Sequence record: NC_061441.1
DNA: 64,000 bases
Reading direction: 5' to 3' (one strand)
Part shown: piece by piece, positions 1-64,000 of the stretch
Layout: each line of letters opens with the position of its first letter
How positions within the stretch are numbered: the first letter of the stretch is position 1
The notes under the pieces: generated by a model
What the model was told of the DNA's origin: nothing
The model's input: the letters and a program-made list of their open reading frames with translations, nothing else
The model's database searches: none
Made by a program: the position numbers and the translations under genes

Positions 1-1506
1 ATGGAAATGTTTTCGCTTGGCCTGGAAGTTCGGGCCATTCGAACTGTCACGAACCCAAAGATTAAGGAAGGTTACCGGACGGCCATGATGGGTCGTCTGG
101 GGCCATCTCACTTTAGTTCGGAAGTAACTCGCAAAGCATTCCGCCGCGTTACAAAGCTGGTGGAAGTGAAAAGCGAAATAATTGATTGGGAAGACTTGCT
201 GGAAGATCCGAACCTGAGCGAGGAGTTCAGGGACAGTCTGCGTGAAGCGGATGAGAAGCCAGCAAAGACCATGAAAGGTTTTGACAAGATATTCGACAGT
301 CTGGAGAAGTACCGCCAGCGCCGTGATATCATGAACCTCGGTAAGCAGATTGCTAAAGACTTTAGCGATGCAGACCCTGAGGAGTTCGACGAACAAACGT
401 ACATGCAAGAGCTGGCTGATAAGCTGGGTCAAGCGCAGCGTGGCACTCGTAAGACCGAGAAGGTTTGGTCATTCGGTGGCAAGAAGTCGAACGCATTAAA
501 GTTGGCGAAACAGGTAATCACTAACCCGAAAGAGGTGATGTACAAGACTGGCTTTAAAACATACGACGACAAGAACGGCGGCTGGCCGACTACTGGCGTT
601 GTGTTGTTGGCTGGTTCAACGTCTGGTGGTAAGTCTGTTATCTCGATGAACGTTGCTGATGCAATGGCGAAAGTGAACGGCATTCACTGTCTCAAGGTCA
701 CACTCGAAATGACCGCCGAGCAGGAAATGAAGCGTATGCTTTCGATGATCAGCGGCATCGACTTCTGGAAGATCAAGCAAGGCAAGTTGACCAAGCGTGA
801 ACAAGCCAAGCTGATGGATGCAGCCAAGAAGTACGATAAGATGGTACGCAAAGCGAAGGGACGTAACTCGTTTACCTCACCTGAGCGTGGAATGTCGATT
901 GATGATGTTCTGTGTATGTCTATACCGTATGGCGTTCACGTAACATTCATCGACTACGTTGGTCTGTTAGAGGGTATCGACAACGATAACCAATGGCGCG
1001 AACTGTCTACGATTGTTCGTAAAGCGAAAGTACACGCGAACGCAACAGGCCAGCTTGTTGTTATCCTGTGTCAGCTTGATGATCAGACAGGTCGTATTCG
1101 TTACTCTGGTGGTATGCGTGAACACGCCGACGTGGTGTGGGCATGGAACTACTCTGACCCAGAGATTCGTGAAGGTAAGCGCATCCCTGTTCAGGTAATG
1201 AAAGCGCGTGATGGTGAGTTGTTCGAAATGGCGTTGGAAGACGCATTCGAAACGATGACTGTACGCGATGCTGGCTCTGATGTTCCTGCCACAAGATCGA
1301 ATGCTATTGCTGCGGACGATATGGAAGGTAAGGGAGATTCCAAGAAGAAATTCGGAAAAGGTAATTTCAAGAAGAAAGATAAAATTGAGATTAAGAAGTC
1401 TCGTCGTGGCGCTGCTGCATTCCTTAACTCGGGAGCTGATAGCGATGATGACGATGGCGACCTACCGAAGAAAAAGAAAAAGCGCAAGTCGTATGACGTA
1501 GCTTAG
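1..1506 (+). CDS. DnaB-like replicative helicase (may be 5'-truncated by window edge)
   Basis: Walker A GSTSGGKS, Walker B IDYVGLL, LCQL motif, ADVVW and KARDG arginine finger; K/D-rich low-complexity C-tail. Confidence 0.88.
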   Translation: MEMFSLGLEVRAIRTVTNPKIKEGYRTAMMGRLGPSHFSSEVTRKAFRRVTKLVEVKSEIIDWEDLLEDPNLSEEFRDSLREADEKPAKTMKGFDKIFDSLEKYRQRRDIMNLGKQIAKDFSDADPEEFDEQTYMQELADKLGQAQRGTRKTEKVWSFGGKKSNALKLAKQVITNPKEVMYKTGFKTYDDKNGGWPTTGVVLLAGSTSGGKSVISMNVADAMAKVNGIHCLKVTLEMTAEQEMKRMLSMISGIDFWKIKQGKLTKREQAKLMDAAKKYDKMVRKAKGRNSFTSPERGMSIDDVLCMSIPYGVHVTFIDYVGLLEGIDNDNQWRELSTIVRKAKVHANATGQLVVILCQLDDQTGRIRYSGGMREHADVVWAWNYSDPEIREGKRIPVQVMKARDGELFEMALEDAFETMTVRDAGSDVPATRSNAIAADDMEGKGDSKKKFGKGNFKKKDKIEIKKSRRGAAAFLNSGADSDDDDGDLPKKKKKRKSYDVA

Positions 1507-1514
1507 GAGTCTTC

Positions 1515-1757
1515 ATGGACAACATCGACTGGCTTGTGTTTGACGACGCAGCCAACCTAAACATAGACAAGGATTATGTCTATCATGTTCGCACCAAGGA
1601 GGGTGCAGAGTATTCTGGTATGTACCCTAACGGTGCAGGCTTTCATTGCCAGAATCCCGGGGAACCGCGCCGTGTATCAATGTCTGACGTAACGCACTAT
1701 GCAGTGCAGATGACGTTTGATGATCACGCCGATAAATACGTGTTCAAACGTGAGTAA
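1515..1757 (+). CDS. hypothetical protein
   Basis: ORF with AGGAG RBS; tight packing with neighbours. Confidence 0.6.
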   Translation: MDNIDWLVFDDAANLNIDKDYVYHVRTKEGAEYSGMYPNGAGFHCQNPGEPRRVSMSDVTHYAVQMTFDDHADKYVFKRE

Positions 1758-2553
1758 GTTCGAAGGTCCGTACGGACTCACTGAGACAGAACACATGGTC
1801 CCACGCTGGACGTACCCTGTTAAGCATGGACAGGTTCGTCGTGTTGAAGCATGGGAACTCGATACGATGCCGAATGCCACGCAGCAAGTGCGCATGGTAA
1901 ACGATATTCATGCAATCCACAGCACACCTGTAGAGGACTACGATGACGAACTCGACCTCGATGAAGAAGCCGCAACGATCTCAAAAACTGAGTCCAGACT
2001 TCTTATCAAGCCTCGACTCAATGAAATCCGCTCCCGTCACAACAAAGACCACATTAGTCCAGAGAACGTCTTCACCGTCAGCGACGAAGTAATTGATGGT
2101 GCGCTGGACAGCATTGACAGCTACTCGGAAACATTCCGCGAGTACCTGATGCACCATGTGTTCAGCCCGATACTTGGGTTTGACATTGCAGCGGGTGAAG
2201 TGGAAGCAATCGCCAAAGACTGCCTCAAAACGGATCTTGAGATAGACAGCGAGCTTGTGCCGTATATCGAGCGCGTAGGGCTTGCTAACGTTCTTGGCGC
2301 TATGCTTACGAAGTCACAGTCAGTGCCTGAGCAAGTACGCGCAGACGTTCTGAAAGACTGGTTGATCAAAGCGTTTGATGACGTTCGCGCAGAGCACAAA
2401 GCGAAGAACACCACCAATGGTCTTCGTGCGCAAATTCGTCGTCTAATGCACGGCAACACCGACCTTGTTGCTAAAGGCACGGGCACGGGTATCGGTACGA
2501 CAAGAGGATTTTCTGAGTACAGGAAACAGATGAACGAGAATGGCCAAGCCTAA
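1750..2553 (+). CDS. hypothetical protein directly upstream of terL (position compatible with a small terminase, not demonstrated)
   Basis: Long ORF overlapping the terL start; GTG start chosen from overlap with upstream stop. Confidence 0.6.
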   Translation: MSKFEGPYGLTETEHMVPRWTYPVKHGQVRRVEAWELDTMPNATQQVRMVNDIHAIHSTPVEDYDDELDLDEEAATISKTESRLLIKPRLNEIRSRHNKDHISPENVFTVSDEVIDGALDSIDSYSETFREYLMHHVFSPILGFDIAAGEVEAIAKDCLKTDLEIDSELVPYIERVGLANVLGAMLTKSQSVPEQVRADVLKDWLIKAFDDVRAEHKAKNTTNGLRAQIRRLMHGNTDLVAKGTGTGIGTTRGFSEYRKQMNENGQA

Positions 2554-5368
2554 GAAGGGTCCAGCTTTCTCCCTACGTCCAAAACGCATTGCGGCCTTTG
2601 ATGCGCTGCTTGGTGATGACGTACAGGTAGAGGCTTCCGCTGACATGGACTTCTTGTCAGATAATAGTTCAAGTGCGATTAACTTCTTGGAGAAGGGTGA
2701 GGTTAATATCGTTGACTTGGTTGAGGGCGCACTGGAACAACGCACCCTCGTACCACGCGATTTGAAGTTCGACGACAGTTCAATGCCTAAGGCGAAACAC
2801 TTCCTTGAGTGGTGCACTAGTCCCGACTTCCTTAAAGCCGAACCGTATCTTGAACAGGCCTTGATTGGTCTTCGCTTATTCGGAGAGATTTGTGTTCGAT
2901 GCTCTCCTAATCTGCAATGGATGTACACTGAAAACCACGAGCCACAAGAAACAACTGCCGCAATCGAGGAACACTTGCACCTGCTTCATAATGGTGTGTG
3001 CCCTCATTGCGGCGCTCGTCGTTCTGAGATGATTCGCAAGAAAGAGATGAACTTCTACAACGAACTGGCTGTGAACGCCGGACAGCGTTGTGTGATTGCT
3101 TCAACTCCTGTTGTGACTTCTCGTGGTATCATGCCTATTGGGCATATGATGGTCGGCCATGACACTCCTGGTTTCCATAAGCCTCGTCGCAACTTCAATG
3201 CGCACAACGGGCGGGAGATCAAGAACGTCAGTCAGGTGTATGTCTCCGATGAAAGCCCAACGAAAGTCGTGACTCTTGCAAATGGCATGTGGATTGAAGC
3301 AACTCATGAGCACCCTGTGCGCACTGAGCAAGGCTTCAAGAAAGTGTCTAAGTTGAAAGTAGGCGACCGTATCGAAATCAAACTCGGTACGAACTCGTGG
3401 GGTAAGATTCAACGTCCTGTGTCTATCTATGATGCTGGACTCTCCGTGCGTGAGGAAGCTCTGCGGTATATCGCTGATCGCTCGCTCGCAATCGGAGACA
3501 AGATGCAGTATGTGTCCGATGATGTTGACGCGCTACAGATGGTGTGGTCGATTCTTATCAATGCTGGCCATATGCCTCAAGTGTTGCACGACACGCGAAG
3601 CTGGAGCATTGTTTATGATCTTAATGAGCCGCCTGAGTGCCGCTCTCTCCATGTCGAAGTGCAGTCAGTAGATGAAGGTACACCTCAGGTAACGTATGAT
3701 CTACAGATGGAGGGCTTGCCTCAATTCGTAGCGTCAGGCCTGCTGCATCACAATAGCGGTAAGTCGGTTGTGGTAGCGATGATCTCTACCTATCTGACAC
3801 ACAGACTGCTTATGTCGCAATCGCCTACTGGTATCTTGAGCATCGACAGCACAACCGTATTGCACGGAACGTTCGTCGCGCTGACCCAGAAGCAAGCGGC
3901 AGATACACTCTGGACGCCGTACTTCAACTACATCATGGGTAGTCCTTGGTTCCAAGCCTATCATGATCTGATTCGCAAACACGAGCGCCGTTACGGCATC
4001 GAGGTGATGAAGATTCGTGATACGTTCGTTTTGTACGGACACAGGAACTTTGTTATCTACCCAGCAGGCCCAGATGGTCGTATTCTTCGTGGTCGAACCC
4101 GTGTACTGGCGGTGATCGATGAAGTGGCGTATTTCGACAACGACGCCCAATCCAAAAAGATCAAAGTCAGTGCTGGTGCAGTGTACGGAGCACTTGACCG
4201 TTCACTTGCAACCGTGCGAGCGAAAGAGAAACGACAAGTCGAGGCAGGCTACGACGAGGCATTCACGGGCTACTTCTGCAACATCAGTAGTCCGGTACAC
4301 GCTCGTGATAAAATCAATGAGCTGTTGCGTATGTCAGTAGGCTCGGAGAAGCTGTTAGGCATTCATGCTCCTACGTGGAAGATGAACCCTGATATGCCAC
4401 GTAACTCCGAGTTCCTTGTCGAAGCATTCCGTCGTGACCCTGTTGGTGCAGCGCGAGATTATGGCGCAGAAGCACCGTTGTCCGCTAACCCGTTCATCAC
4501 GCAGCCTACGTTTATCGCAGATGCTATCCGTGAGAAAGGTCGTTCGATGTGTACCTACACGCATCATATCATTCGACACAAAGACGGTGAACGCCAGCGC
4601 TATGGTAGTCTGGTAAAAGCGGCAACGACAACCAAGGCGTCCATCCTTGCGATAGATGCTGGCTTCTCGAATAACAGCTTCGCACTCGTAACAGGTTCGC
4701 GTGGTGACGATGGTATTATCAGTGTTGACTGTCTGGTGGAGATCGTTCCAAAGCCAGGCATACCTCTGAACTATACTCTCATCTTTGACGAACTGCTTAT
4801 ACCTCTGTGTAAAGCGCGTAACGTGCGCGTCATGCTTGCTGACCAGTGGCAGTCTCTCAAACTGCTGCAAGACGCCAAGCTGAAAGTTGATTCGATTGAG
4901 GAGTCCGACCAGTACAGCCTGAAATATCAGGACATGTGGACTGTGAAGACGATGTTTGAATCCACTCCATCGAAAATCAGCTTACCGCGTATGACTCATG
5001 CTAACACGATTATGGACACGCTGAAATACGATGGCGATGAATATCCTCAGTGCTTCGAGAACAAACCAACAGAGCACTTGATCATGCAGCTCCAGACAGT
5101 GCAGGACACTGGGCGTAGCGTAATCAAGAACACAGGTGCAACCGATGACTTGTGGCGAGCGATGGCACTCATGGTCTATGGCTTCGAGTGTGGTAACTAC
5201 GACGAGTATCTGACGAAAGCGCCAGAAGTAGCAATCAACCGTGACCCGAATCGCTTGGGTCGTGTGGCGCATAGGCTTAACTCTGGCTCTGCTTCTATTG
5301 GCCGTCCACAGCTTAGTGGTGGTCGTGTTCTTGGTTCTGCGCGTACTCGGATGATCGGCCGTAAGTAA
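2540..5368 (+). CDS. terL: terminase large subunit, intein-containing
   Basis: After intein removal Walker A reads GQR-SGKS; Walker B VIDEVAYF; ISSP motif; RNase H-like nuclease ILAIDAG and C-terminal DD. Confidence 0.9.
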   Translation: MAKPKKGPAFSLRPKRIAAFDALLGDDVQVEASADMDFLSDNSSSAINFLEKGEVNIVDLVEGALEQRTLVPRDLKFDDSSMPKAKHFLEWCTSPDFLKAEPYLEQALIGLRLFGEICVRCSPNLQWMYTENHEPQETTAAIEEHLHLLHNGVCPHCGARRSEMIRKKEMNFYNELAVNAGQRCVIASTPVVTSRGIMPIGHMMVGHDTPGFHKPRRNFNAHNGREIKNVSQVYVSDESPTKVVTLANGMWIEATHEHPVRTEQGFKKVSKLKVGDRIEIKLGTNSWGKIQRPVSIYDAGLSVREEALRYIADRSLAIGDKMQYVSDDVDALQMVWSILINAGHMPQVLHDTRSWSIVYDLNEPPECRSLHVEVQSVDEGTPQVTYDLQMEGLPQFVASGLLHHNSGKSVVVAMISTYLTHRLLMSQSPTGILSIDSTTVLHGTFVALTQKQAADTLWTPYFNYIMGSPWFQAYHDLIRKHERRYGIEVMKIRDTFVLYGHRNFVIYPAGPDGRILRGRTRVLAVIDEVAYFDNDAQSKKIKVSAGAVYGALDRSLATVRAKEKRQVEAGYDEAFTGYFCNISSPVHARDKINELLRMSVGSEKLLGIHAPTWKMNPDMPRNSEFLVEAFRRDPVGAARDYGAEAPLSANPFITQPTFIADAIREKGRSMCTYTHHIIRHKDGERQRYGSLVKAATTTKASILAIDAGFSNNSFALVTGSRGDDGIISVDCLVEIVPKPGIPLNYTLIFDELLIPLCKARNVRVMLADQWQSLKLLQDAKLKVDSIEESDQYSLKYQDMWTVKTMFESTPSKISLPRMTHANTIMDTLKYDGDEYPQCFENKPTEHLIMQLQTVQDTGRSVIKNTGATDDLWRAMALMVYGFECGNYDEYLTKAPEVAINRDPNRLGRVAHRLNSGSASIGRPQLSGGRVLGSARTRMIGRK
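3089..3754 (+). mobile_element. intein in TerL Walker A (222 aa, endonuclease absent or remnant)
   Basis: Starts C-VIASTPV, block B EATHEHP, block F TYDLQM, ends HHN followed by +1 Ser. Confidence 0.9.
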
Positions 5369-5370
5369 GC

Positions 5371-5380
5371 TAATTTAACC
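5371..5380 (+). promoter_or_regulatory. TAATTTAACC candidate late-promoter motif upstream of zinc-ribbon/portal genes
   Basis: Identical 10-mer at 28568; related TAATTT motifs upstream of other operons. Confidence 0.4.
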
Positions 5381-5400
5381 GAGTCAGCAACTAGAGGAAT

Positions 5401-5622
5401 ATGATCATGAGTAAGCACTATAACCCATTGCTCAACAATAACTCTGTAAAGTCAGAGTCAAGCGGCAAGCAGGTGGAAAGCACCAGCGCCGCTTTCGTTG
5501 TTGAGAGCGCTAACGTGTGTCCCAAATGCAGCTCTGCGACTGTCCCTACACAACTTCTCTCAGGAGAGGGTGTGATGTTCTGTACAGGCTGCCGCGTGAG
5601 CCTCGCAATCCCATTGAAGTGA
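5401..5622 (+). CDS. small zinc-ribbon protein
   Basis: CPKC...CTGC; GAGG RBS. Confidence 0.65.
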   Translation: MIMSKHYNPLLNNNSVKSESSGKQVESTSAAFVVESANVCPKCSSATVPTQLLSGEGVMFCTGCRVSLAIPLK

Positions 5623-5629
5623 GGTAATT

Positions 5630-7567
5630 ATGGGCGTCCAGGTTGGTCGTCGTCAATTAGGCGGCACACACCAAGAGCCTGCAAAGAAGAAAGAAAAATC
5701 TCTCGGCGCAGCCTCTTTACCGCGCGAGATAGGCAAAGCAATCCGCAGTGAGAGTTCACGTCGTCATTCAGACTTCGTATCTCAATCTGCGGGTGGCGCA
5801 GGAATGGCTGCCGGTAATATGCAGATTGGTACCGTGCCTCTTGATATCGACTTAGAGCCGATGATGGAAGGTATGGACTATGATGCTGATGACCGACAGC
5901 TATTCAATGTCTACCGCGATATGTACCACTTTGACCCAATCTGCGGCTCCTACGTGGACCTGTTCTCGACGCTGCCATTCTCCGATGTGAGTTTCAGTGG
6001 CGCTAAGGACAGTGTCCTTGAGCCGTACTACGAAGTGAACGAACGTCTGTCACTGACAACCAGTATGCCGAACATCACAACCGATATTCAGGTTACTGGC
6101 GCGTTCTGTGGCTCGATGATCTACAACAAAGACCGTAAAAAGTTTATCGACCTGATGACGCACCGTTACGACAACATCGACGTAACGCCACTGCCGTTTA
6201 TCAGTCAGGACCCGATGTTCGAACTGCGCATTCCTCAATACGTGAAGTCTGCTTTCGCTAAAGAAGGCAAACGCATTGACGCGCTGAAAAAAGAACTGGG
6301 CCCCGCGTTCGTTGATAAGCTCATGAACGACGTGACGATGGAACTCGACCCTATCGGCACAATCTACATCCCACGTAAAACGTTCAGCTTTGGCGAAGGT
6401 ATCTCGGTGTTACGCCGTGTCCTGCCGATTTGGCTGATTGAGAAGAATCTCTATCGTGGTACGCTGATTGAGTCAGGCCGTCGTCAACGTGGTATCTTAC
6501 ATGCCCAGCTGGGTGATGGTGATCAGTGGGAACCGTCGCAAGAAGAAATGGACTTTATGACCGACCTTCTTCTGTCTGCGGATAGTGACCCGATTGGATC
6601 TATCATTACAACCCGACTCGGTGTGAACATCAGTGAGTTCCGTCAAGGCGGTGACTTCTGGAAGATTACGGATATCTGGGACCAGACTGCTCAATTCAAA
6701 ATGCGAGCTATGGGTATCAGTGAAGCGTTCCTCTCTGGTGAAGCGAACTATGACTCGGGCGCTGCTGGCCTGACGATTTTCGTTGAAGCAATGCGAGCGT
6801 TCCGTGATCACCTGACGCGTAAAGTCTACTACGAGAAAGTCTTCCCTCTTATCAGTATGATGAATGGCTTGGCTGTTCAGCGTAACGGTAAGATTATCAA
6901 AAAGAACAACATGATGGAAGGTGGCCTGACCGAAGTAATGTACAAGATGAATGACGGCTCTAAGCTGTTTATTCCTAACGTGCATTGGTCTAAGCAACTG
7001 CGTCCTGATGTTGACCAGGCGATGATGGAAAACTTACGTGCGATGACTGAGCTGGGTGTTCCAGTTCCGTTACGTGCTATCGCTGCGGCTGGCGGGTACA
7101 ACTTCGACCAGATTCTTATGGATCAGGATGAAGACCTCGCAATGCGCCGTAAGCTGATGGCGTACCGCAAACGTCAGGCTGAAATCGATCAGGAGTTCGC
7201 TCCGCCTGAGCCAGGTGCTGGCGGTGGTGACGGTGATAGCTTTAGTTCTGTTAGCTCAATGTCTGCTGACTTGCAGCGTCGTCGCCGTCACGTAGCTGGT
7301 ATCGGTCTGTCTTCTGCTGTGCTTGGTGGTGAACAACGCAAGCTGCTTAACCGTGACTTTGGTGAACGTTCTGAAATCTTTGAACTGTCCAAGACAGGTA
7401 AGAAGAAGCACGTCTTCCGTCAGTCCGTTGCTAACAGCAAAGCAAATGACGCTATCTGGAAAGCGGCTAAGACGTATGAGGCAAACAAAACGATGCCACT
7501 GGATAACGGCAAGGTATCATTCCAGCCGACACCTGGTGAGCTTCGTGCAATGTCGAGACTCCGTTAA
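5630..7567 (+). CDS. probable portal protein
   Basis: 645 aa, follows terL; portal-like layout (YRDMY..DPICGSYVDL helix region, GxSEAFLSGEANY segment); call is partly positional. Confidence 0.65.
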   Translation: MGVQVGRRQLGGTHQEPAKKKEKSLGAASLPREIGKAIRSESSRRHSDFVSQSAGGAGMAAGNMQIGTVPLDIDLEPMMEGMDYDADDRQLFNVYRDMYHFDPICGSYVDLFSTLPFSDVSFSGAKDSVLEPYYEVNERLSLTTSMPNITTDIQVTGAFCGSMIYNKDRKKFIDLMTHRYDNIDVTPLPFISQDPMFELRIPQYVKSAFAKEGKRIDALKKELGPAFVDKLMNDVTMELDPIGTIYIPRKTFSFGEGISVLRRVLPIWLIEKNLYRGTLIESGRRQRGILHAQLGDGDQWEPSQEEMDFMTDLLLSADSDPIGSIITTRLGVNISEFRQGGDFWKITDIWDQTAQFKMRAMGISEAFLSGEANYDSGAAGLTIFVEAMRAFRDHLTRKVYYEKVFPLISMMNGLAVQRNGKIIKKNNMMEGGLTEVMYKMNDGSKLFIPNVHWSKQLRPDVDQAMMENLRAMTELGVPVPLRAIAAAGGYNFDQILMDQDEDLAMRRKLMAYRKRQAEIDQEFAPPEPGAGGGDGDSFSSVSSMSADLQRRRRHVAGIGLSSAVLGGEQRKLLNRDFGERSEIFELSKTGKKKHVFRQSVANSKANDAIWKAAKTYEANKTMPLDNGKVSFQPTPGELRAMSRLR

Positions 7568-7902
7568 TGTACAACGTAGCAACGTGTCCAATTGACGGTA
7601 CTGAGAAGGTGGTTGTGTATCGCCACCCTATCTTTACTGACTACGGTTTGGGTTTGAAGATAGACCGCAATCCTGATATGCCTATTGTCGAATGCAATAT
7701 CGTGACAGGCACTATCGACGGCGAATCTAAACTCGAAACCATCAGCGACCATACGGCACCACTCGAAGTTCAGGTGTGGTGTTTTACTGGTATGCTGACT
7801 CTGCGCGAATCTGTAAATATGCAGAGCCTATCACTCGATGCTTTATTCCCTAATAATGGGGGCATCGTATACTACAGACAAAACCAGGAGAGTACATCGT
7901 GA
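7567..7902 (+). CDS. hypothetical protein
   Basis: ORF translationally coupled (TAATG). Confidence 0.6.
   Translation: MYNVATCPIDGTEKVVVYRHPIFTDYGLGLKIDRNPDMPIVECNIVTGTIDGESKLETISDHTAPLEVQVWCFTGMLTLRESVNMQSLSLDALFPNNGGIVYYRQNQESTS
7811..7819 (+). promoter_or_regulatory. CTGTAAATA candidate phage promoter motif
   Basis: One of 7 exact + strand copies found by eye, each shortly upstream of a gene start. Confidence 0.45.
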
Positions 7903-8282
7903 GTGGATTATTCCCGCATCGCGTTATCGATCAGAAAGCAGGTTTCGTATTCGTTGTGCAGCCTGCCGACGAAAACGATGAAGACGCGGTTGAAGCGGCT
8001 AAGGAAGTTGAAGCCGTTCTGGCCGAAGCGTGGCCAACTGCGCCGTCTGAACTGTCTGTCGAAGACGTGCGTGACCCAGAAGAAGCCGAGCTGGTGTTTG
8101 CTGATATCATGCAACTGCTGGAAGAAGCAGAGCGTGAAGAAGCAAATCAGATCGTGGTTAGTGGTCTTCTGATTGTCGGCGATCTGGTCATCGTCAACTG
8201 TATGTTGACTGGTGAAGACCTGTCTGACGAAGAAGACGAAGACGATGATTCCGTTGAAGCCGACGAAGAAGACTTCGCTTAA
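7899..8282 (+). CDS. highly acidic hypothetical protein
   Basis: About 39 D/E versus about 5 K/R in 127 aa; AGGAG RBS. Confidence 0.7.
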   Translation: MSGLFPHRVIDQKAGFVFVVQPADENDEDAVEAAKEVEAVLAEAWPTAPSELSVEDVRDPEEAELVFADIMQLLEEAEREEANQIVVSGLLIVGDLVIVNCMLTGEDLSDEEDEDDDSVEADEEDFA

Positions 8283-8291
8283 CGTCTGTCG

Positions 8292-8311
8292 TGAGGACCT
8301 TCGGGTCCTCA
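8292..8311 (+). promoter_or_regulatory. UUCG-capped hairpin overlapping RBS/start of a small ORF
   Basis: TGAGGACC-TTCG-GGTCCTCA perfect 8-bp stem; no U-tract. Confidence 0.55.
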
Positions 8312-8445
8312 TGAATCTAACCGAGACTAATCCGGTATACGCAGCAAAGTTCCTCACGAACAAAACTGACGACGAAGCACGGTCGTTACTTGCTGCCCTT
8401 AAAAACGATGAGGTAACATCACTGTACGATCTAATGGTGACGTGA
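8311..8445 (+). CDS. small hypothetical protein (44 aa, MNLTETNPVY...)
   Basis: ATG at 8311 fills the gap and overlaps the next start (GTGA). Confidence 0.45.
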   Translation: MNLTETNPVYAAKFLTNKTDDEARSLLAALKNDEVTSLYDLMVT

Positions 8446-8942
8446 TGGAAAATAGTACCGCGGACGAAAGTCCTAATAGCGCAAGGCATCGCATATTCTT
8501 CAAGCAGCCGAAACGAGTACCTCCCTTCGATACAGCTTTCGTTCGTTCATCTAATCGTGAAGGTCTGAAAGTCCTCCTATCGGCTGCCCCTGAACACTGT
8601 CAGATCATTTTGTTTTCGGACGGCCTCGGCATCGCTTATGCCATGAAACGCCTCTTTAAGCGCAACTTCAAACTCTGTTCGCAAGCTCTACAATTCGACC
8701 TTAGGACACTTACGTTCACAGGTCAAGTCGTCTATCAATTCACTCGCGGTGGCGGTGTGTACGACCCTATGGCCAGATACTTCTGCGCTGGCGATAGTCA
8801 CCTGCATGAACTCGCACAGACGACGAAGATTGCCGAAACCGAAACGGACACCATTGATATGTTCTGTTGCGGCTTGGCGTTCCATCGCGTGTTGCTTGAG
8901 CGTGGTCGAGGGCGTTCTATCGTTTTCGCGGAGGAACAATGA
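8442..8942 (+). CDS. hypothetical protein
   Basis: ORF coupled to neighbours. Confidence 0.6.
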   Translation: MMENSTADESPNSARHRIFFKQPKRVPPFDTAFVRSSNREGLKVLLSAAPEHCQIILFSDGLGIAYAMKRLFKRNFKLCSQALQFDLRTLTFTGQVVYQFTRGGGVYDPMARYFCAGDSHLHELAQTTKIAETETDTIDMFCCGLAFHRVLLERGRGRSIVFAEEQ

Positions 8943-9967
8943 GTAGATCGTTCGCCTCTATCGGGAAGACTCCCGTTGCAGGTGCTACCCAGAAGATGAA
9001 GATCAAGTACGGCAAACAGCCGATGCTTCACATTGTTGATGCGTCAAACTGGATGTGCCGTGCTTACTTCGCTACGAATAAGAACCCGACCTATGCCAAA
9101 GACGGTACGCCTACTTATGGCTTACGCCAGTTCATGAACATGGTCAAGGACCTGATTGATATTGCCGCGAAAGACCCTAACGGTGCATATCTCGCATTCT
9201 GCTTCGACCCAGGCTCGAACGAGACTTGGCGTTATCGCGCTATCCAGCAATGGACAGCCGAGAACAAGAAGAAGTATGTGCGTCAGGTCTTCAAGAAGTC
9301 GAGCGATTACAAAGGCAATCGTGATCGCTCTCTGACTAAAGAGCTGGGCGTCCAGATGAAGTTGGCCCGCGACATTCTGGAAATGGCTGGCTACTATGTT
9401 GGCCTGAAACGTCCGTATGAGTGTGATGATTTGGTTGGCACGTTAAGCGACCGCTTCAAGCACAAGTGCCTGATCAAGCTCTATTCGCGTGACAAAGACT
9501 ACGTGCAACTTGTTGACCACAAGAACGTGGAACTTATTATGCAGGCGCAGTCGAATGCAGCCGAGCGTCGCTTCACGCTTAAAACTGCACAAGGATTCTT
9601 CGGTGTACCTCCAGACCGTGTTATTGATATGCTTGCCCTCTCTGGCGATAGCGTCGATAACGTACCTGGGATTCCTGGCATTGGCGAAAAGACTGCTGCC
9701 GAGTTTATCAACCGCTTTGGTGGTGCTCTCGAACTTCGAGAAGCGTTACTCAGTGGTGAACTCAAATCGAAGGCCGGTTGGGCGAAAGCTCTTATCGGGG
9801 AAATCCCTTCAATGGATATTGAATTGCAGATGGAGCTTGTAACTATCGACCGTAACGTACCGACGCTTCCACGTAAGCTCGATGCGTTCGTGCCTGGCCG
9901 CCCAGACATAAAAGCGTTGAAAGCAACTATGAAACGCCTGGGTCTGCCTCACTTATTACACGTCTAG
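8939..9967 (+). CDS. 5'-3' exonuclease / flap endonuclease (PolA N-terminal, T5 D15/T4 RNase H-like)
   Basis: HIVDAS, FCFD, YKGNR, ECDDLVGT, SRDKDYVQL, GDSVDNVPGIPGIGEKTA (H3TH). Confidence 0.93.
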   Translation: MSRSFASIGKTPVAGATQKMKIKYGKQPMLHIVDASNWMCRAYFATNKNPTYAKDGTPTYGLRQFMNMVKDLIDIAAKDPNGAYLAFCFDPGSNETWRYRAIQQWTAENKKKYVRQVFKKSSDYKGNRDRSLTKELGVQMKLARDILEMAGYYVGLKRPYECDDLVGTLSDRFKHKCLIKLYSRDKDYVQLVDHKNVELIMQAQSNAAERRFTLKTAQGFFGVPPDRVIDMLALSGDSVDNVPGIPGIGEKTAAEFINRFGGALELREALLSGELKSKAGWAKALIGEIPSMDIELQMELVTIDRNVPTLPRKLDAFVPGRPDIKALKATMKRLGLPHLLHV

Positions 9968-9978
9968 TAGAGGATAGC

Positions 9979-10509
9979 ATGACGGAAAAGATTGAACAGT
10001 TGGCGAAGTGGTATGACGCGGCAAAGACCGCGTTTAAGATGGGCACTCTCAATCCTAACGGTAACATTGCGTTGCTGTTGAGTATTCTGGCCCGTCTGAA
10101 TAAGTCAGTAGACGAAGCCGCTCCTGGTCCTGTGCGTGATCGGGCAGAAAAGGAACGTGCTGAGTTTCTTGACGAGCTGGCCGGTGAGGTCGATATGTAC
10201 GCTCTCATCCGCAAGCGCTTCAACAACGATCTGTACCCAGGCATTACTGTGAGCGAAGACGTGAAGGTGTATGTTGCCCTCATGGCTGATCGCCCAGGCA
10301 GTGCTGTAATGGCGATGACCTTCCTGCACCTTGCTCGTTGCTACACGCTCAAGGACATGATCATTAACTTTCTCCCGAACGGCTTCCCGGCTGAGGACGC
10401 ACTTGGCCTCACTTGGAGCATACAGAAGACAGACACTGGAAACCTGGTGGATGATATTGATTCTGTAAATAGCCTGTACAACAAGATGTATAACTCTGGA
10501 GATAAGTAA
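9979..10509 (+). CDS. hypothetical protein
   Basis: ORF with GAGG RBS. Confidence 0.65.
   Translation: MTEKIEQLAKWYDAAKTAFKMGTLNPNGNIALLLSILARLNKSVDEAAPGPVRDRAEKERAEFLDELAGEVDMYALIRKRFNNDLYPGITVSEDVKVYVALMADRPGSAVMAMTFLHLARCYTLKDMIINFLPNGFPAEDALGLTWSIQKTDTGNLVDDIDSVNSLYNKMYNSGDK
10463..10471 (+). promoter_or_regulatory. CTGTAAATA candidate promoter motif
   Basis: Exact copy 38 nt before the start at 10509. Confidence 0.45.
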
Positions 10510-11102
10510 TGGATTTATCTGCATTAGGTTACGCACCGAAGCAGTTCCGAGTAATCCCCGTTGAGAAGGGCAACCTCGTGACTGACTTCATTCAAGGTAA
10601 GTTCCGCGTTATCGGCGTTGAGTGCAACGCTCGTGGTGCTTACGGAAGCCCGATTCAAAAGAGTATTGCCCGTCGTTTCCCTGAAGTCGTGAACCGCGTC
10701 AACGCCGTTGATTACGAACACGAATTAACAATCGGTAAGACGCATTTGGTTCGCGTTCGCACACAAGCCCGTCGTGATTTGTTTGTTGCTAACATGCACA
10801 TTGCGCGTGGCTTTGGTCTGGGTCTGAATGGTTCGTCTGAGGGTCATCATAAGCCCGTTAACCGTTTCAGTGAAAAGTTCCTGACGCGAGCGTTTGAACA
10901 TCTGCTGGAGCAGTGCGATAAAGAAAACATCGCACCAGACCGACAGATTGCTATTCAGCGTTTCTATGGCGGACTCGGCGGAGTTTCTTGGGAAGAGGTT
11001 TGTGTTGTGCTCGATGCTATCTGTGAGAAGCACCAGTTCAACATGTACGCCTACTTGCCAAAGAACTACAATACTAACTATGTGCGGGGTTCCGCGCAAT
11101 AA
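10509..11102 (+). CDS. macrodomain-like protein (Appr-1-p processing / TARG1-like fold)
   Basis: KGNLVTD, ECNARGAYGSPIQKSIARRFP, FVANM and GGLGGVSWEEV segments match phage macrodomains. Confidence 0.65.
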   Translation: MDLSALGYAPKQFRVIPVEKGNLVTDFIQGKFRVIGVECNARGAYGSPIQKSIARRFPEVVNRVNAVDYEHELTIGKTHLVRVRTQARRDLFVANMHIARGFGLGLNGSSEGHHKPVNRFSEKFLTRAFEHLLEQCDKENIAPDRQIAIQRFYGGLGGVSWEEVCVVLDAICEKHQFNMYAYLPKNYNTNYVRGSAQ

Positions 11103-11114
11103 CTTTGGGGTGTA

Positions 11115-11450
11115 TTGATGAACACAATACGCGGATTTGATTGGCTCTTTTACGGAGATGGAACCGATAGTGGCCAACACTCAATTGTAAGTCTTGTTGT
11201 CGATCAGACAGCAAAATCAATACAGGTAGAAGTAGAGCCAGGATGCGCCGTGCCTGTAATTCAAGCGATTCAGGAAAATGACGTCCTGTACGCTCAGGCC
11301 GAAGCTGGCCTCTATCGTATTCGTTACAGTTGCTCATTCCGAACGTTGGATGCTAACGTCTTCCCGCCCACCAAGACTAACTTCCAGTTGAAGTTGATCG
11401 CGTGTGACTTCCTTGCGGGTGTTACTACTCACGATAAACTTCTGGACTAA
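11115..11450 (+). CDS. hypothetical protein
   Basis: ORF in operon. Confidence 0.55.
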   Translation: MMNTIRGFDWLFYGDGTDSGQHSIVSLVVDQTAKSIQVEVEPGCAVPVIQAIQENDVLYAQAEAGLYRIRYSCSFRTLDANVFPPTKTNFQLKLIACDFLAGVTTHDKLLD

Positions 11451-11455
11451 GCACT

Positions 11456-12214
11456 ATGATTACAGTAAAGAATATTGAACTGCGTTTGAAAAGAATAGAC
11501 TATACTCGGCCTTCACCGACCCGTGAACGGCTTGAGGAACTTGTGGCTGATGGACGTTCACGTATCTTGAAGGCGGCGCAGATTGATGGACTGTGTCCTG
11601 AATCTGATCGTTACTTTGAGTTCTGCCTGTCGCAAGTTGGTTCATTCTGCACTGCATCATACAACGCTGTGGAGATCGCTCTCTGCATCGGCTTGCAACC
11701 TATCCACGTTGCTGCCGCTATCAGCGTTCACGGTTTCGAATGGTCGCATCGTCTTCTTGGTTTGAAGCGATTCGCTGCCCTCGATCGCGGTAGCTTTACC
11801 GTCTGGAAATCTGCTGACGCTTGGTTCTCGTTGGGTGAGGCGCAACGCCGCGCAGCGAACGTGTACGGTGACCAAACTATTTCTGTCGGGCAGTCTAAGT
11901 TGCGTCAGGCGATACGCACCAGTAACATGGACGTCATTCGTCAGATTGCACAAGCACATCCGCATCGCGTGATGAGTGTGCTTGCTCCTCGACATGCACT
12001 GTATACTGATCCTCGTGCAGAGAAAGCTCGGCGCGAACGTGAAGCCAAGAAAAAAGAACTGGCTGCCGAAGGTAAGAAGTTAGCTGAACGCGGTTCGTAC
12101 AACGATCTTGGTACTGTATTCAACGGGCCAATTACCAAACCAGATCGCACTCGTGGTATTGATGATTCTTCTCAAACACGAAGTACGGTTAGTGGTCGTC
12201 GTTTTCGTGTCTGA
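11456..12214 (+). CDS. hypothetical protein
   Basis: 252 aa ORF in operon. Confidence 0.6.
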   Translation: MITVKNIELRLKRIDYTRPSPTRERLEELVADGRSRILKAAQIDGLCPESDRYFEFCLSQVGSFCTASYNAVEIALCIGLQPIHVAAAISVHGFEWSHRLLGLKRFAALDRGSFTVWKSADAWFSLGEAQRRAANVYGDQTISVGQSKLRQAIRTSNMDVIRQIAQAHPHRVMSVLAPRHALYTDPRAEKARREREAKKKELAAEGKKLAERGSYNDLGTVFNGPITKPDRTRGIDDSSQTRSTVSGRRFRV

Positions 12215-12266
12215 AAAACAGATAACGGTAATTTCGACAGGTCAAAACAAATAACGGAACACTATC

Positions 12267-13037
12267 ATGAGCAACGTTGATAAAACAATGCCACAAGGTC
12301 GCTGGGAATTTAACGAACCAGTTGCTGCTGTCTTCGATAACATGTTGCAAAACTCCATTCCTTCGTATGACCGTATGCGTGACCTGACCTATCGTCTTGG
12401 TCGCCAGTTCGTAACTCCAGGTACGGCCATCGTTGATTTGGGCGCATCGCTTGGTCGCGCTATCGAACCATTCTGCGCTGAGTTCGGCGAGTACCATTAT
12501 ATTCATGCTGCTGACCGCCCTGAGCCAGATCGTGAAATCGGCAATCACTACTGCTGCTACGAAGTCGCACCGGCAATGCTTGAGCGTCTTCGTCAAAACG
12601 AAGTGCTGGTCAACGCCAAAGCAAAAATCAGTAGTGATTCGCTGGTTGAAGTCGATACTTTCCGCTTCGACGAGCAGGTTGAGTGCTCCCTGATTCTGAG
12701 TGTGCTGACTCTCCAGTTCACTCCTATCGAACACCGCCAACACATTCTGGAGAAAGTGTACGACTCTCTGGAGAAAGGCGGTGCTTTCATTCTGGTTGAG
12801 AAAGTGTTGGGTGACGACAACTTCCTTGACCGTTTGCTGGTAGACACCTACTACGGCATGAAGGGCGATAACGGTTACTCGCAAGAATCTATTGCGACTA
12901 AGCGCAAAGCTCTCGAAGGCGTACTGGTGCCTGTGAAAGCTGCATGGAACGAAGAACTGCTGCGTAAAGCAGGCTTCAACCGTGTGGAGTGTTTCTACCG
13001 CGACCTGAACTTTGCTGGATGGATCGCAGTCAAATAA
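12267..13037 (+). CDS. cmoA: carboxy-S-adenosyl-L-methionine synthase (CmoA-like)
   Basis: WEFNEPVAAVFDNMLQNSIPSY, VDLGASLG, LTLQF, EK, NGYS..SIATKRKALE (Arg equivalent to E. coli CmoA R199), AGF..NF; collinear with CmoA over its full length. Confidence 0.9.
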   Translation: MSNVDKTMPQGRWEFNEPVAAVFDNMLQNSIPSYDRMRDLTYRLGRQFVTPGTAIVDLGASLGRAIEPFCAEFGEYHYIHAADRPEPDREIGNHYCCYEVAPAMLERLRQNEVLVNAKAKISSDSLVEVDTFRFDEQVECSLILSVLTLQFTPIEHRQHILEKVYDSLEKGGAFILVEKVLGDDNFLDRLLVDTYYGMKGDNGYSQESIATKRKALEGVLVPVKAAWNEELLRKAGFNRVECFYRDLNFAGWIAVK

Positions 13038-13048
13038 GGTAAAACGAA

Positions 13049-14095
13049 ATGAGCGTAAGTGGTGATATTTATAACATCCCTCAACCGTTCGCCATATATT
13101 GTGGCAACTGTGAAACTCGTGCTCAGGCAAAAGTTGCCTCAGGCACAATCGAATGGGCGTCAGAGAAAGTCTGCTGCGTTGTTGCCGACGATAACGGCCT
13201 GTTCCCTGATGTGCCTCACGTCAACATCGCAAGCGTCCATGCCACAGATGCACGTACTCTGGTAATTGGCTGTGCACCGTTCGGCGGTAAGATTGACGAG
13301 CACATGGACCGCACTATTCGCAGTGCTATCTATCGTGGTCTGAACGTTGCTGCCGCGATGCACAATCGTCTGGCAGATAATCCTGAATACGTTGCGCTGG
13401 CCGAACAGTATAACGTCAAGCTGTATGACTTCCGTCATCGTCCTGACGCGTACCCTCTCGGTACTGGTGAGAAGCGCAGAGGCATTCGTCTGCTGACTGT
13501 AGGTACCGATAGCTCTTGCGGTAAGAAGTTCACGACGCTGACGCTGCACCGCATCCTGAAAGAGATTCACGAAGACACCGTGTTCTGTTCAACTGGCCAG
13601 ACTGGTTTCCTGATCAGCAACTGTGGTATCAACAACGATACGCTGGTGGCTGATTTCCTTGCTGGCGCTGCTGAGTCTTTATCTCCCGATGGTCCTGATG
13701 ATCGTATCTATCTGATTGAAGGCCAGGGTGCTATTACTCACCCAGCGTATACTGGTGGCAGCATGAGCCTGATTGCTGGCTCGCAGCCTGACTACTTCAT
13801 CATGTGCCATGCGTGGGGACGTAAGAATCAGCTCGGTGTTAAACGCGCACCTGACCTTGCTTTTGAACTAAAGGCCAATCTGGACGCAGCGGCCATTCAC
13901 GGTCTTACTCCTAAGTATCTAGGCATCAGTATCAACTTCTCCGAGAGTGGCCTGACCATCGAAGAACAAGACGCTGAGATGTGCGCCCTGGAGGACCTGT
14001 ACGATATTCCAGTGTTCGACCCGTCGCGTGATCGTATCGTCATCAAAGAGATGGCACATCATCTCAAGACGACTGTAATATTCAGGGGCAAGTAA
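13049..14095 (+). CDS. DUF1611 family protein (DgcN-like, P-loop C-terminal domain)
   Basis: LVIGCAPFGG, AAMHNRLADNPE, GTDSSCGKK, STGQTGFLI, DFLAGAAE, IEGQGAITHPAY. Confidence 0.85.
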   Translation: MSVSGDIYNIPQPFAIYCGNCETRAQAKVASGTIEWASEKVCCVVADDNGLFPDVPHVNIASVHATDARTLVIGCAPFGGKIDEHMDRTIRSAIYRGLNVAAAMHNRLADNPEYVALAEQYNVKLYDFRHRPDAYPLGTGEKRRGIRLLTVGTDSSCGKKFTTLTLHRILKEIHEDTVFCSTGQTGFLISNCGINNDTLVADFLAGAAESLSPDGPDDRIYLIEGQGAITHPAYTGGSMSLIAGSQPDYFIMCHAWGRKNQLGVKRAPDLAFELKANLDAAAIHGLTPKYLGISINFSESGLTIEEQDAEMCALEDLYDIPVFDPSRDRIVIKEMAHHLKTTVIFRGK

Positions 14096-14096
14096 C

Positions 14097-14966
14097 ATGG
14101 CTAAACATCCTCTTCGCAAGCTGTTTGAACAGCACGTAAAGAAAGAGGTCAAAGCCAAAGAAGTGGCCGTTCTGCTTTCGAGCGGCCTCGATGGTTTGGT
14201 TAGCGCACTCGCGGCGCACGATCTCGGCATGAAGGTACATGCCTTTACTTTTCAGATGGGCGACGACCAGAGCTTCGACAGCAAACACGCTGCAATCGTA
14301 GCCCAGAAAATGGGCTGGGAGTTCACGCTCGTTAAGGTGCCAGACTCTGATAGTGCAATCGCCAAAGGCTGGAAGACGTTGCACAAGAATTTCCGCTGCA
14401 TCAAAAAGCGTGATTACGAGTGTGCGTACCCTATGGTGTACTGCTACAAAGCGATCAAAGATGCAGGCTTGAAATACGTGCTTAGTGGTCTGGTGGCTGA
14501 CGGTTACTTCCTGTATAACCGAAACACGCACATTCAGAAAGTAAGCGGCCCGCACTCTATCGCTGAAAAGTATCACGCGTACCGCACCGAATACTTCCGA
14601 CCGTGGATCAAAAGCGGTAAGAAGTCGCTCGGCGTTGACGGCTATAACCCGAGCGGTATGCTGCAACACGAATTGCTGTGTGACCACTTCGGCCTTGTTC
14701 ACGTTAACCCGTGGATGCAGCCGAAAGTATTTGATTACTTCATCAAGTACACATGGCAAGAGTTAAATATGCCTAAGCAGAAAATGCCAATAACAACGGC
14801 TTGGGCAGATCACATCGCAGTTGTTGGACATCGTCCACATCGCGGCTATCAAACAGAAGCTGGAGTGCCTGCGCACTTCGAACGCTTACTGGATAATCCT
14901 GAGATCAACTTCAACGGCCGCAAGCGCATCATGGACGTGGCCCGCGATTGGTCAACGAGGACTTAA
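14097..14966 (+). CDS. asparagine-synthetase-like ATP-dependent amide ligase, synthetase domain only (CmoY-like candidate)
   Basis: PP-loop VAVLLSSGLDG, HAFTF, DSKHAAIVAQKMG, VLSGLVADGYF; no N-terminal Ntn glutaminase domain. Confidence 0.75.
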   Translation: MAKHPLRKLFEQHVKKEVKAKEVAVLLSSGLDGLVSALAAHDLGMKVHAFTFQMGDDQSFDSKHAAIVAQKMGWEFTLVKVPDSDSAIAKGWKTLHKNFRCIKKRDYECAYPMVYCYKAIKDAGLKYVLSGLVADGYFLYNRNTHIQKVSGPHSIAEKYHAYRTEYFRPWIKSGKKSLGVDGYNPSGMLQHELLCDHFGLVHVNPWMQPKVFDYFIKYTWQELNMPKQKMPITTAWADHIAVVGHRPHRGYQTEAGVPAHFERLLDNPEINFNGRKRIMDVARDWSTRT

Positions 14967-14967
14967 T

Positions 14968-15582
14968 ATGTTTGTACACATCATTGACGGTGGTATTGGT
15001 GGGTCTTATGTTGCTCACCAGTTAATGGAAGCTGGGTTTAAATGTCGCGTTCACTCTCCGAATAACAATCGTGTTCGGGCAGTACATGCGCCATACCCTT
15101 CGCTTTCTATGGGTCACACTGAACAGGAAATTGAAAAGCATATCGGTAACGTGCTTGGTACGTTTCGCGGTCTGTTCCTGATCAGTAGCTACGTTGGTTC
15201 GTTAATTGCAAATCAGATGATCGATCAATGCGGTCAGAGTGGAAACATCATCACCTGTGACGATCTCAAGTGTGGTTCAATACCTGTTGTTGCTTCATCC
15301 ATTTCTGTAAACGTCTATAAGAAGCAAAGACAACTGGCACGTATCTCGCATCGCTTGAAACACTTCGACATTGACCACGAGTTTATTGTCGCTGATAAGG
15401 CTGTGCGTTTTGCTGCTGGTTCGGAGTATGATGAGCACGATGCTCGAAAGGAGTTTAACAACAACGCCAAATTCCTTTCAAGTCCGTCAATGATTGTTGC
15501 TGCACACAAACTCGGTGTGAAGAACAGTATGTACCACAACTATGCGGGACTGGTGCGCGAGTTTCTTGAGAAGCGCCAGTAG
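14968..15582 (+). CDS. hypothetical protein, possible remote Asp/Glu racemase fold
   Basis: ATG after GAGG RBS; IIDGGIGGSYV resembles MurI FDSGVGGxSV; catalytic Cys positions appear to be Ser; fold call is weak. Confidence 0.55.
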   Translation: MFVHIIDGGIGGSYVAHQLMEAGFKCRVHSPNNNRVRAVHAPYPSLSMGHTEQEIEKHIGNVLGTFRGLFLISSYVGSLIANQMIDQCGQSGNIITCDDLKCGSIPVVASSISVNVYKKQRQLARISHRLKHFDIDHEFIVADKAVRFAAGSEYDEHDARKEFNNNAKFLSSPSMIVAAHKLGVKNSMYHNYAGLVREFLEKRQ

Positions 15583-15600
15583 CAGTAACGCGAGGGCACG

Positions 15601-15864
15601 ATGATTAATCGCTTTCAATTGAAGAAAGTTCCGACGCTCGAAGCGTGTCAATGGAACGGGGAGAACGTCGAGGAGATGCAGAAGTTCATCGACGGTCACG
15701 GATATGTTGTTGGGCGTTATGTCCAGATTGGTGTGCTCGATGAATATCGCAAGCCGTCTATTGCTAACGTGTCTGTAGGCAACTACGCAGTTAAGCACGA
15801 AGACGGTCGGTTCGATGCGATGACAGCAAGCGAACTGATGGACAAATACGTTCTGGCGGATTGA
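15601..15864 (+). CDS. conserved phage hypothetical protein
   Basis: EACQWNGEN...GNYAVKHEDGRF pattern common in phage small proteins. Confidence 0.65.
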   Translation: MINRFQLKKVPTLEACQWNGENVEEMQKFIDGHGYVVGRYVQIGVLDEYRKPSIANVSVGNYAVKHEDGRFDAMTASELMDKYVLAD

Positions 15865-15871
15865 GGGCATA

Positions 15872-16327
15872 ATGAATCTGTTTTCTATTTTAAAGCAACA
15901 GGTAAAGAAAGCGCTGTCCACCGAAGCGAATCACGAACCAGAGATTCGTGCGTTGTTCGACTGGCGCTACTCTGTTGAGATCAAAGGCCAGATGTACATT
16001 GTAGGTAAGACTGGAGCAAACACTTGCTTCTATGTTGAGCCTGGTACTGACGAGCCGATTGCGTGTTACCCTGACGCGCTGCTGGAGAAGATTGACCAGT
16101 GGGGCGGAAGCAAGTACGTGTCGTATTCGATCTTCTTTAAACGCTTCGATAGCCCTGTCGCCGAGAACATCAAAACTCTCGAAAAGGCAATGAGCGGTAA
16201 GCCTAAGTCGTACAAGAAAGGCTACTTCATCTGTGGCGTGACGCCGAAAGGTAAGCGTGTGAAACTCTATCGCTTGCAGCAAGGTCTGTCGGGTATGCAG
16301 TGGGTAGCTGTCGAACCTAAATCGTAA
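15872..16327 (+). CDS. hypothetical protein
   Basis: ORF with GAGG RBS. Confidence 0.65.
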   Translation: MNLFSILKQQVKKALSTEANHEPEIRALFDWRYSVEIKGQMYIVGKTGANTCFYVEPGTDEPIACYPDALLEKIDQWGGSKYVSYSIFFKRFDSPVAENIKTLEKAMSGKPKSYKKGYFICGVTPKGKRVKLYRLQQGLSGMQWVAVEPKS

Positions 16328-16357
16328 CAGCACGGCCTGTCCGTGTGAGGAGCAAAT

Positions 16358-16645
16358 ATGATTGACGACATTATTATTGGTCACATCTATCAGTCATCGA
16401 ATGGTCATCCATATAAAGTGGAAGGCCGCGCCGAACACGGGCAAAACCCAGAAGACAAGTGGGTACAACTCCATAACCTGACTCAAACTCCTTTGTATGC
16501 CAAAGGCCATAAGTTCAGTATGCGAGAGTCCGTGTTCAAGGAAGTTTTCTCTGTGTATACAGAAGGAGAGTACCATGAACACAACGTTAAGGCATCATCT
16601 GAAATGCCGCCACTTCGATCCTTCATTCTACCATTGTTGGCTTAG
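16358..16645 (+). CDS. DUF1653-like small beta-barrel protein
   Basis: IGHIYQSSNGHPYKV..AEH..V....F.MRES.F pattern. Confidence 0.55.
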   Translation: MIDDIIIGHIYQSSNGHPYKVEGRAEHGQNPEDKWVQLHNLTQTPLYAKGHKFSMRESVFKEVFSVYTEGEYHEHNVKASSEMPPLRSFILPLLA

Positions 16646-17088
16646 CGATACGCAAATGACCGTGCCCTTGTTTGGCTTTGATCGAGCAATGCGTGGTCTA
16701 CAGGTCTACACACCAGATGCACCAAAGCACGATAAGAACCCGAAAGCGTGTCGTTACTTCACGCGAGCGTTCGGTGGCAAGCAGTTGGTGTGGGGATCGG
16801 AAATTAAACCTGAACGGGTCGACCGTCTTCTTAACTGAGTCTGTTTTCAAGGCATGTGCGCTGCATCGTCTTGGACTCAATGCTTGGTCCGTTCTCGGGT
16901 CTAATGTGAGTGAGCATCTGTACCACCAGCTTCGACTTCTTGGTCTACGTTTCGTCTGTCTTGGTGACAACGATAAAGCAGGACTGGAGTTTAGTCAGAC
17001 GTTCGGACTAGGCGCGGTCAGTGCGGATCTTGATGAGATGACTGATGAGCAGTTGCTTGATTTAACTTTACCCTTCGTAAGGAAATAG
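16575..17088 (+). pseudogene. small Toprim (primase-like) gene split by a frameshift near 16800
   Basis: Strong RBS and ATG at 16575; frame 1 ends at TGA 16838; Toprim motifs FLTES and LGDNDKAG lie in the +1 frame, which has no good start of its own. Confidence 0.65.
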
Positions 17089-17090
17089 AA

Positions 17091-17519
17091 ATGTCACGCG
17101 AAGTTATCGTCCGTATCTTAGGCCCTGTTGGTGCTGGCAAGTCTGCTGTGTATGCAACTCTGGTCAAAGCGCTGACTCAAATCGGTGTTGACGTCAAACA
17201 TGCCGATGAGAAAGCGTGGAAGTCTCTGGAGAACGCAGGCGAAGTTGCGCTGTCTACCGAAACGCTGAACGAACTCACACCTGTTGTGACGTTTGAAGAA
17301 GCTGGTATTCGCACTGATGCGTCCGCAAGCCAGAACTCTATCATGCAGTTCTTTGCTTATGCGCATCTTCCGCCGCACCTGCAAGCTGTGAGCAAACCGT
17401 TCGCTCTGCTGGCTCAAGAGATGGACCAGAACCTTCCACAAGGTCCTGAGAAGTCTGCCGGTCTGCGCAAGCTGCTTGAAGCGAAAGACTGCATGGTTCG
17501 CCAGCTCGTTTCCAAATGA
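17091..17519 (+). CDS. two-part protein: N-terminal Walker A-like segment plus conserved phage helical-hairpin domain
   Basis: GPVGAGKS; C-terminal QFFAYAHLPPHLQAVSKPF...GPEKSAGLRKLLEAKDC. Confidence 0.7.
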   Translation: MSREVIVRILGPVGAGKSAVYATLVKALTQIGVDVKHADEKAWKSLENAGEVALSTETLNELTPVVTFEEAGIRTDASASQNSIMQFFAYAHLPPHLQAVSKPFALLAQEMDQNLPQGPEKSAGLRKLLEAKDCMVRQLVSK

Positions 17520-17839
17520 GTCTCGATCTCTTAGTGCCGCCTATCGGTCTGGAGCGCATTGAGTATCGTAACTACAACTACGACAATGTTAGCCTCAACA
17601 TTTTGAACATCATTAGCGTAGTGCCGAGCGCATTCAAGTCATATCCTGATAATGAAGGCACTCCGTCTATTGCATTCGAAATACGCGGGCGAGAGAAGCC
17701 TGTCCACTGGATTATCCCTAAAGGGAAGTACGGTGCGAACGCTACGGCGTTGCGGGACAGACTACTCCATCGTTTGCAGACAGGTGGCTATTCGCATTTG
17801 GTGGCTGCTGACGAACTGATCGCTGACTTACAGAAATAA
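17516..17839 (+). CDS. hypothetical protein
   Basis: ATGA-coupled ORF ending before a terminator. Confidence 0.6.
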   Translation: MSLDLLVPPIGLERIEYRNYNYDNVSLNILNIISVVPSAFKSYPDNEGTPSIAFEIRGREKPVHWIIPKGKYGANATALRDRLLHRLQTGGYSHLVAADELIADLQK

Positions 17840-17842
17840 CCC

Positions 17843-17870
17843 AAGGGTGGCCATTAGGCTGCCCTTTTCT
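17843..17870 (+). terminator. rho-independent terminator
   Basis: AAGGGTGGCC-ATTA-GGCTGCCCTT followed by TTCT. Confidence 0.75.
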
Positions 17871-17993
17871 GATCTTAGACAACTAAAACAAGCCCATAAG
17901 GACAGAGTAGAACCGTGCGTAAAGCGTATAAAACCATGTGTAGGCAGCGTAGAAACACCACCTTTTTCTTGAGCAGTGGGAAGCGCTTAAAAA

Positions 17994-18002
17994 CTGTAAA
18001 TA
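17994..18002 (+). promoter_or_regulatory. CTGTAAATA candidate promoter motif
   Basis: Intergenic, downstream of a terminator, just before the RBS of the Dam-like gene. Confidence 0.55.
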
Positions 18003-18020
18003 CTGATAAAGGAGAGAAAA

Positions 18021-18863
18021 ATGACAGTAATCAGCCCAATCCGATATCAGGGCAATAAGCGAAGCCTTATCCCGATTATTCTTGAGCACACGCCTTCTGT
18101 GCAGGACTGCCCTCGCATGGTGGACGTGTTTGGTGGTAGTGCTACTGTTTGCGCGAACATGCCGCAGAAGTTTCGCGTCTACAATGAACTGAGTCCTCAG
18201 GTGTACGATATCGTTAAGATGTTAGTCGAACAGGACCCGAAGAAAACTCTTGGTCAGGTCAAGCGACTGGTCAAACATTGGTGCCTGACTAACAGCAACG
18301 AAGCGAACTACGATGCGTTTCGGACCGTCGTTCAGAGGAAGCGTACGGCTATACTGCATTACGTTGCACATCGCCACGCACACTCGAACATGTTGCGCTT
18401 CAATCAACAAGGTGTGTACAACGTAGGCTTTGGTGATCGTGGCCTGATTGGAAAGTTCGATGAGCTGGAGCACGAACTCACTACATTCCACAAGCACATG
18501 CAGGGCGTTCACCTGACGAACATGAAGTACGGCAAACTGCTTGGTCGCTTAGGCCACCAGCTAGACTGTAACACGTTCTGCTACTTCGACCCTCCGTATT
18601 TAGCGAGCGGTGCGATGCAGTACGGTAAGTGGACCGAGCAGAATGAACGCAACCTGCTTACGACTCTGGAGCAGTTGAATCGTCGCGGCGTTCCCTGGAT
18701 GTTGAGCAACGTTATCGAGCACCGTGAGTTCTCCAACGACCTGTTAAAGCGTTGGCTAAAGAAACATGCGACAACCGTGCTCTATCCAAACAAAAGCTAT
18801 GCGATGAACAATGGCCAGAGCGGCTCGCATAGCACGATTGAAATTCTGGCAATGAACTATTGA
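18021..18863 (+). CDS. Dam-like (D12 class) N6-adenine DNA methyltransferase
   Basis: SPIRYQGNK, DVFGGSATV, YFDPPY. Confidence 0.88.
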   Translation: MTVISPIRYQGNKRSLIPIILEHTPSVQDCPRMVDVFGGSATVCANMPQKFRVYNELSPQVYDIVKMLVEQDPKKTLGQVKRLVKHWCLTNSNEANYDAFRTVVQRKRTAILHYVAHRHAHSNMLRFNQQGVYNVGFGDRGLIGKFDELEHELTTFHKHMQGVHLTNMKYGKLLGRLGHQLDCNTFCYFDPPYLASGAMQYGKWTEQNERNLLTTLEQLNRRGVPWMLSNVIEHREFSNDLLKRWLKKHATTVLYPNKSYAMNNGQSGSHSTIEILAMNY

Positions 18864-18870
18864 GGCTGCT

Positions 18871-19176
18871 ATGACTCTGCGTACAAACCAAAAACTTATC
18901 TTCATCTTAAAGGCTCTAACGCGCAAGTTAGAGGAGGTCAACGCTCTCGCCTGGTCAATATCGAAAGATCCCAAAGACACTTGCGGAGCTATTGATATGT
19001 CGGCTATATCTGACTACTCAGATGAAGGTCTGATCAAAGAAATTGAAATGCGCGCCAATCAAATCGAAGAACGTAAGCGATACATTGCGAGTCTTCATGG
19101 TGGCGCTGATGGCCACTGCCGTGCTGCGAATAATCAGGCTGATGCAATCTATCAACGTTATTGTGGGAAAAGATAA
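18871..19176 (+). CDS. hypothetical protein
   Basis: ORF with GAGG RBS. Confidence 0.55.
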   Translation: MTLRTNQKLIFILKALTRKLEEVNALAWSISKDPKDTCGAIDMSAISDYSDEGLIKEIEMRANQIEERKRYIASLHGGADGHCRAANNQADAIYQRYCGKR

Positions 19177-19880
19177 TGGAACAAGAAATGAAAGACATGC
19201 CGCTGCATATCATCAACGGCTTCCAGCTTAACGAGCACACGACGAAACTGTTTGCATACGCACTTGACCTTGTTCGTCTCGGTGCTAACATCGACGAATC
19301 GTTTTGGATAGATCGCATTGTGGCTGATGACTACAAAGCAGAAATAACCGACCTGCTGTCTATTACAGGTCCGCGCATTTCTCGTCGTCACTTTGACCTG
19401 TTCGAAACTCTGGAGACGTGTCGCCGTAACGCTCACATCATTCTTGAAGCACTGATTGATGGTATGAGCACAATCTGCACCGAACTCGAAGAAGCGTTCA
19501 TGGCAGAAGATGGCGGTACGCCACTGATTCGTCGTGCCAAACAGAACATGTTCCGTAACGAAACGATTCAGTACCTGTTGCGTCCTGCGGAAGAAAAGGA
19601 CATTCATAACTGTCCTACTTATCGTAAGATTGCTGCTGGTCTGTATGATGCAGAACCTGTGCTGTTAGCGATTCGCGGCAATTCGTCAGAAACCAAATAC
19701 GTGTGGAACGGTGAGTGGCGAGCGCTGCTTGCCGTGTCCGAAGCTGACCGTCAGGTACACTATCGTCGTTGGTACTACAACCACGCGCTCACTATTCATC
19801 GTCTGCGGGATATGATCACCTGTCACCTGTACACTGTGTACGCTGACCATTTCAGTCGAGGTAAAAATGCCGGGCATTAA
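19176..19880 (+). CDS. hypothetical protein
   Basis: TAATG-coupled ORF. Confidence 0.65.
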   Translation: MEQEMKDMPLHIINGFQLNEHTTKLFAYALDLVRLGANIDESFWIDRIVADDYKAEITDLLSITGPRISRRHFDLFETLETCRRNAHIILEALIDGMSTICTELEEAFMAEDGGTPLIRRAKQNMFRNETIQYLLRPAEEKDIHNCPTYRKIAAGLYDAEPVLLAIRGNSSETKYVWNGEWRALLAVSEADRQVHYRRWYYNHALTIHRLRDMITCHLYTVYADHFSRGKNAGH

Positions 19881-20343
19881 TGAACTGCGTAGTCGTCTTG
19901 CGGCTGCGCTCGATCTGGAAGTGAAGACAGCACCGACGGCTGATATCGAATACTACGTTGACTCGGACGGTCTGCCTATGGGCTTGGTGCAGGAGTGGCG
20001 TCCTGATGCTCCTGAGAAAATCATTCAGGTCATCGAACAGTATGGTCTGCGCGTTGAGCGTGTTGTCAAGCCTGGTCTACCTAAGCCTGTCGATGCGGAT
20101 AATGTTCAGTGGGTGTTCAATGTCTGGTCTCGTCATCCTGTGTATCGTACTCTGTCCTCTGATGAATTTATACATCAGGGTGGTCCTCGCATTGAAGGTG
20201 AGACTTTGACAATGGCGGTATTGACGTGGGCAGTTCTTCGAGCAGAGCGCATTAAACGGCTGAAAGCTGATCACACTATGTCTAAGGCATATAACTTCAA
20301 TGTATTGCGGGAGCGTGTGTATGTATCTGCCGTTGGGGGATAA
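19867..20343 (+). CDS. hypothetical protein
   Basis: GAGG RBS, operon packing. Confidence 0.65.
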   Translation: MPGINELRSRLAAALDLEVKTAPTADIEYYVDSDGLPMGLVQEWRPDAPEKIIQVIEQYGLRVERVVKPGLPKPVDADNVQWVFNVWSRHPVYRTLSSDEFIHQGGPRIEGETLTMAVLTWAVLRAERIKRLKADHTMSKAYNFNVLRERVYVSAVGG

Positions 20344-20731
20344 CGCCAGTGATGCAGAAGCACGGGCGTACTATCAGAAACAACATGAACGCGCCGAAGC
20401 CACCATGCGAGAAATCTGGGCGTTACGTGGTTGGACGATTCGTTGGGAGTGGCACAACGGCATCTGCGATGATTGTGAGTTCCTGTTCGACGAAACAGGC
20501 AAGCAGTTGTGTCCGTATCACGATGCCATTCCGCAAGAACGTGACGTATCGTACAATCTTGAGAAGCATCGCCTCAATGTGACGTACACCAAGAAATCTG
20601 TAAAATTGACTAACAAGCAAGATCCAAATCCAGTTGAAGGTAAAGCTGACACGTTACGTCAGGCATATCTCAACTGGCTGTTGGCTCTTGAGAAACAAAA
20701 AGCTGAGGAGAAAACGTGCGCTGCAATTTAA
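20321..20731 (+). CDS. hypothetical protein
   Basis: GGGAG RBS, operon packing. Confidence 0.6.
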   Translation: MYLPLGDNASDAEARAYYQKQHERAEATMREIWALRGWTIRWEWHNGICDDCEFLFDETGKQLCPYHDAIPQERDVSYNLEKHRLNVTYTKKSVKLTNKQDPNPVEGKADTLRQAYLNWLLALEKQKAEEKTCAAI

Positions 20732-21237
20732 CCGAACTACCAATGTCTGCGGAGCAGGCCGAACACATCATGGCGAGTGTGTTTACTCTGGCCGGTGCTT
20801 CTAAATCCAAGCGTCGTGCGACTGCTGCAATGCTCATTCATTTTCATGACGGCTTCCCTACTATTATCAGTAGCGGTGTCAACGGTACTATGCCAGGCGA
20901 AAGCAACGTCATGGAAACTCCTGACCTGACTCTCTCGCTCAACACTGTTATCCATGCAGAGGTGAACTGCCTCAATCGCATGGAAGAATACAGTCTGTGG
21001 GCAAACGAACAGGACATTCTGTTCTGCACTGATTCGCCGTGTCCTAACTGCTTGGCGGATCTCGAAGCCGAAGGTGTGAAGACCGTTGTGTATGCGCGTG
21101 AGTATCGCCTGACTGATCATCTGGACGCATCTTCGATTAAGATGTTCTGTCTGGATATGAAGTCCGTTGAGCACCGTATGCTTCGCGGTATCGAGCGCAT
21201 GAACGAAGTTATCGCAACAACACCAGCGTCTGAATAA
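20716..21237 (+). CDS. dCMP deaminase-like zinc deaminase
   Basis: SGVNG, HAEVN and SPCPNC motifs. Confidence 0.85.
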   Translation: MRCNLTELPMSAEQAEHIMASVFTLAGASKSKRRATAAMLIHFHDGFPTIISSGVNGTMPGESNVMETPDLTLSLNTVIHAEVNCLNRMEEYSLWANEQDILFCTDSPCPNCLADLEAEGVKTVVYAREYRLTDHLDASSIKMFCLDMKSVEHRMLRGIERMNEVIATTPASE

Positions 21238-21258
21238 GACCAATAAGAGGTACTAACC

Positions 21259-21954
21259 GTGCAAGAGAAAATCTATTATCATGGCCTGAACAATACTCCT
21301 CTGACCAAAGCGCAGCAGGATGAAATGTTCCGTGAACTGAACAACATGCAGAATCAACGTATGCGTGAGTTTGCGCGTCTGCTGGAAAATGATCCACGAT
21401 TAGTAGCTCAAGCAACTGGCTTTCATTACGACGGCAGTATGTTCGATCTGAGTGCTCTGGAAGAACGTGTGCATCTACCACTGCATACGCTGTTCACCGA
21501 AAGAGGTCGTGACCCTATTGAGCAACTCTCGCCTACGTTCCGTCATGGTGGTACTGTTCGTGGTGTTGTGCATCGCTATCCACGAGCGTCAGACAATCTG
21601 CCAAAGGGCGATATTCGTATTGATGCCTCGCAGATGAAACGCTGCCGCGAGAACGTGCGCCTCGATCTCAACAGCGATGACTTGTATCGTGCAATGGTGA
21701 TGGGTCTGACTGGTGACCCTGTAGGTGGTAACCTTGTTACGATTGATAGCGTGGTATCTGATGATATCATCGCTGAGTTCAAAACAACGGGTGACCCAAG
21801 AGGTCCACAGGCTACTGGTCGAGCGCTGCGTGTTAAGCGTGACTCTGATTGGTCTGCTGAACGCCGTGATCGTGCTGCGACTTCTGCGCCTGTGCGTAAG
21901 AAGCTCCGTTCTAAAACACGCGCCCAGAAGAAAGCACGCCGTAAACAACGTTAA
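21259..21954 (+). CDS. hypothetical protein with basic C-tail
   Basis: GAGG RBS; ends KTRAQKKARRKQR. Confidence 0.6.
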   Translation: MQEKIYYHGLNNTPLTKAQQDEMFRELNNMQNQRMREFARLLENDPRLVAQATGFHYDGSMFDLSALEERVHLPLHTLFTERGRDPIEQLSPTFRHGGTVRGVVHRYPRASDNLPKGDIRIDASQMKRCRENVRLDLNSDDLYRAMVMGLTGDPVGGNLVTIDSVVSDDIIAEFKTTGDPRGPQATGRALRVKRDSDWSAERRDRAATSAPVRKKLRSKTRAQKKARRKQR

Positions 21955-21963
21955 GGAACTACT

Positions 21964-22446
21964 GTGGAACCTTTCCTGAAAGATATCAAAGACCGTTTCG
22001 CTTCTGCATTGGGAATCGACCCTAAAGTCCTCGATGCGCCTGTGGACGAAGAATCCGCTGAACGTTTTGGTGCGTTCCTGCGTGAAGACCAGCGCAAAAT
22101 CAAAGTAGGTCTTGCGCTCTGTCATCTCCAAATCCCAGATGATGTTCGTTATGACCTGCTGCATAATCATCTGGACACTACTGACCGTGTACTGCGTGAA
22201 ACGTTCGACGGTCTCGCTGCCCGACTTGTTGCTGTTAACAGCGCAGGTGGTGGCGATGAAAAACAAGCGGCGTCTGGTGCGTTTCGTCTAGCTATGCTGA
22301 TGAACATACTGGGCTTCGATGACCAAACACTGAAAGGTGTGTTAACCGACCCAAGCCTCTCTCGTCAGGCTGGTCTTATTGCAATGACTGGCCTGAACGA
22401 TATGGGTCAGAAAATCCAATCGCTTTACGACGAGAAAACAAAATGA
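21964..22446 (+). CDS. hypothetical protein
   Basis: AAGGA RBS, GTG start. Confidence 0.65.
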   Translation: MEPFLKDIKDRFASALGIDPKVLDAPVDEESAERFGAFLREDQRKIKVGLALCHLQIPDDVRYDLLHNHLDTTDRVLRETFDGLAARLVAVNSAGGGDEKQAASGAFRLAMLMNILGFDDQTLKGVLTDPSLSRQAGLIAMTGLNDMGQKIQSLYDEKTK

Positions 22447-22607
22447 GCAACCCGACTAATCCATTAGCAGATTACTTCAACGCTGACGCAGTTATCCCAG
22501 GTGTAGACGATGCAGAAGATCGTGTCGAAGCTATGCGTGACGGTGGTGGCGAAGTTGTTGACGATAAAGATGCTGATGGCTGTGAAAGCGGCGCCTGCAA
22601 AATCTAA
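22443..22607 (+). CDS. 54-aa acidic peptide ending in the NrdA redox tail DGCESGACKI
   Basis: Hand-translated (below ORF-track cutoff); ATGA-coupled to the upstream gene and followed directly by a terminator. Confidence 0.7.
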   Translation: MSNPTNPLADYFNADAVIPGVDDAEDRVEAMRDGGGEVVDDKDADGCESGACKI

Positions 22608-22610
22608 CTC

Positions 22611-22638
22611 ATGGGGCCTAGTGCCCCATTTCTGTTTT
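22611..22638 (+). terminator. rho-independent terminator
   Basis: ATGGGGC-CTAGT-GCCCCAT then TTCTGTTTT. Confidence 0.6.
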
Positions 22639-22648
22639 GGGGAATTTT

Positions 22649-23188
22649 ATGCAAACAGCATACCGTTGTAAGCATTGCAAGTATGTTCACAATGACAAGG
22701 TAAGTAGCTGCGACTGTCAGGGCAGTAAAAAGTTTGAATACACGTTGGTGCAAATCATCGACGTGCCTGAGAACGAAGACGGTGTACCTCCGTTCAAAGA
22801 TCTCAAACACTCTCGCGCTCAACGTTACGTCAACGTAAAGAACGGCACTTACGGTAACGGCATCTATGAGTTGCGTGAAGTGCGCACCAATGTAGACGGC
22901 GATGATCGCTACTGGTGGACCAACATCGGTAATATGCAGAGTGGTCTGGATCGTTCCGACCTCGGTATGAAGATGGTGGAAGCAAACATGCGAGCTAACT
23001 GTGTGCTGGCTGCTGCTGGTCCTGTTATGCTTGAGGCGCTCTACATGGCCTATCAGTATTTCCATCGTAAGCGCCTGGTGCAAGGCGATACGCCACAGAC
23101 TGCTATGCGTATCTCAGTAATAGCCGATGCAATTCGTCAGGGCACAGACCTGTCTGTGTTCGACACACCTCAAGTACCTAAGGAGTGA
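22649..23188 (+). CDS. hypothetical protein with N-terminal Cys cluster
   Basis: CKHC...CDC. Confidence 0.6.
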   Translation: MQTAYRCKHCKYVHNDKVSSCDCQGSKKFEYTLVQIIDVPENEDGVPPFKDLKHSRAQRYVNVKNGTYGNGIYELREVRTNVDGDDRYWWTNIGNMQSGLDRSDLGMKMVEANMRANCVLAAAGPVMLEALYMAYQYFHRKRLVQGDTPQTAMRISVIADAIRQGTDLSVFDTPQVPKE

Positions 23189-23191
23189 TCG

Positions 23192-23791
23192 ATGTACCAA
23201 CAACTAAAAGAGAAACTCGTTTCATACGGTCTGGCTATTCACAATCGCCGCCAGGAAAATCGTCGTCGCCTCGCCGCCATTCGTGCAATCAAAGAAGATG
23301 AAATTCGCGGCGGTCAGGTGTGGACGAGCATCGCAAATGGTGCTGACTATCAGGTCCTGTTTCTGACTAACCTGTACACTGACGGACACATTCAGGTCGT
23401 GTACTCACGCCACTGGGCATACATCTCGTCAATGCCTCTCGAAGACTTCTTCGAGCAGTTCACACATAATCGCAGCGTCGATAATACTCTGGCTAGTGCT
23501 CATGATGATCTCATGGCTATGGCACACAACATGCGAAACGACGGACGCATCCGTAAACCTGAAGAAGGTGAATACTGGACTCGTATCGATCGCATACCAG
23601 ATGGCTTCGATGAAGAACGCCATCCTAAATTCCGTAGCAGCCCTGTCACTGTTGAAGTGCATGGCATAGTAGAACAAAGCCCGTCACAACCATTCGTGTT
23701 GTTCAAGGAAGGCGGCGAGCGCAAAGTCCTGAACATGTATATGTTCTTAAACTTCTATAGCCCAGAAGGTGAAGCAAATGATGCTGTTTGA
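23192..23791 (+). CDS. hypothetical protein with DUF1653-like repeats
   Basis: GQVWTSIANGADYQVLFLTN...VVY; AAGGAG RBS. Confidence 0.65.
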   Translation: MYQQLKEKLVSYGLAIHNRRQENRRRLAAIRAIKEDEIRGGQVWTSIANGADYQVLFLTNLYTDGHIQVVYSRHWAYISSMPLEDFFEQFTHNRSVDNTLASAHDDLMAMAHNMRNDGRIRKPEEGEYWTRIDRIPDGFDEERHPKFRSSPVTVEVHGIVEQSPSQPFVLFKEGGERKVLNMYMFLNFYSPEGEANDAV

Positions 23792-24428
23792 TATCCTGAA
23801 AGCAATACCTGCGGTAATCCTATGCTACATCATCTGGCGTTATGCCATGAACAGGGTCGAACGCGACCGTCATCTCCTTAAAGCGCAGGAGCATTACAAT
23901 CATGGTCGTCTTGATAGCGGTAACGTCTGGATTCATTTGAAGACAGGCCGTCCGTATACGGTGTTGTGTCTGACTAACACAGGCGTGAATAAATCCAACT
24001 GGCGCAATGATTGGGAGATCAACGTTGTATATACCAACGACTTCGAACAAGTCTGGAACAGGCCTTTCAGTGAGTTCTGTCATAAGTTCACGCACGTCAG
24101 CCGTGGCCCGAATGAGGAGCACTTCACAACTACTCTGATGGGTATGCAGATGGAAGCCAACACTCGCATTCTTATTCCGCATGAAGGCGAGATGTGGTTT
24201 GAAGGAACTATTCATGCAACACCGCCAGAGTTGGTTGCCCAAGGCCATGCGCCTCAAGTTGTGTCCCAGCGCCGCGCTCATATAGACATGGTGCTCGGTG
24301 TAGGACAAGCGCATCCTGTAGTTGTATATACTGTAAACGATAAGCAGACAGCAATGCTGCTTTCGCAGTTCATCTTCATCTACCGCAAAGAGGTTTCCTT
24401 TGATGGGACAGTCAGCTCTAGTGTTTAA
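23778..24428 (+). CDS. membrane-anchored protein with DUF1653-like domain
   Basis: N-terminal hydrophobic helix; GNVWIHLKTGRPYTVLCLTN...VVY...WNRP. Confidence 0.65.
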   Translation: MMLFDILKAIPAVILCYIIWRYAMNRVERDRHLLKAQEHYNHGRLDSGNVWIHLKTGRPYTVLCLTNTGVNKSNWRNDWEINVVYTNDFEQVWNRPFSEFCHKFTHVSRGPNEEHFTTTLMGMQMEANTRILIPHEGEMWFEGTIHATPPELVAQGHAPQVVSQRRAHIDMVLGVGQAHPVVVYTVNDKQTAMLLSQFIFIYRKEVSFDGTVSSSV

Positions 24429-24747
24429 GTACGTGATGTTCGTTCGCACTCGCACCAAAGAGCGCGACGACGGTGTTCACATGCCAGTCATCTTCCCGAC
24501 TCATATCATGCACTCCGATATGGGTGAAGCTATGATCGGCTACGCTATTCAGAACGGCATGATCGAAAACAAATACTATCAGCGCATGACTGCGGTTAGT
24601 GCTGGCTTCATCGATCTGAATGACCTGCGTTGTTTCGGTGAGTCTGAATCTCTGGAACTCAAGTCTCGTGAGCAGGACAGCGAGATCATCCGTGAGTACA
24701 TGAAGACTCAAGGCAAAGGCGCTCCTGTTCCAGAGGTGGAAGAATGA
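24400..24747 (+). CDS. hypothetical protein
   Basis: ORF in operon; VSAGFI motif. Confidence 0.6.
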   Translation: MMGQSALVFKYVMFVRTRTKERDDGVHMPVIFPTHIMHSDMGEAMIGYAIQNGMIENKYYQRMTAVSAGFIDLNDLRCFGESESLELKSREQDSEIIREYMKTQGKGAPVPEVEE

Positions 24748-25232
24748 GCATAGCAGGAAAAGTCGATAGCGTTAAAAACCAACGCGAGTCTGAACGTAAG
24801 GCCAAAGAAGAAACTTTCCGCGCTGCCTGTCAGGCTCTCATTCCTAAAGTCGCGTCTGATATGGACGGCTTGCTTCTGCACTTCGTTAGCGCGAACGTTA
24901 ATAGTGACCGCATTGTACTCGGTACGCCAAAGTACACTATCTGCGACTACAGATTCAAGCTGACCATCACCGTTGACTTCCACGAAAACCGCGACACGCA
25001 GTTCACTGTCGAGCTGGCGCCTGATGGTCCGTTCACGCTGATCAAAGATCGTGTGCGTCAACGCCCGTGGTTCCTGCGCGACATTACGCTCATGCCATAC
25101 GAAGACGCTCTCTCCGAAATGATGTACCATGCTGTGGAGAAATCATTTGCAGGTAATGAGTGGCGCGACCGTTACGGTCCGAATCTCGGCTCAAGCGATG
25201 TAATATTCTCGCACCTGTATCTGAGGTCCTGA
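24744..25232 (+). CDS. hypothetical protein
   Basis: ATGA-coupled ORF. Confidence 0.65.
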   Translation: MSIAGKVDSVKNQRESERKAKEETFRAACQALIPKVASDMDGLLLHFVSANVNSDRIVLGTPKYTICDYRFKLTITVDFHENRDTQFTVELAPDGPFTLIKDRVRQRPWFLRDITLMPYEDALSEMMYHAVEKSFAGNEWRDRYGPNLGSSDVIFSHLYLRS

Positions 25233-25612
25233 TGAAAGAAGTCCTGTTATCAATCTGGAACAGCCCGTTCTGGGACAAACCTGTTAGCGCATTCGTTGTG
25301 CCTGCGTTTGTCATCACCTGGTTTATATGGACAGAGTATCGTGAGCGCCGTGAATTGCGTTTGTCTCGTGATGTGTTTGCAACGGGCTGGGCACCTGTGA
25401 AAGGGACAATGTACCGTCACCGCTATCTGCCTTGGCGTACCTGTCGTTTGTGCTATACTGTAAATAGTCCTAACGACAAGTTCATCCCTTCTGTCTTCAT
25501 CGAAATCATAGGCGGCTCATACAAAGAATTGACCGCTCATAGTTTCTGTACATCTTACAAAGAGATTGAAAATGCCAACTCCAGTGATTCTTCTCAAGCA
25601 GCAAACTCGTGA
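25232..25612 (+). CDS. putative membrane protein
   Basis: TGATG coupling; hydrophobic segment VSAFVVPAFVITWFIW. Confidence 0.55.
   Translation: MKEVLLSIWNSPFWDKPVSAFVVPAFVITWFIWTEYRERRELRLSRDVFATGWAPVKGTMYRHRYLPWRTCRLCYTVNSPNDKFIPSVFIEIIGGSYKELTAHSFCTSYKEIENANSSDSSQAANS
25458..25466 (+). promoter_or_regulatory. CTGTAAATA candidate promoter motif
   Basis: About 100 nt upstream of the operon containing thyA. Confidence 0.4.
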
Positions 25613-25916
25613 CCTGCTGGTAAAGATGTTCGGCCAGAACAAGCCATTCATCGTCGTGCGCCGTGACGCTACCGTGGAGAACGAAAAGCGTTTCGGTGAT
25701 CGCGTTTACTTCTCTAATGGCGTTAACACCGTCACTGTGCCAAACATTCAAGGGCTTGACCTGGGTGATAAGCTCTACATTGCAGAAGACGGCGATGTGT
25801 ATGAGTGGCATCCTCACTTCGAGCGTCCTTACGAAGCAGTATCGAACAACCAGACAGAAGCTCTGGCGTTTGGTCTGCATCCCATTGTCTTCCACACCGA
25901 CACACGGAACAGCTAA
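25566..25916 (+). CDS. hypothetical protein
   Basis: ORF coupled to thyA (TAATG). Confidence 0.55.
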   Translation: MKMPTPVILLKQQTRDLLVKMFGQNKPFIVVRRDATVENEKRFGDRVYFSNGVNTVTVPNIQGLDLGDKLYIAEDGDVYEWHPHFERPYEAVSNNQTEALAFGLHPIVFHTDTRNS

Positions 25917-27013
25917 TGTCACAACCACTTGATTTACGAAACCCGAACCACTACGAACTGTACTCTCTCCATAGCGTGGACGAGCAGTATATCAACCTGT
26001 GCGATGCAATCATTGCTACTGGTACGCAAGAGTCCGATGCTGGTCGCACCGACGATACGTGGACGACTCTGATTGGCGTTGGTTTCCAGTTGCAGAACAC
26101 GCACATTGCTTTCCCTGCACTGCTGTCCGCACGTAAGAACTGGAGCGCAGCCGTCGATGAGATGTGCTGGATGGCTCGCGGTGAAACGAACATCAACACT
26201 CTCGGCTCTAAGATCTGGGACGAGTGGGCAGATGAAAGCGGTGAGTGCGGTCCAATCTATGGCGAGATGTGGCGCCGTTGGCCTGACATTAAAGCGTTCT
26301 TCGACTACACGCAGCCTATGGCGTCTTGCCCTACTGCCGATGTTATTCGTGTACGTGACGAAATCCTGCGTATGCGTCAGGACGGCTACATCGAAACGCA
26401 ACTGACTGACGGTCGCATCCTGTTTGAAGGTGAGATTGACCAGTTCGCTAACGCTCTGTATCACATTGAAAACCGTTCGCGTTCTCGCCGCATTCGTGTG
26501 CAGGGTTTCAACCCAAGCTATGTGAACATGCAGGGTCTTCCTCCGTGTCACACTGAGTTTGAGTTCAACGTAACGAAGTCCACCAAGTACGAACAGGCGC
26601 AGGCCGATGTCCGCGGTCAGACGGTAGCGCAGGACAGTCTGCATATCACTGTCACCATGCGCAGCAACGACTGCCTGCTTGGGCGTCCTTTCAACATCAT
26701 CGGTTACAGTGCGATGCACCAACTGATTGCGAAGTGGGCCGGCCTGAACGTTGGCGGCTTTACGCTGAATACGACGAACACGCACCTGTACGATCATCAC
26801 CGTGAAGCATACGCTAAACAGCGTGAGCAGTGGATGACGTTGCGTGAACGTATGCAGACAACTGGCGAGCCTGTGAAATATCCTGTGCTCGAAATCTCCG
26901 ATGATGTTATAGGTCTGACAGCCAAAGAACTGCTGGACAACGTTAACATAGACTGGTTCGAGCTGGTGGACTACAGCCCGCTGCCAGCAGTAAAAGGACG
27001 TGTGACCAAATGA
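25916..27013 (+). CDS. thyA: thymidylate synthase
   Basis: KIWDEWADE.GE.GPIYG..WR, LPPCH, MRSND...PFN, HLYD.H. Confidence 0.93.
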   Translation: MSQPLDLRNPNHYELYSLHSVDEQYINLCDAIIATGTQESDAGRTDDTWTTLIGVGFQLQNTHIAFPALLSARKNWSAAVDEMCWMARGETNINTLGSKIWDEWADESGECGPIYGEMWRRWPDIKAFFDYTQPMASCPTADVIRVRDEILRMRQDGYIETQLTDGRILFEGEIDQFANALYHIENRSRSRRIRVQGFNPSYVNMQGLPPCHTEFEFNVTKSTKYEQAQADVRGQTVAQDSLHITVTMRSNDCLLGRPFNIIGYSAMHQLIAKWAGLNVGGFTLNTTNTHLYDHHREAYAKQREQWMTLRERMQTTGEPVKYPVLEISDDVIGLTAKELLDNVNIDWFELVDYSPLPAVKGRVTK

Positions 27014-27657
27014 AAAATTTCATGCTGATCCAACGTATCAGTTCCTACCTGTACTTAGGCTTCGCAGAGAACATCCCTGACATTCCTCGTCGCGGTGTTG
27101 AGCAGTTTGAAGTCATCATCCCAGACGGGCGTGATGGTGACAATGAGCCGATTCTTCGAATGAAGGCGCGTTGTATCTATCACCTGCCACACAACTGTTT
27201 CCTGATCAGTGCTGTTCCAGGCACCGAGTGCGAAGAATATCCTGCCTTGATGAAGTCGCACTGTGCGCACAACATGGAACTGTTCCAGCGTTCGGAGCAT
27301 GGCCGTGAGCAGATTGCTGTCAAGCAGATTCTGAATGAGCTGCATGACGCAGAAGTGCAGCATCCTGATTGGCCAGAGGAATGTATTCACGCTGCATCAA
27401 TCGTTACCGAAGAAGCAGGTGAGTTGTTGCGTGATTGTGCAACCTTCGAAGAAAACGGTGATGACCGCCTGATTCTTAACATGCTGGGTGAAGCCACTCA
27501 GGTAGGGGCAATGGCCGTTCGCTTCATGAAGAATCTGCCGTTCAGCCAAAAGCGTACTATCCCCAATAAAGCGCTGCGCTCAATCCTTGACTCTGATATG
27601 ACGCCAGAGCAACAACTGATTGAAGTGCGCCGCCTGATGAATGACGGAGTTCGTTAA
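27010..27657 (+). CDS. protein with C-terminal MazG-like NTP pyrophosphohydrolase domain
   Basis: IVTEEAGELLRD...GEATQVGAMAVRF. Confidence 0.6.
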   Translation: MKNFMLIQRISSYLYLGFAENIPDIPRRGVEQFEVIIPDGRDGDNEPILRMKARCIYHLPHNCFLISAVPGTECEEYPALMKSHCAHNMELFQRSEHGREQIAVKQILNELHDAEVQHPDWPEECIHAASIVTEEAGELLRDCATFEENGDDRLILNMLGEATQVGAMAVRFMKNLPFSQKRTIPNKALRSILDSDMTPEQQLIEVRRLMNDGVR

Positions 27658-28547
27658 TGCGTTTACTTAGTTATGGTGCCTGTGGCGGTGAACCCTTTCG
27701 CCGTCTGATTGTAGAAGACAACGGCCTGCTTGAAATCGGTGTGCATCCAGAAATCAAAGCATTCGGTTGCGTCTTCACAAACGTTAACGTTGGTCGTCGC
27801 ATTGATGGCACTGCTGAACTCGATCTGCCTGATGCGAAAGACTGGTCTATCGAAATGGCTGACTACTTCCTGTCGCCAGAGTACAAGCAGTGGGTAGGCG
27901 GTCATACACCACGTATCGAAACGATGCTGGATGCGCACGTCATCAAAGGCAAGCTGCCGATGCTGGTGCAGGACTTCGATGCGTTCTATGCTGACCTGCA
28001 ACAAAAGATCAACGCACTCAATCTGCCTGACATTGTGTTTGAACATAACAGGATTAAGCAGACGAACCTGAACCAACAGTTCGATGTGTGGATGCTGTAC
28101 AAGTACAACCTGATGCTTGACGGCAAGATCTCTGTTACTCGTTCGAATCTCGGCGAGCTGGTCTTCCAAGAAGACTTCATTTCGGCGAAAGGTACAACGT
28201 GGTGGCTGCGTGAGCACAACAAACAACTAATGGCGTTGGCGGCAAAGCACGACATGCTGGCGGCATTCATTACGTTCGGTACGTCCCATCGCAATGAGCG
28301 TGAGTTCTTCTACTCGTTTATCACGCACGAAGGTGATACGTCACATCGACCTGTTGATCCGGCGGAGTTCATGCACCTGTCTGTTCATGGTCAGTTCCCA
28401 GAGCTGGTCATCACCGACGAAGGTGAAGGGTATCGTTTGTCTGTGAACTACGGGCAATACTTCCCCAAAGCGTATCTCGATCTCCAGGCGGCGACCAACA
28501 TCACTATCGGCAGCAACTACGCGCTTAACCTCTTGCGCTTTATCTGA
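27657..28547 (+). CDS. hypothetical protein
   Basis: 296 aa TAATG-coupled ORF. Confidence 0.7.
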   Translation: MRLLSYGACGGEPFRRLIVEDNGLLEIGVHPEIKAFGCVFTNVNVGRRIDGTAELDLPDAKDWSIEMADYFLSPEYKQWVGGHTPRIETMLDAHVIKGKLPMLVQDFDAFYADLQQKINALNLPDIVFEHNRIKQTNLNQQFDVWMLYKYNLMLDGKISVTRSNLGELVFQEDFISAKGTTWWLREHNKQLMALAAKHDMLAAFITFGTSHRNEREFFYSFITHEGDTSHRPVDPAEFMHLSVHGQFPELVITDEGEGYRLSVNYGQYFPKAYLDLQAATNITIGSNYALNLLRFI

Positions 28548-28553
28548 CGGTGC

Positions 28554-28596
28554 CGAGTCTCCCTCAGTAATTTAACCTTCTACAAAGGGAGACTCG
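28554..28596 (+). promoter_or_regulatory. 11-bp inverted repeat sequestering the RBS of the 28599 gene, with TAATTTAACC in the loop
   Basis: CGAGTCTCCCT (28554-28564) and AGGGAGACTCG (28586-28596); ATG at 28599. Confidence 0.65.
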
Positions 28597-28598
28597 CC

Positions 28599-28934
28599 AT
28601 GCAATACGATAAGACGAAAGACTATCAGCCGTTCAAATACCTGGGTGCGCCTAAGCTGCCTAACGTGGGCTTCATCGCCAGCACTGTAACACTCGTCGAA
28701 AATGACGTGAACATCGGTGAAGACGAATGCGAGTTTGTATTTACGGTAGAGCAGATGAATTCGCTAGACCGAGGAACGATGACCTTCCGCGCGAAAGATG
28801 CAGGTGGAGGCATCAGTATTAAGAAATGCTCAGTCTCTGGATTGAAAATGGTAATTAAGCTGGAACGACGCGTAGTGCAGTTCGGCAAAGTTCAAGTCGA
28901 GTGGGCTACGACCAGCCGTAAATATCTTTATTAA
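28599..28934 (+). CDS. hypothetical beta-rich protein, possibly virion-associated
   Basis: AGGGAG RBS; late-type regulatory element upstream. Confidence 0.65.
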   Translation: MQYDKTKDYQPFKYLGAPKLPNVGFIASTVTLVENDVNIGEDECEFVFTVEQMNSLDRGTMTFRAKDAGGGISIKKCSVSGLKMVIKLERRVVQFGKVQVEWATTSRKYLY

Positions 28935-28975
28935 TCTGTAAAGACAGAGAAAGAGCAACCACAAGAGAAACGATA

Positions 28976-29674
28976 ATGGCAAAAATTGCTAAAACAAAGG
29001 AAGGGAAAAAGAAAAGCGCGATGAAGTTTGACTTGAAAACGCTCAAGACTTCACAACTGAAAGGCGCTGACTACAACCCTCGTTTCATTACAGACAGCCG
29101 CCTGAAAGCACTCGAAAGTTCTTTGGGTAGCTTCGGCGATCTGTCTGGCATCGTCTTCAACAACAGTGTCAAAAGCGGCGTATTGATCTCTGGTCACCAG
29201 CGTCTGAAATCCATCGACGGATGGAAGACTCGCATTGAGATTCAGAAAGCCGCCGACCAACACGGTACTGTAGCTCTGGGTTATATCCACGCTACGCACC
29301 CGAAGAAAGCCGAGAAGGTCATCAGCATCCCGTTGCGTATCGTTAACTGGACTGATAAGAAAGCTGAGTACGCTGCGAACATCGCGGCGAACGCCCACGG
29401 TGGTGAGTTCGATAACAAGAAACTCGCCAAGCTGGTGGAGAAGCTGGACTTGACCACCATCAAGCCTCAGTTGCTGGGTCTTGACCCACTTGAGATTCGC
29501 GGCCTTCAACAAAAGCTGAAAGGTCAGGCTGCGGTTGTAGCTCAAGAGCGTGTCGGTAAAACTACAGGCCAGATGAACGGTAGTAGCGGTGCGTTCAAAG
29601 AGTATGGTACGGACGAAGTAGGTGAGAGTCTGAACTGCACCTGCCCGCGCTGTGGATTTAAGTTCGAGGGATAA
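28976..29674 (+). CDS. ParB/sulfiredoxin-like N-terminal domain protein with C-terminal zinc ribbon
   Basis: LKGADYNPR, ISGHQRLK, ANAHGGEFD, CPRCG. Confidence 0.85.
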   Translation: MAKIAKTKEGKKKSAMKFDLKTLKTSQLKGADYNPRFITDSRLKALESSLGSFGDLSGIVFNNSVKSGVLISGHQRLKSIDGWKTRIEIQKAADQHGTVALGYIHATHPKKAEKVISIPLRIVNWTDKKAEYAANIAANAHGGEFDNKKLAKLVEKLDLTTIKPQLLGLDPLEIRGLQQKLKGQAAVVAQERVGKTTGQMNGSSGAFKEYGTDEVGESLNCTCPRCGFKFEG

Positions 29675-29675
29675 T

Positions 29676-31805
29676 ATGATCATCAAGCCGCCTACTATGA
29701 AGGAAATCAACAAGCTGGATAAACCCTGGCGTGGTATGAGTTTCTTCGCAGGTTGCGGTGGATCTTCTACCGGTCACAAGATGGCCGGTATCAACATCCT
29801 GTTGAGTAACGAGTTCGTGGATAGTGCCCGCGAGTCTTACGAAGCAAACCATCCGACTACTAAAGTGCTGCCGCATGATATTCGTCGTCTGGACCCAAGC
29901 AAGCTCATGCGTTATTGCGGCTTGGCGAAAGGCGAACTGGATTTACTTGACGGCAGTCCTCCGTGCTTCACCGAAGACACCATCATTCATACAGCAGACG
30001 GCATGAAGTTCATCTCGGACATGAATGTCGGCGATCAAGCAATGACCTCTGTTGGTCGTTACTTCCCTGTGTACGATACTATGGTTCGTCCGTACGTCGG
30101 CACGATGCACAAAATCGAAACTCTGCTGGGCGCAAACAACGCTACACCAGAGCATCCGTTCTTTGTCAGACGCAGCATTCCTACTGGCGGTTACACTGAC
30201 CCGTTCTGGTGTGATGCGAAAGACGTTCAGGAAGGTGATCTGTTAGGTAGCCCACGCACTACGCCTGACATGGGACTCGACGTGTATCAGTCGCAACTCG
30301 ATCAGCTGCCGAAGCAGATTGCAGAGTGGAGCACATTCCCTGAGTTCTGGTGGATGGTTGGACACTGGTGTGATCGCGGTTCGATTGAAACCGTGAGTGG
30401 TGTTGAAGTCGTTAGCTTTGAATCTCACTCAAGCCTCGAAAATGCAATGATTGAGCAGGCGTTTGACGCGCTGAAAATCAGCAGCCTGAACCGTATCGAC
30501 ACGATGACAGCACAACGCAAAACGTTCCGTATCGTTATGGACGCAGAGCTGGTGCAGTTCTTACGTCGATTCGTATCTCAGGGTAACAACAAGTTCTCTC
30601 GTCGTCTGCCTGCGATTGTCTTCCACCTGACAGTCGAGTTGAAGCAACAATTCATTCTCGGTTGTGCTGGTCATGACTATGTGACTGGTATGGGTACCGG
30701 CTTGGCGATCACCTCAGATAGCCGTCGCTTCCTGATTGAGTTGAACTACCTGTGCTGTTCTGCATTCAACAGACCGCTGTTCGATGGTCTGACTTGGGGC
30801 GACGTTTACTTCGGCAGCCCGATGACTCCGCGTGATCGTAACAGTGCTAAGCCTCTCATTGGCTTCCTGTTCCTGCAGGACGAGCACAACTTCTTCCACG
30901 AGTTCGATGACGCTGACCCGCATTTGTGGGTAGAAGTGATTGAGAACCTCGCGTATCAGGCAACCTGTGACGTGTATAACTTCTCCGTTGAGACGGACGA
31001 GACATACGTTGCAAACAGCATGGTCGTTCACAACTGCAAAGGCTTCTCTACTGCTGGTGTGAAGGAAGAAGGCTGGGGCAAGGAAGTTAAATACAGCGAC
31101 AACAAGTATCAGCAGGTAGATGACCTGTTCGATCAGTATTGTCGTATGCTGGAAGGCATGAAGCCGAAGGTGTTCACTGCGGAAAACGTGAGCGGCCTTG
31201 TGAAGGGCGCATCGAAAGGTTACTTCCTTGAAATCATGAAGGAGTTCGACCGAATCGGTTATTACGTCCGGGCACCGATGCTTAATGCCGCATGGCTGGG
31301 TGTGCCGCAATCGCGTGAGCGTATAATCTTCATGGGTGTACGCAAAGACGTTGCACACGCACTTGGTTACAAGACCGCTGCGACCGCTGTGCCGAATGTT
31401 GTTCCGTGTGACAGCATGGCGTTCCTTGCCGATGCTCTGCCGCACATCCTGCGCTACAAGTCCACGAAGAAAGATATCATCACCTATCTTCCTGCGATGA
31501 ACGGACCGATGCCTACGATTACTGCTGCCGATGCGATTGCATATGAGACTGCGCGTTTCTCGTCTGCGGGATTCGTCGAGGACAACAAAGGTCATCGCCG
31601 TAAACTGACTATCGACGAACTCAAAGTGATATCGGGTTTGCCCTCAGACTACAAACTGAAAGGCAAATTCGAAGAACAGTGGGAACGTCTTGGTCGTATC
31701 TGTGTGCCTGCAATGACACACGCTGCGGCTAAAGCGCTCATCGAACACGTCCTGATTCCTTACGCGAAGAAACGTAAGAAGAAGCCAGGCGATATCTTTA
31801 AGTAA
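29676..31805 (+). CDS. C5-cytosine DNA methyltransferase homolog, predicted carboxymethyltransferase (CmoX-like), intein-containing; about 352 aa after splicing
   Basis: Motif I FFAGCGG, IV GSPP-C-KGFS after splicing, VI ENVSG, VIII QSRER; motif X reads LGRICVP instead of GN(A/S)V. Confidence 0.88.
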   Translation: MIIKPPTMKEINKLDKPWRGMSFFAGCGGSSTGHKMAGINILLSNEFVDSARESYEANHPTTKVLPHDIRRLDPSKLMRYCGLAKGELDLLDGSPPCFTEDTIIHTADGMKFISDMNVGDQAMTSVGRYFPVYDTMVRPYVGTMHKIETLLGANNATPEHPFFVRRSIPTGGYTDPFWCDAKDVQEGDLLGSPRTTPDMGLDVYQSQLDQLPKQIAEWSTFPEFWWMVGHWCDRGSIETVSGVEVVSFESHSSLENAMIEQAFDALKISSLNRIDTMTAQRKTFRIVMDAELVQFLRRFVSQGNNKFSRRLPAIVFHLTVELKQQFILGCAGHDYVTGMGTGLAITSDSRRFLIELNYLCCSAFNRPLFDGLTWGDVYFGSPMTPRDRNSAKPLIGFLFLQDEHNFFHEFDDADPHLWVEVIENLAYQATCDVYNFSVETDETYVANSMVVHNCKGFSTAGVKEEGWGKEVKYSDNKYQQVDDLFDQYCRMLEGMKPKVFTAENVSGLVKGASKGYFLEIMKEFDRIGYYVRAPMLNAAWLGVPQSRERIIFMGVRKDVAHALGYKTAATAVPNVVPCDSMAFLADALPHILRYKSTKKDIITYLPAMNGPMPTITAADAIAYETARFSSAGFVEDNKGHRRKLTIDELKVISGLPSDYKLKGKFEEQWERLGRICVPAMTHAAAKALIEHVLIPYAKKRKKKPGDIFK
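29964..31034 (+). mobile_element. intein (357 aa) with degenerate LAGLIDADG region, inserted directly before the catalytic Cys
   Basis: Starts C-FTEDT, block B ATPEHPF, block F VYNFSVETDETYVAN, ends VHN followed by +1 Cys. Confidence 0.92.
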
Positions 31806-31813
31806 GGGCATAT

Positions 31814-31918
31814 ATGTTCTACGCAGGGCTGGGAATAGGTATCGTGATTGGTGTTGTCCTCACGATATTCTGTCTGTGGTTTTTCTTCTTTAAGGACTTC
31901 GAGGTGTTCAAGCCTTGA
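31814..31918 (+). CDS. small membrane protein (34 aa)
   Basis: Hand-translated MFYAGLGIGIVIGVVLTIFCLWFFFFKDFEVFKP. Confidence 0.45.
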   Translation: MFYAGLGIGIVIGVVLTIFCLWFFFFKDFEVFKP

Positions 31919-31951
31919 CACAATAGGACAAGGACGTCCAGGAGATTTAAA

Positions 31952-32515
31952 ATGTCCTACAGTTTAGTTCGTTCGATGATGATTGCGCATGTGCAAGAAG
32001 GTCAGCTTGTTTGCTCTAAGTATAAGGTCAAACTCGGTGGTAAAGACGCCACAACGCTGTTCAACTTCATGCACCGCATCTTTTTTGAATACAATGGGCG
32101 CATCCTACTTGAAGACGAGCAGGGCCGTGACCTGATGCCTACGCTTAACTACCGCAAGATGGCCAAAGTGCTGGAAGGTAACGGCAGCGTGTTCTCTCGA
32201 ATTGTTCAGCTTGCGACGCAGCATGGCGTTAACTGCCGACTGGTGAACTGTTTCAAAGACACAACTGACGTGGCCTCTGTGTTCTATTTGACGCAGCCCT
32301 CAGCCGTCGCCTGTCAGGTTCTTGAGACAGACAAAGAAGACCTCTTCGGTAAAACGTTGTTTGTTGGCGCGGACTCAGACGTTGATTACGTGGGTCGCAA
32401 TGTCGTGCCTGTTGTGTGCGGTGATAACTTTGACGTCGATGATAAAGTTCTCGGCGTTAACATGTTCTCGTTGTATGATGACAGCAACAAGCTGATGGTT
32501 CTGGTCGGTAAATAA
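31952..32515 (+). CDS. hypothetical protein
   Basis: AGGAG RBS. Confidence 0.7.
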   Translation: MSYSLVRSMMIAHVQEGQLVCSKYKVKLGGKDATTLFNFMHRIFFEYNGRILLEDEQGRDLMPTLNYRKMAKVLEGNGSVFSRIVQLATQHGVNCRLVNCFKDTTDVASVFYLTQPSAVACQVLETDKEDLFGKTLFVGADSDVDYVGRNVVPVVCGDNFDVDDKVLGVNMFSLYDDSNKLMVLVGK

Positions 32516-32680
32516 AATGGTACGCTACCCGATAATCTTCTTCGCTACATGGATTCTGGTAGCGTACTCGTTATCGACAGTGGATGTTTCTGTGGAGTGG
32601 TGTGAAAAGATAGGCATGGTATGTGCTGCGCTAGTCACCCACTTTGAAATGAAATGGCAGCGCTTTATCAAGGAGCAACA

Positions 32681-33091
32681 ATGAGTAAGCGCCAAGAAGC
32701 AATTGCTATACTGAAAGAGTTCTTCTTTGACTTCCAACGAGGTTTCGTTCGCTTCGACTACAAAGAAGGTCTGTCTTCGTTTCAATTTCACGTTGATGAA
32801 ATCCGTGAAGTCCAGATTCACACAGGCGAAGGTATCAATAAAGCCAATGGCGATATCATCCTGGTGTCTCGCGTAAACATTGATCTCATTGGTGGCGGCT
32901 CTGCGCATTCGTGCCCATTGCACCCTGAGAGAGGCCTGGAAAATTTAAAGCGTCTTGCATCGGCCTTGCTTCTGCTGCGAGACTCTGCCTGCGGTCTCCC
33001 ATACGCTAACTATGCGGTGAAGGCTGTAGAGACAAAGTTCTATCTCAATCCGCCTACAGTAAACTGGCCGGTTGAATCTCCAGCCGAGTAA
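32681..33091 (+). CDS. hypothetical protein
   Basis: AAGGAG RBS before ATG 32681. Confidence 0.65.
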   Translation: MSKRQEAIAILKEFFFDFQRGFVRFDYKEGLSSFQFHVDEIREVQIHTGEGINKANGDIILVSRVNIDLIGGGSAHSCPLHPERGLENLKRLASALLLLRDSACGLPYANYAVKAVETKFYLNPPTVNWPVESPAE

Positions 33092-33149
33092 TCGGCATTC
33101 GGTGTGCAGCACAAACGTGATTGCACCCTCTACCTAAAAGGTATGTACT

Positions 33150-33887
33150 ATGACTAAGCAACACACTTCCTACAGCTCTGCATTCGCTATCGGTGAAATG
33201 GCTCTGCTGTCTCTCGATAACTTTGGGCAAAACAAAGTACCTTACGGTGTAGTCGAAGGCTGCATGGCTTACGGTGAACAGCGTCTGTACCGCGTATCGT
33301 TGTTTGTGAACGATGGTCCTGAATCGAATCCGTCTGCGTTCCTTCATCAAGGTCGTCCTGTCGATGGCTTCATTGCATCGGATCTGAAAGCGGTCAAAGA
33401 GCAGTACGTTGATCATATTGGTCACGTTGGTCGCTTCGAACAGCCTCATCACAAACTCGGTGATTCGCTGTTTATGTCCGGCCAGCTGGTGGAAGTTGAT
33501 ATCGACCTCGAACTTCCTGGCGAGTACGACAAGTTCAACATTCCTGTGCAGATCACTGGCGTCACCTATGTTGAAGGTAAAGTGCTGTACGAAGTGAGCA
33601 TCCAACGTTCCTACTATAATGACGGTCGTGTTAACGGTGGTCGTCTGGTGCGTGATACGTTGAGCAATATCGACAGCATCTACATCAAGCCTATTGCTGG
33701 TTGGCCTAAGACCTGCCTCGAACAAGAAGGCGATGCAACGTTAATCATCAAAGGTAACGGCACGGTGACTATTGATGGCGCGGCCGATGTGGTAATCACT
33801 GCGAATAGCATCTCACTCGAACCTGTAGTATCAGGCAGAACGTCTGGGCTTGTAGAGAACCAGAGCAACGTCCCGCGTTCTAAGTAA
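33150..33887 (+). CDS. hypothetical protein
   Basis: 245 aa ORF followed by a terminator. Confidence 0.7.
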   Translation: MTKQHTSYSSAFAIGEMALLSLDNFGQNKVPYGVVEGCMAYGEQRLYRVSLFVNDGPESNPSAFLHQGRPVDGFIASDLKAVKEQYVDHIGHVGRFEQPHHKLGDSLFMSGQLVEVDIDLELPGEYDKFNIPVQITGVTYVEGKVLYEVSIQRSYYNDGRVNGGRLVRDTLSNIDSIYIKPIAGWPKTCLEQEGDATLIIKGNGTVTIDGAADVVITANSISLEPVVSGRTSGLVENQSNVPRSK

Positions 33888-33893
33888 GACCTT

Positions 33894-33920
33894 ATGGGTG
33901 GCTTCGGTCACCCATTTTTG
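33894..33920 (+). terminator. rho-independent terminator
   Basis: ATGGGTGGC-TTCG-GTCACCCAT then TTTTG. Confidence 0.8.
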
Positions 33921-33930
33921 TATCTGGAAT

Positions 33931-33939
33931 CTGTAAATA
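33931..33939 (+). promoter_or_regulatory. CTGTAAATA candidate promoter motif
   Basis: Intergenic, right after a terminator and before an AGGAGG RBS. Confidence 0.6.
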
Positions 33940-33956
33940 TATGTCAGGAGGATAGC

Positions 33957-34292
33957 ATGAAAGAGAAAGTAGAAGAATTGAGGCAGTATGTGCTCAAGCG
34001 TGTCAATGAGAACGCACAGCCTGAATTGGGTGTTGATGAAGAGGCCATTCGTAGTCACGCCCGTGACGTGGTTGAAGGTATCATGAAGTCATTGAAAGAG
34101 ACTTCTTCTGGCATTCGCGTTGTATGTGACGAATCAAACAATCCTAAGTACAACATCGACAACAATATCCTTACTCTGGACTTGTTGATCTCAGACCCAC
34201 ATGTAATCAAAATAATCTTTGAAGGAAACGACAATGCTAAAACGTCTGTTGGCTTTATTCAGCAAGAAGCAATCGTCCCAAAAGACGTTTGA
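33957..34292 (+). CDS. hypothetical protein
   Basis: AGGAGG RBS. Confidence 0.65.
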   Translation: MKEKVEELRQYVLKRVNENAQPELGVDEEAIRSHARDVVEGIMKSLKETSSGIRVVCDESNNPKYNIDNNILTLDLLISDPHVIKIIFEGNDNAKTSVGFIQQEAIVPKDV

Positions 34293-34713
34293 AGAAAAGC
34301 TGGAACAACTGAGTGACTACGATCGGACAGCGCGTGTTGATCGTCAAGGCAATACCCACTTCGCTAAAGATGAACGTGCTGTGCGTATGCACCGAGCGCT
34401 GCATCCTGGGCATCAACCGCGTCCTGACCGCAGGCCACCTGTGACTCAAAGCCGCCACCAGTTTGAAGCGCCTGCCCGTCGCGGCATGACTATCAACCAA
34501 GCGTCAGAACAGCGTATGCGCAACGATGATGCGTTTCTGCATGGTATGATGGCGCAGTCTATGATTAACAACTCAACGCCATCTCGTCTGCATGATGTTG
34601 ATACGTGTCACACTCCGCACCATACCCCATATCATACGCCGAGCGGTGGGTACGACACAACTCCGTCTGATGGTGGCGGCTCCTACGACGGCGGCGGAGG
34701 TTCCTGTGATTAA
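34234..34713 (+). CDS. hypothetical protein with Gly/Ser/Asp-rich C-tail
   Basis: Ends SGGYDTTPSDGGGSYDGGGGSCD. Confidence 0.6.
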   Translation: MLKRLLALFSKKQSSQKTFEEKLEQLSDYDRTARVDRQGNTHFAKDERAVRMHRALHPGHQPRPDRRPPVTQSRHQFEAPARRGMTINQASEQRMRNDDAFLHGMMAQSMINNSTPSRLHDVDTCHTPHHTPYHTPSGGYDTTPSDGGGSYDGGGGSCD

Positions 34714-35044
34714 ACGTTTAATGAACTGGATAGGCTTGATGCTTATCTCGGACAAGAACAAGCGTAAGCTCCGTCAACACGAAGCGATGCTGCGCGCCTG
34801 TACCGATGTGTATGATTGGTGTGGTGCTGACTTCCCTCAAGCCGCCGAAGCTGTCGAGTATGTGCGTACTCGCGCACTTGGCTATGAAGGCCGCTTGAAC
34901 TACAACAACAATATCATGAGTCCCTACGATTGCCATTCAGGGATTAGTGATTGGCGTGAAGCGATGCGTCGTAAGTACAAGAACCTGCCTGAGCTTGACT
35001 TCGACGGCAAGGACTTCAAAGTTAAGAGCGTCATTGTTGATTAA
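34706..35044 (+). CDS. hypothetical protein
   Basis: GGAGG RBS, GTG start. Confidence 0.6.
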   Translation: MIKRLMNWIGLMLISDKNKRKLRQHEAMLRACTDVYDWCGADFPQAAEAVEYVRTRALGYEGRLNYNNNIMSPYDCHSGISDWREAMRRKYKNLPELDFDGKDFKVKSVIVD

Positions 35045-35053
35045 GGAAACAGT

Positions 35054-35239
35054 ATGAGCAAAGAGGGTGATCGCGAGAAACTTCAGGAGTTCCGCGACGA
35101 GTTAGAACAGGATTGCGATCAGCAAGAGGAAGAAGACTTCGACTTCTCTGATAACGATCCTCTGCTGGACGCTTGCTGCGCTGCACCGCATTGGGATGAA
35201 GACGGAGTGTGTACGCACTGCGGTTCCGACCCACGTTAA
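35054..35239 (+). CDS. small acidic protein with Cys cluster
   Basis: CC...CTHC. Confidence 0.55.
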   Translation: MSKEGDREKLQEFRDELEQDCDQQEEEDFDFSDNDPLLDACCAAPHWDEDGVCTHCGSDPR

Positions 35240-35266
35240 CCCACAAACCATATACCGAGAATAAGC

Positions 35267-35734
35267 ATGGAAAAGAATACCGACGAGAAGATTGTTGTGC
35301 TAGACAAGGATGTGTTTGGCCGTCTGTTAAGTTATGCAGAGGTCGGGGAACGTGATTGCGGTGAGAACTTCTTCGGCCAGTCTATCAAGGATATTAAAAA
35401 GCATGTAGCTCGCTTCAATATCCACCAGCGCACGGCTATGGCATCTGACCTGCGTGACGCGAAGCTCTACAAAGCAGCGCGTCGTCGATTCGTGAAGAAG
35501 GCCGCGCGTTTAAGTTCGCAGCGTGATACCGTACGCTACATGGTTGACCATCAGCACAAGGTCATCTACCCAGTGAAGATCATCGGCAAGTCAGCCATAG
35601 GACCACATCGTTTGAAGTACGAAAGCCTGTGTGATGGTTGGACGAGTGACGCAGTGGTAGACTACATCTTCGAGACACGCGAAGAACTGCCTGCTGATTA
35701 CCGTGTTGTTGAAGTAGGAGAACGCATTGAATGA
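35267..35734 (+). CDS. hypothetical protein
   Basis: ORF in operon. Confidence 0.65.
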   Translation: MEKNTDEKIVVLDKDVFGRLLSYAEVGERDCGENFFGQSIKDIKKHVARFNIHQRTAMASDLRDAKLYKAARRRFVKKAARLSSQRDTVRYMVDHQHKVIYPVKIIGKSAIGPHRLKYESLCDGWTSDAVVDYIFETREELPADYRVVEVGERIE

Positions 35735-35928
35735 AACCGCATGAGATTATATTCGTCACCAGCACATTCGCCTGCATTCTGACGTGGTGTTTATATCAGA
35801 ACGATCTGTGGTGTGAGCGCAACATCATGTCTCACCAGCGTTCTAACAAAATACGTTGGTCATTCACTATCAGCGCCTCTGTATTCTTTGTCAGTCTTTG
35901 CTATAACGCCTATCTGGAGTGGTATTGA
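35731..35928 (+). CDS. small membrane protein
   Basis: Two hydrophobic segments. Confidence 0.55.
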   Translation: MKPHEIIFVTSTFACILTWCLYQNDLWCERNIMSHQRSNKIRWSFTISASVFFVSLCYNAYLEWY

Positions 35929-36332
35929 TGAAAGCACTCTCTATCCGCCAACCGTGGGCGTGGCTGATCGTTCAAGGCCACAAGAAGATTGAGAACCGCA
36001 CGTGGGACACGAAGAAGCGCGGACGTTTTCTCGTTCACGCCTCATCTAAGCGTCCGTCTGATCACGACATGCAGGTAGCGAAAGAAATCTGCGACGGTCT
36101 GAATATCACGCTGCCTGAAAAGCATGAGTTCGTGCTTGGCTCTATCGTAGGCTACGCTACTGTCTGCGGTACTGTCACGCAGTCCGATGATCCATTTTTC
36201 TTCGGGCCTGTAGGCATTCAGTTGAAAGACTGTCGTGCTGTCGAACCAATTCGCTTCAAAGGTGCTCTCAGTTTCTTCAACACACCGTACTGTGTCGTAG
36301 GCGGTAAGGTAGTTCAGTCACCACGATGCTAA
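35928..36332 (+). CDS. ASCH domain protein
   Basis: MKALSIRQPWAWLIV.G.K.IENRTW...LVHAS signature. Confidence 0.9.
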   Translation: MKALSIRQPWAWLIVQGHKKIENRTWDTKKRGRFLVHASSKRPSDHDMQVAKEICDGLNITLPEKHEFVLGSIVGYATVCGTVTQSDDPFFFGPVGIQLKDCRAVEPIRFKGALSFFNTPYCVVGGKVVQSPRC

Positions 36333-36541
36333 GACCCATACTCGTACCTCAGCAAGGCAAGCTCGTTCTAGCGCATCTCATCAATGAAGATCGCAACGAA
36401 GTTTATTTCGTGCGTCACCTTAAGGTGAGAGGTGTGGTTGTGTGTCAAGTCGGGATCGTGCCTGTGACAGTCGTAACATTCCTATATGGCTTCTCGCCCA
36501 CTGTGGATGATTACGATGTGGTTAGGCAGATGCGCAAATAA
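36326..36541 (+). CDS. hypothetical protein
   Basis: ORF before a terminator. Confidence 0.5.
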   Translation: MLRPILVPQQGKLVLAHLINEDRNEVYFVRHLKVRGVVVCQVGIVPVTVVTFLYGFSPTVDDYDVVRQMRK

Positions 36542-36545
36542 TATT

Positions 36546-36570
36546 AGGGTGGCCTTCGGCTGCCCTTTTT
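36546..36570 (+). terminator. rho-independent terminator
   Basis: AGGGTGGCC-TTC-GGCTGCCCT then TTTT. Confidence 0.8.
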
Positions 36571-36606
36571 GCGTAATTTCTCCACATTAGCAAGAGGAGA
36601 AATACC

Positions 36607-37587
36607 ATGTTGTTTGCATTAGGTTCCGCCCGGAAGCGATTCGATGACCACCAGAACAGCGCCCTTTGTTATGGTGCCGTGTTTGACAGCAATGTAACGA
36701 AAGACCAAGCGCTTTCAGATTGGGCCGGTAACGTTGCTCGTGCTGTAGCTGTCTGCAACACCAAAGCAGGAAACAATCTGACGACAGGACAAGTGCAGGG
36801 CCTAAAAGGCAATCGCCTGTACGCCGCCACACTGTTTAGTCCAAACGTCAAACGTAGCTATGGTGATGCTAACTATGCTTTGTTTCTGACTGACTTGCGT
36901 TTGGTATTAGCAGGACCTGTCGCGATCAATACGACAGCGCCTGTTGCTATGGGTGAGAATGGTTTCATACTAGCCGAACGCTGTGTAACTTATATGTTTA
37001 GAGCTGGAGGTACTCCTCAACTCTATAGCACATACAACACGGCTCAGAGCTACAGCAGCCGAGCAGGCGGTGATGTTATCTATACAGTCACCAACGTTAA
37101 TTCATTGCACTACACACGTACTGCACGTATGCCTACGACACTGACCGGAGGTGTGACCACATCAGGCTCAGACATAACAGTGACGTCAGCGATAGGCTAC
37201 GCTACTGTAGGAACAGCGCAGGCATCTGGCCAGTTCTTCGGAACAATTGATGGTGGATATCGCTATCAAACAAGCGGGCGTAATGCGCAAGGTCAGTTCT
37301 TTACCAACGACCCTGTTTTCTATAATGGGAATGGGCTGTATGGTAACGTTCCGCAAAACACTGATCGTAACCTGCGTATCTCCATGGCTGTCAGTGGCGC
37401 TAACGAAACGCCTGTGCCTAAATGGATGGGTAACGTGATTCAGATTGGCCGAGACTACTTCATGATGCAGTACGATATCGGAAGTGGTCTTGATCTGGAG
37501 AGCACTGCAACTCTTGTGCCTGGTGATAATGCTACGTTTACGCTTAACGCAACCAACTTAACATATCCTGACAGAGTATTAATGTAA
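36607..37587 (+). CDS. putative virion fibre/decoration protein, paralog of the 55-61 kb family
   Basis: MLFA start, xFD first strand, similar C-terminal pattern; G/S/T/N/Y-rich; TAATTT motif upstream. Confidence 0.55.
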   Translation: MLFALGSARKRFDDHQNSALCYGAVFDSNVTKDQALSDWAGNVARAVAVCNTKAGNNLTTGQVQGLKGNRLYAATLFSPNVKRSYGDANYALFLTDLRLVLAGPVAINTTAPVAMGENGFILAERCVTYMFRAGGTPQLYSTYNTAQSYSSRAGGDVIYTVTNVNSLHYTRTARMPTTLTGGVTTSGSDITVTSAIGYATVGTAQASGQFFGTIDGGYRYQTSGRNAQGQFFTNDPVFYNGNGLYGNVPQNTDRNLRISMAVSGANETPVPKWMGNVIQIGRDYFMMQYDIGSGLDLESTATLVPGDNATFTLNATNLTYPDRVLM

Positions 37588-37595
37588 GGACGACT

Positions 37596-38015
37596 ATGCT
37601 TCCTCTAGCACCAGCAACCAGAGTAGTCAGTATGCGCAACGGCAATAAGGACTATGATGTTCGTATTGACCGTGAAACCAAGTGGGGCAACAAGTTCTAT
37701 ATGACCCACGAGACTGTCGCAGAACGTAATCGTGTATGCGATGAACATGAAACTGACTTGTGGGAGAAGATAGAGAACGGTGAGATATTGTTGCGCCACC
37801 TTCTCGAACTCTACGGAAAGAAACTGGGCTGTTGGTGCAGTCCTAAGCGTTGTCACGGTGACGCGTTGGTCAGAGCCGCCGAATGGGCATATCAGCTAAA
37901 CTGTAAATACGAGCGTATAAAACGTACTTACAGGAAAAGGCGAAATGCGAAGCGTAAACAAGCAGCGCAAAGTAAAAGCGCAAACACTCGTAACAAGAAG
38001 AAAATTCCTCGGTAG
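37596..38015 (+). CDS. DUF4326 family protein
   Basis: DVRIDR.TKWGN.F...L.GKKLGCWCSPKRCHGD.L. Confidence 0.85.
   Translation: MLPLAPATRVVSMRNGNKDYDVRIDRETKWGNKFYMTHETVAERNRVCDEHETDLWEKIENGEILLRHLLELYGKKLGCWCSPKRCHGDALVRAAEWAYQLNCKYERIKRTYRKRRNAKRKQAAQSKSANTRNKKKIPR
37901..37909 (+). promoter_or_regulatory. CTGTAAATA candidate promoter motif
   Basis: Exact copy 36 nt before ATG 37945. Confidence 0.4.
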
Positions 38016-38523
38016 TAGTCCTTCAATGAAAGCCCTGAGCTGGGAAGTGTTCCAGAGCACATTCAAAGATGTTGCTTACGGACAGTTTCGCCTAGCTTGG
38101 GGCGCCTCTCTGGTAACAATCCATACGCTCGATCAGACACGCCCTAATTGTGATTACGAGTACCTTGAAAAACTCGATAAGCTGATTGACGCCCTCAAGA
38201 CGTTTACCCCAATCGTAGGCACGACCAACCAAGCAGCATTCCGTGAGTGGCTTAATCCTCTGGACACGTCTGCTACGGGAAGCGTTGCATACCACTACGA
38301 TGTTGAGTCAACCGAATCCATCATCTACTTTGAACTGGCCAGTTGCGACGATAAGATTCGAATCTACCCGCATCACTTCCCTGCACCTCAGTTGAAAAAC
38401 ATGGTCCGTTGTTTGGATAACATCCGTGTGGAACTCGTCAACCATAGGGCGACTTACGTGCGTTTGATGAAGCAAATAGAATCTGTAAAGATCAGCTATA
38501 CAGAACAAAAACAGGTGGCTTAA
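37945..38523 (+). CDS. hypothetical protein
   Basis: ORF; start uncertain (37945 or 38026). Confidence 0.6.
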   Translation: MRSVNKQRKVKAQTLVTRRKFLGSSPSMKALSWEVFQSTFKDVAYGQFRLAWGASLVTIHTLDQTRPNCDYEYLEKLDKLIDALKTFTPIVGTTNQAAFREWLNPLDTSATGSVAYHYDVESTESIIYFELASCDDKIRIYPHHFPAPQLKNMVRCLDNIRVELVNHRATYVRLMKQIESVKISYTEQKQVA

Positions 38524-38526
38524 AAC

Positions 38527-38862
38527 ATGGCTCTAAATCACTTGCAGTATGCCCTTGGTCTGCTGGCCAAGGCAAGCGCACAGGTATCTCAGGCAGCACT
38601 TGACTGCCAGCAGCACGGCTTCGACCACGTAGACCCTAAGAGTCTAGTGGCACTGACAGCGCGTGAGCATTTGATCAGCGGTCTGGACGACGTTGCTGCG
38701 GCTGTGTTGCTCGTTGAGCGTGAAGCTGGTCCGCATTTCGAGTTCGTGCCTGATACTCGTCGTGCGCTTAACAAGATGGACCAACTGCGTTCCCAGCTAG
38801 GCTTCGCTATTGAATCTGGCCATGCAGAAGGTTACGAAGACGAGGAGGACGAAGAAGAATGA
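38527..38862 (+). CDS. hypothetical protein
   Basis: ORF with acidic C-terminus. Confidence 0.6.
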   Translation: MALNHLQYALGLLAKASAQVSQAALDCQQHGFDHVDPKSLVALTAREHLISGLDDVAAAVLLVEREAGPHFEFVPDTRRALNKMDQLRSQLGFAIESGHAEGYEDEEDEEE

Positions 38863-39368
38863 GCTACACGTTGATCGTTCAGCACAACATCAAGCTGAAA
38901 ACCGATACGCCTAAGAAAGTGATCAATAAGATTCGTGCTTGGCACCGTGAACCGTGGGCGTTCGACTATCTTAATCGTCATTTCAAAATCGACGTGTATC
39001 GTGCTCTAGGCCCAGGCTGCGGCCGCTGCTTCAATCTTCGTGCGAAGCAGATCTTCAACGTCGGTAGCGGTGTTGTGCCGCATATCCGCACTACTGCGTT
39101 GTTCAGTCGCGGTAGAGATGGCGTTGAAGCGCTTCAACAATTCTTCGACTGTCTGGCCGAGTATGTGGCCAACACAGACGAAGTGATTGCAGTCATCCGC
39201 GGAGAAGACGGCCTGTTTGACCAAAACGAAGGCATGACCAATATGTTTGAGGACGTGCCTAAAGCCTATGGCTATTATGCAGTGCGCATCGTTAACGATC
39301 ACGCCAAAATCGAATGGACGGTTGACGATATCTATGAACAATTACCTTGGGTAACCTATGCTTACTAA
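38859..39368 (+). CDS. hypothetical protein
   Basis: ATGA-coupled ORF. Confidence 0.65.
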   Translation: MSYTLIVQHNIKLKTDTPKKVINKIRAWHREPWAFDYLNRHFKIDVYRALGPGCGRCFNLRAKQIFNVGSGVVPHIRTTALFSRGRDGVEALQQFFDCLAEYVANTDEVIAVIRGEDGLFDQNEGMTNMFEDVPKAYGYYAVRIVNDHAKIEWTVDDIYEQLPWVTYAY

Positions 39369-40032
39369 CATTGCTCGACTTGTCGCTACACAAGCACACG
39401 CTGGTCAGGTACGCAAGTACACTAACGAGCCGTATGTCAATCACCCTGAACGTGTGTCTGCCTGGCTTTCCCAGTTTCACGTAGGTGAAGTGATTGAAGC
39501 CGCTGCCCTCTGCCATGATGTGCTGGAAGACTGCGACGTTAGTTACTCTGCGCTCGAAATGACGGTCGGTACTCAGGTTGCAGATCTGGTGCAGGAAGTC
39601 ACTAACGGCGTTTATCCTGAAGGTACGCCGCGCATCGAGAAGTATTGGGGAAACATCCTCAAGTTACTGCAAGCCAGTCATCAAGCGCAAACTCTCAAGT
39701 GCGGTGATATCTACGACAACTGCAAAGACGTGTACGATCTGGACCCGTCTTATGCTGCGCGTTACATCGCAGAGAAGTTCTTCCTCGTGCGTTCGTTCAC
39801 ACGCGCTCAAGGTGACGTGCGCGATGCAACGCTGAATCTGCTGTCTGAGATCTATAACGGCATGTCTGACGGCCATAAGATTTACTGTCTGGAGTACATT
39901 CAGCACATTGGCCGCGAGTGTCCAGACGACATGGTTGTTCGTTTCCACAACATTATGGTTGAAGCCAACACCTACAATGGCTGCACCCTTCGTATCGGGG
40001 ATAACTATGGAACTGCGCCTGCCTCCGTTTAA
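39358..40032 (+). CDS. HD-domain hydrolase, RelA/SpoT/Mesh1-like (small alarmone hydrolase candidate)
   Basis: AHAGQVRK...EPYVNHP, ALCHDVLED, KCGDIYDN. Confidence 0.85.
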   Translation: MLTNIARLVATQAHAGQVRKYTNEPYVNHPERVSAWLSQFHVGEVIEAAALCHDVLEDCDVSYSALEMTVGTQVADLVQEVTNGVYPEGTPRIEKYWGNILKLLQASHQAQTLKCGDIYDNCKDVYDLDPSYAARYIAEKFFLVRSFTRAQGDVRDATLNLLSEIYNGMSDGHKIYCLEYIQHIGRECPDDMVVRFHNIMVEANTYNGCTLRIGDNYGTAPASV

Positions 40033-40381
40033 AACTCGGTCTGTGCTGGTTGAGCACATGGACGTCAAGCAAAAGCAAGCTGTAGCTATTCTGTCAGTCA
40101 GTGAGACTAGCTGGTGGGGATATAAGAAACGCCATCTGCGTGTAGCTATGCAGTGCCGTAAGGCTACACGCAAAGAACCAGAGTGGTCTGCATTAGTTCG
40201 TTGGGATGACGGCTACATGGTTGCACCAATCTGCAAGGACAGTGACGTCCTGACAGTAGCAACCAATACACTACGCGATATGCGCAACATGAACATGACA
40301 CATTATGATCAGTTGCTTGCGCACCGCCTATCCATTCATATGAGAAAGCATCATGGCAAAACTCTCGCTGCATCTGTTTGA
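40007..40381 (+). CDS. hypothetical protein
   Basis: GGGG RBS, operon packing. Confidence 0.55.
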   Translation: MELRLPPFKTRSVLVEHMDVKQKQAVAILSVSETSWWGYKKRHLRVAMQCRKATRKEPEWSALVRWDDGYMVAPICKDSDVLTVATNTLRDMRNMNMTHYDQLLAHRLSIHMRKHHGKTLAASV

Positions 40382-40736
40382 AAACGTGGTGAACGAACAG
40401 GAGTTCGCTGAACGTCGCTTCCACAAAAGCATTATGTTTATGCACGGTGTATCGTCCAACAGCCCTTACGCCAAAGACAGCCTGCCTGTAACGTTCGCTG
40501 TATACGAAGTGGGTGATACTCGCACATATGCTGCAACTGTAGGCCAGAAGTTGTCTGAACAGCTACAGGAAGCGATGAACCTTGAGCCTGTGCGTGTTTG
40601 GCAGTTGGTTCGTCGTGGTAATGATGTGTTCTTTGTTGGCGAAAGCTCCGAAGCAATCGTCGCAGACAACGTGGTACCGTTAGAGATTCGTGTGGAGGGA
40701 GGGCAAGATGCTGAACGCTGCTGGTCCCGCGCTTGA
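40353..40736 (+). CDS. hypothetical protein
   Basis: ORF in operon. Confidence 0.55.
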   Translation: MAKLSLHLFENVVNEQEFAERRFHKSIMFMHGVSSNSPYAKDSLPVTFAVYEVGDTRTYAATVGQKLSEQLQEAMNLEPVRVWQLVRRGNDVFFVGESSEAIVADNVVPLEIRVEGGQDAERCWSRA

Positions 40737-41358
40737 GTTAACAACGAAAGACGTTGAAGCGTACTGGCGTGGTCGTGCGTATATTGAAGCTGCTCGTTTG
40801 GCCCACGATGCACACGACGATAAGACCGCCAACACCATGACGTATCAGGCGATTGAGCCTTATCTCGAACAAGGCCGTGCTGCTATTGCTGATGAACGAG
40901 CGGCACATACAGGTGATGACTTACCTGACGCCGTGTTTGAAGAAGGGCAGACGCTCGAAGCGCGTTTCGTTGTGCTGCTGGCTTTGATGTTGGACAGTGA
41001 TCGACAGGAAGTTGGCGGGAAGACGATTCTTTCCATGGCGCATCTGTCTGCTGCGGCGCGTGATAAGAAGATCGTGTTAGTGCTTAACGGCCACAACACC
41101 GATCTCGCTCGCTCTTTGGCCCTTGAGTCTGGTTATGAGGTACGTGACTCAGGCCTGATCGCGGCTATTAGCGAAAAGATGGCCAGATGTTCACAGAGCA
41201 CAGGTTTCTTTGAACTTGATACGCCTCGTATCGCCAAAGAGCCTGATGTTAATCTCAAGGCCGTTAGGCAGAAGCATAATCGTGTTGGACGCCATGCAGG
41301 TAATCAGCGCTTCAACGCGAAGCCGCAGCGTCAGAACTTCAAAGGCCGTGGCCGATGA
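40708..41358 (+). CDS. hypothetical protein with basic C-tail
   Basis: GGAGGGAGG RBS. Confidence 0.65.
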   Translation: MLNAAGPALELTTKDVEAYWRGRAYIEAARLAHDAHDDKTANTMTYQAIEPYLEQGRAAIADERAAHTGDDLPDAVFEEGQTLEARFVVLLALMLDSDRQEVGGKTILSMAHLSAAARDKKIVLVLNGHNTDLARSLALESGYEVRDSGLIAAISEKMARCSQSTGFFELDTPRIAKEPDVNLKAVRQKHNRVGRHAGNQRFNAKPQRQNFKGRGR

Positions 41359-41723
41359 TTCACGAAATGTATGCGATTGAGTACGCGAACAATATTCCCA
41401 CGCGTATTCACGTATTTCGTCCAGAGAAAGACACGCAGCAATCTGATTACCGTGCGCTCGTCAGCATGGGCGCTTTCGATAAGCATATGGGTTTGATATG
41501 TGCTCGTGATCTTGCAGCGAAACGCTTCTGGTTGAAACGCAAGTTCGAATGGGAACAACTGGTGGAGAGCGACAGGCGTATGATGCGCCTACGTCATTCT
41601 CCTATTTGGATTAATCTTCCAAAGCAGATACACGATGACCTGTGGTCGTTCTATCGTGCAGTCGGCTGGGACTACAAGAGCAAGCGATTCGTTGACCAAA
41701 AATCCACTATCTCTGCCGTGTGA
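41355..41723 (+). CDS. hypothetical protein
   Basis: ATGA-coupled ORF. Confidence 0.6.
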   Translation: MIHEMYAIEYANNIPTRIHVFRPEKDTQQSDYRALVSMGAFDKHMGLICARDLAAKRFWLKRKFEWEQLVESDRRMMRLRHSPIWINLPKQIHDDLWSFYRAVGWDYKSKRFVDQKSTISAV

Positions 41724-41854
41724 AGTAACTAGCTTACTCGCGGTATCAACGCGCAGCGGGAAATTTCTCGAAGTGCTGAATAGCAACATCATTATACCAG
41801 CTGGGCAAAGTATCAGTCATGTTGTCGATGCTGCCCTTGTTGAGGGGAACGTGC

Positions 41855-42202
41855 ATGGGCTTGAAAGATTGGTTGATAACGACGGAGACAGTCATCCATA
41901 AGATGGTTGTCGATCCAAAAGAAGGTACGGCAGTGGGTCTGGTCGAGACTGTCTACTACGGACCTAAACGCACTGGCGGGCAGCGTCTGCACAGCGCAAC
42001 TCTGTCCTGCGTCTGCCATGATATCTATCGTCGCCATTTGACGTGGACTGATATTAATGGCATGGCAGACTTGCTGCCTAAGTATAACACCGCGAAGTCA
42101 TTGAGCCGTAGACTGCGCACCGAAATAAACAAACTCGTAGCTGAGGGTAAAATCAATGGCGAGTCCATTATCAGAGATGCGTATCGGCAGCCCACTGCCT
42201 GA
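41855..42202 (+). CDS. hypothetical protein
   Basis: GAGGGG RBS. Confidence 0.55.
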   Translation: MGLKDWLITTETVIHKMVVDPKEGTAVGLVETVYYGPKRTGGQRLHSATLSCVCHDIYRRHLTWTDINGMADLLPKYNTAKSLSRRLRTEINKLVAEGKINGESIIRDAYRQPTA

Positions 42203-42878
42203 TTCAAAAGAACTTATCGCCAAGCAGTTGCGCGACGGTACGATTGAGTTCCTGTCGGGCGTGGATGCGCTGGACGCATTAAGCACCGTGACGCTGCGCT
42301 CTGCTTCTGAAATCGGTCTGGATGTATTGAACGGTACTTGGTGCTTCTCGCCTAAGTATATGTACGAAACGCGTCATCCAGTTTCGTACACGTTCGGACA
42401 CACGCAAGCGAAAGAGATCGGCGGGTACAGTGACCTGCTGCACACGATGGTACAGAAAGCCGCGCAAGAGTTCTACTACGGACCTCTTGGTCTTATCCGC
42501 AAGTTCCTCATTCAGCATGAAGCACAGACAGGGAAGACTGACCTGTTGCTGCCTCAGGAGTGGTCTGTTGTTATCGACGACAACCTGAAAATGCAGGACT
42601 TCCTGGGCGTCATCGAAGGCTATGTCCGTGGTAACGCACGACAAGCTGTTGCTGCGGCTGTGTATGAACAGTTCTACTCTGACACGCAGAACCCAACTCG
42701 GCCTGTCCGTCTGGTGTACAAGCGTTCGGGTGTTTGGATTTACCCTGCCGATGATACCAAGATTCGTGGTCGTGGTCAGTTTGATATGACGCCTATTATC
42801 CGCTTCATCTCTAATCCGAGAGGCCACGGCCTCAATCAGGAGATTTTCAAAGCGTACCGTGCGCTCGTAAATCTGTAA
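42156..42878 (+). CDS. hypothetical protein
   Basis: 240 aa ORF. Confidence 0.65.
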   Translation: MASPLSEMRIGSPLPDSKELIAKQLRDGTIEFLSGVDALDALSTVTLRSASEIGLDVLNGTWCFSPKYMYETRHPVSYTFGHTQAKEIGGYSDLLHTMVQKAAQEFYYGPLGLIRKFLIQHEAQTGKTDLLLPQEWSVVIDDNLKMQDFLGVIEGYVRGNARQAVAAAVYEQFYSDTQNPTRPVRLVYKRSGVWIYPADDTKIRGRGQFDMTPIIRFISNPRGHGLNQEIFKAYRALVNL

Positions 42879-42881
42879 ATA
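42873..42881 (+). promoter_or_regulatory. CTGTAAATA candidate promoter motif
   Basis: Spans the stop of the upstream gene, 58 nt before ATG 42939. Confidence 0.5.
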
Positions 42882-42938
42882 CTGATTGCTAAAGTTATCC
42901 GTTTAATCTGACTATCAAATCTCTATAAGGAAAGAATC

Positions 42939-43640
42939 ATGCCTTCTGTTAATGAAGCTCGCTCTCGTTCTGGTGTAGTTGACAACAGCGCCAAGTCGGT
43001 CAAAGGTGCAAACAAAGCAGGTCCTATTAAAGGTGGCGAACGTCCTATGGCGGCCGCTGGTGCTGCTCCTGCGTACCATCAGGTTCAACCGAACGTTCAG
43101 CCGGGTAGTGTTGCCGCTTCTCTGTCAGGCCGCGCTTCAAATATCAGCGTTGCCACTGCTGATCTTGCTGCTGTACTGGCCCGTCTGGGCATGTATGATG
43201 CAGAGCCTCGTCTGGACCAAACCTCCTGCTCTACCGAAAACGTACTGGCCGTTCTGGACAATCACGTTGACCTCGAAGTGCGTTCTCTCGAAACCTTCCT
43301 GACTGCTGCTATCTACGGCGCCGAAGACAAAGAAGTGTGTGACGAGTGCGATCAGGAAGAAGTGAAGGGCGGCGTTGCTGAAACTAACTACGGCAGCAAG
43401 TTCTTCTATCACGCCGATGTTATTCACAGCCGTCTGCGCGACATTGATCGCAAGCTGGAGCGTATTCGTGTTTCTCTGCTGGGCGAGCGTCCTGCTGTGG
43501 CCGAAGCGAAAACTGCAAACAACGACAGCACCGCCAGCCTGCATCAGTGCGTGTCAGTTCTGATCTCCCGTATTGATACTACGGTTGAGCGTGTGACTGA
43601 GCTGACCTCCGATATCCGTAACGGCCTGCTGGGCGAGTAA
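42939..43640 (+). CDS. hypothetical helical protein
   Basis: AAGGA RBS; strongly biased codon usage. Confidence 0.75.
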   Translation: MPSVNEARSRSGVVDNSAKSVKGANKAGPIKGGERPMAAAGAAPAYHQVQPNVQPGSVAASLSGRASNISVATADLAAVLARLGMYDAEPRLDQTSCSTENVLAVLDNHVDLEVRSLETFLTAAIYGAEDKEVCDECDQEEVKGGVAETNYGSKFFYHADVIHSRLRDIDRKLERIRVSLLGERPAVAEAKTANNDSTASLHQCVSVLISRIDTTVERVTELTSDIRNGLLGE

Positions 43641-43645
43641 TCGTC

Positions 43646-44605
43646 GTGCCTCGTCTTACACCTTCTTTTGGAGAAATAATCGTGATCGATTTTGACAATA
43701 CTGTTATTCGTTTCGACGAAGAACGTCGCCCGTACTACACCGCTCGCGGCGCTAAAGGTAAGTTCGAACGTGTCTACCTGAGCGATGCAGAACAGCAGTC
43801 CTACAAAGAGCACGAAGTAGAAAAACGCGATCGTCTGAACAGCCAGGCTGTAGCGCCTGCGCGTAGTTTCCATGAAAGCGGTCCTACAGGTCCCGTTGGT
43901 CCAGGTCCATGCCCTGTAGGCGAAATCGCAGAACAAGAGCCGGATGAAGTTGATATGCCTATGCCGTTAGAGCTGACCGAAGTTCCTCAGTCTCCTGCAC
44001 GTACTCTGGCCTGTCGCTCTGTTACGCTGATCAACTCCATGGCTGACTTGTCTGGCGCACTGTACGCGTTCGGTGTTATCGACACCAATCACGTCGGTAA
44101 TCTGACGCACTTCATCCACCAGCAGATGAACAACGAAGAATGCGGTGAAGACTCTGACGGCGGCCTGGTATCGGCGTATGCTTTCACCAATCGCATCGCT
44201 GCAAACCTGTACCACACGTATAACGACGAGCGCTCCTACAGTCCTATGTTCGTTGTAGCGGAGCACGTAACGCCTGTTGTTACGCTGCTGCAATATTTGA
44301 TGGGCATCGCGTTCCCTAACGGTGACATGGCAGTTCGCGCACAGCAACAGGGTCTGATGTATCGTAAGAACGATGACCTGCGTAGCTTGATCGAAGATCT
44401 GCAAACCGTATACAACAACATTCAGGCTGATCTTGGCTATGCTGGCGAAACGTTTGTTGGTGAAGTCCCTGCTGAAATCGGCGGTGACTTGGTTCTGACA
44501 GAAGGCTTGTCTAAAATCGGTCTGGTTCGTGCTGCCGACGAAATGGTGCAGTACCTGATCAACCGTGTAGACACTCTGGTAAGTATGCTGAACGCAGAAA
44601 TGTAA
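43646..44605 (+). CDS. hypothetical protein
   Basis: 319 aa ORF ending at the strand switch. Confidence 0.7.
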   Translation: MPRLTPSFGEIIVIDFDNTVIRFDEERRPYYTARGAKGKFERVYLSDAEQQSYKEHEVEKRDRLNSQAVAPARSFHESGPTGPVGPGPCPVGEIAEQEPDEVDMPMPLELTEVPQSPARTLACRSVTLINSMADLSGALYAFGVIDTNHVGNLTHFIHQQMNNEECGEDSDGGLVSAYAFTNRIAANLYHTYNDERSYSPMFVVAEHVTPVVTLLQYLMGIAFPNGDMAVRAQQQGLMYRKNDDLRSLIEDLQTVYNNIQADLGYAGETFVGEVPAEIGGDLVLTEGLSKIGLVRAADEMVQYLINRVDTLVSMLNAEM

Positions 44606-44624
44606 TTAGGCGCTGTGGAAATAG

Positions 44625-44660
44625 AAAAGGGCGACTCTCATCACGAGGGCCGCCCTTTTT
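44625..44660. terminator. bidirectional terminator at the convergent strand switch
   Basis: AAAAGGGCG...CGCCCTTTTT with A- and T-tracts on both sides. Confidence 0.8.
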
Positions 44661-44662
44661 CG

Positions 44663-45127
44663 TTATAACGCCAAACCAATACCAATGGCTGCTGCGATAC
44701 GTGTCATCCACAGCTGGAAGTTCGCTGCCTTTTGGTCTTCAATGCGAGCCTTACGCTCCGCCACCAAATCCTCAGACAAACCGTTGGCCCTCACTTCTTC
44801 TGCTTGGGCTAAACGCAGTAACTTGTTGCGCTCATCAATCGTAAGGTTGAGAACGTCAATCAACTTGTTGCGCTCTTCGGTACGATCTTGTCCCGCCTTG
44901 TACAGGTTGATCAAATCAACCATGCCCTTATTGTCCAGAACTGCTACCTTCCGCTCATCAATCACTTTGATTTTGACGGCAGGCTTGGCAGGAACCTTCT
45001 CTGGCGTCCACTCAACACGATTAATCTGCTGAATGTCCTGCATGGTCGTTTTCTTCTGCTCGCTAATCCCAGACAGTGAACTGCATCCAGAAACGAGCAA
45101 CAACAGGAGTAACGTGATTATTCTCAT
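44663..45127 (-). CDS. spanin-like lipoprotein (o-spanin or u-spanin)
   Basis: Lipobox LVSG-C, coiled-coil body, hydrophobic C-terminus. Confidence 0.65.
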   Translation of the reverse strand: MRIITLLLLLLVSGCSSLSGISEQKKTTMQDIQQINRVEWTPEKVPAKPAVKIKVIDERKVAVLDNKGMVDLINLYKAGQDRTEERNKLIDVLNLTIDERNKLLRLAQAEEVRANGLSEDLVAERKARIEDQKAANFQLWMTRIAAAIGIGLAL

Positions 45128-45420
45128 AGCTTATTGTACCTGTCTACCAGCTCATCCATGCTGTCATCTTCTGACGGAGGCTTAACATCAGTCTCAGGCT
45201 TCCGCTCGTTCAGGTCCTTCACCGCATCGTTGACAGTCTGGCTGTCTTGGACTTGGTTCTTGATTGCCTGTTCGCGCGTATTCTCATCGGCTTTCTGCTC
45301 ACCTGTCGTAGTCGAAGCGCTTGTCGCAGGACGGCGAAGTAGCAACGCCGACACGATAAGCACCGCAACAGATGCGAAAACCTTCCAGTATTTTCTCAAC
45401 AACTCAATAGCCTTAGACAT
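45124..45420 (-). CDS. i-spanin-like membrane protein
   Basis: Single N-terminal TM, polar coiled tail, overlaps the lipoprotein gene start. Confidence 0.55.
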   Translation of the reverse strand: MSKAIELLRKYWKVFASVAVLIVSALLLRRPATSASTTTGEQKADENTREQAIKNQVQDSQTVNDAVKDLNERKPETDVKPPSEDDSMDELVDRYNKL

Positions 45421-45436
45421 AATCAGCACTCCTGCA

Positions 45437-45739
45437 TTATTCTGCGTCTTCTTTCTTTGCTGCCTTAGAAGTCTGCGTGTTAATCAGGTTCTCAACGGTG
45501 AATGCCAAGCTAAAGTAAGTCAGATGGTCAGTCTGTCCTGCTGTCAGCATACCGATGAACATGCCCGTAGACACAAACACTGCGGCGATAGACGAGATTG
45601 GATTTGACGTCCAATACTCTTTCCAGTTGAGGCCTTCCCGCTTGGTCTTGACCACATAGTTCATCAAGACTCCGCCGACATATGAAAGCAAGAAGGCTAC
45701 GATTTGAATCGGCGCGAGATTCGTTACTACATCACCCAT
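45437..45739 (-). CDS. holin-like membrane protein
   Basis: About 100 aa, 2-3 hydrophobic segments, charged C-terminus, upstream of the spanin-like pair. Confidence 0.55.
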   Translation of the reverse strand: MGDVVTNLAPIQIVAFLLSYVGGVLMNYVVKTKREGLNWKEYWTSNPISSIAAVFVSTGMFIGMLTAGQTDHLTYFSLAFTVENLINTQTSKAAKKEDAE

Positions 45740-45760
45740 TTTCAATACTCCGTATCGACA

Positions 45761-45789
45761 AAAGAAAGGGAGAGCCGAAGCCCTCCCTA
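45761..45789 (-). terminator. rho-independent terminator
   Basis: On - strand AGGGAGGGC-TTCG-GCTCTCCCT then TTCTTT. Confidence 0.75.
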
Positions 45790-45792
45790 TGG

Positions 45793-46032
45793 TTAAAGCT
45801 GATCAGAGGTAATCTGACCTGCCTTATACAGTTCGCGCTTACGCTCTTTCCATGTGGACGTAAGTTCGGAGAAGAACTCTTTCATGCTGTCATCATCCAG
45901 CTCGAAAGGTTGATTCACTTCGTACTTACTGCACAGGTCGTTGAACGTAGTCGCATATTCCTGCTGTAGGAATGATTTTTCCGCGCTAACACTTAGATAC
46001 TGCTGCGCCGAGAGTGCTACAGATACTTGCAT
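45793..46032 (-). CDS. small conserved hypothetical protein
   Basis: GAGGA RBS; TAATTTAAGC upstream. Confidence 0.7.
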   Translation of the reverse strand: MQVSVALSAQQYLSVSAEKSFLQQEYATTFNDLCSKYEVNQPFELDDDSMKEFFSELTSTWKERKRELYKAGQITSDQL

Positions 46033-46066
46033 GATACCATCCTCTTTGTTTGACTCGCTTAAATTA

Positions 46067-46666
46067 TCAAGCGAATTTCAAAACAAGGTCATTGACGATA
46101 ACAGCTTTCGATTGGTCTGTAGGCGTTGTGTTGTTGGCATACACTTTGCCTCCAACCAATCTCAAGTCTGCGTTGGAGTTTTCGTTACCCACAGAACACA
46201 CAGCAACGAACGACGCAGGCACAACGGTAACACCAGTCTGAACGTTGATTGTGGCGCTTGCTCCACCAATGACGATGCACCAAGTAGGCGTAGCGTCTTT
46301 CGTGAAGTAAGATGCACGGTAGTCAGAGTAGCTGGCACTGATACGCATGTTAAACGCTGAGGCCAACAGCACTGGAACGTTGTTAGCGTTCGTGGTCATT
46401 GCTGCTTTATTGCCAACCACACCGCCGACATAATCAGCCAGACGTGAAGCAGTTAACAGGCCAGGGTTCATGTACGCTGCGTTCGTACCGGTAAGCTGAG
46501 TACCGTCACCAATCAAGCTGTTAAGTTCTGCTTTAGTTGGCATAGTGCCTGTATAAAACAGAATGGCATTCGCAACGGCAGTGAAGTTCGAAGGCGCAGC
46601 AGAGTTCACCAGAGAACTGTATGCGTTACGCTGCATTGCGTTTGCAGTTGCAGGAAGCATTTTCAT
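46067..46666 (-). CDS. virion fibre/decoration paralog, short type
   Basis: LFYTGTMPT...SVGNENSNADLRLVGG module. Confidence 0.65.
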   Translation of the reverse strand: MKMLPATANAMQRNAYSSLVNSAAPSNFTAVANAILFYTGTMPTKAELNSLIGDGTQLTGTNAAYMNPGLLTASRLADYVGGVVGNKAAMTTNANNVPVLLASAFNMRISASYSDYRASYFTKDATPTWCIVIGGASATINVQTGVTVVPASFVAVCSVGNENSNADLRLVGGKVYANNTTPTDQSKAVIVNDLVLKFA

Positions 46667-47577
46667 TACACGCCCTCCAGGAAGTTATCTGCAATACGAA
46701 TCGTCAGATCTGGGATAGCCATCTGACCGTACTGACCGATAGAAGGCGTGCCTACCGTAACGTCAGTGCCAATATCCAGCACAAGACCGTAATAGTCATC
46801 CTGTACTTGAGCGAGATAAGCCTGAGTTGTGGACGGGTTCGGTAGAGTCAGCGGCACCAGTACAACATGCGTCAAGGCAGCAACAACGAAGTCACTGCCT
46901 TTCTCTGCATACGGAGTGAAGTACATATCGTTGGTGGTTGCTGTTCCATTCAGGGTGATACGCAGTTTACGCGCAACAATGTCCAGACCATCATTGATGC
47001 CAGCAACAACGGTGATGCGAGTCCACACAAGCGTCGTAGGATCTTGATACTCCAGACGAACGTTGCCTGCGTTAATGCCAGATACAGACGGCACGAAGAA
47101 CGAACGGAAACGGAGAGTACGCCCGTAGTCATACTCAACAGCATCGTTCGCACTCCAGCCGCTGCCAATATCGCTTGTGATATCAAAAGCTGCACCCACC
47201 ATAGACATAATCTGCTGTGGTGTTTTGTTTATGCCAGAAGTAAGCGTGAAGCGGCTGTACTCTGGATAAACTGCGTAGGTCTGAATGCTCTGGCCCGATG
47301 CAGGGTCGAAGACTTTGCGCCCCTGACCATAGCCACCGATTGGTTGCAAACTACGGCCGCGAGAGTACACACGACATAAAGTGTTGTTTGCATCAGTGGT
47401 TTGTTGCTGATAGCGATACTCTACCGCACAGCGACTCGTCGCAACGAGATCGAGAAATGCTTTAGGCACGCTATTGCTGTTACCGTTGCGGAAGAAGGCC
47501 ATGAAGCCATTCGTGTTCGCGCCAGTACCCGCAGTCTGAGTGAGCTGATATAGCGCCACTTTTTCAGAGACTAACAT
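46666..47577 (-). CDS. virion fibre/decoration paralog, long type
   Basis: Inserted beta-sandwich (EYDYG...RLEYQD...ARKLRI). Confidence 0.65.
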   Translation of the reverse strand: MLVSEKVALYQLTQTAGTGANTNGFMAFFRNGNSNSVPKAFLDLVATSRCAVEYRYQQQTTDANNTLCRVYSRGRSLQPIGGYGQGRKVFDPASGQSIQTYAVYPEYSRFTLTSGINKTPQQIMSMVGAAFDITSDIGSGWSANDAVEYDYGRTLRFRSFFVPSVSGINAGNVRLEYQDPTTLVWTRITVVAGINDGLDIVARKLRITLNGTATTNDMYFTPYAEKGSDFVVAALTHVVLVPLTLPNPSTTQAYLAQVQDDYYGLVLDIGTDVTVGTPSIGQYGQMAIPDLTIRIADNFLEGV

Positions 47578-47586
47578 AGTGCCTCC

Positions 47587-48120
47587 TTAGTATTTGATAC
47601 GCAAGTCAGCGATGCGCAGAGGCTGGTTCATGGCAACAGTACCACCAACAATTTTCAGGTCAGCGTTAGAGTTCTCGTCGCCCACAGTACCAGTGATGAT
47701 GACGTAGGCGTTCGAACCGGTAGTGAAGCCTGCAAACGTATCAGCCGCAGAGGCAGTCTGAGCAAGACGCATCATGAACCACGTAGGAGTACCAGCAGCC
47801 GCAATCGTTGCCAAGTTAGCCTGAGCACTGAGCGGAATTTGCATGATATTGTTATCCATGTCCATAGCGATAGGCACAACGCCACACATCACATCGCCGA
47901 GGAAATTCGCAGCAGTGGCAAACGCACTGATTGCCGATGCAGACCATGGCGCCGTAGTGGAAGCGGTGGTGATCATCGCACTCAACTGAGCGTCGGTCGG
48001 AGGTGTACCAGAAAACAGACCAACGTGAATCGTGTTGACGGCAGTGTTGCTGTTTGGAGGCATACGTTGGTTTAATGCAGCCATAGCCATGAATGAGTTG
48101 TATGCTTTAGATATGCGCAT
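47587..48120 (-). CDS. virion fibre/decoration paralog, short type
   Basis: GLFSGTPPT...GTVGDENSNADLKIVGG. Confidence 0.65.
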   Translation of the reverse strand: MRISKAYNSFMAMAALNQRMPPNSNTAVNTIHVGLFSGTPPTDAQLSAMITTASTTAPWSASAISAFATAANFLGDVMCGVVPIAMDMDNNIMQIPLSAQANLATIAAAGTPTWFMMRLAQTASAADTFAGFTTGSNAYVIITGTVGDENSNADLKIVGGTVAMNQPLRIADLRIKY

Positions 48121-48121
48121 A

Positions 48122-49180
48122 TTAGTATGTCTCCAGTGAAATAGGCGTATAGGACACAGTGAACGAACCGACAGTTTGTTCCTGCCCTGGGTACGCTGTA
48201 GCATCCGCGATCAACAGGTCATAGCTTGAAGCCTGTTTCACATCATCCGTAATTGTCAGACCATAGTGAGGGAACCAACGACCATAGCTGTTCACGTTCA
48301 TCGCCTGTGACATGGCTGGTATGCCATATGCAGTACCGAAACCGTGTGGGAACATGACAACGTGCTGCACTTTGCCTAAGGTGCGAGGCGCGGAGCCTGC
48401 TGCATAGTCACCGTAGAAGTGCAGAGCAAACGTACCAACACCGATGAAGAATGGGTTTGTTGCAGCCTTAGACACAATGCGGAAGCGACGACCCTGAACG
48501 GTTGCAGGAAGCTGATAATACTTCTCAAAGTTACCAGAAGTCTGGAACAGGTTGGTGACTAGATTGGTCACATCCACCCATGAACTACCTTGCTGCACCT
48601 GCAAGAATAGCAAGTTAGCTGATGTATTGGCGAACAGGTTATTGTTCGCTGTAGTCTGTGTGATACTGGTCAGAGCGTTAATGACCACATCGGCACCGAA
48701 GTCGTACTCGGCTAAAGTCCATGAACCTTCAGCGTTCTTGTTCTTAACGGTAGGAACGGAGGCACCTGAATTCGGGGCTGTACATGGCATCTGAATTGCG
48801 GAGGTTGTTGATGCACAACGATGCCACAAAATAGTAGCGAACAGCATGTCCAGTTGATACTGCGCACTTGCGATCCCGGTATCAACAAGGTCTTGATACA
48901 CAGTGCTGTAGCTGGCGAACGTTACTTTAGGCAAAACACGTTTTCCGCGATAGCCCTGAACCGTTGTCCAAGCAGGAGCGGGAGAAGATTGCAGGCTAGT
49001 GGTGTTAGGAACCAGCGAGTGCTGCCCACCGCCAATCTGAGTCTGAATAAACGCACGACCACTGAGCATGTTGTTCAGAACGGTCTGCATGTCGTAGTTC
49101 AAAGGGTTAGGAAGATTCCCTTCCATGAAAGCACCGTACATTACGGTAGGTGTATTTTGATAAATCGGTAGAATTTTCAT
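48122..49180 (-). CDS. virion fibre/decoration paralog, long type with F5/8 (discoidin)-like insert
   Basis: EYDFGADV...LQVQQGSSWVDV...GRRFRIV. Confidence 0.65.
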   Translation of the reverse strand: MKILPIYQNTPTVMYGAFMEGNLPNPLNYDMQTVLNNMLSGRAFIQTQIGGGQHSLVPNTTSLQSSPAPAWTTVQGYRGKRVLPKVTFASYSTVYQDLVDTGIASAQYQLDMLFATILWHRCASTTSAIQMPCTAPNSGASVPTVKNKNAEGSWTLAEYDFGADVVINALTSITQTTANNNLFANTSANLLFLQVQQGSSWVDVTNLVTNLFQTSGNFEKYYQLPATVQGRRFRIVSKAATNPFFIGVGTFALHFYGDYAAGSAPRTLGKVQHVVMFPHGFGTAYGIPAMSQAMNVNSYGRWFPHYGLTITDDVKQASSYDLLIADATAYPGQEQTVGSFTVSYTPISLETY

Positions 49181-49249
49181 ATCATGCCCTTGGTTTAAAG
49201 ACAGTTCAAATTAATGAAGTGACGCCCACACTAGGACGTCACCCAAGAA

Positions 49250-49765
49250 CTACAGTTGGAGCGTCAGGTCGAGGAAGCGGTATGCTTGCCCGCTCTTAAT
49301 CTGTCCACCAATAAACTGGAGTTCTGCATCAGAGCCTTGAGCACCAACAGTGCCTAGCCACACAGGTCCTGTAATACCAGAGCTGTAGTTGAAGCCTGCC
49401 CACGTGGCTGTAGCATTTGCTGGACAGATACGTGCGATGTAGTATGTAGGCGTACCGTCAGCAGCACCAGTAAGTGTACTTGCCATACCACCTAGAGGCA
49501 GTGTGAGAGTGCGAGCCAATGCGTTAGGTTGAGGCGTCATTGCAGAACAAGCAACAGAACCTAAGAAGTCCGCCTGAACGGCACCCAGCGTAGTCAGAAT
49601 GGTCTGGAAGTTCAGACTCGCTGTGCCTGCAATAAGGTCAAGCGCTTTACTCAACTGAGGGCGAGTGCCTTTGAACAGACCGATATGCAGCGTGTTCACT
49701 GCAATAGCCGATGCAGGAAATGCAGCACCTAATGCAACAAGTGATGCAGCTTTATTGTTAATCAT
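49250..49765 (-). CDS. virion fibre/decoration paralog, short type
   Basis: GLFKGTRP...GTVGAQGSDAELQFIGG. Confidence 0.65.
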   Translation of the reverse strand: MINNKAASLVALGAAFPASAIAVNTLHIGLFKGTRPQLSKALDLIAGTASLNFQTILTTLGAVQADFLGSVACSAMTPQPNALARTLTLPLGGMASTLTGAADGTPTYYIARICPANATATWAGFNYSSGITGPVWLGTVGAQGSDAELQFIGGQIKSGQAYRFLDLTLQL

Positions 49766-50841
49766 ACGCCTCTCCCTACTGCTGGCGATAGCTTGGTGCG
49801 GAATGACGGTACATTGATAACGCCGAATGCCGTGTTGTAGCTCGCATCCTGCATGACGATATCATAGTTCGCAGCCTGCTTAATATCATCAGTCACAGTA
49901 ACGTGCAACATAGAACAGTAACGACTTTGGACAAGCGTAGGAACAACTGGTGCATTGAATGCCCAGGTTGTGCTCTGCGAGTAAGCAGCACCTGCCTGCA
50001 ATTGCAGCACCGTCATGTGTTTGAACTTGCCGAGTGTGCGTGGCTTCTGCCCTGTATACGTGGCGTAGAACTGCAAGCCAAACGGATAGTGCCCGAGAGT
50101 AGACCACGGCCATGACGTTGCTTTGTTCACGATACGGAACTTCTGCGCTTTAACCTTAGTAGGAAGTTCATACGTCACTACTTGGTTGTTCGTCACAGTA
50201 CGCAGGTTGTCGTAGGTATGAATCACGTCAACCCATGCGCCGTTCACTTCTGCCTGCAAGTAAGTCTGGTTGGTACCCAGCAGCATCAGACTTGAAACAG
50301 TAGAACCCATAGAATAACCTGCGAGAGCACCGAGTTCGATTTCGGCACCGAAGTCATACTCCGCACACAGATACCAGTTCTCTGCCGTCAGGCTATAGGC
50401 AGGACTCAGGTTGTTCGCAATACCAGACAGGAAGATATCTGACGTATTGTAGATGCGGTGTGCAAGCAAACAGGCAGCAACCGCTTCGAGATACGTGTTA
50501 ACCGTGCTGGCGAAGCGCGGGTCAACTGACGGCAACTTGATCTTAGGAACGATGCGCGTCTTTGTGGAGAACGCAGGGCCGTAACCGTAAGTAGCGCCCG
50601 TGTATTCAATCCATGCAGGAAGAAAGTGCGAAGTATCGAGAGTCGAGATCGCATATGGCGTATACTGCCAACGACCAGGCGCTGTACCTTGCAGTGTGCG
50701 CACAAACAAACGCATAGCAATAGCGTCGTTGATAGCAGAGTGCAAAGTCTTCTCACCGTTTGCAGGAGCGTCCGTGTCATGCAGGAGCCCCAAACAGATT
50801 GCGGAAGACTGGCTCAACACTTGATAAGGAAAGAGTTCCAT
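49762..50841 (-). CDS. virion fibre/decoration paralog, long type with F5/8-like insert
   Basis: EYDFGAEI...LQAEVNGAWVDV...AQKFRIV; start reassigned to MELFPY. Confidence 0.65.
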   Translation of the reverse strand: MELFPYQVLSQSSAICLGLLHDTDAPANGEKTLHSAINDAIAMRLFVRTLQGTAPGRWQYTPYAISTLDTSHFLPAWIEYTGATYGYGPAFSTKTRIVPKIKLPSVDPRFASTVNTYLEAVAACLLAHRIYNTSDIFLSGIANNLSPAYSLTAENWYLCAEYDFGAEIELGALAGYSMGSTVSSLMLLGTNQTYLQAEVNGAWVDVIHTYDNLRTVTNNQVVTYELPTKVKAQKFRIVNKATSWPWSTLGHYPFGLQFYATYTGQKPRTLGKFKHMTVLQLQAGAAYSQSTTWAFNAPVVPTLVQSRYCSMLHVTVTDDIKQAANYDIVMQDASYNTAFGVINVPSFRTKLSPAVGRGV

Positions 50842-50842
50842 G

Positions 50843-51421
50843 TTAGCTCCATGTGATATTGTTGAGACTGATAGTGCCGTTAAGGTTAAACGTGCCATCA
50901 CCGTTATCAGTCAAAGGAGCGCCCATAGCAATCAGGTCCTGAGGCGTTAGCTCAATCACCGACGCAATGGAAACAGTACCAGCAGCAATGGCTGTCGCTG
51001 TAGTGCCGAGCAGAATATACATGCGGTTGAATGCTTTTGCATAGCTGAAACGACCGAGCAGATTCAACGTATCAAACATACGCTTGCCGTTACCCAGATT
51101 GACGATACGGATATTACCTGTAGAGATTGGAGCAGTGTCCATCACACAACCAGGCAGGTTCGCAGTCAAATATGTGCGTAGCGTGTTCAGGCTGAAAACA
51201 GCCAATAGCTGGTTGTTCCAGATCGTGTCCGTGATGATATCGCCGGTGGAGAACACGATAGCAGCCGGGCGTTCGGTACTGATAGTTGTGCCAGCCCCTT
51301 GAAGATTGCCAGCATTAGCGGAAGCCATTGTGCTGGCCATCCACGGTAGCTCAACGCCTGGGTTAGTCGTAGAGCCGAGCGATTCACCACGCATGTTGAG
51401 CATAGCTTTTGAGATATACAT
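50843..51421 (-). CDS. virion fibre/decoration paralog, short type (divergent)
   Basis: MYISKA start similar to MRISKA of the 48120 gene. Confidence 0.55.
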   Translation of the reverse strand: MYISKAMLNMRGESLGSTTNPGVELPWMASTMASANAGNLQGAGTTISTERPAAIVFSTGDIITDTIWNNQLLAVFSLNTLRTYLTANLPGCVMDTAPISTGNIRIVNLGNGKRMFDTLNLLGRFSYAKAFNRMYILLGTTATAIAAGTVSIASVIELTPQDLIAMGAPLTDNGDGTFNLNGTISLNNITWS

Positions 51422-52326
51422 CAGTTGCTCCTCTGAGTGAAACGCAACTTAGGACAGTACATGATCGTCTTCTGTAGCGGGATGATATCGCCTACGATCT
51501 TGAATGGTCCATGAGAACCCACAGCGTCCGCACAGTACATGATCTCATCCGAGTAATCAGTATCACCGTGAGTCAGCGTGTTGCAGTGAGCAAGCGCCGC
51601 CCATGTAGGAACAGTTGTTGGGCTGGACGAAGGCACATCGACAGAGGACAGCAAGATACGCATCATGCTACCGACAGTCGTGCTGGTGGACTTGAAACGA
51701 TACTTCTTGGACGCTCTCGGCGAGGACAGAGCCAACACAGTTGCATCACCAGTAATAGCGGTTGCAGTGCCTAACGTAGTTTCAGTCAGACCGTCATCGG
51801 ATAACGCGACTAACTGGAATCCATCAGACACGGTGCCATTGAACTTCAAGTGCGTCACAGTCATAGGGCTGTCGAACTCAACGTCAACGCTCTGGCCGCC
51901 AAATCGCGCAGCAGGAACCAGCGTACTACCAGAACCTACAACTAACCCGATGCTACGATCAGTGAAGCCTGAACGAGTAATACGATGAGGCAGAAGCTGA
52001 TAAACCACAGTATTAGCGCTGCCAACGGTCCCATAGTATGATGCCCCTTTAGGAATATACTGAGACTGTAAGGCAAGAGTGAGAACGTTCCCAGACTCCA
52101 CACCGCTAATCGGATTACGAATCATACCAATAGAGGTATTATACATGTCAGCGAGTGACTTGTTATTGAAGGCGGCATCAAAGCCTTCTTTCGACGTAGG
52201 CAGTTTGCCACTGAATGCGAAGATGTTCCACCCAGCACCGATATTCGGGTCGTTTACCAGTGCTGCGGTATTCGCGTTAGTGCCCATCATTGCCTGCGCC
52301 ATGATGCGGTTATTAATAATCTTCAT
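51421..52326 (-). CDS. virion fibre/decoration paralog, long type
   Basis: AFSGKLPT; VEFDSP...SKKYRFK insert. Confidence 0.6.
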   Translation of the reverse strand: MKIINNRIMAQAMMGTNANTAALVNDPNIGAGWNIFAFSGKLPTSKEGFDAAFNNKSLADMYNTSIGMIRNPISGVESGNVLTLALQSQYIPKGASYYGTVGSANTVVYQLLPHRITRSGFTDRSIGLVVGSGSTLVPAARFGGQSVDVEFDSPMTVTHLKFNGTVSDGFQLVALSDDGLTETTLGTATAITGDATVLALSSPRASKKYRFKSTSTTVGSMMRILLSSVDVPSSSPTTVPTWAALAHCNTLTHGDTDYSDEIMYCADAVGSHGPFKIVGDIIPLQKTIMYCPKLRFTQRSN

Positions 52327-52781
52327 TAGCTCACCACCGGCACAGCAGATTTGTTGTTCGCTTTAGTGTCAGACAGGTCAAGCGAACCAACAGTTACACG
52401 GAAGACGATGTTATCAAACAGCGGATCAATCGACTGCGTTGTAGCGAACTGGCCGCTAACGAGAGGCACGTCGATACGAGGTGCAGCCAGGTTAGACGTG
52501 AAGCTACGCGCCATAAACTTACTGACTACCTGACCAACAACGAGGCCCACCAGCGCGATTTGATCGATGCTTGAAATTTGAGTGCGTTGAATCCAGGACA
52601 AGCGACCTTGCGTATATGCAACTTGTGCAACGTCCGCAATCTGCTTGGCGTTGATAGCCGAGACAGATTCGTTTGTCACACGCTTCTGGGGCTGCGAGTC
52701 AGAACTAACTTCAATCTGAGACATAACGAACACGAAGTCCGCAAACATGTCCGGGTCATACGTTACGACTGGTACGAACAT
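52326..52781 (-). CDS. putative virion structural protein
   Basis: Within the array; TVGSLDLS C-terminal module. Confidence 0.55.
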   Translation of the reverse strand: MFVPVVTYDPDMFADFVFVMSQIEVSSDSQPQKRVTNESVSAINAKQIADVAQVAYTQGRLSWIQRTQISSIDQIALVGLVVGQVVSKFMARSFTSNLAAPRIDVPLVSGQFATTQSIDPLFDNIVFRVTVGSLDLSDTKANNKSAVPVVS

Positions 52782-52783
52782 GA

Positions 52784-53875
52784 TTAGGCTCCTTGTCTCA
52801 CGCGGTAGTTGTTGATGATTGGCGTGTACGCCACATTGGCCTGTGCTCCGTAACCACCCTGAATGGAAATGCTTGTGGCAACAGGCTTAACGATAGTGTA
52901 GGTGAATTGATCCACCTGCTGATCGTCAATGTACACTGTATGTGTTGACGTTGCTGCATCGTACACATACTTGATATGCACAACACTACCACTCCATAAG
53001 GCTGCGAACGGTGAAATAGGTCGCGTGACTTTTGGAGGAGTACCGCCTCCAGCGGAGTTGTTCCAGATAAGCAGGCCTTTCTCGTTCGAACGGTCAAAGG
53101 CGATTGTCAAACGGTTGGCAGTCGATGCCCAGAGACTGAACAGAGACCATTCAGCATAGTCAGAATTGCCTGACTGATGGTAATCACATTCGATTGTGAA
53201 TGACTTGCTGCAATCGAATCCCGTGGCGGTGGCGGTGGTGACAACCCCGGTCGTTCCAAGATCGAGGCCTGAACCGTCTGCTGCAAGTTTCGTGTTACCC
53301 GTCACGGTAAACGCGTTGCCTACGAGGTCAGTGAATGCGCCTGTGTTAGCCGTGCTTGACGTGATCGCAATAGACTCTGAACCTGTCAGCCAAGTAATGC
53401 CTTCGCTCTCTGTCCACATCCGAGTCAGGCCGATAGTGAATGCGTTGATCGTTACCTGAGTCTTATATCCATTCGGATCGTAGCGGACAACAAGGTCAGG
53501 GTAGAGCAGAGTAACGTCTGGCCCAACCTGTAAGCACACGGGCAAGATGCCACCGAGAATAAGGTGAGTAGGAACGCCTTCGGCAGTAGCGGTCAACTGG
53601 CAATCAGAAATAGACAGCTTAGTGCGATCGATAGTACGAACACAGTTAGTGCCTTTCGCCAGCACTGTGCAGATGCCGCTAGACGCAGCAAGCGCAGCAT
53701 CGAACATGTAACCCGCACCAGTCTGAGGCTGATAATTAAGGCATTTGTTCAGGTCAGCCTCAACGAATCCGCTATTCAGTTTCACCAGATAGCAGGACTT
53801 ATCGTCTGCCGTTGCCTGAGCGAATAGACGCGTCAACTGAGGCACGACAGAGTTTGCAAATAACTTGTAGTTCAT
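52784..53875 (-). CDS. virion protein with C-terminal LamG/concanavalin A-like domain
   Basis: FTIECDY...HIKYVYD...TVYIDDQQV. Confidence 0.6.
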   Translation of the reverse strand: MNYKLFANSVVPQLTRLFAQATADDKSCYLVKLNSGFVEADLNKCLNYQPQTGAGYMFDAALAASSGICTVLAKGTNCVRTIDRTKLSISDCQLTATAEGVPTHLILGGILPVCLQVGPDVTLLYPDLVVRYDPNGYKTQVTINAFTIGLTRMWTESEGITWLTGSESIAITSSTANTGAFTDLVGNAFTVTGNTKLAADGSGLDLGTTGVVTTATATGFDCSKSFTIECDYHQSGNSDYAEWSLFSLWASTANRLTIAFDRSNEKGLLIWNNSAGGGTPPKVTRPISPFAALWSGSVVHIKYVYDAATSTHTVYIDDQQVDQFTYTIVKPVATSISIQGGYGAQANVAYTPIINNYRVRQGA

Positions 53876-53876
53876 G

Positions 53877-54833
53877 TTATACCTCGGTGGACAGACGAAG
53901 CTGGGCGACAGAAGCGAACTCACCAGGACCGAGAGCCGTAGCTAACAGTTCGATTGGCTTGCCGCTACCGATAGCTCCTACTTCACAGGCGAAGTAAGTT
54001 GGCACATAGTTACCGTTTGCCAAAGCACCGTAGTTGGTGTCCTGAATGACAACGATTGCACTGCGCATTGTTTTGTATGCTGCGTTTCTGCCTACGTCGG
54101 AGGCAGTTACAGGAAGCACTCGGCGCGTACCAGAAGTTTGAATGAAACGGAAGCGCTTAGACGACTCGGTAGGAGTGGCCAGCACGTTACCTTCTTGGTT
54201 AGCAGCAAGAGTCCATGCGCGAGCAGTACCGACGACACCAGCACCATCAATAGGGGCAACAGTACCTGCCGCAGCAGAAGTCATATCACCAACGTCAGAC
54301 AGTACAGCGTCGATAGTGACTTCATTATCGAAGGTCAGGTCAGTAGTTGAGAGATGAATACCTGGCATGAGCGCATCGTGAGGAATGCCTGCATAGTCCC
54401 ACGGTCTGTAGCCAGCAGCACCGATACCCCACAGCGCTTTGTTGCCTGCGTCATTACTGGTGTTGTATGCTGTGTTAATCTGAACCGAAGCAGCACCGTT
54501 ATAACCGACAGGAGTTGCTTTAGATGGATAGTGAACAGTCGCGCCGTTCTTAATCTCATATACATGACCAGAACGTGCTTTCCACCCTTCTTGACGATCC
54601 ATAAGAGGCAGCAGACCTTCGGTGGTTGGCCACAGAGTCAAACGAGTAACCGCAACAGCATTGTCGAACAGTTTTCGCATGTCCAGCAGATGCTGAGAGA
54701 AATCGCCTTGATCAGCAATCGCTGTGTCAAAGAAGAACACGTTAACAGTCTGACCGTTTGCTACGTTCGATGCCCAACCAGAGCCTTGGCTGAGTACACT
54801 GAACGGTAGTAAGTTGTGTCCTAAGATACGCAT
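53877..54833 (-). CDS. virion fibre/decoration paralog, long type
   Basis: LTFDNEVTID...SKRFRFI; CEVGAIGSG C-terminal module. Confidence 0.6.
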   Translation of the reverse strand: MRILGHNLLPFSVLSQGSGWASNVANGQTVNVFFFDTAIADQGDFSQHLLDMRKLFDNAVAVTRLTLWPTTEGLLPLMDRQEGWKARSGHVYEIKNGATVHYPSKATPVGYNGAASVQINTAYNTSNDAGNKALWGIGAAGYRPWDYAGIPHDALMPGIHLSTTDLTFDNEVTIDAVLSDVGDMTSAAAGTVAPIDGAGVVGTARAWTLAANQEGNVLATPTESSKRFRFIQTSGTRRVLPVTASDVGRNAAYKTMRSAIVVIQDTNYGALANGNYVPTYFACEVGAIGSGKPIELLATALGPGEFASVAQLRLSTEV

Positions 54834-55330
54834 TAGAACTCCTTAGAATCTTTGACAACGGTAGCGAGGAACTTACCGTTACGCAGGTTAGCTGAGGTCA
54901 GAATCAAGTCTGCACCATAGCCAGCAGCGCCGATAGTTAGAATCAGGAAGCCGCCGTACGGAGTGCTTGCGATATCTTTGTTGAAGACAATCACGTTGTA
55001 CGTGCTCAACAGAGTTGTTATATCACCCGCAAAAGTACCTTGCAGCGTAGCAGCCAGGCGGAACTTGTACTTGTTATCTTGACCATGAATCCAACGCACA
55101 GGGTTTGTGCTAACTGAGGTCAAGTCGAGGACAGCAGTTGCACCAATAGCAGTCTGAACCGTGGTACCGTCAGCAACGACGATGTTTGCAGGGTCAGGTA
55201 CTTTGGCTAAACAGATTGTCTTCTGCATGTTAGACAGGCCGTACTTCAATGGCGGGTCAGAAGCAGGACGTTTTCCCGCATCTGGAATCGTAATGCCATT
55301 GGCAACCAACGGGAAAGAAACTATTTCCAT
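54833..55330 (-). CDS. virion fibre/decoration paralog, short type
   Basis: LTIGAAGYGADLIL module. Confidence 0.6.
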   Translation of the reverse strand: MEIVSFPLVANGITIPDAGKRPASDPPLKYGLSNMQKTICLAKVPDPANIVVADGTTVQTAIGATAVLDLTSVSTNPVRWIHGQDNKYKFRLAATLQGTFAGDITTLLSTYNVIVFNKDIASTPYGGFLILTIGAAGYGADLILTSANLRNGKFLATVVKDSKEF

Positions 55331-55389
55331 TATGATATCTCCAGGTTGTTTCGAGAATAAATTACTGACAACAAAGGTTCACGTAGGAC

Positions 55390-56439
55390 TCAACAACGAA
55401 TGGTACGACCTATTGTCAGAGGTGTGTAGTCTCGCAGCGTAGCTACAGGCTTCTCATTGGGTAAAATGGCTGAGGCCACATCGAAGTCGATACCAGCTCT
55501 TGCAGTCAGCACATAAACAGGTGCACCGTATGCAAAGGCTATGGGCATTGCGCCCCACGTGATCGAGTACGCAGGAGTATCTGCATGAGTACCTTGACCA
55601 TAATAGAAAAGACTTGAAGCAGCGACACTAGCCTGCGCACCAGCATAGTACGACGTGGTGTAGGTCCAGCCGCCACCAGAGAAGTAGGTCGTGCCGTTAA
55701 CGACAGACCTGAACGGCTGGAACAATCGTGGACCACGAGCGAAATTATACGCAGTGTGATCATACGGCTGATTGGCTGTTATGTACGGCATACTCTGCGC
55801 AGACGAAACTAAAAGAGCAGTGTCCGCTTCTCTGTTCACGCTATTGAAACCGATGTGCTGCAAATACGAAGTGGTGTTACGCGACCAGTAGCCTATGCCG
55901 CTACCGCCTCCTCCGTATATGGTGCCAGACTCGGATAGCGATGGGTTTGCACTTGATGCAGGCGTTGAGTAAAGTGAAACACTGTATGAGGTACTGTCGA
56001 ACGACGGCAACACCATGTCAGAGTAAGCTGGGACGGTTGGCGTGCCATTACCGTAAGTGTCGAGCAAGCTACCAGAACCATTAAGTGCGCCACCGCCTGT
56101 GTCATCTTTGCCTATAGCGTAGTATCGACAAAAGGCGTTGAATGCAGTCATGTTGCGCTGCTGGTTGTTGTAGTTGAAATCAGACTCCTTACGAACACCA
56201 GGCACATAGTTATAGAACAACTTGTTGCCAGACCAACCAGCGCCACGCACACACTGCATGTTGTTGTCTACATCGACGGCCGCACAAAAAGAAAGTGACG
56301 TGTTTATCTTATCCCACATATCAATGAAGGATGATTTGTCAGTGGGTCGAGGAGTATCGTCAGAAAATAAAAACATACGCTTACGTGCAAATTCTATCTT
56401 CTTCTCCAGCAGTTGTGCTCCGTTCGAAACGAATAGCAT
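55390..56439 (-). CDS. putative virion fibre protein (MLF family)
   Basis: MLFV...FLFSD; S/G/Y/T-rich. Confidence 0.6.
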   Translation of the reverse strand: MLFVSNGAQLLEKKIEFARKRMFLFSDDTPRPTDKSSFIDMWDKINTSLSFCAAVDVDNNMQCVRGAGWSGNKLFYNYVPGVRKESDFNYNNQQRNMTAFNAFCRYYAIGKDDTGGGALNGSGSLLDTYGNGTPTVPAYSDMVLPSFDSTSYSVSLYSTPASSANPSLSESGTIYGGGGSGIGYWSRNTTSYLQHIGFNSVNREADTALLVSSAQSMPYITANQPYDHTAYNFARGPRLFQPFRSVVNGTTYFSGGGWTYTTSYYAGAQASVAASSLFYYGQGTHADTPAYSITWGAMPIAFAYGAPVYVLTARAGIDFDVASAILPNEKPVATLRDYTPLTIGRTIRC

Positions 56440-56447
56440 AATCGCCT

Positions 56448-57398
56448 CTATAGCTTGATACTGTCTGTCTTATACAGAACGGGTAATTCAGGTAACGTAA
56501 CAGAGAACGTATTCCCTACGTTTGTGTTACGCGAGGTGAAGTCTTCTGGACCGTACTTAACAACACGGACGCGAGTTCCTTCGTTGATGAATACGGCGAA
56601 TTTGTCTAACGTGATTGTACCTTCTGCAAGCGTACTCGAACCATATGCCTGGGAACAGGGGGTGTATCGTCCGCTGTCATAGGCATTACGACGAGCAGGA
56701 ACCGTAGCACGCCAGTAACCACCATCAGACACTTGAGCAGTGTACGCTCCCATAGAGAAAGCCATGGCTCCAGTCACGCTGGAATTCCAGTTGGAGTAGT
56801 TAGTGCCCGTGAATGTATACGTCCAACTATGCGGATATATGCGAATCTCTTGCATACCCGCGGCCGTGTATACTCGACGACGATGACTGTATGAGTCACC
56901 TGTCTGCCTGCCTGCTGTCGATACAGTTACTTGCGTGTCAGGGAACGATACCTGATTGGCGGTTGGACCTGCCTGCTGTCCTATCTTAGTAGGAATCAAA
57001 CAGAAAGGCGTAGCCCACCATGTATCAGTATTTCCCGGAAAAGGCGTACTGCCTGAGAAGTTATCGTTCATCGACATTTGACTGCTCTTGCGGCCAGACC
57101 CATCTTTCAGTCCGGTCACAAGTAACGTTCGGAAGATGCCGTCATCGGATGTAAAGTCCGGCGCCTCCGATATCATGGTCAATTTGGAGTAATAGACTCT
57201 TGCCTGAGTGCCATAGGCAGCGATGCCCATAACAGGATGAGCACCAAAGCTATTACCGTTCTGAGAAGCAATTGAGCATCGACTATTTCGTATCAGATCT
57301 CGTAGCTCACTCACTGAACTGAAATCTAGGGTCTGTCCGGAGTCGAAAAAGAATCCGTACTTGCGCACATCATCCTGTTTAGGAAGTACGAGTTGCAT
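56448..57398 (-). CDS. putative virion fibre protein
   Basis: FFFDSG first strand; same composition as neighbours. Confidence 0.6.
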   Translation of the reverse strand: MQLVLPKQDDVRKYGFFFDSGQTLDFSSVSELRDLIRNSRCSIASQNGNSFGAHPVMGIAAYGTQARVYYSKLTMISEAPDFTSDDGIFRTLLVTGLKDGSGRKSSQMSMNDNFSGSTPFPGNTDTWWATPFCLIPTKIGQQAGPTANQVSFPDTQVTVSTAGRQTGDSYSHRRRVYTAAGMQEIRIYPHSWTYTFTGTNYSNWNSSVTGAMAFSMGAYTAQVSDGGYWRATVPARRNAYDSGRYTPCSQAYGSSTLAEGTITLDKFAVFINEGTRVRVVKYGPEDFTSRNTNVGNTFSVTLPELPVLYKTDSIKL

Positions 57399-57407
57399 AA
57401 CCTTTCC

Positions 57408-58460
57408 TTACATCTGGGTGAGAGATTTGTCGGGGAAGAATTGCGTGTTAGCCAAAGACAACGTGGCTGTTGCAGCTACAGGTATTGCAGCACTTTGCGT
57501 CATATCTTTGTCTTGGCCGATAGCACAACGCACGAGGTATTTCAGGCCGTTGACTTGAAACGCCATCATACAGGCAGTCAGGATAGCATCTGCCGTGTTC
57601 GCTTTGCCTGAGATAGGAACTCTCGGAGGGAACGCATCAGGACTTGTGCGAGTATAGCCTGATACACCGTTACCATTCTGCGGTGTACTGGTGCTACTGA
57701 ACTGATTTAAGCCGTTGGCAGAATATGTCATGCCCACAGTACGCACAAATGCAATGTGGTCTATTGCTGCATACGAGTTATGTAGCGGCGCAGTCTGCAT
57801 AGGCGTGGTCGTCTGGCTTATGTATGAATATCCGTAAGGACCTGATTCATTCCAAGAGACAAGACTTAACGTGGCGGTGTTGAATCCTGCATCGTACCCG
57901 CTATACGTTCCCCAGAAAGGGTCAGTGTTACGCGCATACTGGTTACCTACTTTAGAGCTATAAGTTTGCAGATGCGTGTTAACGTTACGCATACCCTCAG
58001 GGAAGATGAGCATACAGTTAGACGGCCAGTAATACGATTCAGAACTATCAGCAGACCTACCAAAACGCCCATCGAACACAGGCATGCCCGCAGACCATTG
58101 ATATCCAGGAGTGTCTGCATCGTACACAGTAAAGTAACGAGCAAGAATAGCATCGGGAGTTTGTGCAGCACTGTAGGCAGCATACCCTCCAGACACAGCA
58201 CTATTGTTTACTAGGCGAGCACTTCGCGCAGGATAGAAGAAGTTGTCTTTGACGCCACTCATAGGGCTTAACGTGACTTCGCTTCCTACGCCAGACGCCG
58301 AGTTGCCCCAAGCGCGAGCACCTTTAATCTTCGACAGATAACTGGACACGCTGACATGGGCATCAGAGATATCTGTCTGACTATCAAAGTAAAGCGCACG
58401 GTGTGCAGCCAACAGCGCAACCTTGTTGGCCTTTATTGGATGAGATGTTGCAAATAACAT
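57408..58460 (-). CDS. putative virion fibre protein (MLF family)
   Basis: MLFA...LYFDS. Confidence 0.6.
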   Translation of the reverse strand: MLFATSHPIKANKVALLAAHRALYFDSQTDISDAHVSVSSYLSKIKGARAWGNSASGVGSEVTLSPMSGVKDNFFYPARSARLVNNSAVSGGYAAYSAAQTPDAILARYFTVYDADTPGYQWSAGMPVFDGRFGRSADSSESYYWPSNCMLIFPEGMRNVNTHLQTYSSKVGNQYARNTDPFWGTYSGYDAGFNTATLSLVSWNESGPYGYSYISQTTTPMQTAPLHNSYAAIDHIAFVRTVGMTYSANGLNQFSSTSTPQNGNGVSGYTRTSPDAFPPRVPISGKANTADAILTACMMAFQVNGLKYLVRCAIGQDKDMTQSAAIPVAATATLSLANTQFFPDKSLTQM

Positions 58461-58471
58461 AGGGCCTCTCC

Positions 58472-59566
58472 CTATAATAAATATGTGGCCGCAGCATTTG
58501 CGTAGGCAACAACGTCAGCAGAGAAATTTAAGGAGGCCATCTCTGCTATGTTGGTTCCTGTCTGTCTTGCATCCTCTGCTTCACCGTCCCCGATAGAAAG
58601 AACAATCAGCCCTTTGTCTAAAGGGTACTCATACGCAATCGCAGCAAACGACAATATGCACGGAGGACTGTCCTCAGAGGCGACCTTCATAGGTACATAC
58701 AGAGGTTCAGCTATACCACAGTTGGGAAAATCAGACAACGTAGGAGAGTACGAGAAGCGAACGGTACCTCCGCCTATAGGCCACATCTGAGTTTCTTCCT
58801 GAACAGCAATGAACATGATGCAAGGCGCATTGGTCATATACATAGACGGACTCACTACAGGCAGCGTGTTACCTTGACCGTATTGCTTGGTCGTGTCCGT
58901 AGTAGTCAGGTCAGTTTGCGTCTGCAACGTGTTAGTTTGCGTAAGATAAGCCGCGCTCGACCAATACAGGGTGTACTGATAGTTCCATCCTAGCCATGAG
59001 TTTGACTCATACTTGGAGATGTTTATCGTCTGCCCATTGAACGTCAAGTTGGCACGAATACCACCAGTGGCCGCAACGCGCATAGAAGCAAGGATAGACT
59101 CAGGAACAAAGTACATCCTGTTGGTTACTATGCCTGACGTAGGAGAATATGTCTTACCTGCACCAGCACCCAAGAAGTTAGTCTTCAGGTCACTCATGCT
59201 GCCTTTGGCCGTAGTGGGGGTCACAGTTACATAGCGATAGGCCTGTGTGTCAACAGTCTGACCATCATTCGTTGATGGGTAGTAGTACCAATCCTTGCTA
59301 TTACTATTCTGATTGAACCCAAGCATGTCTGATGTATGTGCAACGTAGTGCTTGTTGTTCTTAATACCCGACAGTGCGGTTGTCTTCCCATTAGAGCCTG
59401 AGAATCCCCATGAGGTGCCGCGACAGTATGGAACACTCTTTAGCAGGCCAGCTCTGGATTGCTTTACGGTCGCTTTGTCCACTGACGAATCAAAGAGAAA
59501 CAGTGCAGACAGCGCGTCCTTGCGTATCTTATTAACCTTAACAGCTCCGACAGAATGAAACTGCAT
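58472..59566 (-). CDS. putative virion fibre protein
   Basis: FLFDSS first strand. Confidence 0.6.
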   Translation of the reverse strand: MQFHSVGAVKVNKIRKDALSALFLFDSSVDKATVKQSRAGLLKSVPYCRGTSWGFSGSNGKTTALSGIKNNKHYVAHTSDMLGFNQNSNSKDWYYYPSTNDGQTVDTQAYRYVTVTPTTAKGSMSDLKTNFLGAGAGKTYSPTSGIVTNRMYFVPESILASMRVAATGGIRANLTFNGQTINISKYESNSWLGWNYQYTLYWSSAAYLTQTNTLQTQTDLTTTDTTKQYGQGNTLPVVSPSMYMTNAPCIMFIAVQEETQMWPIGGGTVRFSYSPTLSDFPNCGIAEPLYVPMKVASEDSPPCILSFAAIAYEYPLDKGLIVLSIGDGEAEDARQTGTNIAEMASLNFSADVVAYANAAATYLL

Positions 59567-59640
59567 ACACGCACCTTTATGTCAAAATTTTCTGTATAAG
59601 GTAAAAAGGGCCCGTACCATTACGATACAGGCCATTTCTG

Positions 59641-60222
59641 TTACACCAGCAGACGACCTGCGATGGTAATAGCAACGCCGTTGAGCGTAGTGTCCGCCGT
59701 GTCTGGTGCAATGACACGCAACTGGTCACCAGATACAAGAATGATCTCTTGATCTTGGTACGCAACCAGAGGAGCAAACACGCCTGTCTTCGAACCAGCA
59801 GCGAACGACACGGTACCAAGCTGAATAACAGTCTGGGTAGCCGAATCATACGCACTGATTTTGAAAACAGATGCAGCAGTGGCCGCAATGTCCGCAGCAG
59901 CCATAGAACCGGCAAAGTTTTTAACGATTGCAGTTGTGCGAACAGACAGGTAACGCGCAATCTCCTGACCACCAGCATAACGCTTTAGGACAGACAGACC
60001 TACGTCATATGGATTTACAGACTGGAGCTGATTAACCCACTTATTACGAACCTGACTGAACACGTAAAGTCCAGGCTGGTTTGCACCAACAACTGCGGTC
60101 AGGTTCCATACACGCCCGTTAGTAGGGCTAGAAGGAAAGGTAGGGCCGGAGGAGTTTGGATCGCCTGGTGCACGAACGATTTGAGCCTGCTCACCCGCGA
60201 GCTGTAGACCATAAGTTAACAT
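59641..60222 (-). CDS. putative tail fibre-associated protein
   Basis: GPTFPSSPTNG.VW motif typical of fibre junctions. Confidence 0.55.
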   Translation of the reverse strand: MLTYGLQLAGEQAQIVRAPGDPNSSGPTFPSSPTNGRVWNLTAVVGANQPGLYVFSQVRNKWVNQLQSVNPYDVGLSVLKRYAGGQEIARYLSVRTTAIVKNFAGSMAAADIAATAASVFKISAYDSATQTVIQLGTVSFAAGSKTGVFAPLVAYQDQEIILVSGDQLRVIAPDTADTTLNGVAITIAGRLLV

Positions 60223-60233
60223 TGTTTCTCTCC

Positions 60234-60440
60234 TTAGGCGATTCGCACTTCACCCGTAACTGGGTACGGGAAAGTCACTTTGACTGTATTGTTATCCACA
60301 ATGATAACGTCGAGCGGCAGTACCTGATGGAGTTTACCATCGGGCTGCATCGTACACGTAGTCACTGCGACCATACGACCGAAGTTGTGCGTAATCGTCC
60401 ATTCAGCAGCAGGCGTTTCTTGTTTGAAAGAGCGCCCCAT
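60234..60440 (-). CDS. small structural protein with W.I.HN.G repeat domain
   Basis: EWTITHNFG...VKVTFPYPVTG; start reassigned to MGRSFK. Confidence 0.55.
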   Translation of the reverse strand: MGRSFKQETPAAEWTITHNFGRMVAVTTCTMQPDGKLHQVLPLDVIIVDNNTVKVTFPYPVTGEVRIA

Positions 60441-60459
60441 CGAATAGTTCATAAGTTCC

Positions 60460-61362
60460 TCACAATTCATATGTGTATTGTGGTGTAGGCACGTTGATTT
60501 GTACCGTACCGTTTCCATTCATCACAGGAACAGCTTGCACAATTTCTGACTCGGCAAGCATGGCAATATGCAGCGTCTTCTTCTCGTCAACGATTGCAGC
60601 CATTCCCCATGTAGGAACAGAGACACCAGGTGTTCCACCTGTTATAGCGTGATAAAGATTTGGCACACCCCAGTACAAGGAAAAGTAGTTCCCTCCAGAG
60701 TTGTTGTAATTCACAACCCTTGCGACCGCAGAATAAGACATTGCAGCAGCAGAGATCGCGTTACCGACAACAACTTGATATCCGTTACTGTTCCATGAAA
60801 AGCCATTACCGGCAATCGTAGGAACTGCATCCAGAGTAGGAGGGTACGTGTACAGCATCATACTTGTGCCGTACATCGTATTACCCTGTTGTGCGTTCAG
60901 CAGATCAGTTGACATGATAGGCAAGGTCTTATTTATACCATGCGCGGCCAAAGCCATAGGCCCGGACGACGGACTACCACTCAACATCATACCCAAATCA
61001 TCAATCAGATTGAGAGCGAACTGACGCTCCATATATCGGTAGCTTGGGGTGGTGGGTGCATTCACAGGTGCAAGTGATCCTGTGACAACACCTCGGTTGC
61101 TCGTCCATGTATGATAGATATACCGCGTGTGCAGCCACTGTTTCGTACCATCGGCGCTAATACCAGCCGCAGGGTTTAGAGATATCGTACCGTTAACGGC
61201 GAAATCCTTTGCGCTCGTAACGGACTTCTCGGCACACAATTTCACGAAGTCTGTCCAAGTAAGAATGCTCAGGTCCGGTTTTGGCGTAGACGCATCAAAC
61301 AGGAACAGACCGCGCTCTATCATATGCTTTTTAACACTACGGTAGTTTTGTGCGAAAAGCAT
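60460..61362 (-). CDS. putative virion fibre protein (MLF family)
   Basis: MLFA...FLFDAS. Confidence 0.6.
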   Translation of the reverse strand: MLFAQNYRSVKKHMIERGLFLFDASTPKPDLSILTWTDFVKLCAEKSVTSAKDFAVNGTISLNPAAGISADGTKQWLHTRYIYHTWTSNRGVVTGSLAPVNAPTTPSYRYMERQFALNLIDDLGMMLSGSPSSGPMALAAHGINKTLPIMSTDLLNAQQGNTMYGTSMMLYTYPPTLDAVPTIAGNGFSWNSNGYQVVVGNAISAAAMSYSAVARVVNYNNSGGNYFSLYWGVPNLYHAITGGTPGVSVPTWGMAAIVDEKKTLHIAMLAESEIVQAVPVMNGNGTVQINVPTPQYTYEL

Positions 61363-61373
61363 ATGATTACCCC

Positions 61374-61970
61374 TTAGTACAGAACGACTGTACCAGTTTC
61401 AGGGTTTTCGAAAGTGATCGTAAGCTGACTGGTGCTGTCATGCACGATAGACTTCGGCTGGACTTCTTTAGCGCCCTGATAGATACGCACCGCTGGGTTG
61501 TAGCCCAGGTTGTGAGTAACTACCCACACGGTCTCGTTGGTGAACGATGCAGTGAACGCTACGGTAGGAGCAGGCAGACCGCTCTCAATACCAGACAGCA
61601 GCACAGCCGTACCAGCGACAGGCTCAGGGAACATAACGATAGTCGTGTTTGCATCCTGAGTGTGAATGGAGGAAGGCATAACAACGTCACCGTTTGAATC
61701 GTAGCACTGAACAATAGGCGTACCCGTGTTCATGTTGTGCGCGATCTCCCAGCGGCTTGAAGCAGACGCCTGAGAGTAACGGTACATCGTCATCTGTTGA
61801 GTTAACGGTACCCAGATAGGCAGGTCAGCGATCTCAACACAGAACATCAGTCGCTTGTCCATGAAGATTGCCATGCCAGGCTGAGGGTTGTCTGGCCAGT
61901 CTTGCACTTCTTCGAATTTGAAGTTCTTGATCGAGCCAAACTCTAAGTCTAAAGTCCCAACGACTTTCAT
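61374..61970 (-). CDS. structural protein with two W.I.HN repeat domains
   Basis: WEIAHNMN, WVVTHNLGYNP; N-terminus resembles that of the 63669 gene. Confidence 0.65.
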   Translation of the reverse strand: MKVVGTLDLEFGSIKNFKFEEVQDWPDNPQPGMAIFMDKRLMFCVEIADLPIWVPLTQQMTMYRYSQASASSRWEIAHNMNTGTPIVQCYDSNGDVVMPSSIHTQDANTTIVMFPEPVAGTAVLLSGIESGLPAPTVAFTASFTNETVWVVTHNLGYNPAVRIYQGAKEVQPKSIVHDSTSQLTITFENPETGTVVLY

Positions 61971-61989
61971 AAATCATCTCCTGAAAGGT

Positions 61990-62019
61990 AAAAAGGGCAG
62001 GCAGATGCCCACCCCTTTA
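61990..62019 (-). terminator. probable rho-independent terminator
   Basis: GC-rich stem with wobble pairs followed by TTTTT on - strand. Confidence 0.55.
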
Positions 62020-62043
62020 TTATGTTACGGCTGTCGTTGTCGC

Positions 62044-63669
62044 TTAGGCTTCTGGTTCAACGTAGGTGTTGGTGCCAGTTACGAATGCGATTGCAACTTT
62101 CTTCGCGGTGGTCAGCTCTACACGCAGGCTGTTCGCGTCGATGAACACAACTTCGTCAGGGATGATCTGGTAGCCAGTATCATCAACAACGGTGACGGTA
62201 CCGAACTTGTGGCCAGCGTTGTGGGTGAAGGTGTGTGCAGTAGCAGCAACGTCACCGCTCGCAGTTTTGTCGTACTGGTAAACTTTAGCAGCAGAACCGC
62301 TAGAGCCAGCAGCGATTGCATCGGTAACGAACTTCTTGCTCACCGCAGAGTTGTCGGTGTAGTCAGCGCTGTCGCCAGTCAGAGTAATCTGAGCAACGTC
62401 ACCACCAGTAGCGTCGATGAAGCCACCAGCAGTTTTAACAGCAGCAACATCAACGATGATTTTGCTGTTATCAACGTCCTGTTTCAGGCCGGTACCCAGG
62501 GCAGCAGCAGCGATCTGGCCGTAGCCCACACCGCCGTCGGCGATTGCGATACCGTCAACAGAGCGAGACAGAGTAGCGCCGTCCAGTTTAACGCGAGTGC
62601 TGCCTGCGTTATCCTCCAGACCGCCGTTAGCGTCCAGTTTAGCAGTCACGGCATTGCCGGTGATCTGAATACCAGCGCCGACTTTAACGTTAACAACGTT
62701 ACCAGCTTTTTCCAGACCGTCACCAGCGTTGAACTCAGAAGCACCGCCGAAGGTAGTCCACTCAGTACCATCGAAACGACGATACTCTTTGATATCTTTA
62801 ACCCAGGTAACCGCACCACCAGCTTCGCTGTCAGTTGGGTCGAACACGATAACGAACGCAGTGCCGTTATAGCGAACGATCATGTTGTCAACCAGACCAG
62901 TGATAGAACCGAAGTTCGGGTTGATGGTATCAGCAGACAGGATGATGTACTGCTTACCATTTTCCAGAACAGGGTCCAGAGTGCCGTCTGCCTGAATACC
63001 ATCAGAGTCTTTCAGCCAGTCGATGCCTGCGATAGCGTTGTCGATATCGATCTTACGAGCAGCGTCGTTCGGGTTAGCAGGAGCGGCCAGGTTAGCAACG
63101 GTATTACCGTTAGCGTCGAGGTCGCCAGTCAGTTGACCGTTAGCCGCATTCAGCTTACCACCCAGCGCAGTTTCGTTTGCGTTAGCTTTGTTGCTGACCG
63201 CAGTGATCTGAGACTGGATGTTAGAGCTTGCGCCAGACAGGTAGCCCAGCTCAGAAGCAGTGATGGTAGAGCTTTGCAGTTCAGAGTCAGCACCAGCGAT
63301 AACAACCGCGTTCTCTGTCAGGCCGCTGATTTTGTCTTGCTTGGTAGCAACAACGGTTTCAACGTGTTTCTTGGAAACAGCCGCGTTGTCAGCAGAAGCA
63401 GACTGGTCAGGACCAGACAGTTCGAGGTCAGCAGTCATTGCCACAGAACCGTCAGCCAGGATAGCGCCTTCTACAGAACCGCCACCAGCGCCCAGTTCCT
63501 GAATTGCAGTACCGTCGAAGTATTTGTACTTCTTATCGGTGCTGTTGTACCACATGCGGGCTTCTTGTGCCGCGACCAGATCACCAACTACAGGGTCGGC
63601 TGCAAGAACTTCTGGGCGGAAGTTCTTAATAGAGGCGCCGAGCATTAAATCAAGATTACCAGTACGCAT
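62044..63669 (-). CDS. tail/whisker fibre protein (541 aa)
   Basis: A/G/D/T-rich, coiled segment, fibre-like AGDGL/GAGIQI repeats, C-terminal HN repeat domain. Confidence 0.7.
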   Translation of the reverse strand: MRTGNLDLMLGASIKNFRPEVLAADPVVGDLVAAQEARMWYNSTDKKYKYFDGTAIQELGAGGGSVEGAILADGSVAMTADLELSGPDQSASADNAAVSKKHVETVVATKQDKISGLTENAVVIAGADSELQSSTITASELGYLSGASSNIQSQITAVSNKANANETALGGKLNAANGQLTGDLDANGNTVANLAAPANPNDAARKIDIDNAIAGIDWLKDSDGIQADGTLDPVLENGKQYIILSADTINPNFGSITGLVDNMIVRYNGTAFVIVFDPTDSEAGGAVTWVKDIKEYRRFDGTEWTTFGGASEFNAGDGLEKAGNVVNVKVGAGIQITGNAVTAKLDANGGLEDNAGSTRVKLDGATLSRSVDGIAIADGGVGYGQIAAAALGTGLKQDVDNSKIIVDVAAVKTAGGFIDATGGDVAQITLTGDSADYTDNSAVSKKFVTDAIAAGSSGSAAKVYQYDKTASGDVAATAHTFTHNAGHKFGTVTVVDDTGYQIIPDEVVFIDANSLRVELTTAKKVAIAFVTGTNTYVEPEA

Positions 63670-63692
63670 TGTAAATCTCCTGTTGCGTGGGA

Positions 63693-63986
63693 TTAGAAGA
63701 ACTGACTGTCACAACCATCAAGGCTACAGCGTAACGCTTGATATGCGGTGGCACGTTCTTCCGTTAGATTGATATACTTATCGTCAATATTGTACTTCAC
63801 TCTAACAGGCACGTCGTACCCATCGAGCAGGCCGTGTCGCTTATAAGCATTCAGGCGTAGCACAGGTGAACTGACCTTAGCATGTTCCATGATGTTCAGG
63901 TCAATCTTGTCGGCGTAAATGAATGGACGCTCTCGCTTACACATGATGTAATCAATCTCATGCAAATTAAAGAGTGTGAAATTCAT
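63693..63986 (-). CDS. hypothetical protein
   Basis: ORF upstream of the fibre gene. Confidence 0.5.
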   Translation of the reverse strand: MNFTLFNLHEIDYIMCKRERPFIYADKIDLNIMEHAKVSSPVLRLNAYKRHGLLDGYDVPVRVKYNIDDKYINLTEERATAYQALRCSLDGCDSQFF

Positions 63987-64000
63987 ATAGCCAATAATGA

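Follow-up and report, generated by a model that had tools for sequence, protein, structure and literature searches.

A predicted CmoA/CmoX/CmoY-type DNA hypermodification system, split over two loci in an Erwinia jumbo phage and joined by two enzymes related to D-amino-acid metabolism

The CmoA, CmoX, and CmoY enzymes of Synechococcus phage S-B43 have been characterised experimentally, and the structure of its CmoX (SpCmoX) is available as 8YF3 (Yang et al., Nat Commun 2025, PMC12783734). The pathway runs from carboxy-SAM (Cx-SAM) to 5-carboxymethylcytosine (5cxmC) and then to an amide, 5-glycyl-carboxymethylcytosine. SpCmoX uses Cx-SAM only and has an Arg in contact with the carboxylate; a mutant in which this Arg is replaced by Asn uses neither Cx-SAM nor SAM (PMC12783734). 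Many contigs that carry CmoX have ParBc neighbours (PMC12783734). The core pathway is thus not new, having been published in December 2025.

All three enzyme types are also found in Erwinia jumbo phage pEa_SNUABM_16/18 (NC_061441.1), of which bases 1-64000, called here the window, were analysed. The phage has a genome of 266 kb and infects the fire-blight bacterium, an enterobacterial plant pathogen. It differs from S-B43 in that its genes fall into two loci separated by 15 kb, its CmoX has an intein at the catalytic cysteine, and it adds a DUF1611 gene of the DgcN family and a gene with the fold of glutamate racemase (MurI). There is no mention of the last two in PMC12783734 or its supplements, and no report with biochemical or mass-spectrometric data on pEa_SNUABM_16/18 or its relatives was found in the literature searched. 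A sequence-only reading of the window had pointed to these genes, and all of them are where it placed them. The features are as follows.

12229-12234, plus strand: TAATTT promoter-like motif, 33 nt 5' of cmoA, conserved in relatives
12267-13037, plus strand: gp016, CmoA-like, predicted carboxy-SAM synthase, 256 aa
13049-14095, plus strand: gp017, DUF1611/DgcN-family protein, 348 aa
14097-14966, plus strand: gp018, predicted CmoY-type ATP-dependent amide ligase, AsnB synthetase domain only, 289 aa
14968-15582, plus strand: gp019, protein with predicted glutamate-racemase fold, 204 aa, Ser at the positions expected for catalytic Cys
28551-28599, plus strand: 19-nt imperfect inverted repeat around a conserved TAATTT (28568-28573), ending at the gp045 start codon
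28599-28934, plus strand: gp045, 111-aa protein heading the second operon, of which it is an uncertain member, syntenic in relatives
28976-29674, plus strand: gp046, ParB-like, predicted DNA-binding protein, 232 aa
29676-31805, plus strand: gp047, precursor of a predicted CmoX-type DNA cytosine C5-carboxymethyltransferase, 709 aa, with exteins of 96 and 256 aa
29964-31034, plus strand: intein, 357 aa, residues 97-453 of gp047

I propose, with reasonable though not full confidence, that the two loci jointly encode a post-replicative DNA hypermodification system of the CmoA/CmoX/CmoY type, in which gp017 and gp019 are accessory enzymes and the adduct most likely is, or turns into, a D-configured amino acid. 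The first three steps I infer from homology to characterised enzymes and from the co-occurrence of the genes; what gp017 and gp019 do, and which amine is used, is supposition. Such modification would presumably shield the phage against restriction by the host and against other defences that target DNA.

In the first step, gp016 would convert SAM and host prephenate to Cx-SAM. Its gene heads a packed run of four (12267-15582), with 1-11 nt between neighbours, as expected of the single operon that the earlier reading saw. The protein matches TIGR00740 in a profile search (E 1e-42, under the NCBIfam equivalog cut-off), E. coli CmoA (4GEK; E 1e-30), and PHROG 4752 (E 9e-82), and it is 30% identical to the active SpCmoA. 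The catalytic Arg said to be retained is indeed there, since Arg199 is aligned and conserved in the alignment with 4GEK.

It might be that gp016 instead boosts the host type of tRNA cmo5U and that gp047 is unconnected with it, an ordinary SAM-dependent 5mC methyltransferase directed against restriction. RefSeq calls gp016 a tRNA methyltransferase, the loci are well separated, and Enterobacterales hosts have a CmoB of their own. No CmoB homolog was found in the 64-kb window (best tblastn E = 2), as the sequence-only reading had noted, nor was any tRNA gene, and both results count against a role in tRNA. Furthermore, gp047 has Arg rather than Asn in motif X, and SpCmoX, with this Arg, takes only Cx-SAM. 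Then there is the strict co-occurrence of CmoA with this type of MTase. Within a set of 57 related phage records, defined by the flanking gene gp015, 51 have both and six, all Dickeya JA-type records, have neither. In one of the six, JA11, both modules are absent at the syntenic sites, and an independent listing (Day et al. 2018, PMC6143709, Table 5) gives the same genes for AD1 and Y3 but not for JA11. Finally, in unrelated phage contigs the genes are joined in one operon, along with genes that would feed CmoA: a chorismate mutase in one (L016) and a DAHP-synthase-family gene in another (L014). Two independent functions are thus very improbable. The diagnostic residues in these homologs and the strict pairing of CmoA with CmoX support the core of the earlier reading, that Cx-SAM would lead to 5cxmC on phage DNA and then to an ATP-dependent amide.

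In the second step of the proposed pathway, mature gp047 would carboxymethylate cytosines of the phage DNA at C5 and so produce 5cxmC. The protein matches PF00145 (E 2e-38), and its best match in the PDB is SpCmoX itself (8YF3; E 8e-54), with HaeIII next (E 1.5e-17). Motifs FxGxGG, SPPC, ENV, and QxRxR are present, SPPC being shared with SpCmoX, and the Arg that had been reported in motif X lies at the position of SpCmoX Arg350 (LGRICVP). The alignment of homologs and the RefSeq annotation make ATG at 29676, rather than GTG at 29652, the most likely start. The ThyA-like gene of the phage keeps the Asn that specifies dUMP, so nothing hints at a cytosine C5 that is already taken.

The neighbour of gp047, described earlier as ParB-like, matches PHROG 620 'ParB-like partition protein' (E 1e-32), though Pfam ParBc (PF02195) was not detected in it. 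This protein, gp046, also matches PHROG 498 (E 9e-21), a family that matches phage DNA MTases in their N-terminal portion. It would probably aid gp047 in engaging DNA and recalls the ParB-like neighbours in the published CmoX contigs. Before it stands gp045, with no family match in Pfam or PHROG. It is syntenic in Y3, SNUABM_5, SNUABM_1, and fHe-Yen9-02, and in the syntenic region of JA11 no homolog of it was found, nor of ParB/CmoX.

Before gp047 could act, its intein would have to be spliced out, setting the +1 Cys of the C-extein into the SPPC active site. The insertion point coincides with the catalytic Cys in motif IV (GSPP/C...VVHN/CKGFS). A homolog free of any intein (L016) reads GSPPCKGYSSAG there, and in L018 a homologous intein sits at the same site. 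If splicing no longer took place, then gp047 would be dead and the pathway a relic. One might think so from the first LAGLIDADG-like motif in the endonuclease region, which looks degenerate next to that of the L018 intein, and from the Pfam matches to Hint and intein domains (Hint_2, Intein_splicing), which fall under the gathering scores. TIGR01443, however, is above its cut-off, and the splicing residues are complete: Cys1, the TxxH block, and HN at the end with Cys+1 after it. All five clade members checked (the window, Y3, SNUABM_5, SNUABM_1, and fHe-Yen9-02) have an unbroken intein-bearing ORF, free of stop codons. Exteins are 72-99% identical amongst about fifty jumbo-phage records with a match of at least 60% identity, which indicates purifying selection. 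A relic is the least probable of the alternatives considered here.

In the third step, gp018 would adenylate the carboxylate of 5cxmC and make the amide by coupling it with an amine, which is probably that of an alpha-amino acid. It matches PF00733 (E 3e-13) and, within asparagine synthase, only the C-terminal synthetase part (positions 235-388 of 517 in TIGR01536); no glutaminase domain was found in it by Pfam or NCBIfam profiles, in keeping with the AsnB-like ligase lacking glutaminase that had been reported. The S-B43 ligase, which shares 33% identity with gp018 (E 3e-50), is likewise an AsnB homolog that lacks glutaminase, and the clade of gp018 (ligase-A) is sister to SpCmoY in the ligase tree. 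The amide formation that had been foreseen is thus supported, but SpCmoY adds glycine, not ammonia as 'amidation' would have it.

The fourth step is what would set this variant apart. As claimed, the operon includes a DUF1611 gene: gp017 has both DUF1611_N (PF17396; E 2e-18) and DUF1611_C (PF07755; E 2e-45). By homology it belongs to the D-glutamate N-acetyltransferase (DgcN) family, aligning at full length with 7XRJ (E 2.5e-52), keeping the conserved P-loop, and showing about 40% identity to a DgcN-type protein from cells. Its score against NF041892 DgcN is 280 (E 3e-83), below the equivalog cut-off of 480, and the phage DUF1611 proteins, gp017 included, form a single separate clade. I predict that gp017 is an acyl-CoA-dependent N-acyltransferase whose target is a D-configured amino group. 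The partner of DUF1611 in cells is an enolase-type racemase; gp017 too keeps company with racemase-type genes, but the phage genes are partnered by an AsnB-type ligase, along with proteins of PLP type or MurI fold.

As for gp019, it has no match in Pfam, NCBIfam, or PHROG, and its family is tiny. The AF2 model (pLDDT 90.6) has a two-domain fold, and the 14 best Foldseek matches in the PDB are all glutamate racemases (TM 0.52-0.64). Its N-terminal D-x-G-x-G-G aligns with FDSGVGG of MurI. Identity to the Asp/Glu racemase superfamily is about 10%, without a match to PF01177, and gp019 has 204 residues where MurI has about 265. The first catalytic Cys of MurI (Cys92) aligns with an invariant Ser (Ser74), and the second is apparently replaced by Ser as well, as mapped in the model by topology only. 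With the thiol replaced, gp019 may not racemise anything, and the 'racemase-like' label given to this gene holds for the fold and not for the catalytic residues.

I take both for accessory enzymes of this variant, from families that act on D- or L-amino acids, with D-amino acids as the theme. The same theme is seen in an alanine-racemase-like gene that sibling and metagenomic cassettes carry between the ligase and DUF1611, and in the cellular pairing of DUF1611 with a racemase. Most likely the appended group would be, or would turn into, a D-configured amino-acid moiety, and gp017 would acetylate or otherwise N-acylate a D-alpha-amino group left free on that moiety or its precursor. Acetylation of the DgcN type is impossible if the only amine is already in the amide, so the proposal calls for a second amine or another order of steps. 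An adduct that is D-configured and acylated would differ from that of S-B43. The two enzymes suggest a base beyond the published one, and the end product, its chemistry judged from the genes, is probably something other than the glycine amide.

Other phage pyrimidines bear amides or acetyl groups, such as alpha-glutamylthymine (SP10) and 5-acetylaminomethyl-dU (PaMx11). There too an amino acid or acetylated amine is appended post-replicatively at C5 and the tailoring genes lie in variable cassettes, but the start is 5-hydroxymethyl-dU with a kinase or pyrophosphate leaving group, not a carboxymethyl handle on cytosine.

A simpler view is that the chemistry is the published one, gp018 making 5-glycyl-carboxymethylcytosine, while gp017 and gp019 act on the D-glutamate or peptidoglycan metabolism of the host, for instance by drawing off D-Glu in the form of N-acetyl-D-Glu. 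The ligase tree, the likeness of gp017 to a cellular protein, and the fold of gp019, that of the maker of D-Glu for cell walls, all fit, as does the presence of gp019 in sibling phages without DUF1611. I consider this unlikely, though the most plausible of the alternatives. All 18 DUF1611 loci in phage context have a CmoY-type ligase next to the gene; of 44 other DUF1611 loci, each at least 8 kb long, none does. In unrelated phage contigs DUF1611 lies inside the CmoX/CmoA/ligase operon, placed between the ligase and either CmoA (L016) or CmoX (L018 and L033). The distinct phage clade and the apparent loss of the racemase thiols also speak against host metabolism. This constant partnership supports the more elaborate base that the sequence-only reading had suspected.

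DUF1611 occurs with two different ligase clades and is therefore not bound to a single ligase specificity, though in the isolate collection it is restricted to the 34 records with the ligase-A type. Sibling phages swap the cassette for the alanine-racemase-like gene, a 420-aa protein, a 2OG oxygenase, or other ligases, and gp019 is absent from the SNUABM_7-type cassette. That absence, like the presence of gp019 in siblings that lack DUF1611, counts against the reading proposed here. This swapping, gp019, and the phage DUF1611 subfamily beside CmoY-type ligases appear to be undescribed.

The TAATTT motif had been taken as a hint that the two operons are co-regulated. Both copies exist, but the second directly precedes gp045 rather than the ParB-like gene. 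The copy before cmoA is kept in place in six of eight relatives though its flanks have diverged, and the copy 5' of the gp045 homolog in five of five. The motif also stands before at least eight unrelated transcription units, on both strands, and so is no sign of specific co-regulation: it is a general intergenic, promoter-like motif.

Over its 3.3 kb, the first locus matches that of the Erwinia phages pEa_SNUABM_16 and _18 with 100% identity and at equal coordinates, so the window is the opening 64 kb of a genome of this type: a 266-kb Alexandravirus jumbo phage infecting Erwinia amylovora. Family searches recovered every gene that the sequence-only reading had named. RefSeq labels gp016 a 'tRNA methyltransferase' and gp046 a 'ParB-like partition protein', leaving gp017, gp018, gp019 and gp047 as 'hypothetical'.

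Genes of the two loci
12267-13037, plus strand: gp016, matched by CmoA models
13049-14095, plus strand: gp017, with both DUF1611 domains
14097-14966, plus strand: gp018, the synthetase half only of asparagine synthase
14968-15582, plus strand: gp019, directly 3' of gp018
28976-29674, plus strand: gp046, of phage ParB-like PHROG families
29676-31805, plus strand: gp047, a C5-methyltransferase split by an intein
29964-31034, plus strand: the intein (residues 97-453 of gp047), with Cys1, 'ATPEHPF', and 'VVHN' followed by Cys

There is a precedent for most of this set. In Synechococcus phage S-B43, CmoA produces carboxy-SAM (Cx-SAM), CmoX, a homolog of C5-methyltransferases, uses it to produce 5-carboxymethylcytosine (5cxmC), and CmoY, an AsnB-like ligase, attaches glycine (Yang et al., Nat Commun, December 2025; PMC12783734). 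CmoX accepts Cx-SAM only, by virtue of Arg350, which replaces the Asn of motif X. The same authors catalogued 5,615 candidate CmoX proteins, taking the SPPC motif and Arg350 as the criterion, and on the contigs that encode them found CmoA in 4,257, a ligase in 2,251 and a ParBc neighbour in 1,660. They consider that some ligase clusters probably take other amines; the adduct demonstrated so far is a single one, the glycine amide, in one cyanophage (PMC12783734). The core pathway is already published and is not new. What appears to be new are the DgcN-type and racemase-fold accessories, the way the cassette varies from one sibling phage to the next, and an intein placed at the catalytic cysteine. 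DUF1611, racemases, inteins, chorismate mutase and Erwinia are all absent from the text of the paper and its supplements, and a literature search turned up no further papers that deal with CmoX or with phage Cx-SAM.

The resemblance of gp016 to CmoA is extensive. It aligns with the E. coli enzyme (4GEK) across residues 11-256 (E 1e-30), carries the class I SAM-binding motif 'DLGASLG' opposite 'DLGCSLG', and is 30% identical to the active CmoA of S-B43 (SpCmoA). The catalytic arginine said to be retained is indeed there, aligned with Arg199, the partner of the Cx-SAM carboxylate. The same column, however, holds Glu in active SpCmoA (L002:5192-5887, the S-B43 locus), whose Arg comes three residues later, and Lys in L016, an unrelated phage contig. 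Retention of Arg199 therefore cannot serve to test every phage CmoA. Scores against both NCBIfam models fall under their cut-offs: 146.6 against the equivalog cut-off of 193.3 for TIGR00740 (E 1e-42), and 111.8 against 285 for NF011995. By homology, gp016 would make Cx-SAM from SAM and prephenate. As had been claimed, there is no cmoB-like gene (E. coli CmoB searched against the window gives a best E of 2), nor was any tRNA gene found within the window.

The putative ligase gp018 is an AsnB synthetase (PP-loop) domain with no glutaminase domain: PF00733 spans residues 6-138, and TIGR01536 is matched at positions 235-388 only. It is 33% identical to CmoY of S-B43 (SpCmoY; E 3e-50), and its clade is the sister of SpCmoY in a tree of ligases. 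All this points to a CmoY-type ATP-dependent amide ligase.

As for the candidate CmoX, gp047 matches PF00145 (E 2e-38), and its best solved relative is the CmoX of S-B43 (SpCmoX, 8YF3; E 8e-54), followed by HaeIII (1.5e-17). The motifs of C5-methyltransferases (FAGCGG, GSPPC after splicing, ENV, QSRER) are all found. Motif X, 'ERLGRICVP', lies opposite 'ERVGRMVPP' of SpCmoX, so that the Arg noted in the sequence-only reading aligns with Arg350 (HhaI Asn304). A multiple alignment of gp047, its relatives and SpCmoX confirms GSPPC and the Arg, as well as ENV and QxRxR. I infer that gp047 carboxymethylates C5 of cytosine with Cx-SAM. Taken together, the homologs of CmoA, CmoX and CmoY and their diagnostic residues make the core of the earlier interpretation, from Cx-SAM through carboxymethylcytosine to an amide, appear sound.

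The intein interrupts gp047 at a telling position. Its sequence, CFTEDT...ATPEHPF...VVHN/C, supplies Cys1, a TxxH block, the terminal HN and the +1 nucleophile, and it scores 22.3 against TIGR01443, whose cut-off is 15.6. In L016, whose homolog has no intein, the sequence is GSPPCKGYSSAG (GSPPCKGYS), in full agreement with the splice junction predicted for the window protein (GSPP/CKGFSTAG); the +1 Cys of the C-extein is therefore the catalytic nucleophile of motif IV. Until it is spliced, gp047 cannot be active, a matter of some importance for heterologous expression. The intein is present in all clade members examined. A homologous one occupies the same insertion site in another unrelated phage contig (L018), where LAGLIDADG-like motifs are better kept; by comparison, the first such motif of the window intein looks degenerate.

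The gene preceding gp047 matches two phage ParB-like families, PHROG 620 (E 1e-32) and PHROG 723 (E 5e-4), as well as PHROG 498 (E 9e-21), a family of phage DNA methyltransferases, in its N-terminal region. Five homologs of gp046 gave no match to Pfam PF02195 (ParBc) at E 5, and a profile search of PDB with gp046 found no ParB.

Fifty-seven phage records (48 from Erwinia, 8 from Dickeya and 1 from Yersinia) form a clade that is defined by gp015, a flanking gene. CmoA occurs in 51 of these, and the very same 51 have the CmoX extein at an identity of 60% or more. Neither is found in the six remaining records, those of Dickeya JA11/13/29/33. JA11 keeps the neighbouring genes in synteny (gp013-015, primase, Dam, dCMP deaminase, ThyA) but lacks gp016-022 and gp044-051. 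Day et al. (2018; PMC6143709) described the same four genes as common to AD1 and Y3 and absent in JA11, with DUF1611 unique to AD1. The split of the pathway over two loci is real and is kept in the gp015-defined clade. Single operons exist elsewhere: C5-methyltransferase, chorismate mutase, CmoA-like, DUF1611 and ligase in L016, and CmoX, DUF1611, ligase and CmoA in L018 and L033, all three being unrelated phage contigs.

The product of chorismate mutase is prephenate, the co-substrate of CmoA. The chorismate mutase (CM_2) beside the module in L016 (4622-5089), and a DAHP-synthase-family gene 3' of the ligase in L014, a further unrelated contig (10943-11806), are probably auxiliaries that raise the supply of prephenate for CmoA. 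Such neighbours lend independent support to the synthesis of Cx-SAM.

The first accessory, gp017, shows both DUF1611_N and DUF1611_C domains and aligns over its full length with PDB 7XRJ (E 2.5e-52). It also matches NCBIfam DgcN (D-glutamate N-acetyltransferase; E 3e-83), at a score of 279.6, under the equivalog cut-off of 480. In three of three sampled non-phage (cellular) loci, a DgcA-like enolase-type racemase adjoins DUF1611; no enolase-type DgcA (MR_MLE) lies beside gp017. Among 50,697 phage records only 34 have homologs of gp017, and these are the very 34 that carry ligase A, one of the ligase types in sibling phages, at 80% identity or more. DUF1611 is absent from the 21 records with other ligases. 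All the nearer homologs (42-65% identical) in a collection of 5.8 billion proteins come from phage contigs, where an AsnB-type ligase lies directly downstream, often with an alanine-racemase-like gene in between, and a protein of 400-420 amino acids upstream.

A scan of metagenomes added 80 DUF1611 loci at 35-43% identity; one of IMG/VR, with a single DUF1611 sequence, found close relatives only. Of the 80 loci, 44 are at least 8 kb long, and in none of these is a CmoY-like ligase, a CmoA or a CmoX close by; the ligase is present in 18 of 18 phage-context loci. In a tree of DUF1611 proteins, the ten from a phage context group on a single branch (support 100), apart from the 76 others. The ligases linked to DUF1611 fall into two clades of the ligase tree; DUF1611 is therefore an independent module and not tied to a single ligase lineage.

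The second accessory, gp019, belongs to a small family: 17 members in the large collection, and five representatives in a full HMMER scan of 1.84 billion sequences. It matches nothing in Pfam, NCBIfam or PHROGs, and none of 16 family members matches PF01177 even at E 10. AlphaFold gave an unusable model from the single sequence (pLDDT 35) and a good one from an alignment of 16 (pLDDT 90.6, pTM 0.87). When the latter was compared with PDB by Foldseek, the top 14 matches were glutamate racemases (E 4e-5 to 4e-3, TM 0.52-0.64), and the next was an aspartate racemase homolog. The N-terminal VHIIDGGIGGSYV lies opposite VLVFDSGVGGLSV of MurI; hhalign against a single MurI aligned this motif only. 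A search for homologs of E. coli MurI brought up nothing but enterobacterial sequences of 85% identity or more, and these gave no racemase profile. In the profile alignment, Cys92 of E. coli MurI, the first catalytic cysteine, falls on Ser74 of gp019, which is invariant, and the second thiol position would fall on Ser171/172 in 'LSSPS', judging from the order of secondary structures only. The description of the fourth gene as racemase-like thus holds for the two-domain fold, but the two-thiol machinery is apparently absent.

Most clade members have gp019 3' of the ligase, irrespective of ligase type. In SNUABM_2, where the ligase is only 24% identical, it is 75% identical, and the SNUABM_7-type cassette is devoid of it. 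It is in fact the whole slot, from cmoA to the conserved genes downstream, that varies among otherwise very similar phages.

Contents of the variable slot
Window type: DUF1611, ligase A, gp019
SNUABM_7 type: 420-aa protein, DUF1611, ligase A
SNUABM_1 type: 420-aa protein, DUF1611, Ala-racemase-like protein, ligase A, gp019
SNUABM_2 type: ligase B, gp019
Y3 and Yoloswag: ligase, 2OG-Fe(II) oxygenase, with or without gp019
SNUABM_5 and fHe-Yen9-02: other forms

Across these types, CmoA is 68-99% identical and the CmoX exteins 72-99%. In Y3 (L004:3595-4233) and Yoloswag (L022:3105-3746) the oxygenase takes the place of DUF1611, which suggests an oxidised variant of the adduct. The protein of 400-420 amino acids upstream of DUF1611 is conserved in several cassettes (L006:2016-3278, L019:2328-3590, L014:6782-7978 and L017:6770-7990); family searches with it gave only chance-level hints of a glycosyltransferase (E about 0.8) and one 'faint' Pfam match.

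What might the accessories do? By homology, the pathway would begin with the synthesis of Cx-SAM, continue with C5-carboxymethylation once the intein is spliced out, and proceed to the ATP-dependent formation of an amide. Context suggests that gp017 and gp019 are members of the pathway, and the chemistry of their families that a D-configured amino-acid moiety might be involved and that gp017 would add an N-acyl group. This raises a problem of logic: an amino acid coupled through its sole amine has no amine left to acetylate. Hence the amine donor might have two amino groups (e.g. lysine, ornithine or diaminopimelate), or gp017 might act on the free precursor, or it might itself take part in forming the amide. 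The published [M+H]+ ions are 286.1 for 5cxmdC and 343.1 for its glycine amide; by calculation, the amide with Glu would give about 415.15, that with Lys about 414.20 and that with diaminopimelate about 458.19, and an acetyl group would add 42.01.

I propose, tentatively and with more doubt than confidence, that 5cxmC carries an N-acylated side chain derived from a D-amino acid and that the variable slot yields several cytosine adducts among siblings. If this were true, it would be the first DNA base to bear a D-amino acid, and near-identical sibling jumbo phages would possess several chemically different cytosine adducts, by way of a cassette that generates diversity in DNA chemistry, with host defence as the driver. 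The locus also gives the phage DUF1611/DgcN subfamily a candidate role in DNA modification, concrete and testable, and ties D-amino-acid enzymology to such modification. About 50 records of culturable, sequenced jumbo phages of Erwinia, Dickeya and Yersinia hold CmoA and CmoX constant while the tailoring cassette differs, a natural series of swap experiments for new cytosine adducts. These phages are also candidates for the control of fire blight, and hypermodification of DNA has consequences for its sensitivity to restriction, for sequencing and for host range.

Other genes of the window bear on the state of its DNA. A D12-class (Dam-like) N6-adenine DNA methyltransferase is encoded by gp026 (18021-18863), so the phage DNA probably contains 6mA as well. 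Replacement of cytosine before replication was considered and rejected: it requires a dCMP hydroxymethylase. The thymidylate-synthase-family protein gp042 (25916-27013; 365 amino acids, with an insertion of about 100 relative to ThyA) retains the Asn of 'PFNI' that specifies dUMP and is therefore not such an enzyme; its product would be dTMP or 5-hydroxymethyl-dUMP. Two genes that RefSeq calls hypothetical are a DnaB-like helicase (gp001, 85-1506) and a 5'-3' (flap) exonuclease (gp011, 8939-9967). The large terminase subunit (2540-5368) is unusually long, at 942 amino acids, of which 226-405 match Intein_splicing weakly (E 5e-5, under the gathering score). This is probably a second intein in the window; terminase inteins have been mentioned for related jumbo phages (PMC7412058).

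There remains the TAATTT motif before both operons, offered earlier as a hint of their co-regulation. It is under-represented in the window, with 11 copies where 21 are expected. Eight of the 11 are intergenic, about 20-35 nt upstream of the start codons of unrelated genes and often just past a hairpin.

Positions of TAATTT
5371, 12229, 28568 and 36574: plus strand
46061, 49208, 55359 and 63964: minus strand

The motif is kept upstream of cmoA in six of eight relatives and upstream of the homologs of gp045, the small protein that opens the second locus, in five of five. A signal specific to the two operons was rejected because the eight copies precede unrelated genes, on both strands; the best interpretation of TAATTT is a component of a general phage promoter. 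Scans for sigma-70 promoters and terminators around both loci gave chance-level results. A 19-nt inverted repeat (84% complementary; 28551-28599) encloses TAATTT and the ribosome-binding site of gp045; it is confined to the second locus, with no counterpart upstream of cmoA. A palindrome, CTGTAAAGACAG (28936-28947), lies in the spacer that separates gp045 from the ParB-like gene and might serve as an operator or as a second element of a promoter. Variants of it are kept in relatives (CTGTAAATACAG and CTGTAAATCTAG), and a similar sequence, CTGAAAAACAG, lies upstream of cmoA.

Follow-up and report, generated by a model that had tools for sequence, protein, structure and literature searches.

A DgcN-family protein as a predicted partner of the 5-carboxymethylcytosine amide ligase in Erwinia and Dickeya jumbo phages

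Protein sequence and gene order indicate that a few related phages have adopted a DgcN-type enzyme, a bacterial kind of protein whose one known activity is D-glutamate acetylation, to work in fixed partnership with the ligase acting on 5-carboxymethylcytosine (5cxmC). The protein has the fold and the conserved residues of the DUF1611 family, and its gene lies immediately 5' of the gene for a CmoY-like ligase, or one Alr-like gene further 5'; its chemistry we infer. That the gene belongs to the 5cxmC pathway is very probable. The best overall explanation, to which we assign a probability of roughly 45%, is that the protein is a dedicated accessory of 5cxmC hypermodification and carries out the same chemistry as DgcN.

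The window (the entire stretch of DNA analyzed, 64,000 nucleotides) is identical (100%) to the first 64 kb of the Erwinia jumbo phage pEa_SNUABM_16/18. The Cmo module of this phage is arranged in two blocks, about 15 kb apart. The features discussed here are as follows.

12267..13037, plus strand: CmoA-like carboxy-SAM synthase, 256 aa (TIGR00740 and PRK15451 matches; homology to SpCmoA)
13049..14095, plus strand: DUF1611/DgcN-family protein, 348 aa, ATG to TAA (PF17396 and PF07755; 7XRJ)
14097..14966, plus strand: CmoY-like AMP-forming amide ligase, 289 aa, with the PP-loop LLSSGLDG (Pfam Asn_synthase, E = 3.4e-13; homology to SpCmoY)
14968..15582, plus strand: p204, a basic protein, function not assigned (tblastn homologs only)
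15872..16327, plus strand: conserved p151 family, function not assigned (homologs adjoin Cmo modules)
28976..29674, plus strand: ParB-like protein directly 5' of CmoX (homology to pre-CmoX proteins of other lineages)
29676..31805, plus strand: CmoX candidate, a C5-cytosine methyltransferase homolog interrupted by an intein (Pfam DNA_methylase, Hint and Intein_splicing)
29964..31034, plus strand: the intein, 357 aa, protein residues 97–453 (translation, motif positions and MAFFT alignment)

A sequence-only reading of this locus had described a full-length DUF1611 (DgcN-like) gene placed between a Cx-SAM synthase and an amide ligase, with short intergenic gaps. The Pfam and NCBIfam matches and the homology to SpCmoY support that description, and the gaps are 11 nt (CmoA-like gene to DUF1611 gene) and 1 nt (DUF1611 gene to CmoY-like gene). 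The reading frame at 13049..14095 is not a chance ORF, since it is found in 34 phage records at 58–100% identity with all family-invariant residues. A scan of the 11–17 kb region for sigma-70 promoters and terminators gave counts that were not above those of shuffled sequence.

The protein consists of a DUF1611_N domain (PF17396, residues 53–131, 66.8 bits against a cutoff of 22.6, E = 2.2e-18) followed by the P-loop domain DUF1611_C (PF07755, residues 138–328, 155.2 bits against a cutoff of 25, E = 1.9e-45); both score above the gathering threshold, in the N-then-C order that defines the family. The NCBIfam model for DgcN (NF041892) yields 279.6 bits, below its equivalog cutoff of 480. On these scores, the protein is assigned to the DUF1611/DgcN family, but not to the DgcN equivalogs. 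Among solved structures, the closest in sequence is 7XRJ (E = 2.5e-52), deposited as 'N-acetyltransferase DgcN'. The AF2 model of the protein (pLDDT 92.5) matches 7XRJ in Foldseek with an E-value of 1.6e-32 and TM-scores of 0.78/0.81 (34% identity in the structural alignment), and matches 2OBN and 2G0T with TM-scores of 0.85 and 0.79, respectively.

The motifs GTDxxxGKK, TGQTG, ADFxxGAAE and EGQGxxxHP are all present in the window protein and are invariant among 26 aligned sequences. A total of 57 positions are kept at a level of at least 85% in both the phage and the cellular clades, including K28, H105, R129, R143, R147, D154, K159, D197, D202, E209, E224, H231, D248, C253 and R258. The phage clade has lost Trp86, which 94% of the cellular members have; the window protein has a methionine there. 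The clade-specific positions are 86, 135, 237, 240, 273 and 323. The conserved residues differ little between the two clades, despite the difference in substrate that the mechanism proposed below requires.

Of 50,697 phage records in GenBank, 34 contain DUF1611, and these 34 belong to a single Erwinia/Dickeya jumbo-phage group that includes Alexandra and AD1 as well as pEa_SNUABM_1, which also has Alr-like and p420 genes. DUF1611 was further found at 10 phage loci in IMG/VR, and it has no PHROG family; these counts agree with the initial impression that such a gene is unexpected in a phage base-modification operon. A scan of JGI metagenomes returned only cellular-type relatives (35–44% identity), which served as a control set and not as phage loci. 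The phage sequences form a single clade (47 rows, SH-aLRT 99), with all 79 cellular rows outside it. An enolase-superfamily (MR_MLE) racemase/epimerase neighbor is present at 39 of the 63 cellular loci with usable flanks, consistent with the earlier statement that bacterial DUF1611 genes usually sit beside dipeptide epimerases; this superfamily includes the dipeptide epimerases. None of the 80 cellular-type loci has a CmoA, CmoY or C5-methyltransferase (MTase) gene nearby and, conversely, no MR_MLE domain was reported among the called or scanned neighbors of DUF1611 in the window and the phage loci.

The neighborhood survey that had been suggested along with the sequence-only reading links phage DUF1611 to cmoA/AsnB-like genes in all 14 lineages sampled. 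In 11 of them, the next gene downstream of DUF1611 encodes the CmoY-like ligase; in the other three, only an Alr-like gene stands between the two. The Alr-like protein of these three lineages is an alanine-racemase homolog that retains the PLP lysine motif, and its position suggests a link to D-amino acids. A contiguous ParB-CmoX-DUF1611-CmoY-CmoA-p151 module is present in lineages L022, L027, L028, L110 and L112, and the start and stop of the DUF1611 and ligase genes often overlap across lineages. The window-type ligase (at least 82% identity) occurs in exactly the 34 GenBank phage records that contain DUF1611. The idea that DUF1611 tracks a single ligase subtype holds within this set (34/34 records) but is true only in part, as metagenomic phages pair DUF1611 with a second ligase subtype too. 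Relatives of this second subtype (35–40% identical) are found in Y3 and SNUABM_5, both of which lack DUF1611.

The CmoA/CmoX/CmoY pathway, published in December 2025, generates 5-carboxymethylcytosine and then its glycine amide (Yang et al. 2025, PMC12783734). The single characterized end product is the 5-glycylcarboxymethylcytosine of Synechococcus phage S-B43, whose ligase, SpCmoY, attaches glycine unaided in vitro; according to the authors, other ligase clusters must use amines not yet known (PMC12783734). DUF1611, DgcN, PF07755 and racemase are not mentioned in that paper or its supplement, and DUF1611 is an addition to the published CmoA/X/Y system that lies outside its definition. As the first reading had surmised, no role for DUF1611 in DNA modification was found in the literature searched, this paper and its supplement included.

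The window resembles the S-B43 system in having homologs of CmoA, CmoY and CmoX, with a ParB-like gene associated. The best family match of the CmoA-like protein is TIGR00740 (146.6 bits, below the cutoff of 193.3), and the protein shares 30% identity with SpCmoA of S-B43, an enzyme assayed biochemically; CmoA homologs in other phages lie beside chorismate mutase or DAHP synthase. The ligase is 33% identical to SpCmoY with a conserved PP-loop-like motif, and is full length because the alignment to the 271-residue SpCmoY spans 276 residues. The CmoX candidate has both features used in the published search, the SPPC motif and an arginine (R350) replacing the motif-X asparagine; an association with ParBc was also reported there (PMC12783734). 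S95, P96, P97, C98 and R350 are invariant in the alignment of window CmoX with SpCmoX, and in five other DUF1611-linked MTases. The window protein is 47–50% identical to the intein-free MTase adjoining DUF1611 in L022. Its intein is a single insertion between SPP and C, which makes the catalytic cysteine of motif IV the +1 extein residue, and splicing is predicted to be needed for activity. The ParB-like protein (28976..29674) has no Pfam match at E = 0.01, and shares 44–47% identity with the proteins encoded just before CmoX in L022, L026, L027, L028, L110 and L112.

According to Day et al. 2018, AD1 and Y3 each have a methyltransferase, an Asn synthase and a cytosine MTase, whereas JA11 lacks all three. 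This co-occurrence, together with the features of CmoX, argues that the 5cxmC pathway is real in the window phage. A literature search did not find experimental DNA-modification data for Alexandravirus, AD1 or PaBG-group phages. S-B43 differs from the window phage and its relatives in lacking DUF1611, Alr-like, p151 and p420 genes, and the window differs from S-B43 in its split module (~15 kb) and its intein-containing CmoX. In view of these differences in gene content and layout, the final modification in the window phage is expected to differ from the glycine amide.

We propose that the phage DUF1611 protein, like DgcN, would catalyze an acyl-CoA-dependent (probably acetyl-CoA-dependent) N-acylation of a D-configured α-amino group, with a free small molecule, not DNA, as the probable substrate. 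CmoY would then take the acylated product, or the compound capped in this way, as its amine donor and join it to the carboxyl group of 5cxmC. In the simplest version, the donor would have two amino groups, as in a D- or meso-diamino acid; its source would be the host or, in related phages, the alanine-racemase-like enzyme that they encode. Acetylation of one amine would leave a single nucleophile for the ligase, so that two modified cytosines could not become cross-linked. The resulting base would be 5cxmC amide-linked to an N-acyl amino acid, and not the glycine amide of S-B43. Which acyl donor and acceptor are used, and in which order the steps proceed, are all points that we infer. An N-acyltransferase acting on the amine moiety, either before or after ligation, has slightly better than even odds in our estimate; that it acts ahead of ligation, with an unattached D-amino or diamino compound as substrate, is a more tentative proposal that falls short of even odds.

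D-glutamate has only one amine, and its acetylated form cannot be ligated through nitrogen; thus, the phage substrate must differ from D-glutamate. Since pEa_SNUABM_16/18 has no racemase gene, a D-configured donor would come from the host. The original suggestion, in which the protein may make, acylate or activate the amine, fits the evidence, with activation the least favored option because SpCmoY, similar in length to the window ligase, works alone.

DgcN is reportedly the D-glutamate N-acetyltransferase of the DgcN-DgcA pathway, in work attributed to Yu et al. 2023 in the ISME J. Judging from the PDB title and citing papers, its reaction reportedly depends on acetyl-CoA. The phage protein is similar to DgcN in its two-domain architecture (a Rossmann-like N-terminal domain and a DTBS-like P-loop domain), the GTD...GKK loop, the racemase association and, presumably, D-amino-acid chemistry. 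It differs in belonging to a separate, phage-only clade and in scoring below the equivalog cutoff. The phage copies have CmoY, CmoA and CmoX as partners instead of a DgcA (MR_MLE) neighbor, and in some lineages also the non-homologous PLP alanine-racemase-like enzyme. The substrate is unlikely to be plain D-glutamate, and the setting is DNA modification rather than catabolism.

The same base could also be reached in the reverse order, with CmoY ligating a compound that retains a free amine, for instance a diamine or a diamino acid bound via one nitrogen, and DUF1611 N-acetylating this amine on DNA. This order, which we consider unlikely but worth weighing, draws on the same linkage evidence as the explanation that we favor, and the loss of Trp86 in the phage clade could make room in the pocket for a substrate attached to DNA. 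It would also be in keeping with thymidine hypermodification, where phages reportedly tailor amino acids already on DNA. In phages ViI and M6, this modification is said (in a study ascribed to Lee et al. 2021) to be amino-acid-derived and to use a hydroxymethyl pyrophosphate handle. The predicted 5cxmC system is comparable in that an amino acid would be appended to a handle on pyrimidine C5 and tailored by accessory enzymes (PLP-dependent and others), and in that the cassette differs between sister phages. However, the handle (carboxymethyl in 5cxmC) and the enzymes differ, and we know of no DUF1611 member in the ViI/M6 thymidine pathways.

Several properties of the protein speak against a DNA-bound substrate. 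A Pfam search of its sequence detected no DNA-binding domain, and the substrates of cellular DgcN are free amino acids. With a pI of 5.6 and a net charge near −7, the window protein is acidic, as are CmoA (pI 5.1) and the Alr-like proteins (pI 5.5–6.1), unlike the window-type ligase, which falls with p151, p204 and p420 in the basic range of 8.9–9.4 (9.4 for the window copy). This contrast argues for a small-molecule substrate, though weakly, because SpCmoY, which was assayed and acts on DNA, has a pI of 5.8. The median pI is 5.8 for the phage DUF1611 clade and 5.9 for the cellular clade, and this absence of a shift towards basic values speaks weakly against a DNA substrate.

A different chemistry is conceivable because the remote structural relatives of the P-loop domain are ATP-dependent amide formers. 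The domain belongs to the structural class of dethiobiotin synthetase (DTBS), CobB and the Mur ligases, and would activate a carboxylate, either to form a D-amino-acid dipeptide-like donor or to add a second residue to an amino acid on 5cxmC. The fold matches that follow the DUF1611 structures are dethiobiotin synthetase, cobyrinic acid a,c-diamide synthase, pseudomurein peptide ligase and MurD. The P-loop (GTDSSCGKK, residues 152–160, with GKK invariant) has the G-x5-GK spacing of the DTBS type, and the enolase-superfamily neighbors of cellular members would fit dipeptide chemistry. DTBS and the CobB/CobQ-type amidases are SIMIBI P-loop enzymes that form C–N bonds via phosphorylated intermediates. 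However, the Mg-binding Ser/Thr position of Walker A is an invariant lysine in 26 of 26 aligned DUF1611 members, and these have an extra N-terminal Rossmann-like domain. The TM-scores are only 0.3–0.37 for the DTBS/CobB comparison and only 0.2–0.37 for the remote matches overall, the closest characterized relative is deposited as an N-acetyltransferase, and the DUF1611 sequences give no sign of ATP use, unlike DTBS/CobB. We therefore regard amide or peptide formation by this protein as improbable.

It seems less probable still that DUF1611 is an obligate partner of the ligase, binding a D-amino-acid acceptor and presenting the amine to the 5cxmC-adenylate that CmoY forms; a D-amino acid amide-linked to (cytosin-5-yl)acetic acid is, in formal terms, an analog of N-acetyl-D-glutamate. 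The invariant order of DUF1611 and then ligase, with the frequent start/stop overlap, suggests co-translation, and the exact co-occurrence in 34 phage records would fit such a partnership. However, SpCmoY needs no partner despite its like size (271 vs 289 aa), and two ligase subtypes pair with DUF1611, one of which has relatives in phages without it (Y3 and SNUABM_5). A variant in which the ligase is truncated and DUF1611 is its amine-binding half was rejected on the same comparison of lengths and because SpCmoY acts unaided. A metabolic take-over unrelated to DNA modification, such as acetylation of host D-glutamate that starves peptidoglycan synthesis, is very improbable: the conserved DgcN residues are kept and D-glutamate is present in every host, but a chance position in the operon fails to account for the ligase linkage in 14 of 14 lineages on otherwise unrelated phage contigs, and DUF1611 is absent from all other phage groups.

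Other genes near the module were also considered. No Pfam, NCBIfam or PHROG match was found for p204, which has tblastn homologs in pEa_SNUABM_1 (83%) and Y3 (61%, without DUF1611); it is kept in sister jumbo phages with or without DUF1611 and is not specific to it. The p151 family is found in every Cmo module sampled (L009, L022, L026–L028, L109–L112, Y3 and SNUABM_5). Its AF2 model (pLDDT 88.7) has no fold match in the PDB (best E = 0.15), and a PDB profile search was empty. The p420 family has weak hints of a GT-B glycosyltransferase (Pfam E = 5e-4 for one member; PDB E of about 0.13), which are too weak for it to be named as such. A more speculative extension, which we hold as doubtful, is that the phage DUF1611 clade, with the Alr-like protein in some lineages, marks a family of cytosine hypermodifications whose amide-bound group on 5cxmC is an N-acylated amino or diamino acid of D configuration, that p420 may add a sugar in sister lineages, and that p151, with its orphan fold, may be a further universal Cmo component.

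Our results suggest that these phages carry a DNA base not yet described. A conserved, previously unremarked enzyme marks one 5cxmC sub-system, which it would tie to D-amino-acid and N-acyl chemistry, and the sub-system yields a direct prediction for mass spectrometry. The calculated [M+H]+ values are 286.103 for 5cxmdC and 343.125 for its glycine amide; candidate amides would lie at 357.140 (D-Ala), 415.146 (D-Glu), 400.183 (Orn), 414.198 (Lys), 458.188 (meso-DAP) and 356.193 (putrescine), with acetylation adding 42.011 to any of these. The phage locus also provides a second biological context for the DUF1611/DgcN fold, which comprises 1270 representative clusters with one known activity. If the more speculative extension above is correct, the product would be, to our knowledge, the first D-amino-acid-containing DNA base, and mono-acylation of a diamine would be the first enzymatic protecting-group step that keeps a DNA amide ligase from cross-linking the genome. 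New amide-linked DNA adducts are possible handles for DNA labeling. The phages concerned are candidates for the biocontrol of fire blight and soft rot. Hypermodified DNA can alter both the sensitivity of a phage to host restriction and the ease with which it is sequenced.

The window matches the opening 64 kb of two Erwinia amylovora jumbo phages, pEa_SNUABM_16 and pEa_SNUABM_18 (genus Alexandravirus), at 100% identity. The DUF1611 gene and the window genes discussed with it are:

12267-13037, CmoA-like gene (carboxy-SAM synthase), upstream of DUF1611, 30% identity to SpCmoA
13049-14095, + strand, DUF1611/DgcN-family ORF, ATG to TAA, 348 aa
14097-14966, PP-loop ligase of the Asn-synthase family (CmoY-like), downstream of DUF1611, 33% identity to SpCmoY
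15872-16327, + strand, p151 family, basic protein of 150 aa with a conserved GK.G.NT motif
28976-29674, ParB-like gene, directly before the CmoX candidate
29676-31805, CmoX candidate, C5-cytosine methyltransferase homolog with an SPPC motif and an Arg at the R350 position
29964-31034, intein of 357 aa inside the CmoX candidate

The DUF1611 product contains both Pfam DUF1611 domains, with scores far above threshold. Its AlphaFold2 model, computed from 26 homologs (pLDDT 92.5), aligns at a TM-score of 0.78–0.81 with 7XRJ, a structure deposited under the name 'N-acetyltransferase DgcN' and also the closest solved relative by sequence (E 2.5e-52); the structural-genomics DUF1611 structures 2OBN and 2G0T superpose on the model as well. 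Domains, fold and invariant residues all identify the protein as a member of the DUF1611/DgcN family. It is not a DgcN equivalog, because its top NCBIfam match, DgcN, falls short of the 480-bit equivalog cutoff at 279.6 bits, and no pairing with DgcA was found. No PHROG family matched the protein. Among 1.84 billion library representatives, the family accounts for 1270 clusters (E ≤ 1e-3), and only about seven representatives share at least 44% identity with the window protein. With its CmoA-like and ligase flanks, at gaps of 11 and 1 nt, the gene is indeed a full-length DUF1611 gene between a Cx-SAM synthase and an amide ligase, as the sequence-only reading had proposed.

The flanking genes correspond to the 5-carboxymethylcytosine (5cxmC) pathway shown in Synechococcus phage S-B43 by Yang et al. 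(Nat Commun, December 2025, PMC12783734), in which CmoA produces carboxy-SAM, CmoX uses it to form 5cxmC, and the AsnB-like CmoY converts this to the glycine amide. CmoX is recognized there by the SPPC motif and an Arg (R350) replacing the motif-X Asn, and an association with ParB is reported. In our alignment, S95, P96, P97, C98 and R350 are invariant between SpCmoX and the window candidate. The intein separates SPP exactly from the motif-IV catalytic Cys, making this nucleophile the +1 extein residue. An intein-bearing C5-methyltransferase also adjoins DUF1611 in an independent phage contig (L110:3688-5988), and another contig has an intein in a different gene (L022:13064-14539). The window ligase is not truncated, since it has 289 aa, compared to 271 aa in SpCmoY. 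The gene set is that of the contiguous Cmo module of other phages (below), but in two blocks ∼15 kb apart. By all three sequence criteria, the surrounding system is assigned to the CmoA/X/Y kind, and DUF1611 is an extra gene, undescribed for this kind of system. Neither PMC12783734, its supplement nor the other literature searched links DUF1611 to DNA modification, in agreement with the earlier statement that no such role was known, and no report on DNA modification in these phages was found there.

Among 50,697 GenBank phage records, 34 contain DUF1611, all of them Erwinia or Dickeya jumbo phages with the gene at the same locus. IMG/VR yielded 10 loci. Among 5.8 billion proteins searched, homologs formed a graded series reaching as low as about 35% identity, and the contigs of eleven of them on different branches were examined for neighbours. 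This neighbourhood survey, suggested by the sequence-only reading, revealed ligase linkage in 14 of 14 lineages: DUF1611 is directly upstream of a CmoY-like ligase in 11, and an alanine-racemase-like (Alr-like) gene alone intervenes in the other three. Five unrelated contigs (L022, L027, L028, L110, L112) carry a contiguous module of ParB, CmoX, DUF1611, CmoY, CmoA and p151. L111 and three Erwinia-phage lineages additionally encode a protein of 400–420 aa that weakly resembles GT-B glycosyltransferases.

As a control, 80 DUF1611 loci with 35–44% identity were taken from JGI metagenomes; none contained homologs of CmoA, CmoY, C5-methyltransferase, Alr-like or p420 proteins. Their commonest neighbour is an MR_MLE (enolase superfamily) gene, present in 39 of the 63 loci with usable flanks, as anticipated for bacterial DUF1611, followed by beta-lactamase-family proteins and TonB receptors. 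A maximum-likelihood tree of 134 sequences unites the 13 rows of known Cmo context in one 47-row clade (SH-aLRT 99), which includes none of the 79 cellular rows.

Accessory genes in other DUF1611-bearing phages are:

L004:5532-6476, L006:11055-12038, L009:11103-12068, Alr-like gene between DUF1611 and the ligase, 314–327 aa, PLP-lysine motif (IPVVKGN.YG.G)
L004:3242-4504, L005:3242-4504, L009:8782-9978, L111:713-1897, p420 family, directly upstream of DUF1611, 394–420 aa, basic
L009:12943-13806, DAHP synthase next to cmoA
L026:5622-6089, L109:36-317, chorismate mutase (CM_2) next to cmoA

The Alr-like protein is a short alanine-racemase homolog that retains the PLP-lysine motif and the conserved GYG tyrosine. 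Its placement beside DUF1611 in three lineages is a further pointer to a D-amino acid. The window phage lacks a racemase gene of its own. The p420 proteins, absent from the window, resemble GT-B glycosyltransferases only weakly (one member matches Pfam Glycos_transf_1 at E 5e-4); in the phages that carry them, they may attach a sugar to the modification. The shikimate-pathway enzymes DAHP synthase and chorismate mutase would raise the supply of prephenate, which CmoA uses as co-substrate; PMC12783734 left the question of this supply open. The p151 family occurs within or next to all Cmo modules sampled (L009, L022, L026–L028, L109–L112, Y3, SNUABM_5) and is missing from the S-B43 cluster; its confident AF2 model (pLDDT 88.7) matches no PDB fold and its sequence no Pfam family. 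These proteins may constitute a core part of such systems that has yet to be described.

At the locus equivalent to window 13–15 kb, the sister jumbo phages Y3 (an Erwinia phage, L025:4978-5616) and pEa_SNUABM_5 (L024) keep cmoA, lack DUF1611 and have a ligase different from that of the window (22–29% identity), accompanied in Y3 by a 2OG-Fe(II) oxygenase. This is the pattern of an exchangeable, diversifying hypermodification cassette. In Table 5 of Day et al. (2018), AD1 and Y3 share the methyltransferase, the Asn synthase and the cytosine methyltransferase, all of which the related phage JA11 lacks. The same distribution is listed for a radical SAM protein (AD1_267/Y3_272, outside the window), which could be a more distant component of the system. 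The product of 10509-11102, a gene two positions upstream of the cmoA operon, matches PHROG 335 'phosphatase'; its AD1 and Y3 orthologs carry the macro-domain-type annotation O-acetyl-ADP-ribose deacetylase. The window also encodes a dCMP deaminase (20743-21237) and a thymidylate-synthase homolog (25916-27013) that contains a long insertion, its 341 aligned residues exceeding the 264 positions of the model. The two may indicate an altered pyrimidine nucleotide pool or a second pyrimidine modification.

Phage and cellular DUF1611 clades share 57 positions conserved at ≥85% in both, among them all the conserved charged residues as well as the P-loop GTDxxxGKK. The P-loop has dethiobiotin-synthetase spacing, but an invariant Lys at the Mg-binding Ser/Thr site, which would favour a nucleotide-like cofactor (e.g. 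CoA) over ATP hydrolysis. Few positions separate the clades: the phage clade has lost Trp86, has Gly for the cellular Val at 237 and Ser for Gly at 240, and specifically carries Tyr135, Glu273 and Phe323. Because of the shared positions and a P-loop fitting a CoA-like cofactor, the basic chemistry is most likely that of DgcN, i.e. N-acylation of a D-configured α-amino group. Within the module, DUF1611 (pI 5.6), CmoA (5.1) and Alr-like proteins (5.5–6.1) are acidic, while the window-type ligase (9.4), p151 (9.35), p204 and p420 (about 8.9) are basic; this contrast weakly suggests that the DUF1611 substrate, like that of CmoA, is a free metabolite.

The sequence-only interpretation of the gene is supported, and we estimate a probability of about 0.85–0.9 that it belongs to the 5cxmC pathway. 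The overall mechanism stands at slightly below even odds. Its best-ranked version, more tentative still, is N-acylation before ligation: the amine donor would carry two amino groups, one of which DUF1611 would acylate, leaving a single nucleophile, such that CmoY could not ligate one donor to two 5cxmC residues. The first rival reverses the order, with the tethered amine acetylated on DNA after ligation. The second, ATP-dependent formation of a second amide, draws on the remote fold relatives DTBS, CobB and MurD. DUF1611 is unlikely to be an obligate ligase subunit, as SpCmoY needs no partner and DUF1611 occurs with two ligase subtypes, and the ligase linkage in 14 of 14 lineages makes a metabolic role unrelated to DNA modification very unlikely. 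With the 5cxmC system itself only recently known, the DUF1611 gene is a strongly supported lead to a DNA base not yet described, and one that can be tested directly.

Follow-up and report, generated by a model that had tools for sequence, protein, structure and literature searches.

The gp018 gene of the Erwinia amylovora jumbo phage pEa_SNUABM_16 probably encodes a CmoY-type amide ligase that acts on phage DNA, is fed by gp016 and gp047, and is coupled to its upstream neighbour gp017; we give this reading a probability of about three in four. The idea of a ligase acting on carboxymethylcytosine is already in print, in a paper of December 2025 (Yang et al., Nat Commun 2025, PMC12783734). What the present locus adds is gp017, a recurrent and putative fourth enzyme of the pathway beyond the published CmoA, CmoX and CmoY, and a series of cassette swaps at one site.

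The phage belongs to the Alexandraviruses, and its genome measures ~266 kb; the window analysed here, the whole stretch of DNA under study, comprises bases 1–64 000 of its sequence record (NC_061441.1). The genes around gp018 lie densely packed on the plus strand (Table 1), and the region 12 000–16 000 is 100% identical in phage pEa_SNUABM_18. Candidate promoters and terminators between 10 000 and 18 500 were no more numerous than expected from shuffled sequence, and operon boundaries were not callable from them. A search for DNA-modification records of Alexandraviruses found none, the public sequencing runs being assembled contigs and Illumina metagenomes, which carry no trace of base modification.

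Table 1. Features of the putative DNA-modification locus of pEa_SNUABM_16, with positions in the window and the evidence behind each assignment.
Feature	Position	Strand	Evidence
gp016, CmoA-like carboxy-SAM synthase, putative maker of the carboxymethyl donor	12267..13037	+	TIGR00740, PDB matches, SpCmoA homology
gp017, DUF1611/DgcN-like putative acyl-CoA-dependent N-acyltransferase	13049..14095	+	Pfam, NCBIfam, PDB, Foldseek
gp018 (MPK64_gp018), probable CmoY-type ATP-dependent amide ligase, AsnB synthetase domain only	14097..14966	+	Homology, fold, motifs, dN/dS
PP-loop variant L-S-S-G-L-D-G, gp018 residues 27–33, replacing canonical SGGxDS	14175..14195	+	Read from sequence
gp019, conserved gene bordering the cassette downstream, pathway membership uncertain	14968..15582	+	Homologues, DNA homology
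gp046, ParB-like, accompanies CmoX	28976..29674	+	phrog_620 ParB-like, E 1e-32
gp047, CmoX-type DNA cytosine-C5 carboxymethyltransferase precursor, 709 aa, with intein	29676..31805	+	Pfam, PDB, motifs
Intein in gp047, residues 97–453, between Pro96 and catalytic Cys454 of motif IV	29964..31034	+	Comparison with intein-less homologue

The published system is that of the Synechococcus phage S-B43, in which CmoA makes carboxy-SAM and CmoX, related to C5-methyltransferases and marked by an SPPC motif and by Arg350 where Asn is usual, carboxymethylates cytosine at GC sites in DNA. The third enzyme, SpCmoY (UniProt A0A514ABJ0), which is homologous to asparagine synthetase and consists of the ATP-binding domain alone, carries out the ATP-dependent ligation of glycine to 5cxmC in DNA; ParBc proteins were also found near CmoX (Yang et al., Nat Commun 2025, PMC12783734). 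The accompanying survey divided 2251 associated ligases among several clusters, of which some include a glutaminase domain, and assigned ammonia use to another ligase cluster in which that domain is retained, while the sole glutaminase-less member that was assayed uses glycine (PMC12783734). The pathway was described from a single cyanophage, glycine being the one group known to be attached, and neither DUF1611 proteins nor Erwinia phages are mentioned in the paper or its supplements (PMC12783734).

The gp018 product, 289 aa as annotated in NC_061441.1, had been characterized in a first-pass annotation as a PP-loop protein (LSSGLDG) and nothing else, devoid of a glutaminase domain, and this is confirmed by its Pfam and NCBIfam coverage, its fold and the number of residues ahead of the loop. 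Pfam Asn_synthase (PF00733) covers residues 6–138 and is entered at profile position 2 (E 3.4e-13), with weaker matches to the PP-loop families QueC and NAD-synthase. The NCBIfam model TIGR01536 aligns only from position 235 of 517 onward, that is, past its glutaminase half, and at 55.4 bits against a cut-off of 267.1; for the AsnB model NF006949 the score is 28.7 bits against 499. Just 26 residues precede the PP-loop, so that a Cys-Ntn glutaminase cannot fit, and Pfam and NCBIfam searches found no glutaminase domain in gp018 or in its neighbours, the upstream gene encoding a DUF1611 protein. The loop differs from SGGxDS at two positions, while S28, G30 and D32 are invariant across the family.

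The AlphaFold2 model of gp018 (pLDDT 93.4) superposes over its entire length on the synthetase domains of E. coli AsnB (1CT9, C-terminal), human ASNS, beta-lactam synthetase and carbapenam synthetase (TMq 0.65–0.70); these relatives came from the fold search, as a PDB sequence search with gp018 alone as the query returned chance matches only. With a dN/dS of 0.055–0.10 against four orthologues, gp018 is a real gene under constraint, and by the same measure gp016, gp017 and gp018 are all three subject to purifying selection (gp016, 0.04–0.10).

To place gp018 relative to the assayed enzyme, the S-B43 locus was retrieved and its Cmo proteins were compared with those of the window. gp018 and SpCmoY share 33% identity (BLASTP, residues 14–287 against 10–263, E 3e-50). 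A profile search yielded 1452 cluster representatives of the stand-alone ligase family, 155 of which were used to build a family tree; the alignment used for remote searches left out two rows from GenBank loci. In the tree, gp018 falls in a clade of 25 rows (support 94), with an inner clade of 24 rows (support 97), that is separate from the SpCmoY clade, both clades lying inside one 75-row group with 99% support. The ligase of the sister phage SNUABM_2 belongs to the other half of the tree. A loop of the form SSGxD[GSA] is found in gp018 and in 19 of the 24 other rows of its clade, and a metagenome scan for further members of this clade found three loci. Where the SpCmoY clade has Thr and Leu, the gp018 clade has R105, beside an invariant C-x-K-K...E-C block, and Y251, and it also differs by two insertions, around residues 149–154 and 170–183. 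Basic residues conserved in both clades include K104, R163, K229 and H248, which from their conservation could be binders of an alpha-carboxylate. Some metagenomic relatives of gp018 are fusions of a CmoY-like protein with a C5-methyltransferase domain, in either order, and such fusions lend independent support to a DNA substrate.

Judged by homology and tree position, then, gp018 belongs to the CmoY family, where it falls in a clade of its own that is coupled to DUF1611 proteins. The first-pass proposal that a ligase lacking glutaminase must draw on an external amine and use DNA-bound carboxymethylcytosine as its carboxylate is supported by the match to SpCmoY, by the presence of cmoA and cmoX in the window and by the C5-methyltransferase fusions. 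The same proposal had placed cmoA next to gp018, which holds in so far as cmoA lies close by (~1 kb upstream), but the two are not adjacent, gp017 being interposed.

The remaining enzymes of the published system are readily recognized in the window. gp016 matches the CmoA model TIGR00740 (E 9.6e-43) at 146.6 bits, under the equivalog cut-off of 193.3; its top PDB matches are all CmoA structures (4GEK, 4IWN and 1IM8, E 1e-30), and with SpCmoA, which has been assayed, it shares 30% identity (E 4e-29). gp047 matches Pfam DNA_methylase (E 1.6e-38) together with Hint/Intein families, and its top PDB match is SpCmoX (8YF3, E 8e-54), with M.HaeIII at E 1.5e-17. It carries GSPPC, ENV and ERLGR motifs, and its R674 aligns with R350 of SpCmoX, the identity of which is fixed by the R350N primer (PMC12783734). 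The SPPC motif and the R350-equivalent, Cx-SAM-binding Arg that mark a CmoX are therefore both present in gp047, although SPPC is complete only after predicted protein splicing. The junctions (slashes) read GSPP/CFTEDT...TPEHP...VVHN/CKGFSTAG, compared with GSPPCKGFSTAG in an intein-less homologue (L009:860-2044), and the intein is conserved in all 46 of 46 related phage records. Its position directly before the catalytic Cys of CmoX would make DNA modification dependent on protein splicing. Homologues of gp046, 38–47% identical, stand directly 5' of CmoX in four metagenomic contigs (L009, L032, L035 and L037). With homologues identified in gp016, gp018, gp046 and gp047, all parts of the published system are present in the window, as two sub-clusters 15 kb apart, cmoX lying that distance downstream of gp018 and outside its operon. 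A thymidylate-synthase homologue elsewhere in the window, gp042, was considered as a dCMP hydroxymethylase that would compete for C5 and was rejected because it keeps the PFN Asn of the dUMP type.

gp017 consists of the Pfam domains DUF1611_N and DUF1611. It matches the NCBIfam model for DgcN, NF041892, with E 2.7e-83 and 279.6 bits, under the cut-off of 480, and its best sequence match in the PDB is 7XRJ (E 2.5e-52, residues 10–328). The same entry, 'N-acetyltransferase DgcN', is the top Foldseek match of its AlphaFold2 model (pLDDT 82; E 1.2e-29, 34% identity). One preprint, referring to Yu et al. 2023, cites 7XRJ as their D-glutamate acetyltransferase, and EC entries for DgcN are quoted in PMC11747546. 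Among six divergent phage DUF1611 proteins, ~49 of the 58 invariant residues, as read from the printed alignment, are identical in DgcN; they include GTDxxxGK, TGQTG, EGQG, QPD and several arginines. On this conservation the phage proteins look catalytically competent. By sequence gp017 is thus a member of the DUF1611/DgcN family, and not demonstrably the same enzyme as DgcN.

The link between gp017 and gp018 recurs well outside this phage. Here, the two genes are separated by 1 nt before the gp018 start codon, and a DUF1611 gene lies immediately 5' of the ligase, often overlapping it, in 12 of 12 lineages of the gp018 clade that differ in sequence and whose upstream context is available (Alexandraviruses; L005/L006/L041; L007/L008; L009/L010; L020; L021; L022; L033/L034; L035; L036; L037; L042). 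The match in L020 is to a 192-aa C-terminal fragment only, with a gap of 229 nt to the ligase. In the reverse direction, all 12 DUF1611 loci in viral contigs, representing three independent lineages, have a CmoY-like gene directly 3', and in L032 the ligase next to the DUF1611 gene comes from the half of the tree opposite to that of gp018. Two ligases from outside the clade, P0029 and P0035, chosen as negative controls, lie on contigs of ~1 kb, too short to show their neighbours.

Compact operons that bring together ParB-like, CmoX, CmoA, DUF1611 and CmoY genes occur in four unrelated contigs. The order is ParB-like, CmoX, DUF1611, CmoY, CmoA in both L032 and L037; ParB-like, CmoX, a 100-aa gene, CmoA, DUF1611, CmoY in L035; and ParB-like, CmoX, CmoA, a 405-aa protein, DUF1611, an Alr-like protein, CmoY in L009. 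Neither cmoA nor cmoX was seen beside the DUF1611–ligase pairs of L005, L007, L021, L022, L033 and L036, within 4.6–17 kb of sequence each, and some of these metagenomic pairs are surrounded by nucleotide-metabolism genes. Such pairs might serve another carboxylate, or the cmoA and cmoX genes might lie elsewhere on those contigs.

The gp017–gp018 pair is an exchangeable cassette between cmoA and gp019. DNA homology with relatives breaks off where cmoA terminates (13037) and is restored as gp019 begins, at 14977 in the comparison with SNUABM_2 and at 14980 in that with phage Y3. A DUF1611 gene followed by a ligase of the gp018 clade (clade A), as in the window, is also found in Alexandra, Dickeya phage AD1, SNUABM_22 and SNUABM_33. 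The SNUABM_7 group has a 420-aa protein, DUF1611 and ligase, and SNUABM_1, _3, _17 and others have the 420-aa protein, DUF1611, an alanine-racemase-like PLP protein and the ligase. SNUABM_2 and its relatives have one different ligase alone, and Y3 has a further different ligase, which matches gp018 over only about a third of its length (E 5e-4), together with a 49-aa ORF and an annotated oxygenase. Homologues of gp019, 75–99% identical, lie downstream of three cassette types, and the gene itself offers a weak alpha/beta-hydrolase lead only. The 405–420-aa cassette protein resembles GT-B glycosyltransferases by language-model features (0.99) and predicted structure (TM 0.76–0.79), an assignment we treat as a lead. 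A search for repeats around the cassette, which might explain the swaps, returned only short matches at chance level. In the Pseudomonas phage PaBG, ParB-like, cytosine methylase, CmoA, a 150-aa gene and an asparagine-synthase homologue are found together, without DUF1611.

We suggest that these genes act in three steps, which have been established experimentally for the S-B43 homologues and are proposed here from homology, motifs and gene context. gp016 would make carboxy-SAM. Splicing of the intein would then rebuild the PPC catalytic motif of gp047, and the spliced enzyme, probably assisted by gp046, would place a carboxymethyl group on C5 of cytosines in double-stranded phage DNA. The PP-loop of gp018 would in turn adenylate the new carboxylate, and attack by an external amine would give an amide; we infer this core reaction on 5cxmC in DNA, adenylation and then amine attack, from the common fold and from the homologue that has been assayed. 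As gp018 has no glutaminase domain or subunit, the amine would be a free metabolite, and the example of SpCmoY makes an amino acid the most likely choice, ahead of ammonia. The likely purpose of the modification would be to shield phage DNA from host nucleases.

What gp017 does, and which amine is used, we can only infer. gp017 may prepare the amine, as it would by N-acylating a D- or diamino acid at one of its amino groups; it may N-acylate the appended group after ligation; or it may be an amine-transferring partner of the adenylating ligase. Given the proposed functional coupling of gp017 to gp018, the end product is probably a cytosine hypermodification other than 5-glycyl-cxmC, and the obligatory DgcN-like partner, with the racemase-like and glycosyltransferase-like genes of sister phages, argues for an appended group more elaborate than glycine. 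Such a group may derive from a D-amino or diamino acid, with N-acylation either preceding or following its ligation. The cassette in the window has no racemase-like gene, so any D-amino acid would come from the host pool. A counterpoint to this coupling is that DgcN acetylates an alpha-amino group, and an amino acid ligated through that amine offers none.

Taken together, these points allow a tentative joint reading, which we rate at somewhat less than an even chance: gp017 and gp018 install an undescribed hypermodification in which an amide bond joins 5cxmC to a D- or diamino acid, the second nitrogen of that acid being N-acylated by the DgcN-like enzyme, or, as an alternative within the same reading, the DgcN-like enzyme itself passes an amine to the carboxyl activated by the ligase. 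If this is true, sister phages would elaborate the handle further with the GT-B glycosyltransferase-like protein and the PLP racemase-like enzyme, and Y3 would do so with a cassette that includes its annotated oxygenase. In that case the segment flanked by cmoA and gp019 would act as a 'chemistry cassette', evolving fast and varying the DNA decoration of jumbo phages that are nearly identical in other respects.

Other explanations of the locus depart from the proposed pathway to different degrees. That gp018 simply repeats the reaction of SpCmoY, joining glycine to 5cxmC to give 5gcxmC, while gp017 serves outside DNA modification, for instance in host D-amino-acid metabolism, we regard as unlikely. 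The two ligase clades do share a 99%-supported group of 75 rows, and the four basic residues common to both could bind an alpha-carboxylate; however, this account has difficulty with the strict adjacency of DUF1611 and ligase genes, their translational coupling and their position in operons with cmoX, cmoA and cmoY, and it is not easily reconciled with the substitutions at R105 and Y251, the two insertions, or the relatives that exchange the whole gp017–gp018 block for one different ligase. AsnB-family synthetase domains can use free ammonia, and an enzyme without glutaminase such as gp018 might accordingly be an ammonia-dependent amidotransferase that yields 5-carbamoylmethylcytosine. This seems very unlikely to us: such a product would leave nothing for gp017 and the racemase-like and glycosyltransferase-like genes to act on, and it is the glutaminase-retaining cluster to which ammonia has been assigned, whereas the assayed member without that domain takes glycine (PMC12783734).

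The carboxylate might also lie off DNA, with gp018 adenylating either a small molecule, such as N-acetyl-D-glutamate from gp017, or cmo5U in tRNA, so that it would yield a metabolite, a modification of RNA or an acyl group destined for an amine elsewhere. The resemblance of gp017 to an enzyme that makes N-acetyl-D-glutamate, the several DUF1611–ligase pairs that have nucleotide-metabolism genes nearby and no cmoA or cmoX in the fetched flanks, and the RefSeq annotation of gp016 as a tRNA methyltransferase could all be read in this way. What makes it less probable still is that gp018 is homologous over its full length to a DNA-acting enzyme, that members of its family are fused to DNA C5-methyltransferase domains, and that the four compact operons include CmoX; in addition, a tRNA scan of the 64-kb window found no tRNA genes, which weakens the tRNA-modification variant, and no CmoB homologue was noticed there in passing. 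To the suggestion that gp018 is an ordinary ammonia-dependent asparagine synthetase, as the name of its Pfam family would have it, or an inactive relic with a degenerate PP-loop, as its two loop substitutions might indicate, we give hardly any credence: its scores fall far below the cut-offs of both asparagine-synthetase models (55 against 267 bits and 29 against 499), its identity to AsnB in the fold match is just 18%, and its low dN/dS together with a variant loop found clade-wide argues against decay.

The CmoY-type pathway proposed here places the published system in cultured and tractable jumbo phages of Erwinia and Dickeya. The cassette swaps form a natural series at one locus, and thus a route to undescribed DNA bases and to the enzymes behind them, while amide-forming enzymes that tailor DNA are possible tools for its site-directed functionalization.

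Compared with the system of S-B43, gp018 resembles SpCmoY in being a stand-alone AsnB-type synthetase domain of ~270–290 aa without glutaminase, and both genomes encode CmoA and a CmoX with SPPC and the carboxylate-binding Arg. The two differ in the loop, which is SGGVDS in SpCmoY and SSGLDG in gp018, in the DgcN-like gene, which always precedes a gp018-type ligase and is missing from S-B43, and in cmoX, which in our window bears an intein and lies 15 kb from gp018. gp017, for its part, shares with DgcN (EC 2.3.1.312; PDB 7XRJ) the two-domain DUF1611 architecture, the GTDxxxGK P-loop and the TGQTG, EGQG and QPD motifs, yet it sits in a phage DNA-modification cassette, whereas DgcN belongs to a D-glutamate catabolic cluster with the racemase DgcA.

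AsnB, beta-lactam synthetase and carbapenam synthetase (1CT9, 1MC1 and 1Q19) have the same fold as gp018, a PP-loop and, presumably, the same sequence of carboxylate adenylation and nitrogen attack. They differ from it in possessing an Ntn glutaminase domain, active or vestigial, and in sequence (13–19% identity), and their substrates are aspartate or a beta-amino acid, whereas that proposed for gp018 is a modified DNA base. What we take to be the Glu of the AsnB motif SGEGADE is Leu in gp018 (SGLVADG). Among phage hypermodifications, the closest parallels in logic are those built on hydroxymethyl-pyrimidines, i.e. the glucosyl-hmC of T4 and the amino-acid-derived thymidine hypermodifications of ViI, M6 and SP10, in which a C5 handle is likewise made first and then processed by variable tailoring enzymes, with the tailoring genes exchanged among related phages. 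In the system considered here, by contrast, the handle would be a carboxylate, introduced after replication from carboxy-SAM, and it would be extended by ATP-dependent amide formation rather than by glycosylation or pyrophosphate displacement.

At least five different gene cassettes occupy the slot between cmoA and gp019 in phages that are otherwise collinear (the window compared with phage loci L003, L004, L015 and L043), and we conclude that this slot is a recombination hot-spot. Flanking repeats were looked for at the slot, and none were found. The larger cassettes encode a 405–420-aa protein that has no match in Pfam, NCBIfam or PHROG, and whose ESM Atlas features and structure resemble GT-B (GT4) glycosyltransferases; this likeness hints that, in the sister phages that carry it, the proposed amide-decorated carboxymethylcytosine may occur in glycosylated form. 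Directly 3' of several cassette types lies the conserved gp019, whose start is separated from the gp018 stop codon by 1 nt. It matched no family and gave a weak alpha/beta-hydrolase-like lead and nothing else. It could be a further component of the pathway.

Coordinates of the features discussed (window positions, except where an L-handle marks a comparison locus with its own numbering)
Feature	Coordinates	Description
gp004	2540-5368	terminase large subunit (TerL), 942 aa
Cassette slot	13038-14976	cmoA stop codon to gp019 start
gp019	14968-15582	
gp026	18021-18863	D12-class N6-adenine DNA methyltransferase
gp031	20743-21237	dCMP deaminase
gp042	25916-27013	thymidylate synthase homologue, 365 aa
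gp047	29676-31805	CmoX
Intein within gp047	29964-31034	357 aa
Larger-cassette protein	L009:2802-4019, L005:3694-4950, L004:2774-4036	405–420 aa
Tandem DUF1611 locus	L033/L034 6822-10045	two paralogues, then a CmoY-like gene; IMG/VR contigs

In five metagenomic proteins (P0106, P0108, P0115, P0160, P0150) a CmoY-like ligase domain and a C5 cytosine methyltransferase domain are naturally fused on one chain, in both domain orders. The tandem DUF1611 locus, which has a thymidylate-synthase-like gene nearby and neither cmoA nor cmoX within 8 kb, may represent a variant pathway.

CmoX itself is interrupted by an intein directly ahead of its catalytic cysteine: GSPP is followed by Cys97, the first intein residue, and splicing, as read from the sequence, would rebuild the motif PPC-KGFSTAG with Cys454 as the +1 residue. 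Each of the 46 records of related Erwinia and Dickeya phages keeps this intein, which has a block-B-like TPEHP and a terminal VVHN; the metagenomic CmoX at L009 is without it. A second intein may lie inside TerL, where residues 226–405 match Intein_splicing below threshold (E = 5e-5). TerL is also unusually long.

A few kilobases downstream of the cassette slot sit gp026 and gp031; given the former, the phage DNA probably carries adenine methylation in addition to the cytosine modification. Relative to ThyA, gp042 has insertions totalling about 100 aa; its catalytic PPCH is retained, as is a PFN motif of the dUMP type.
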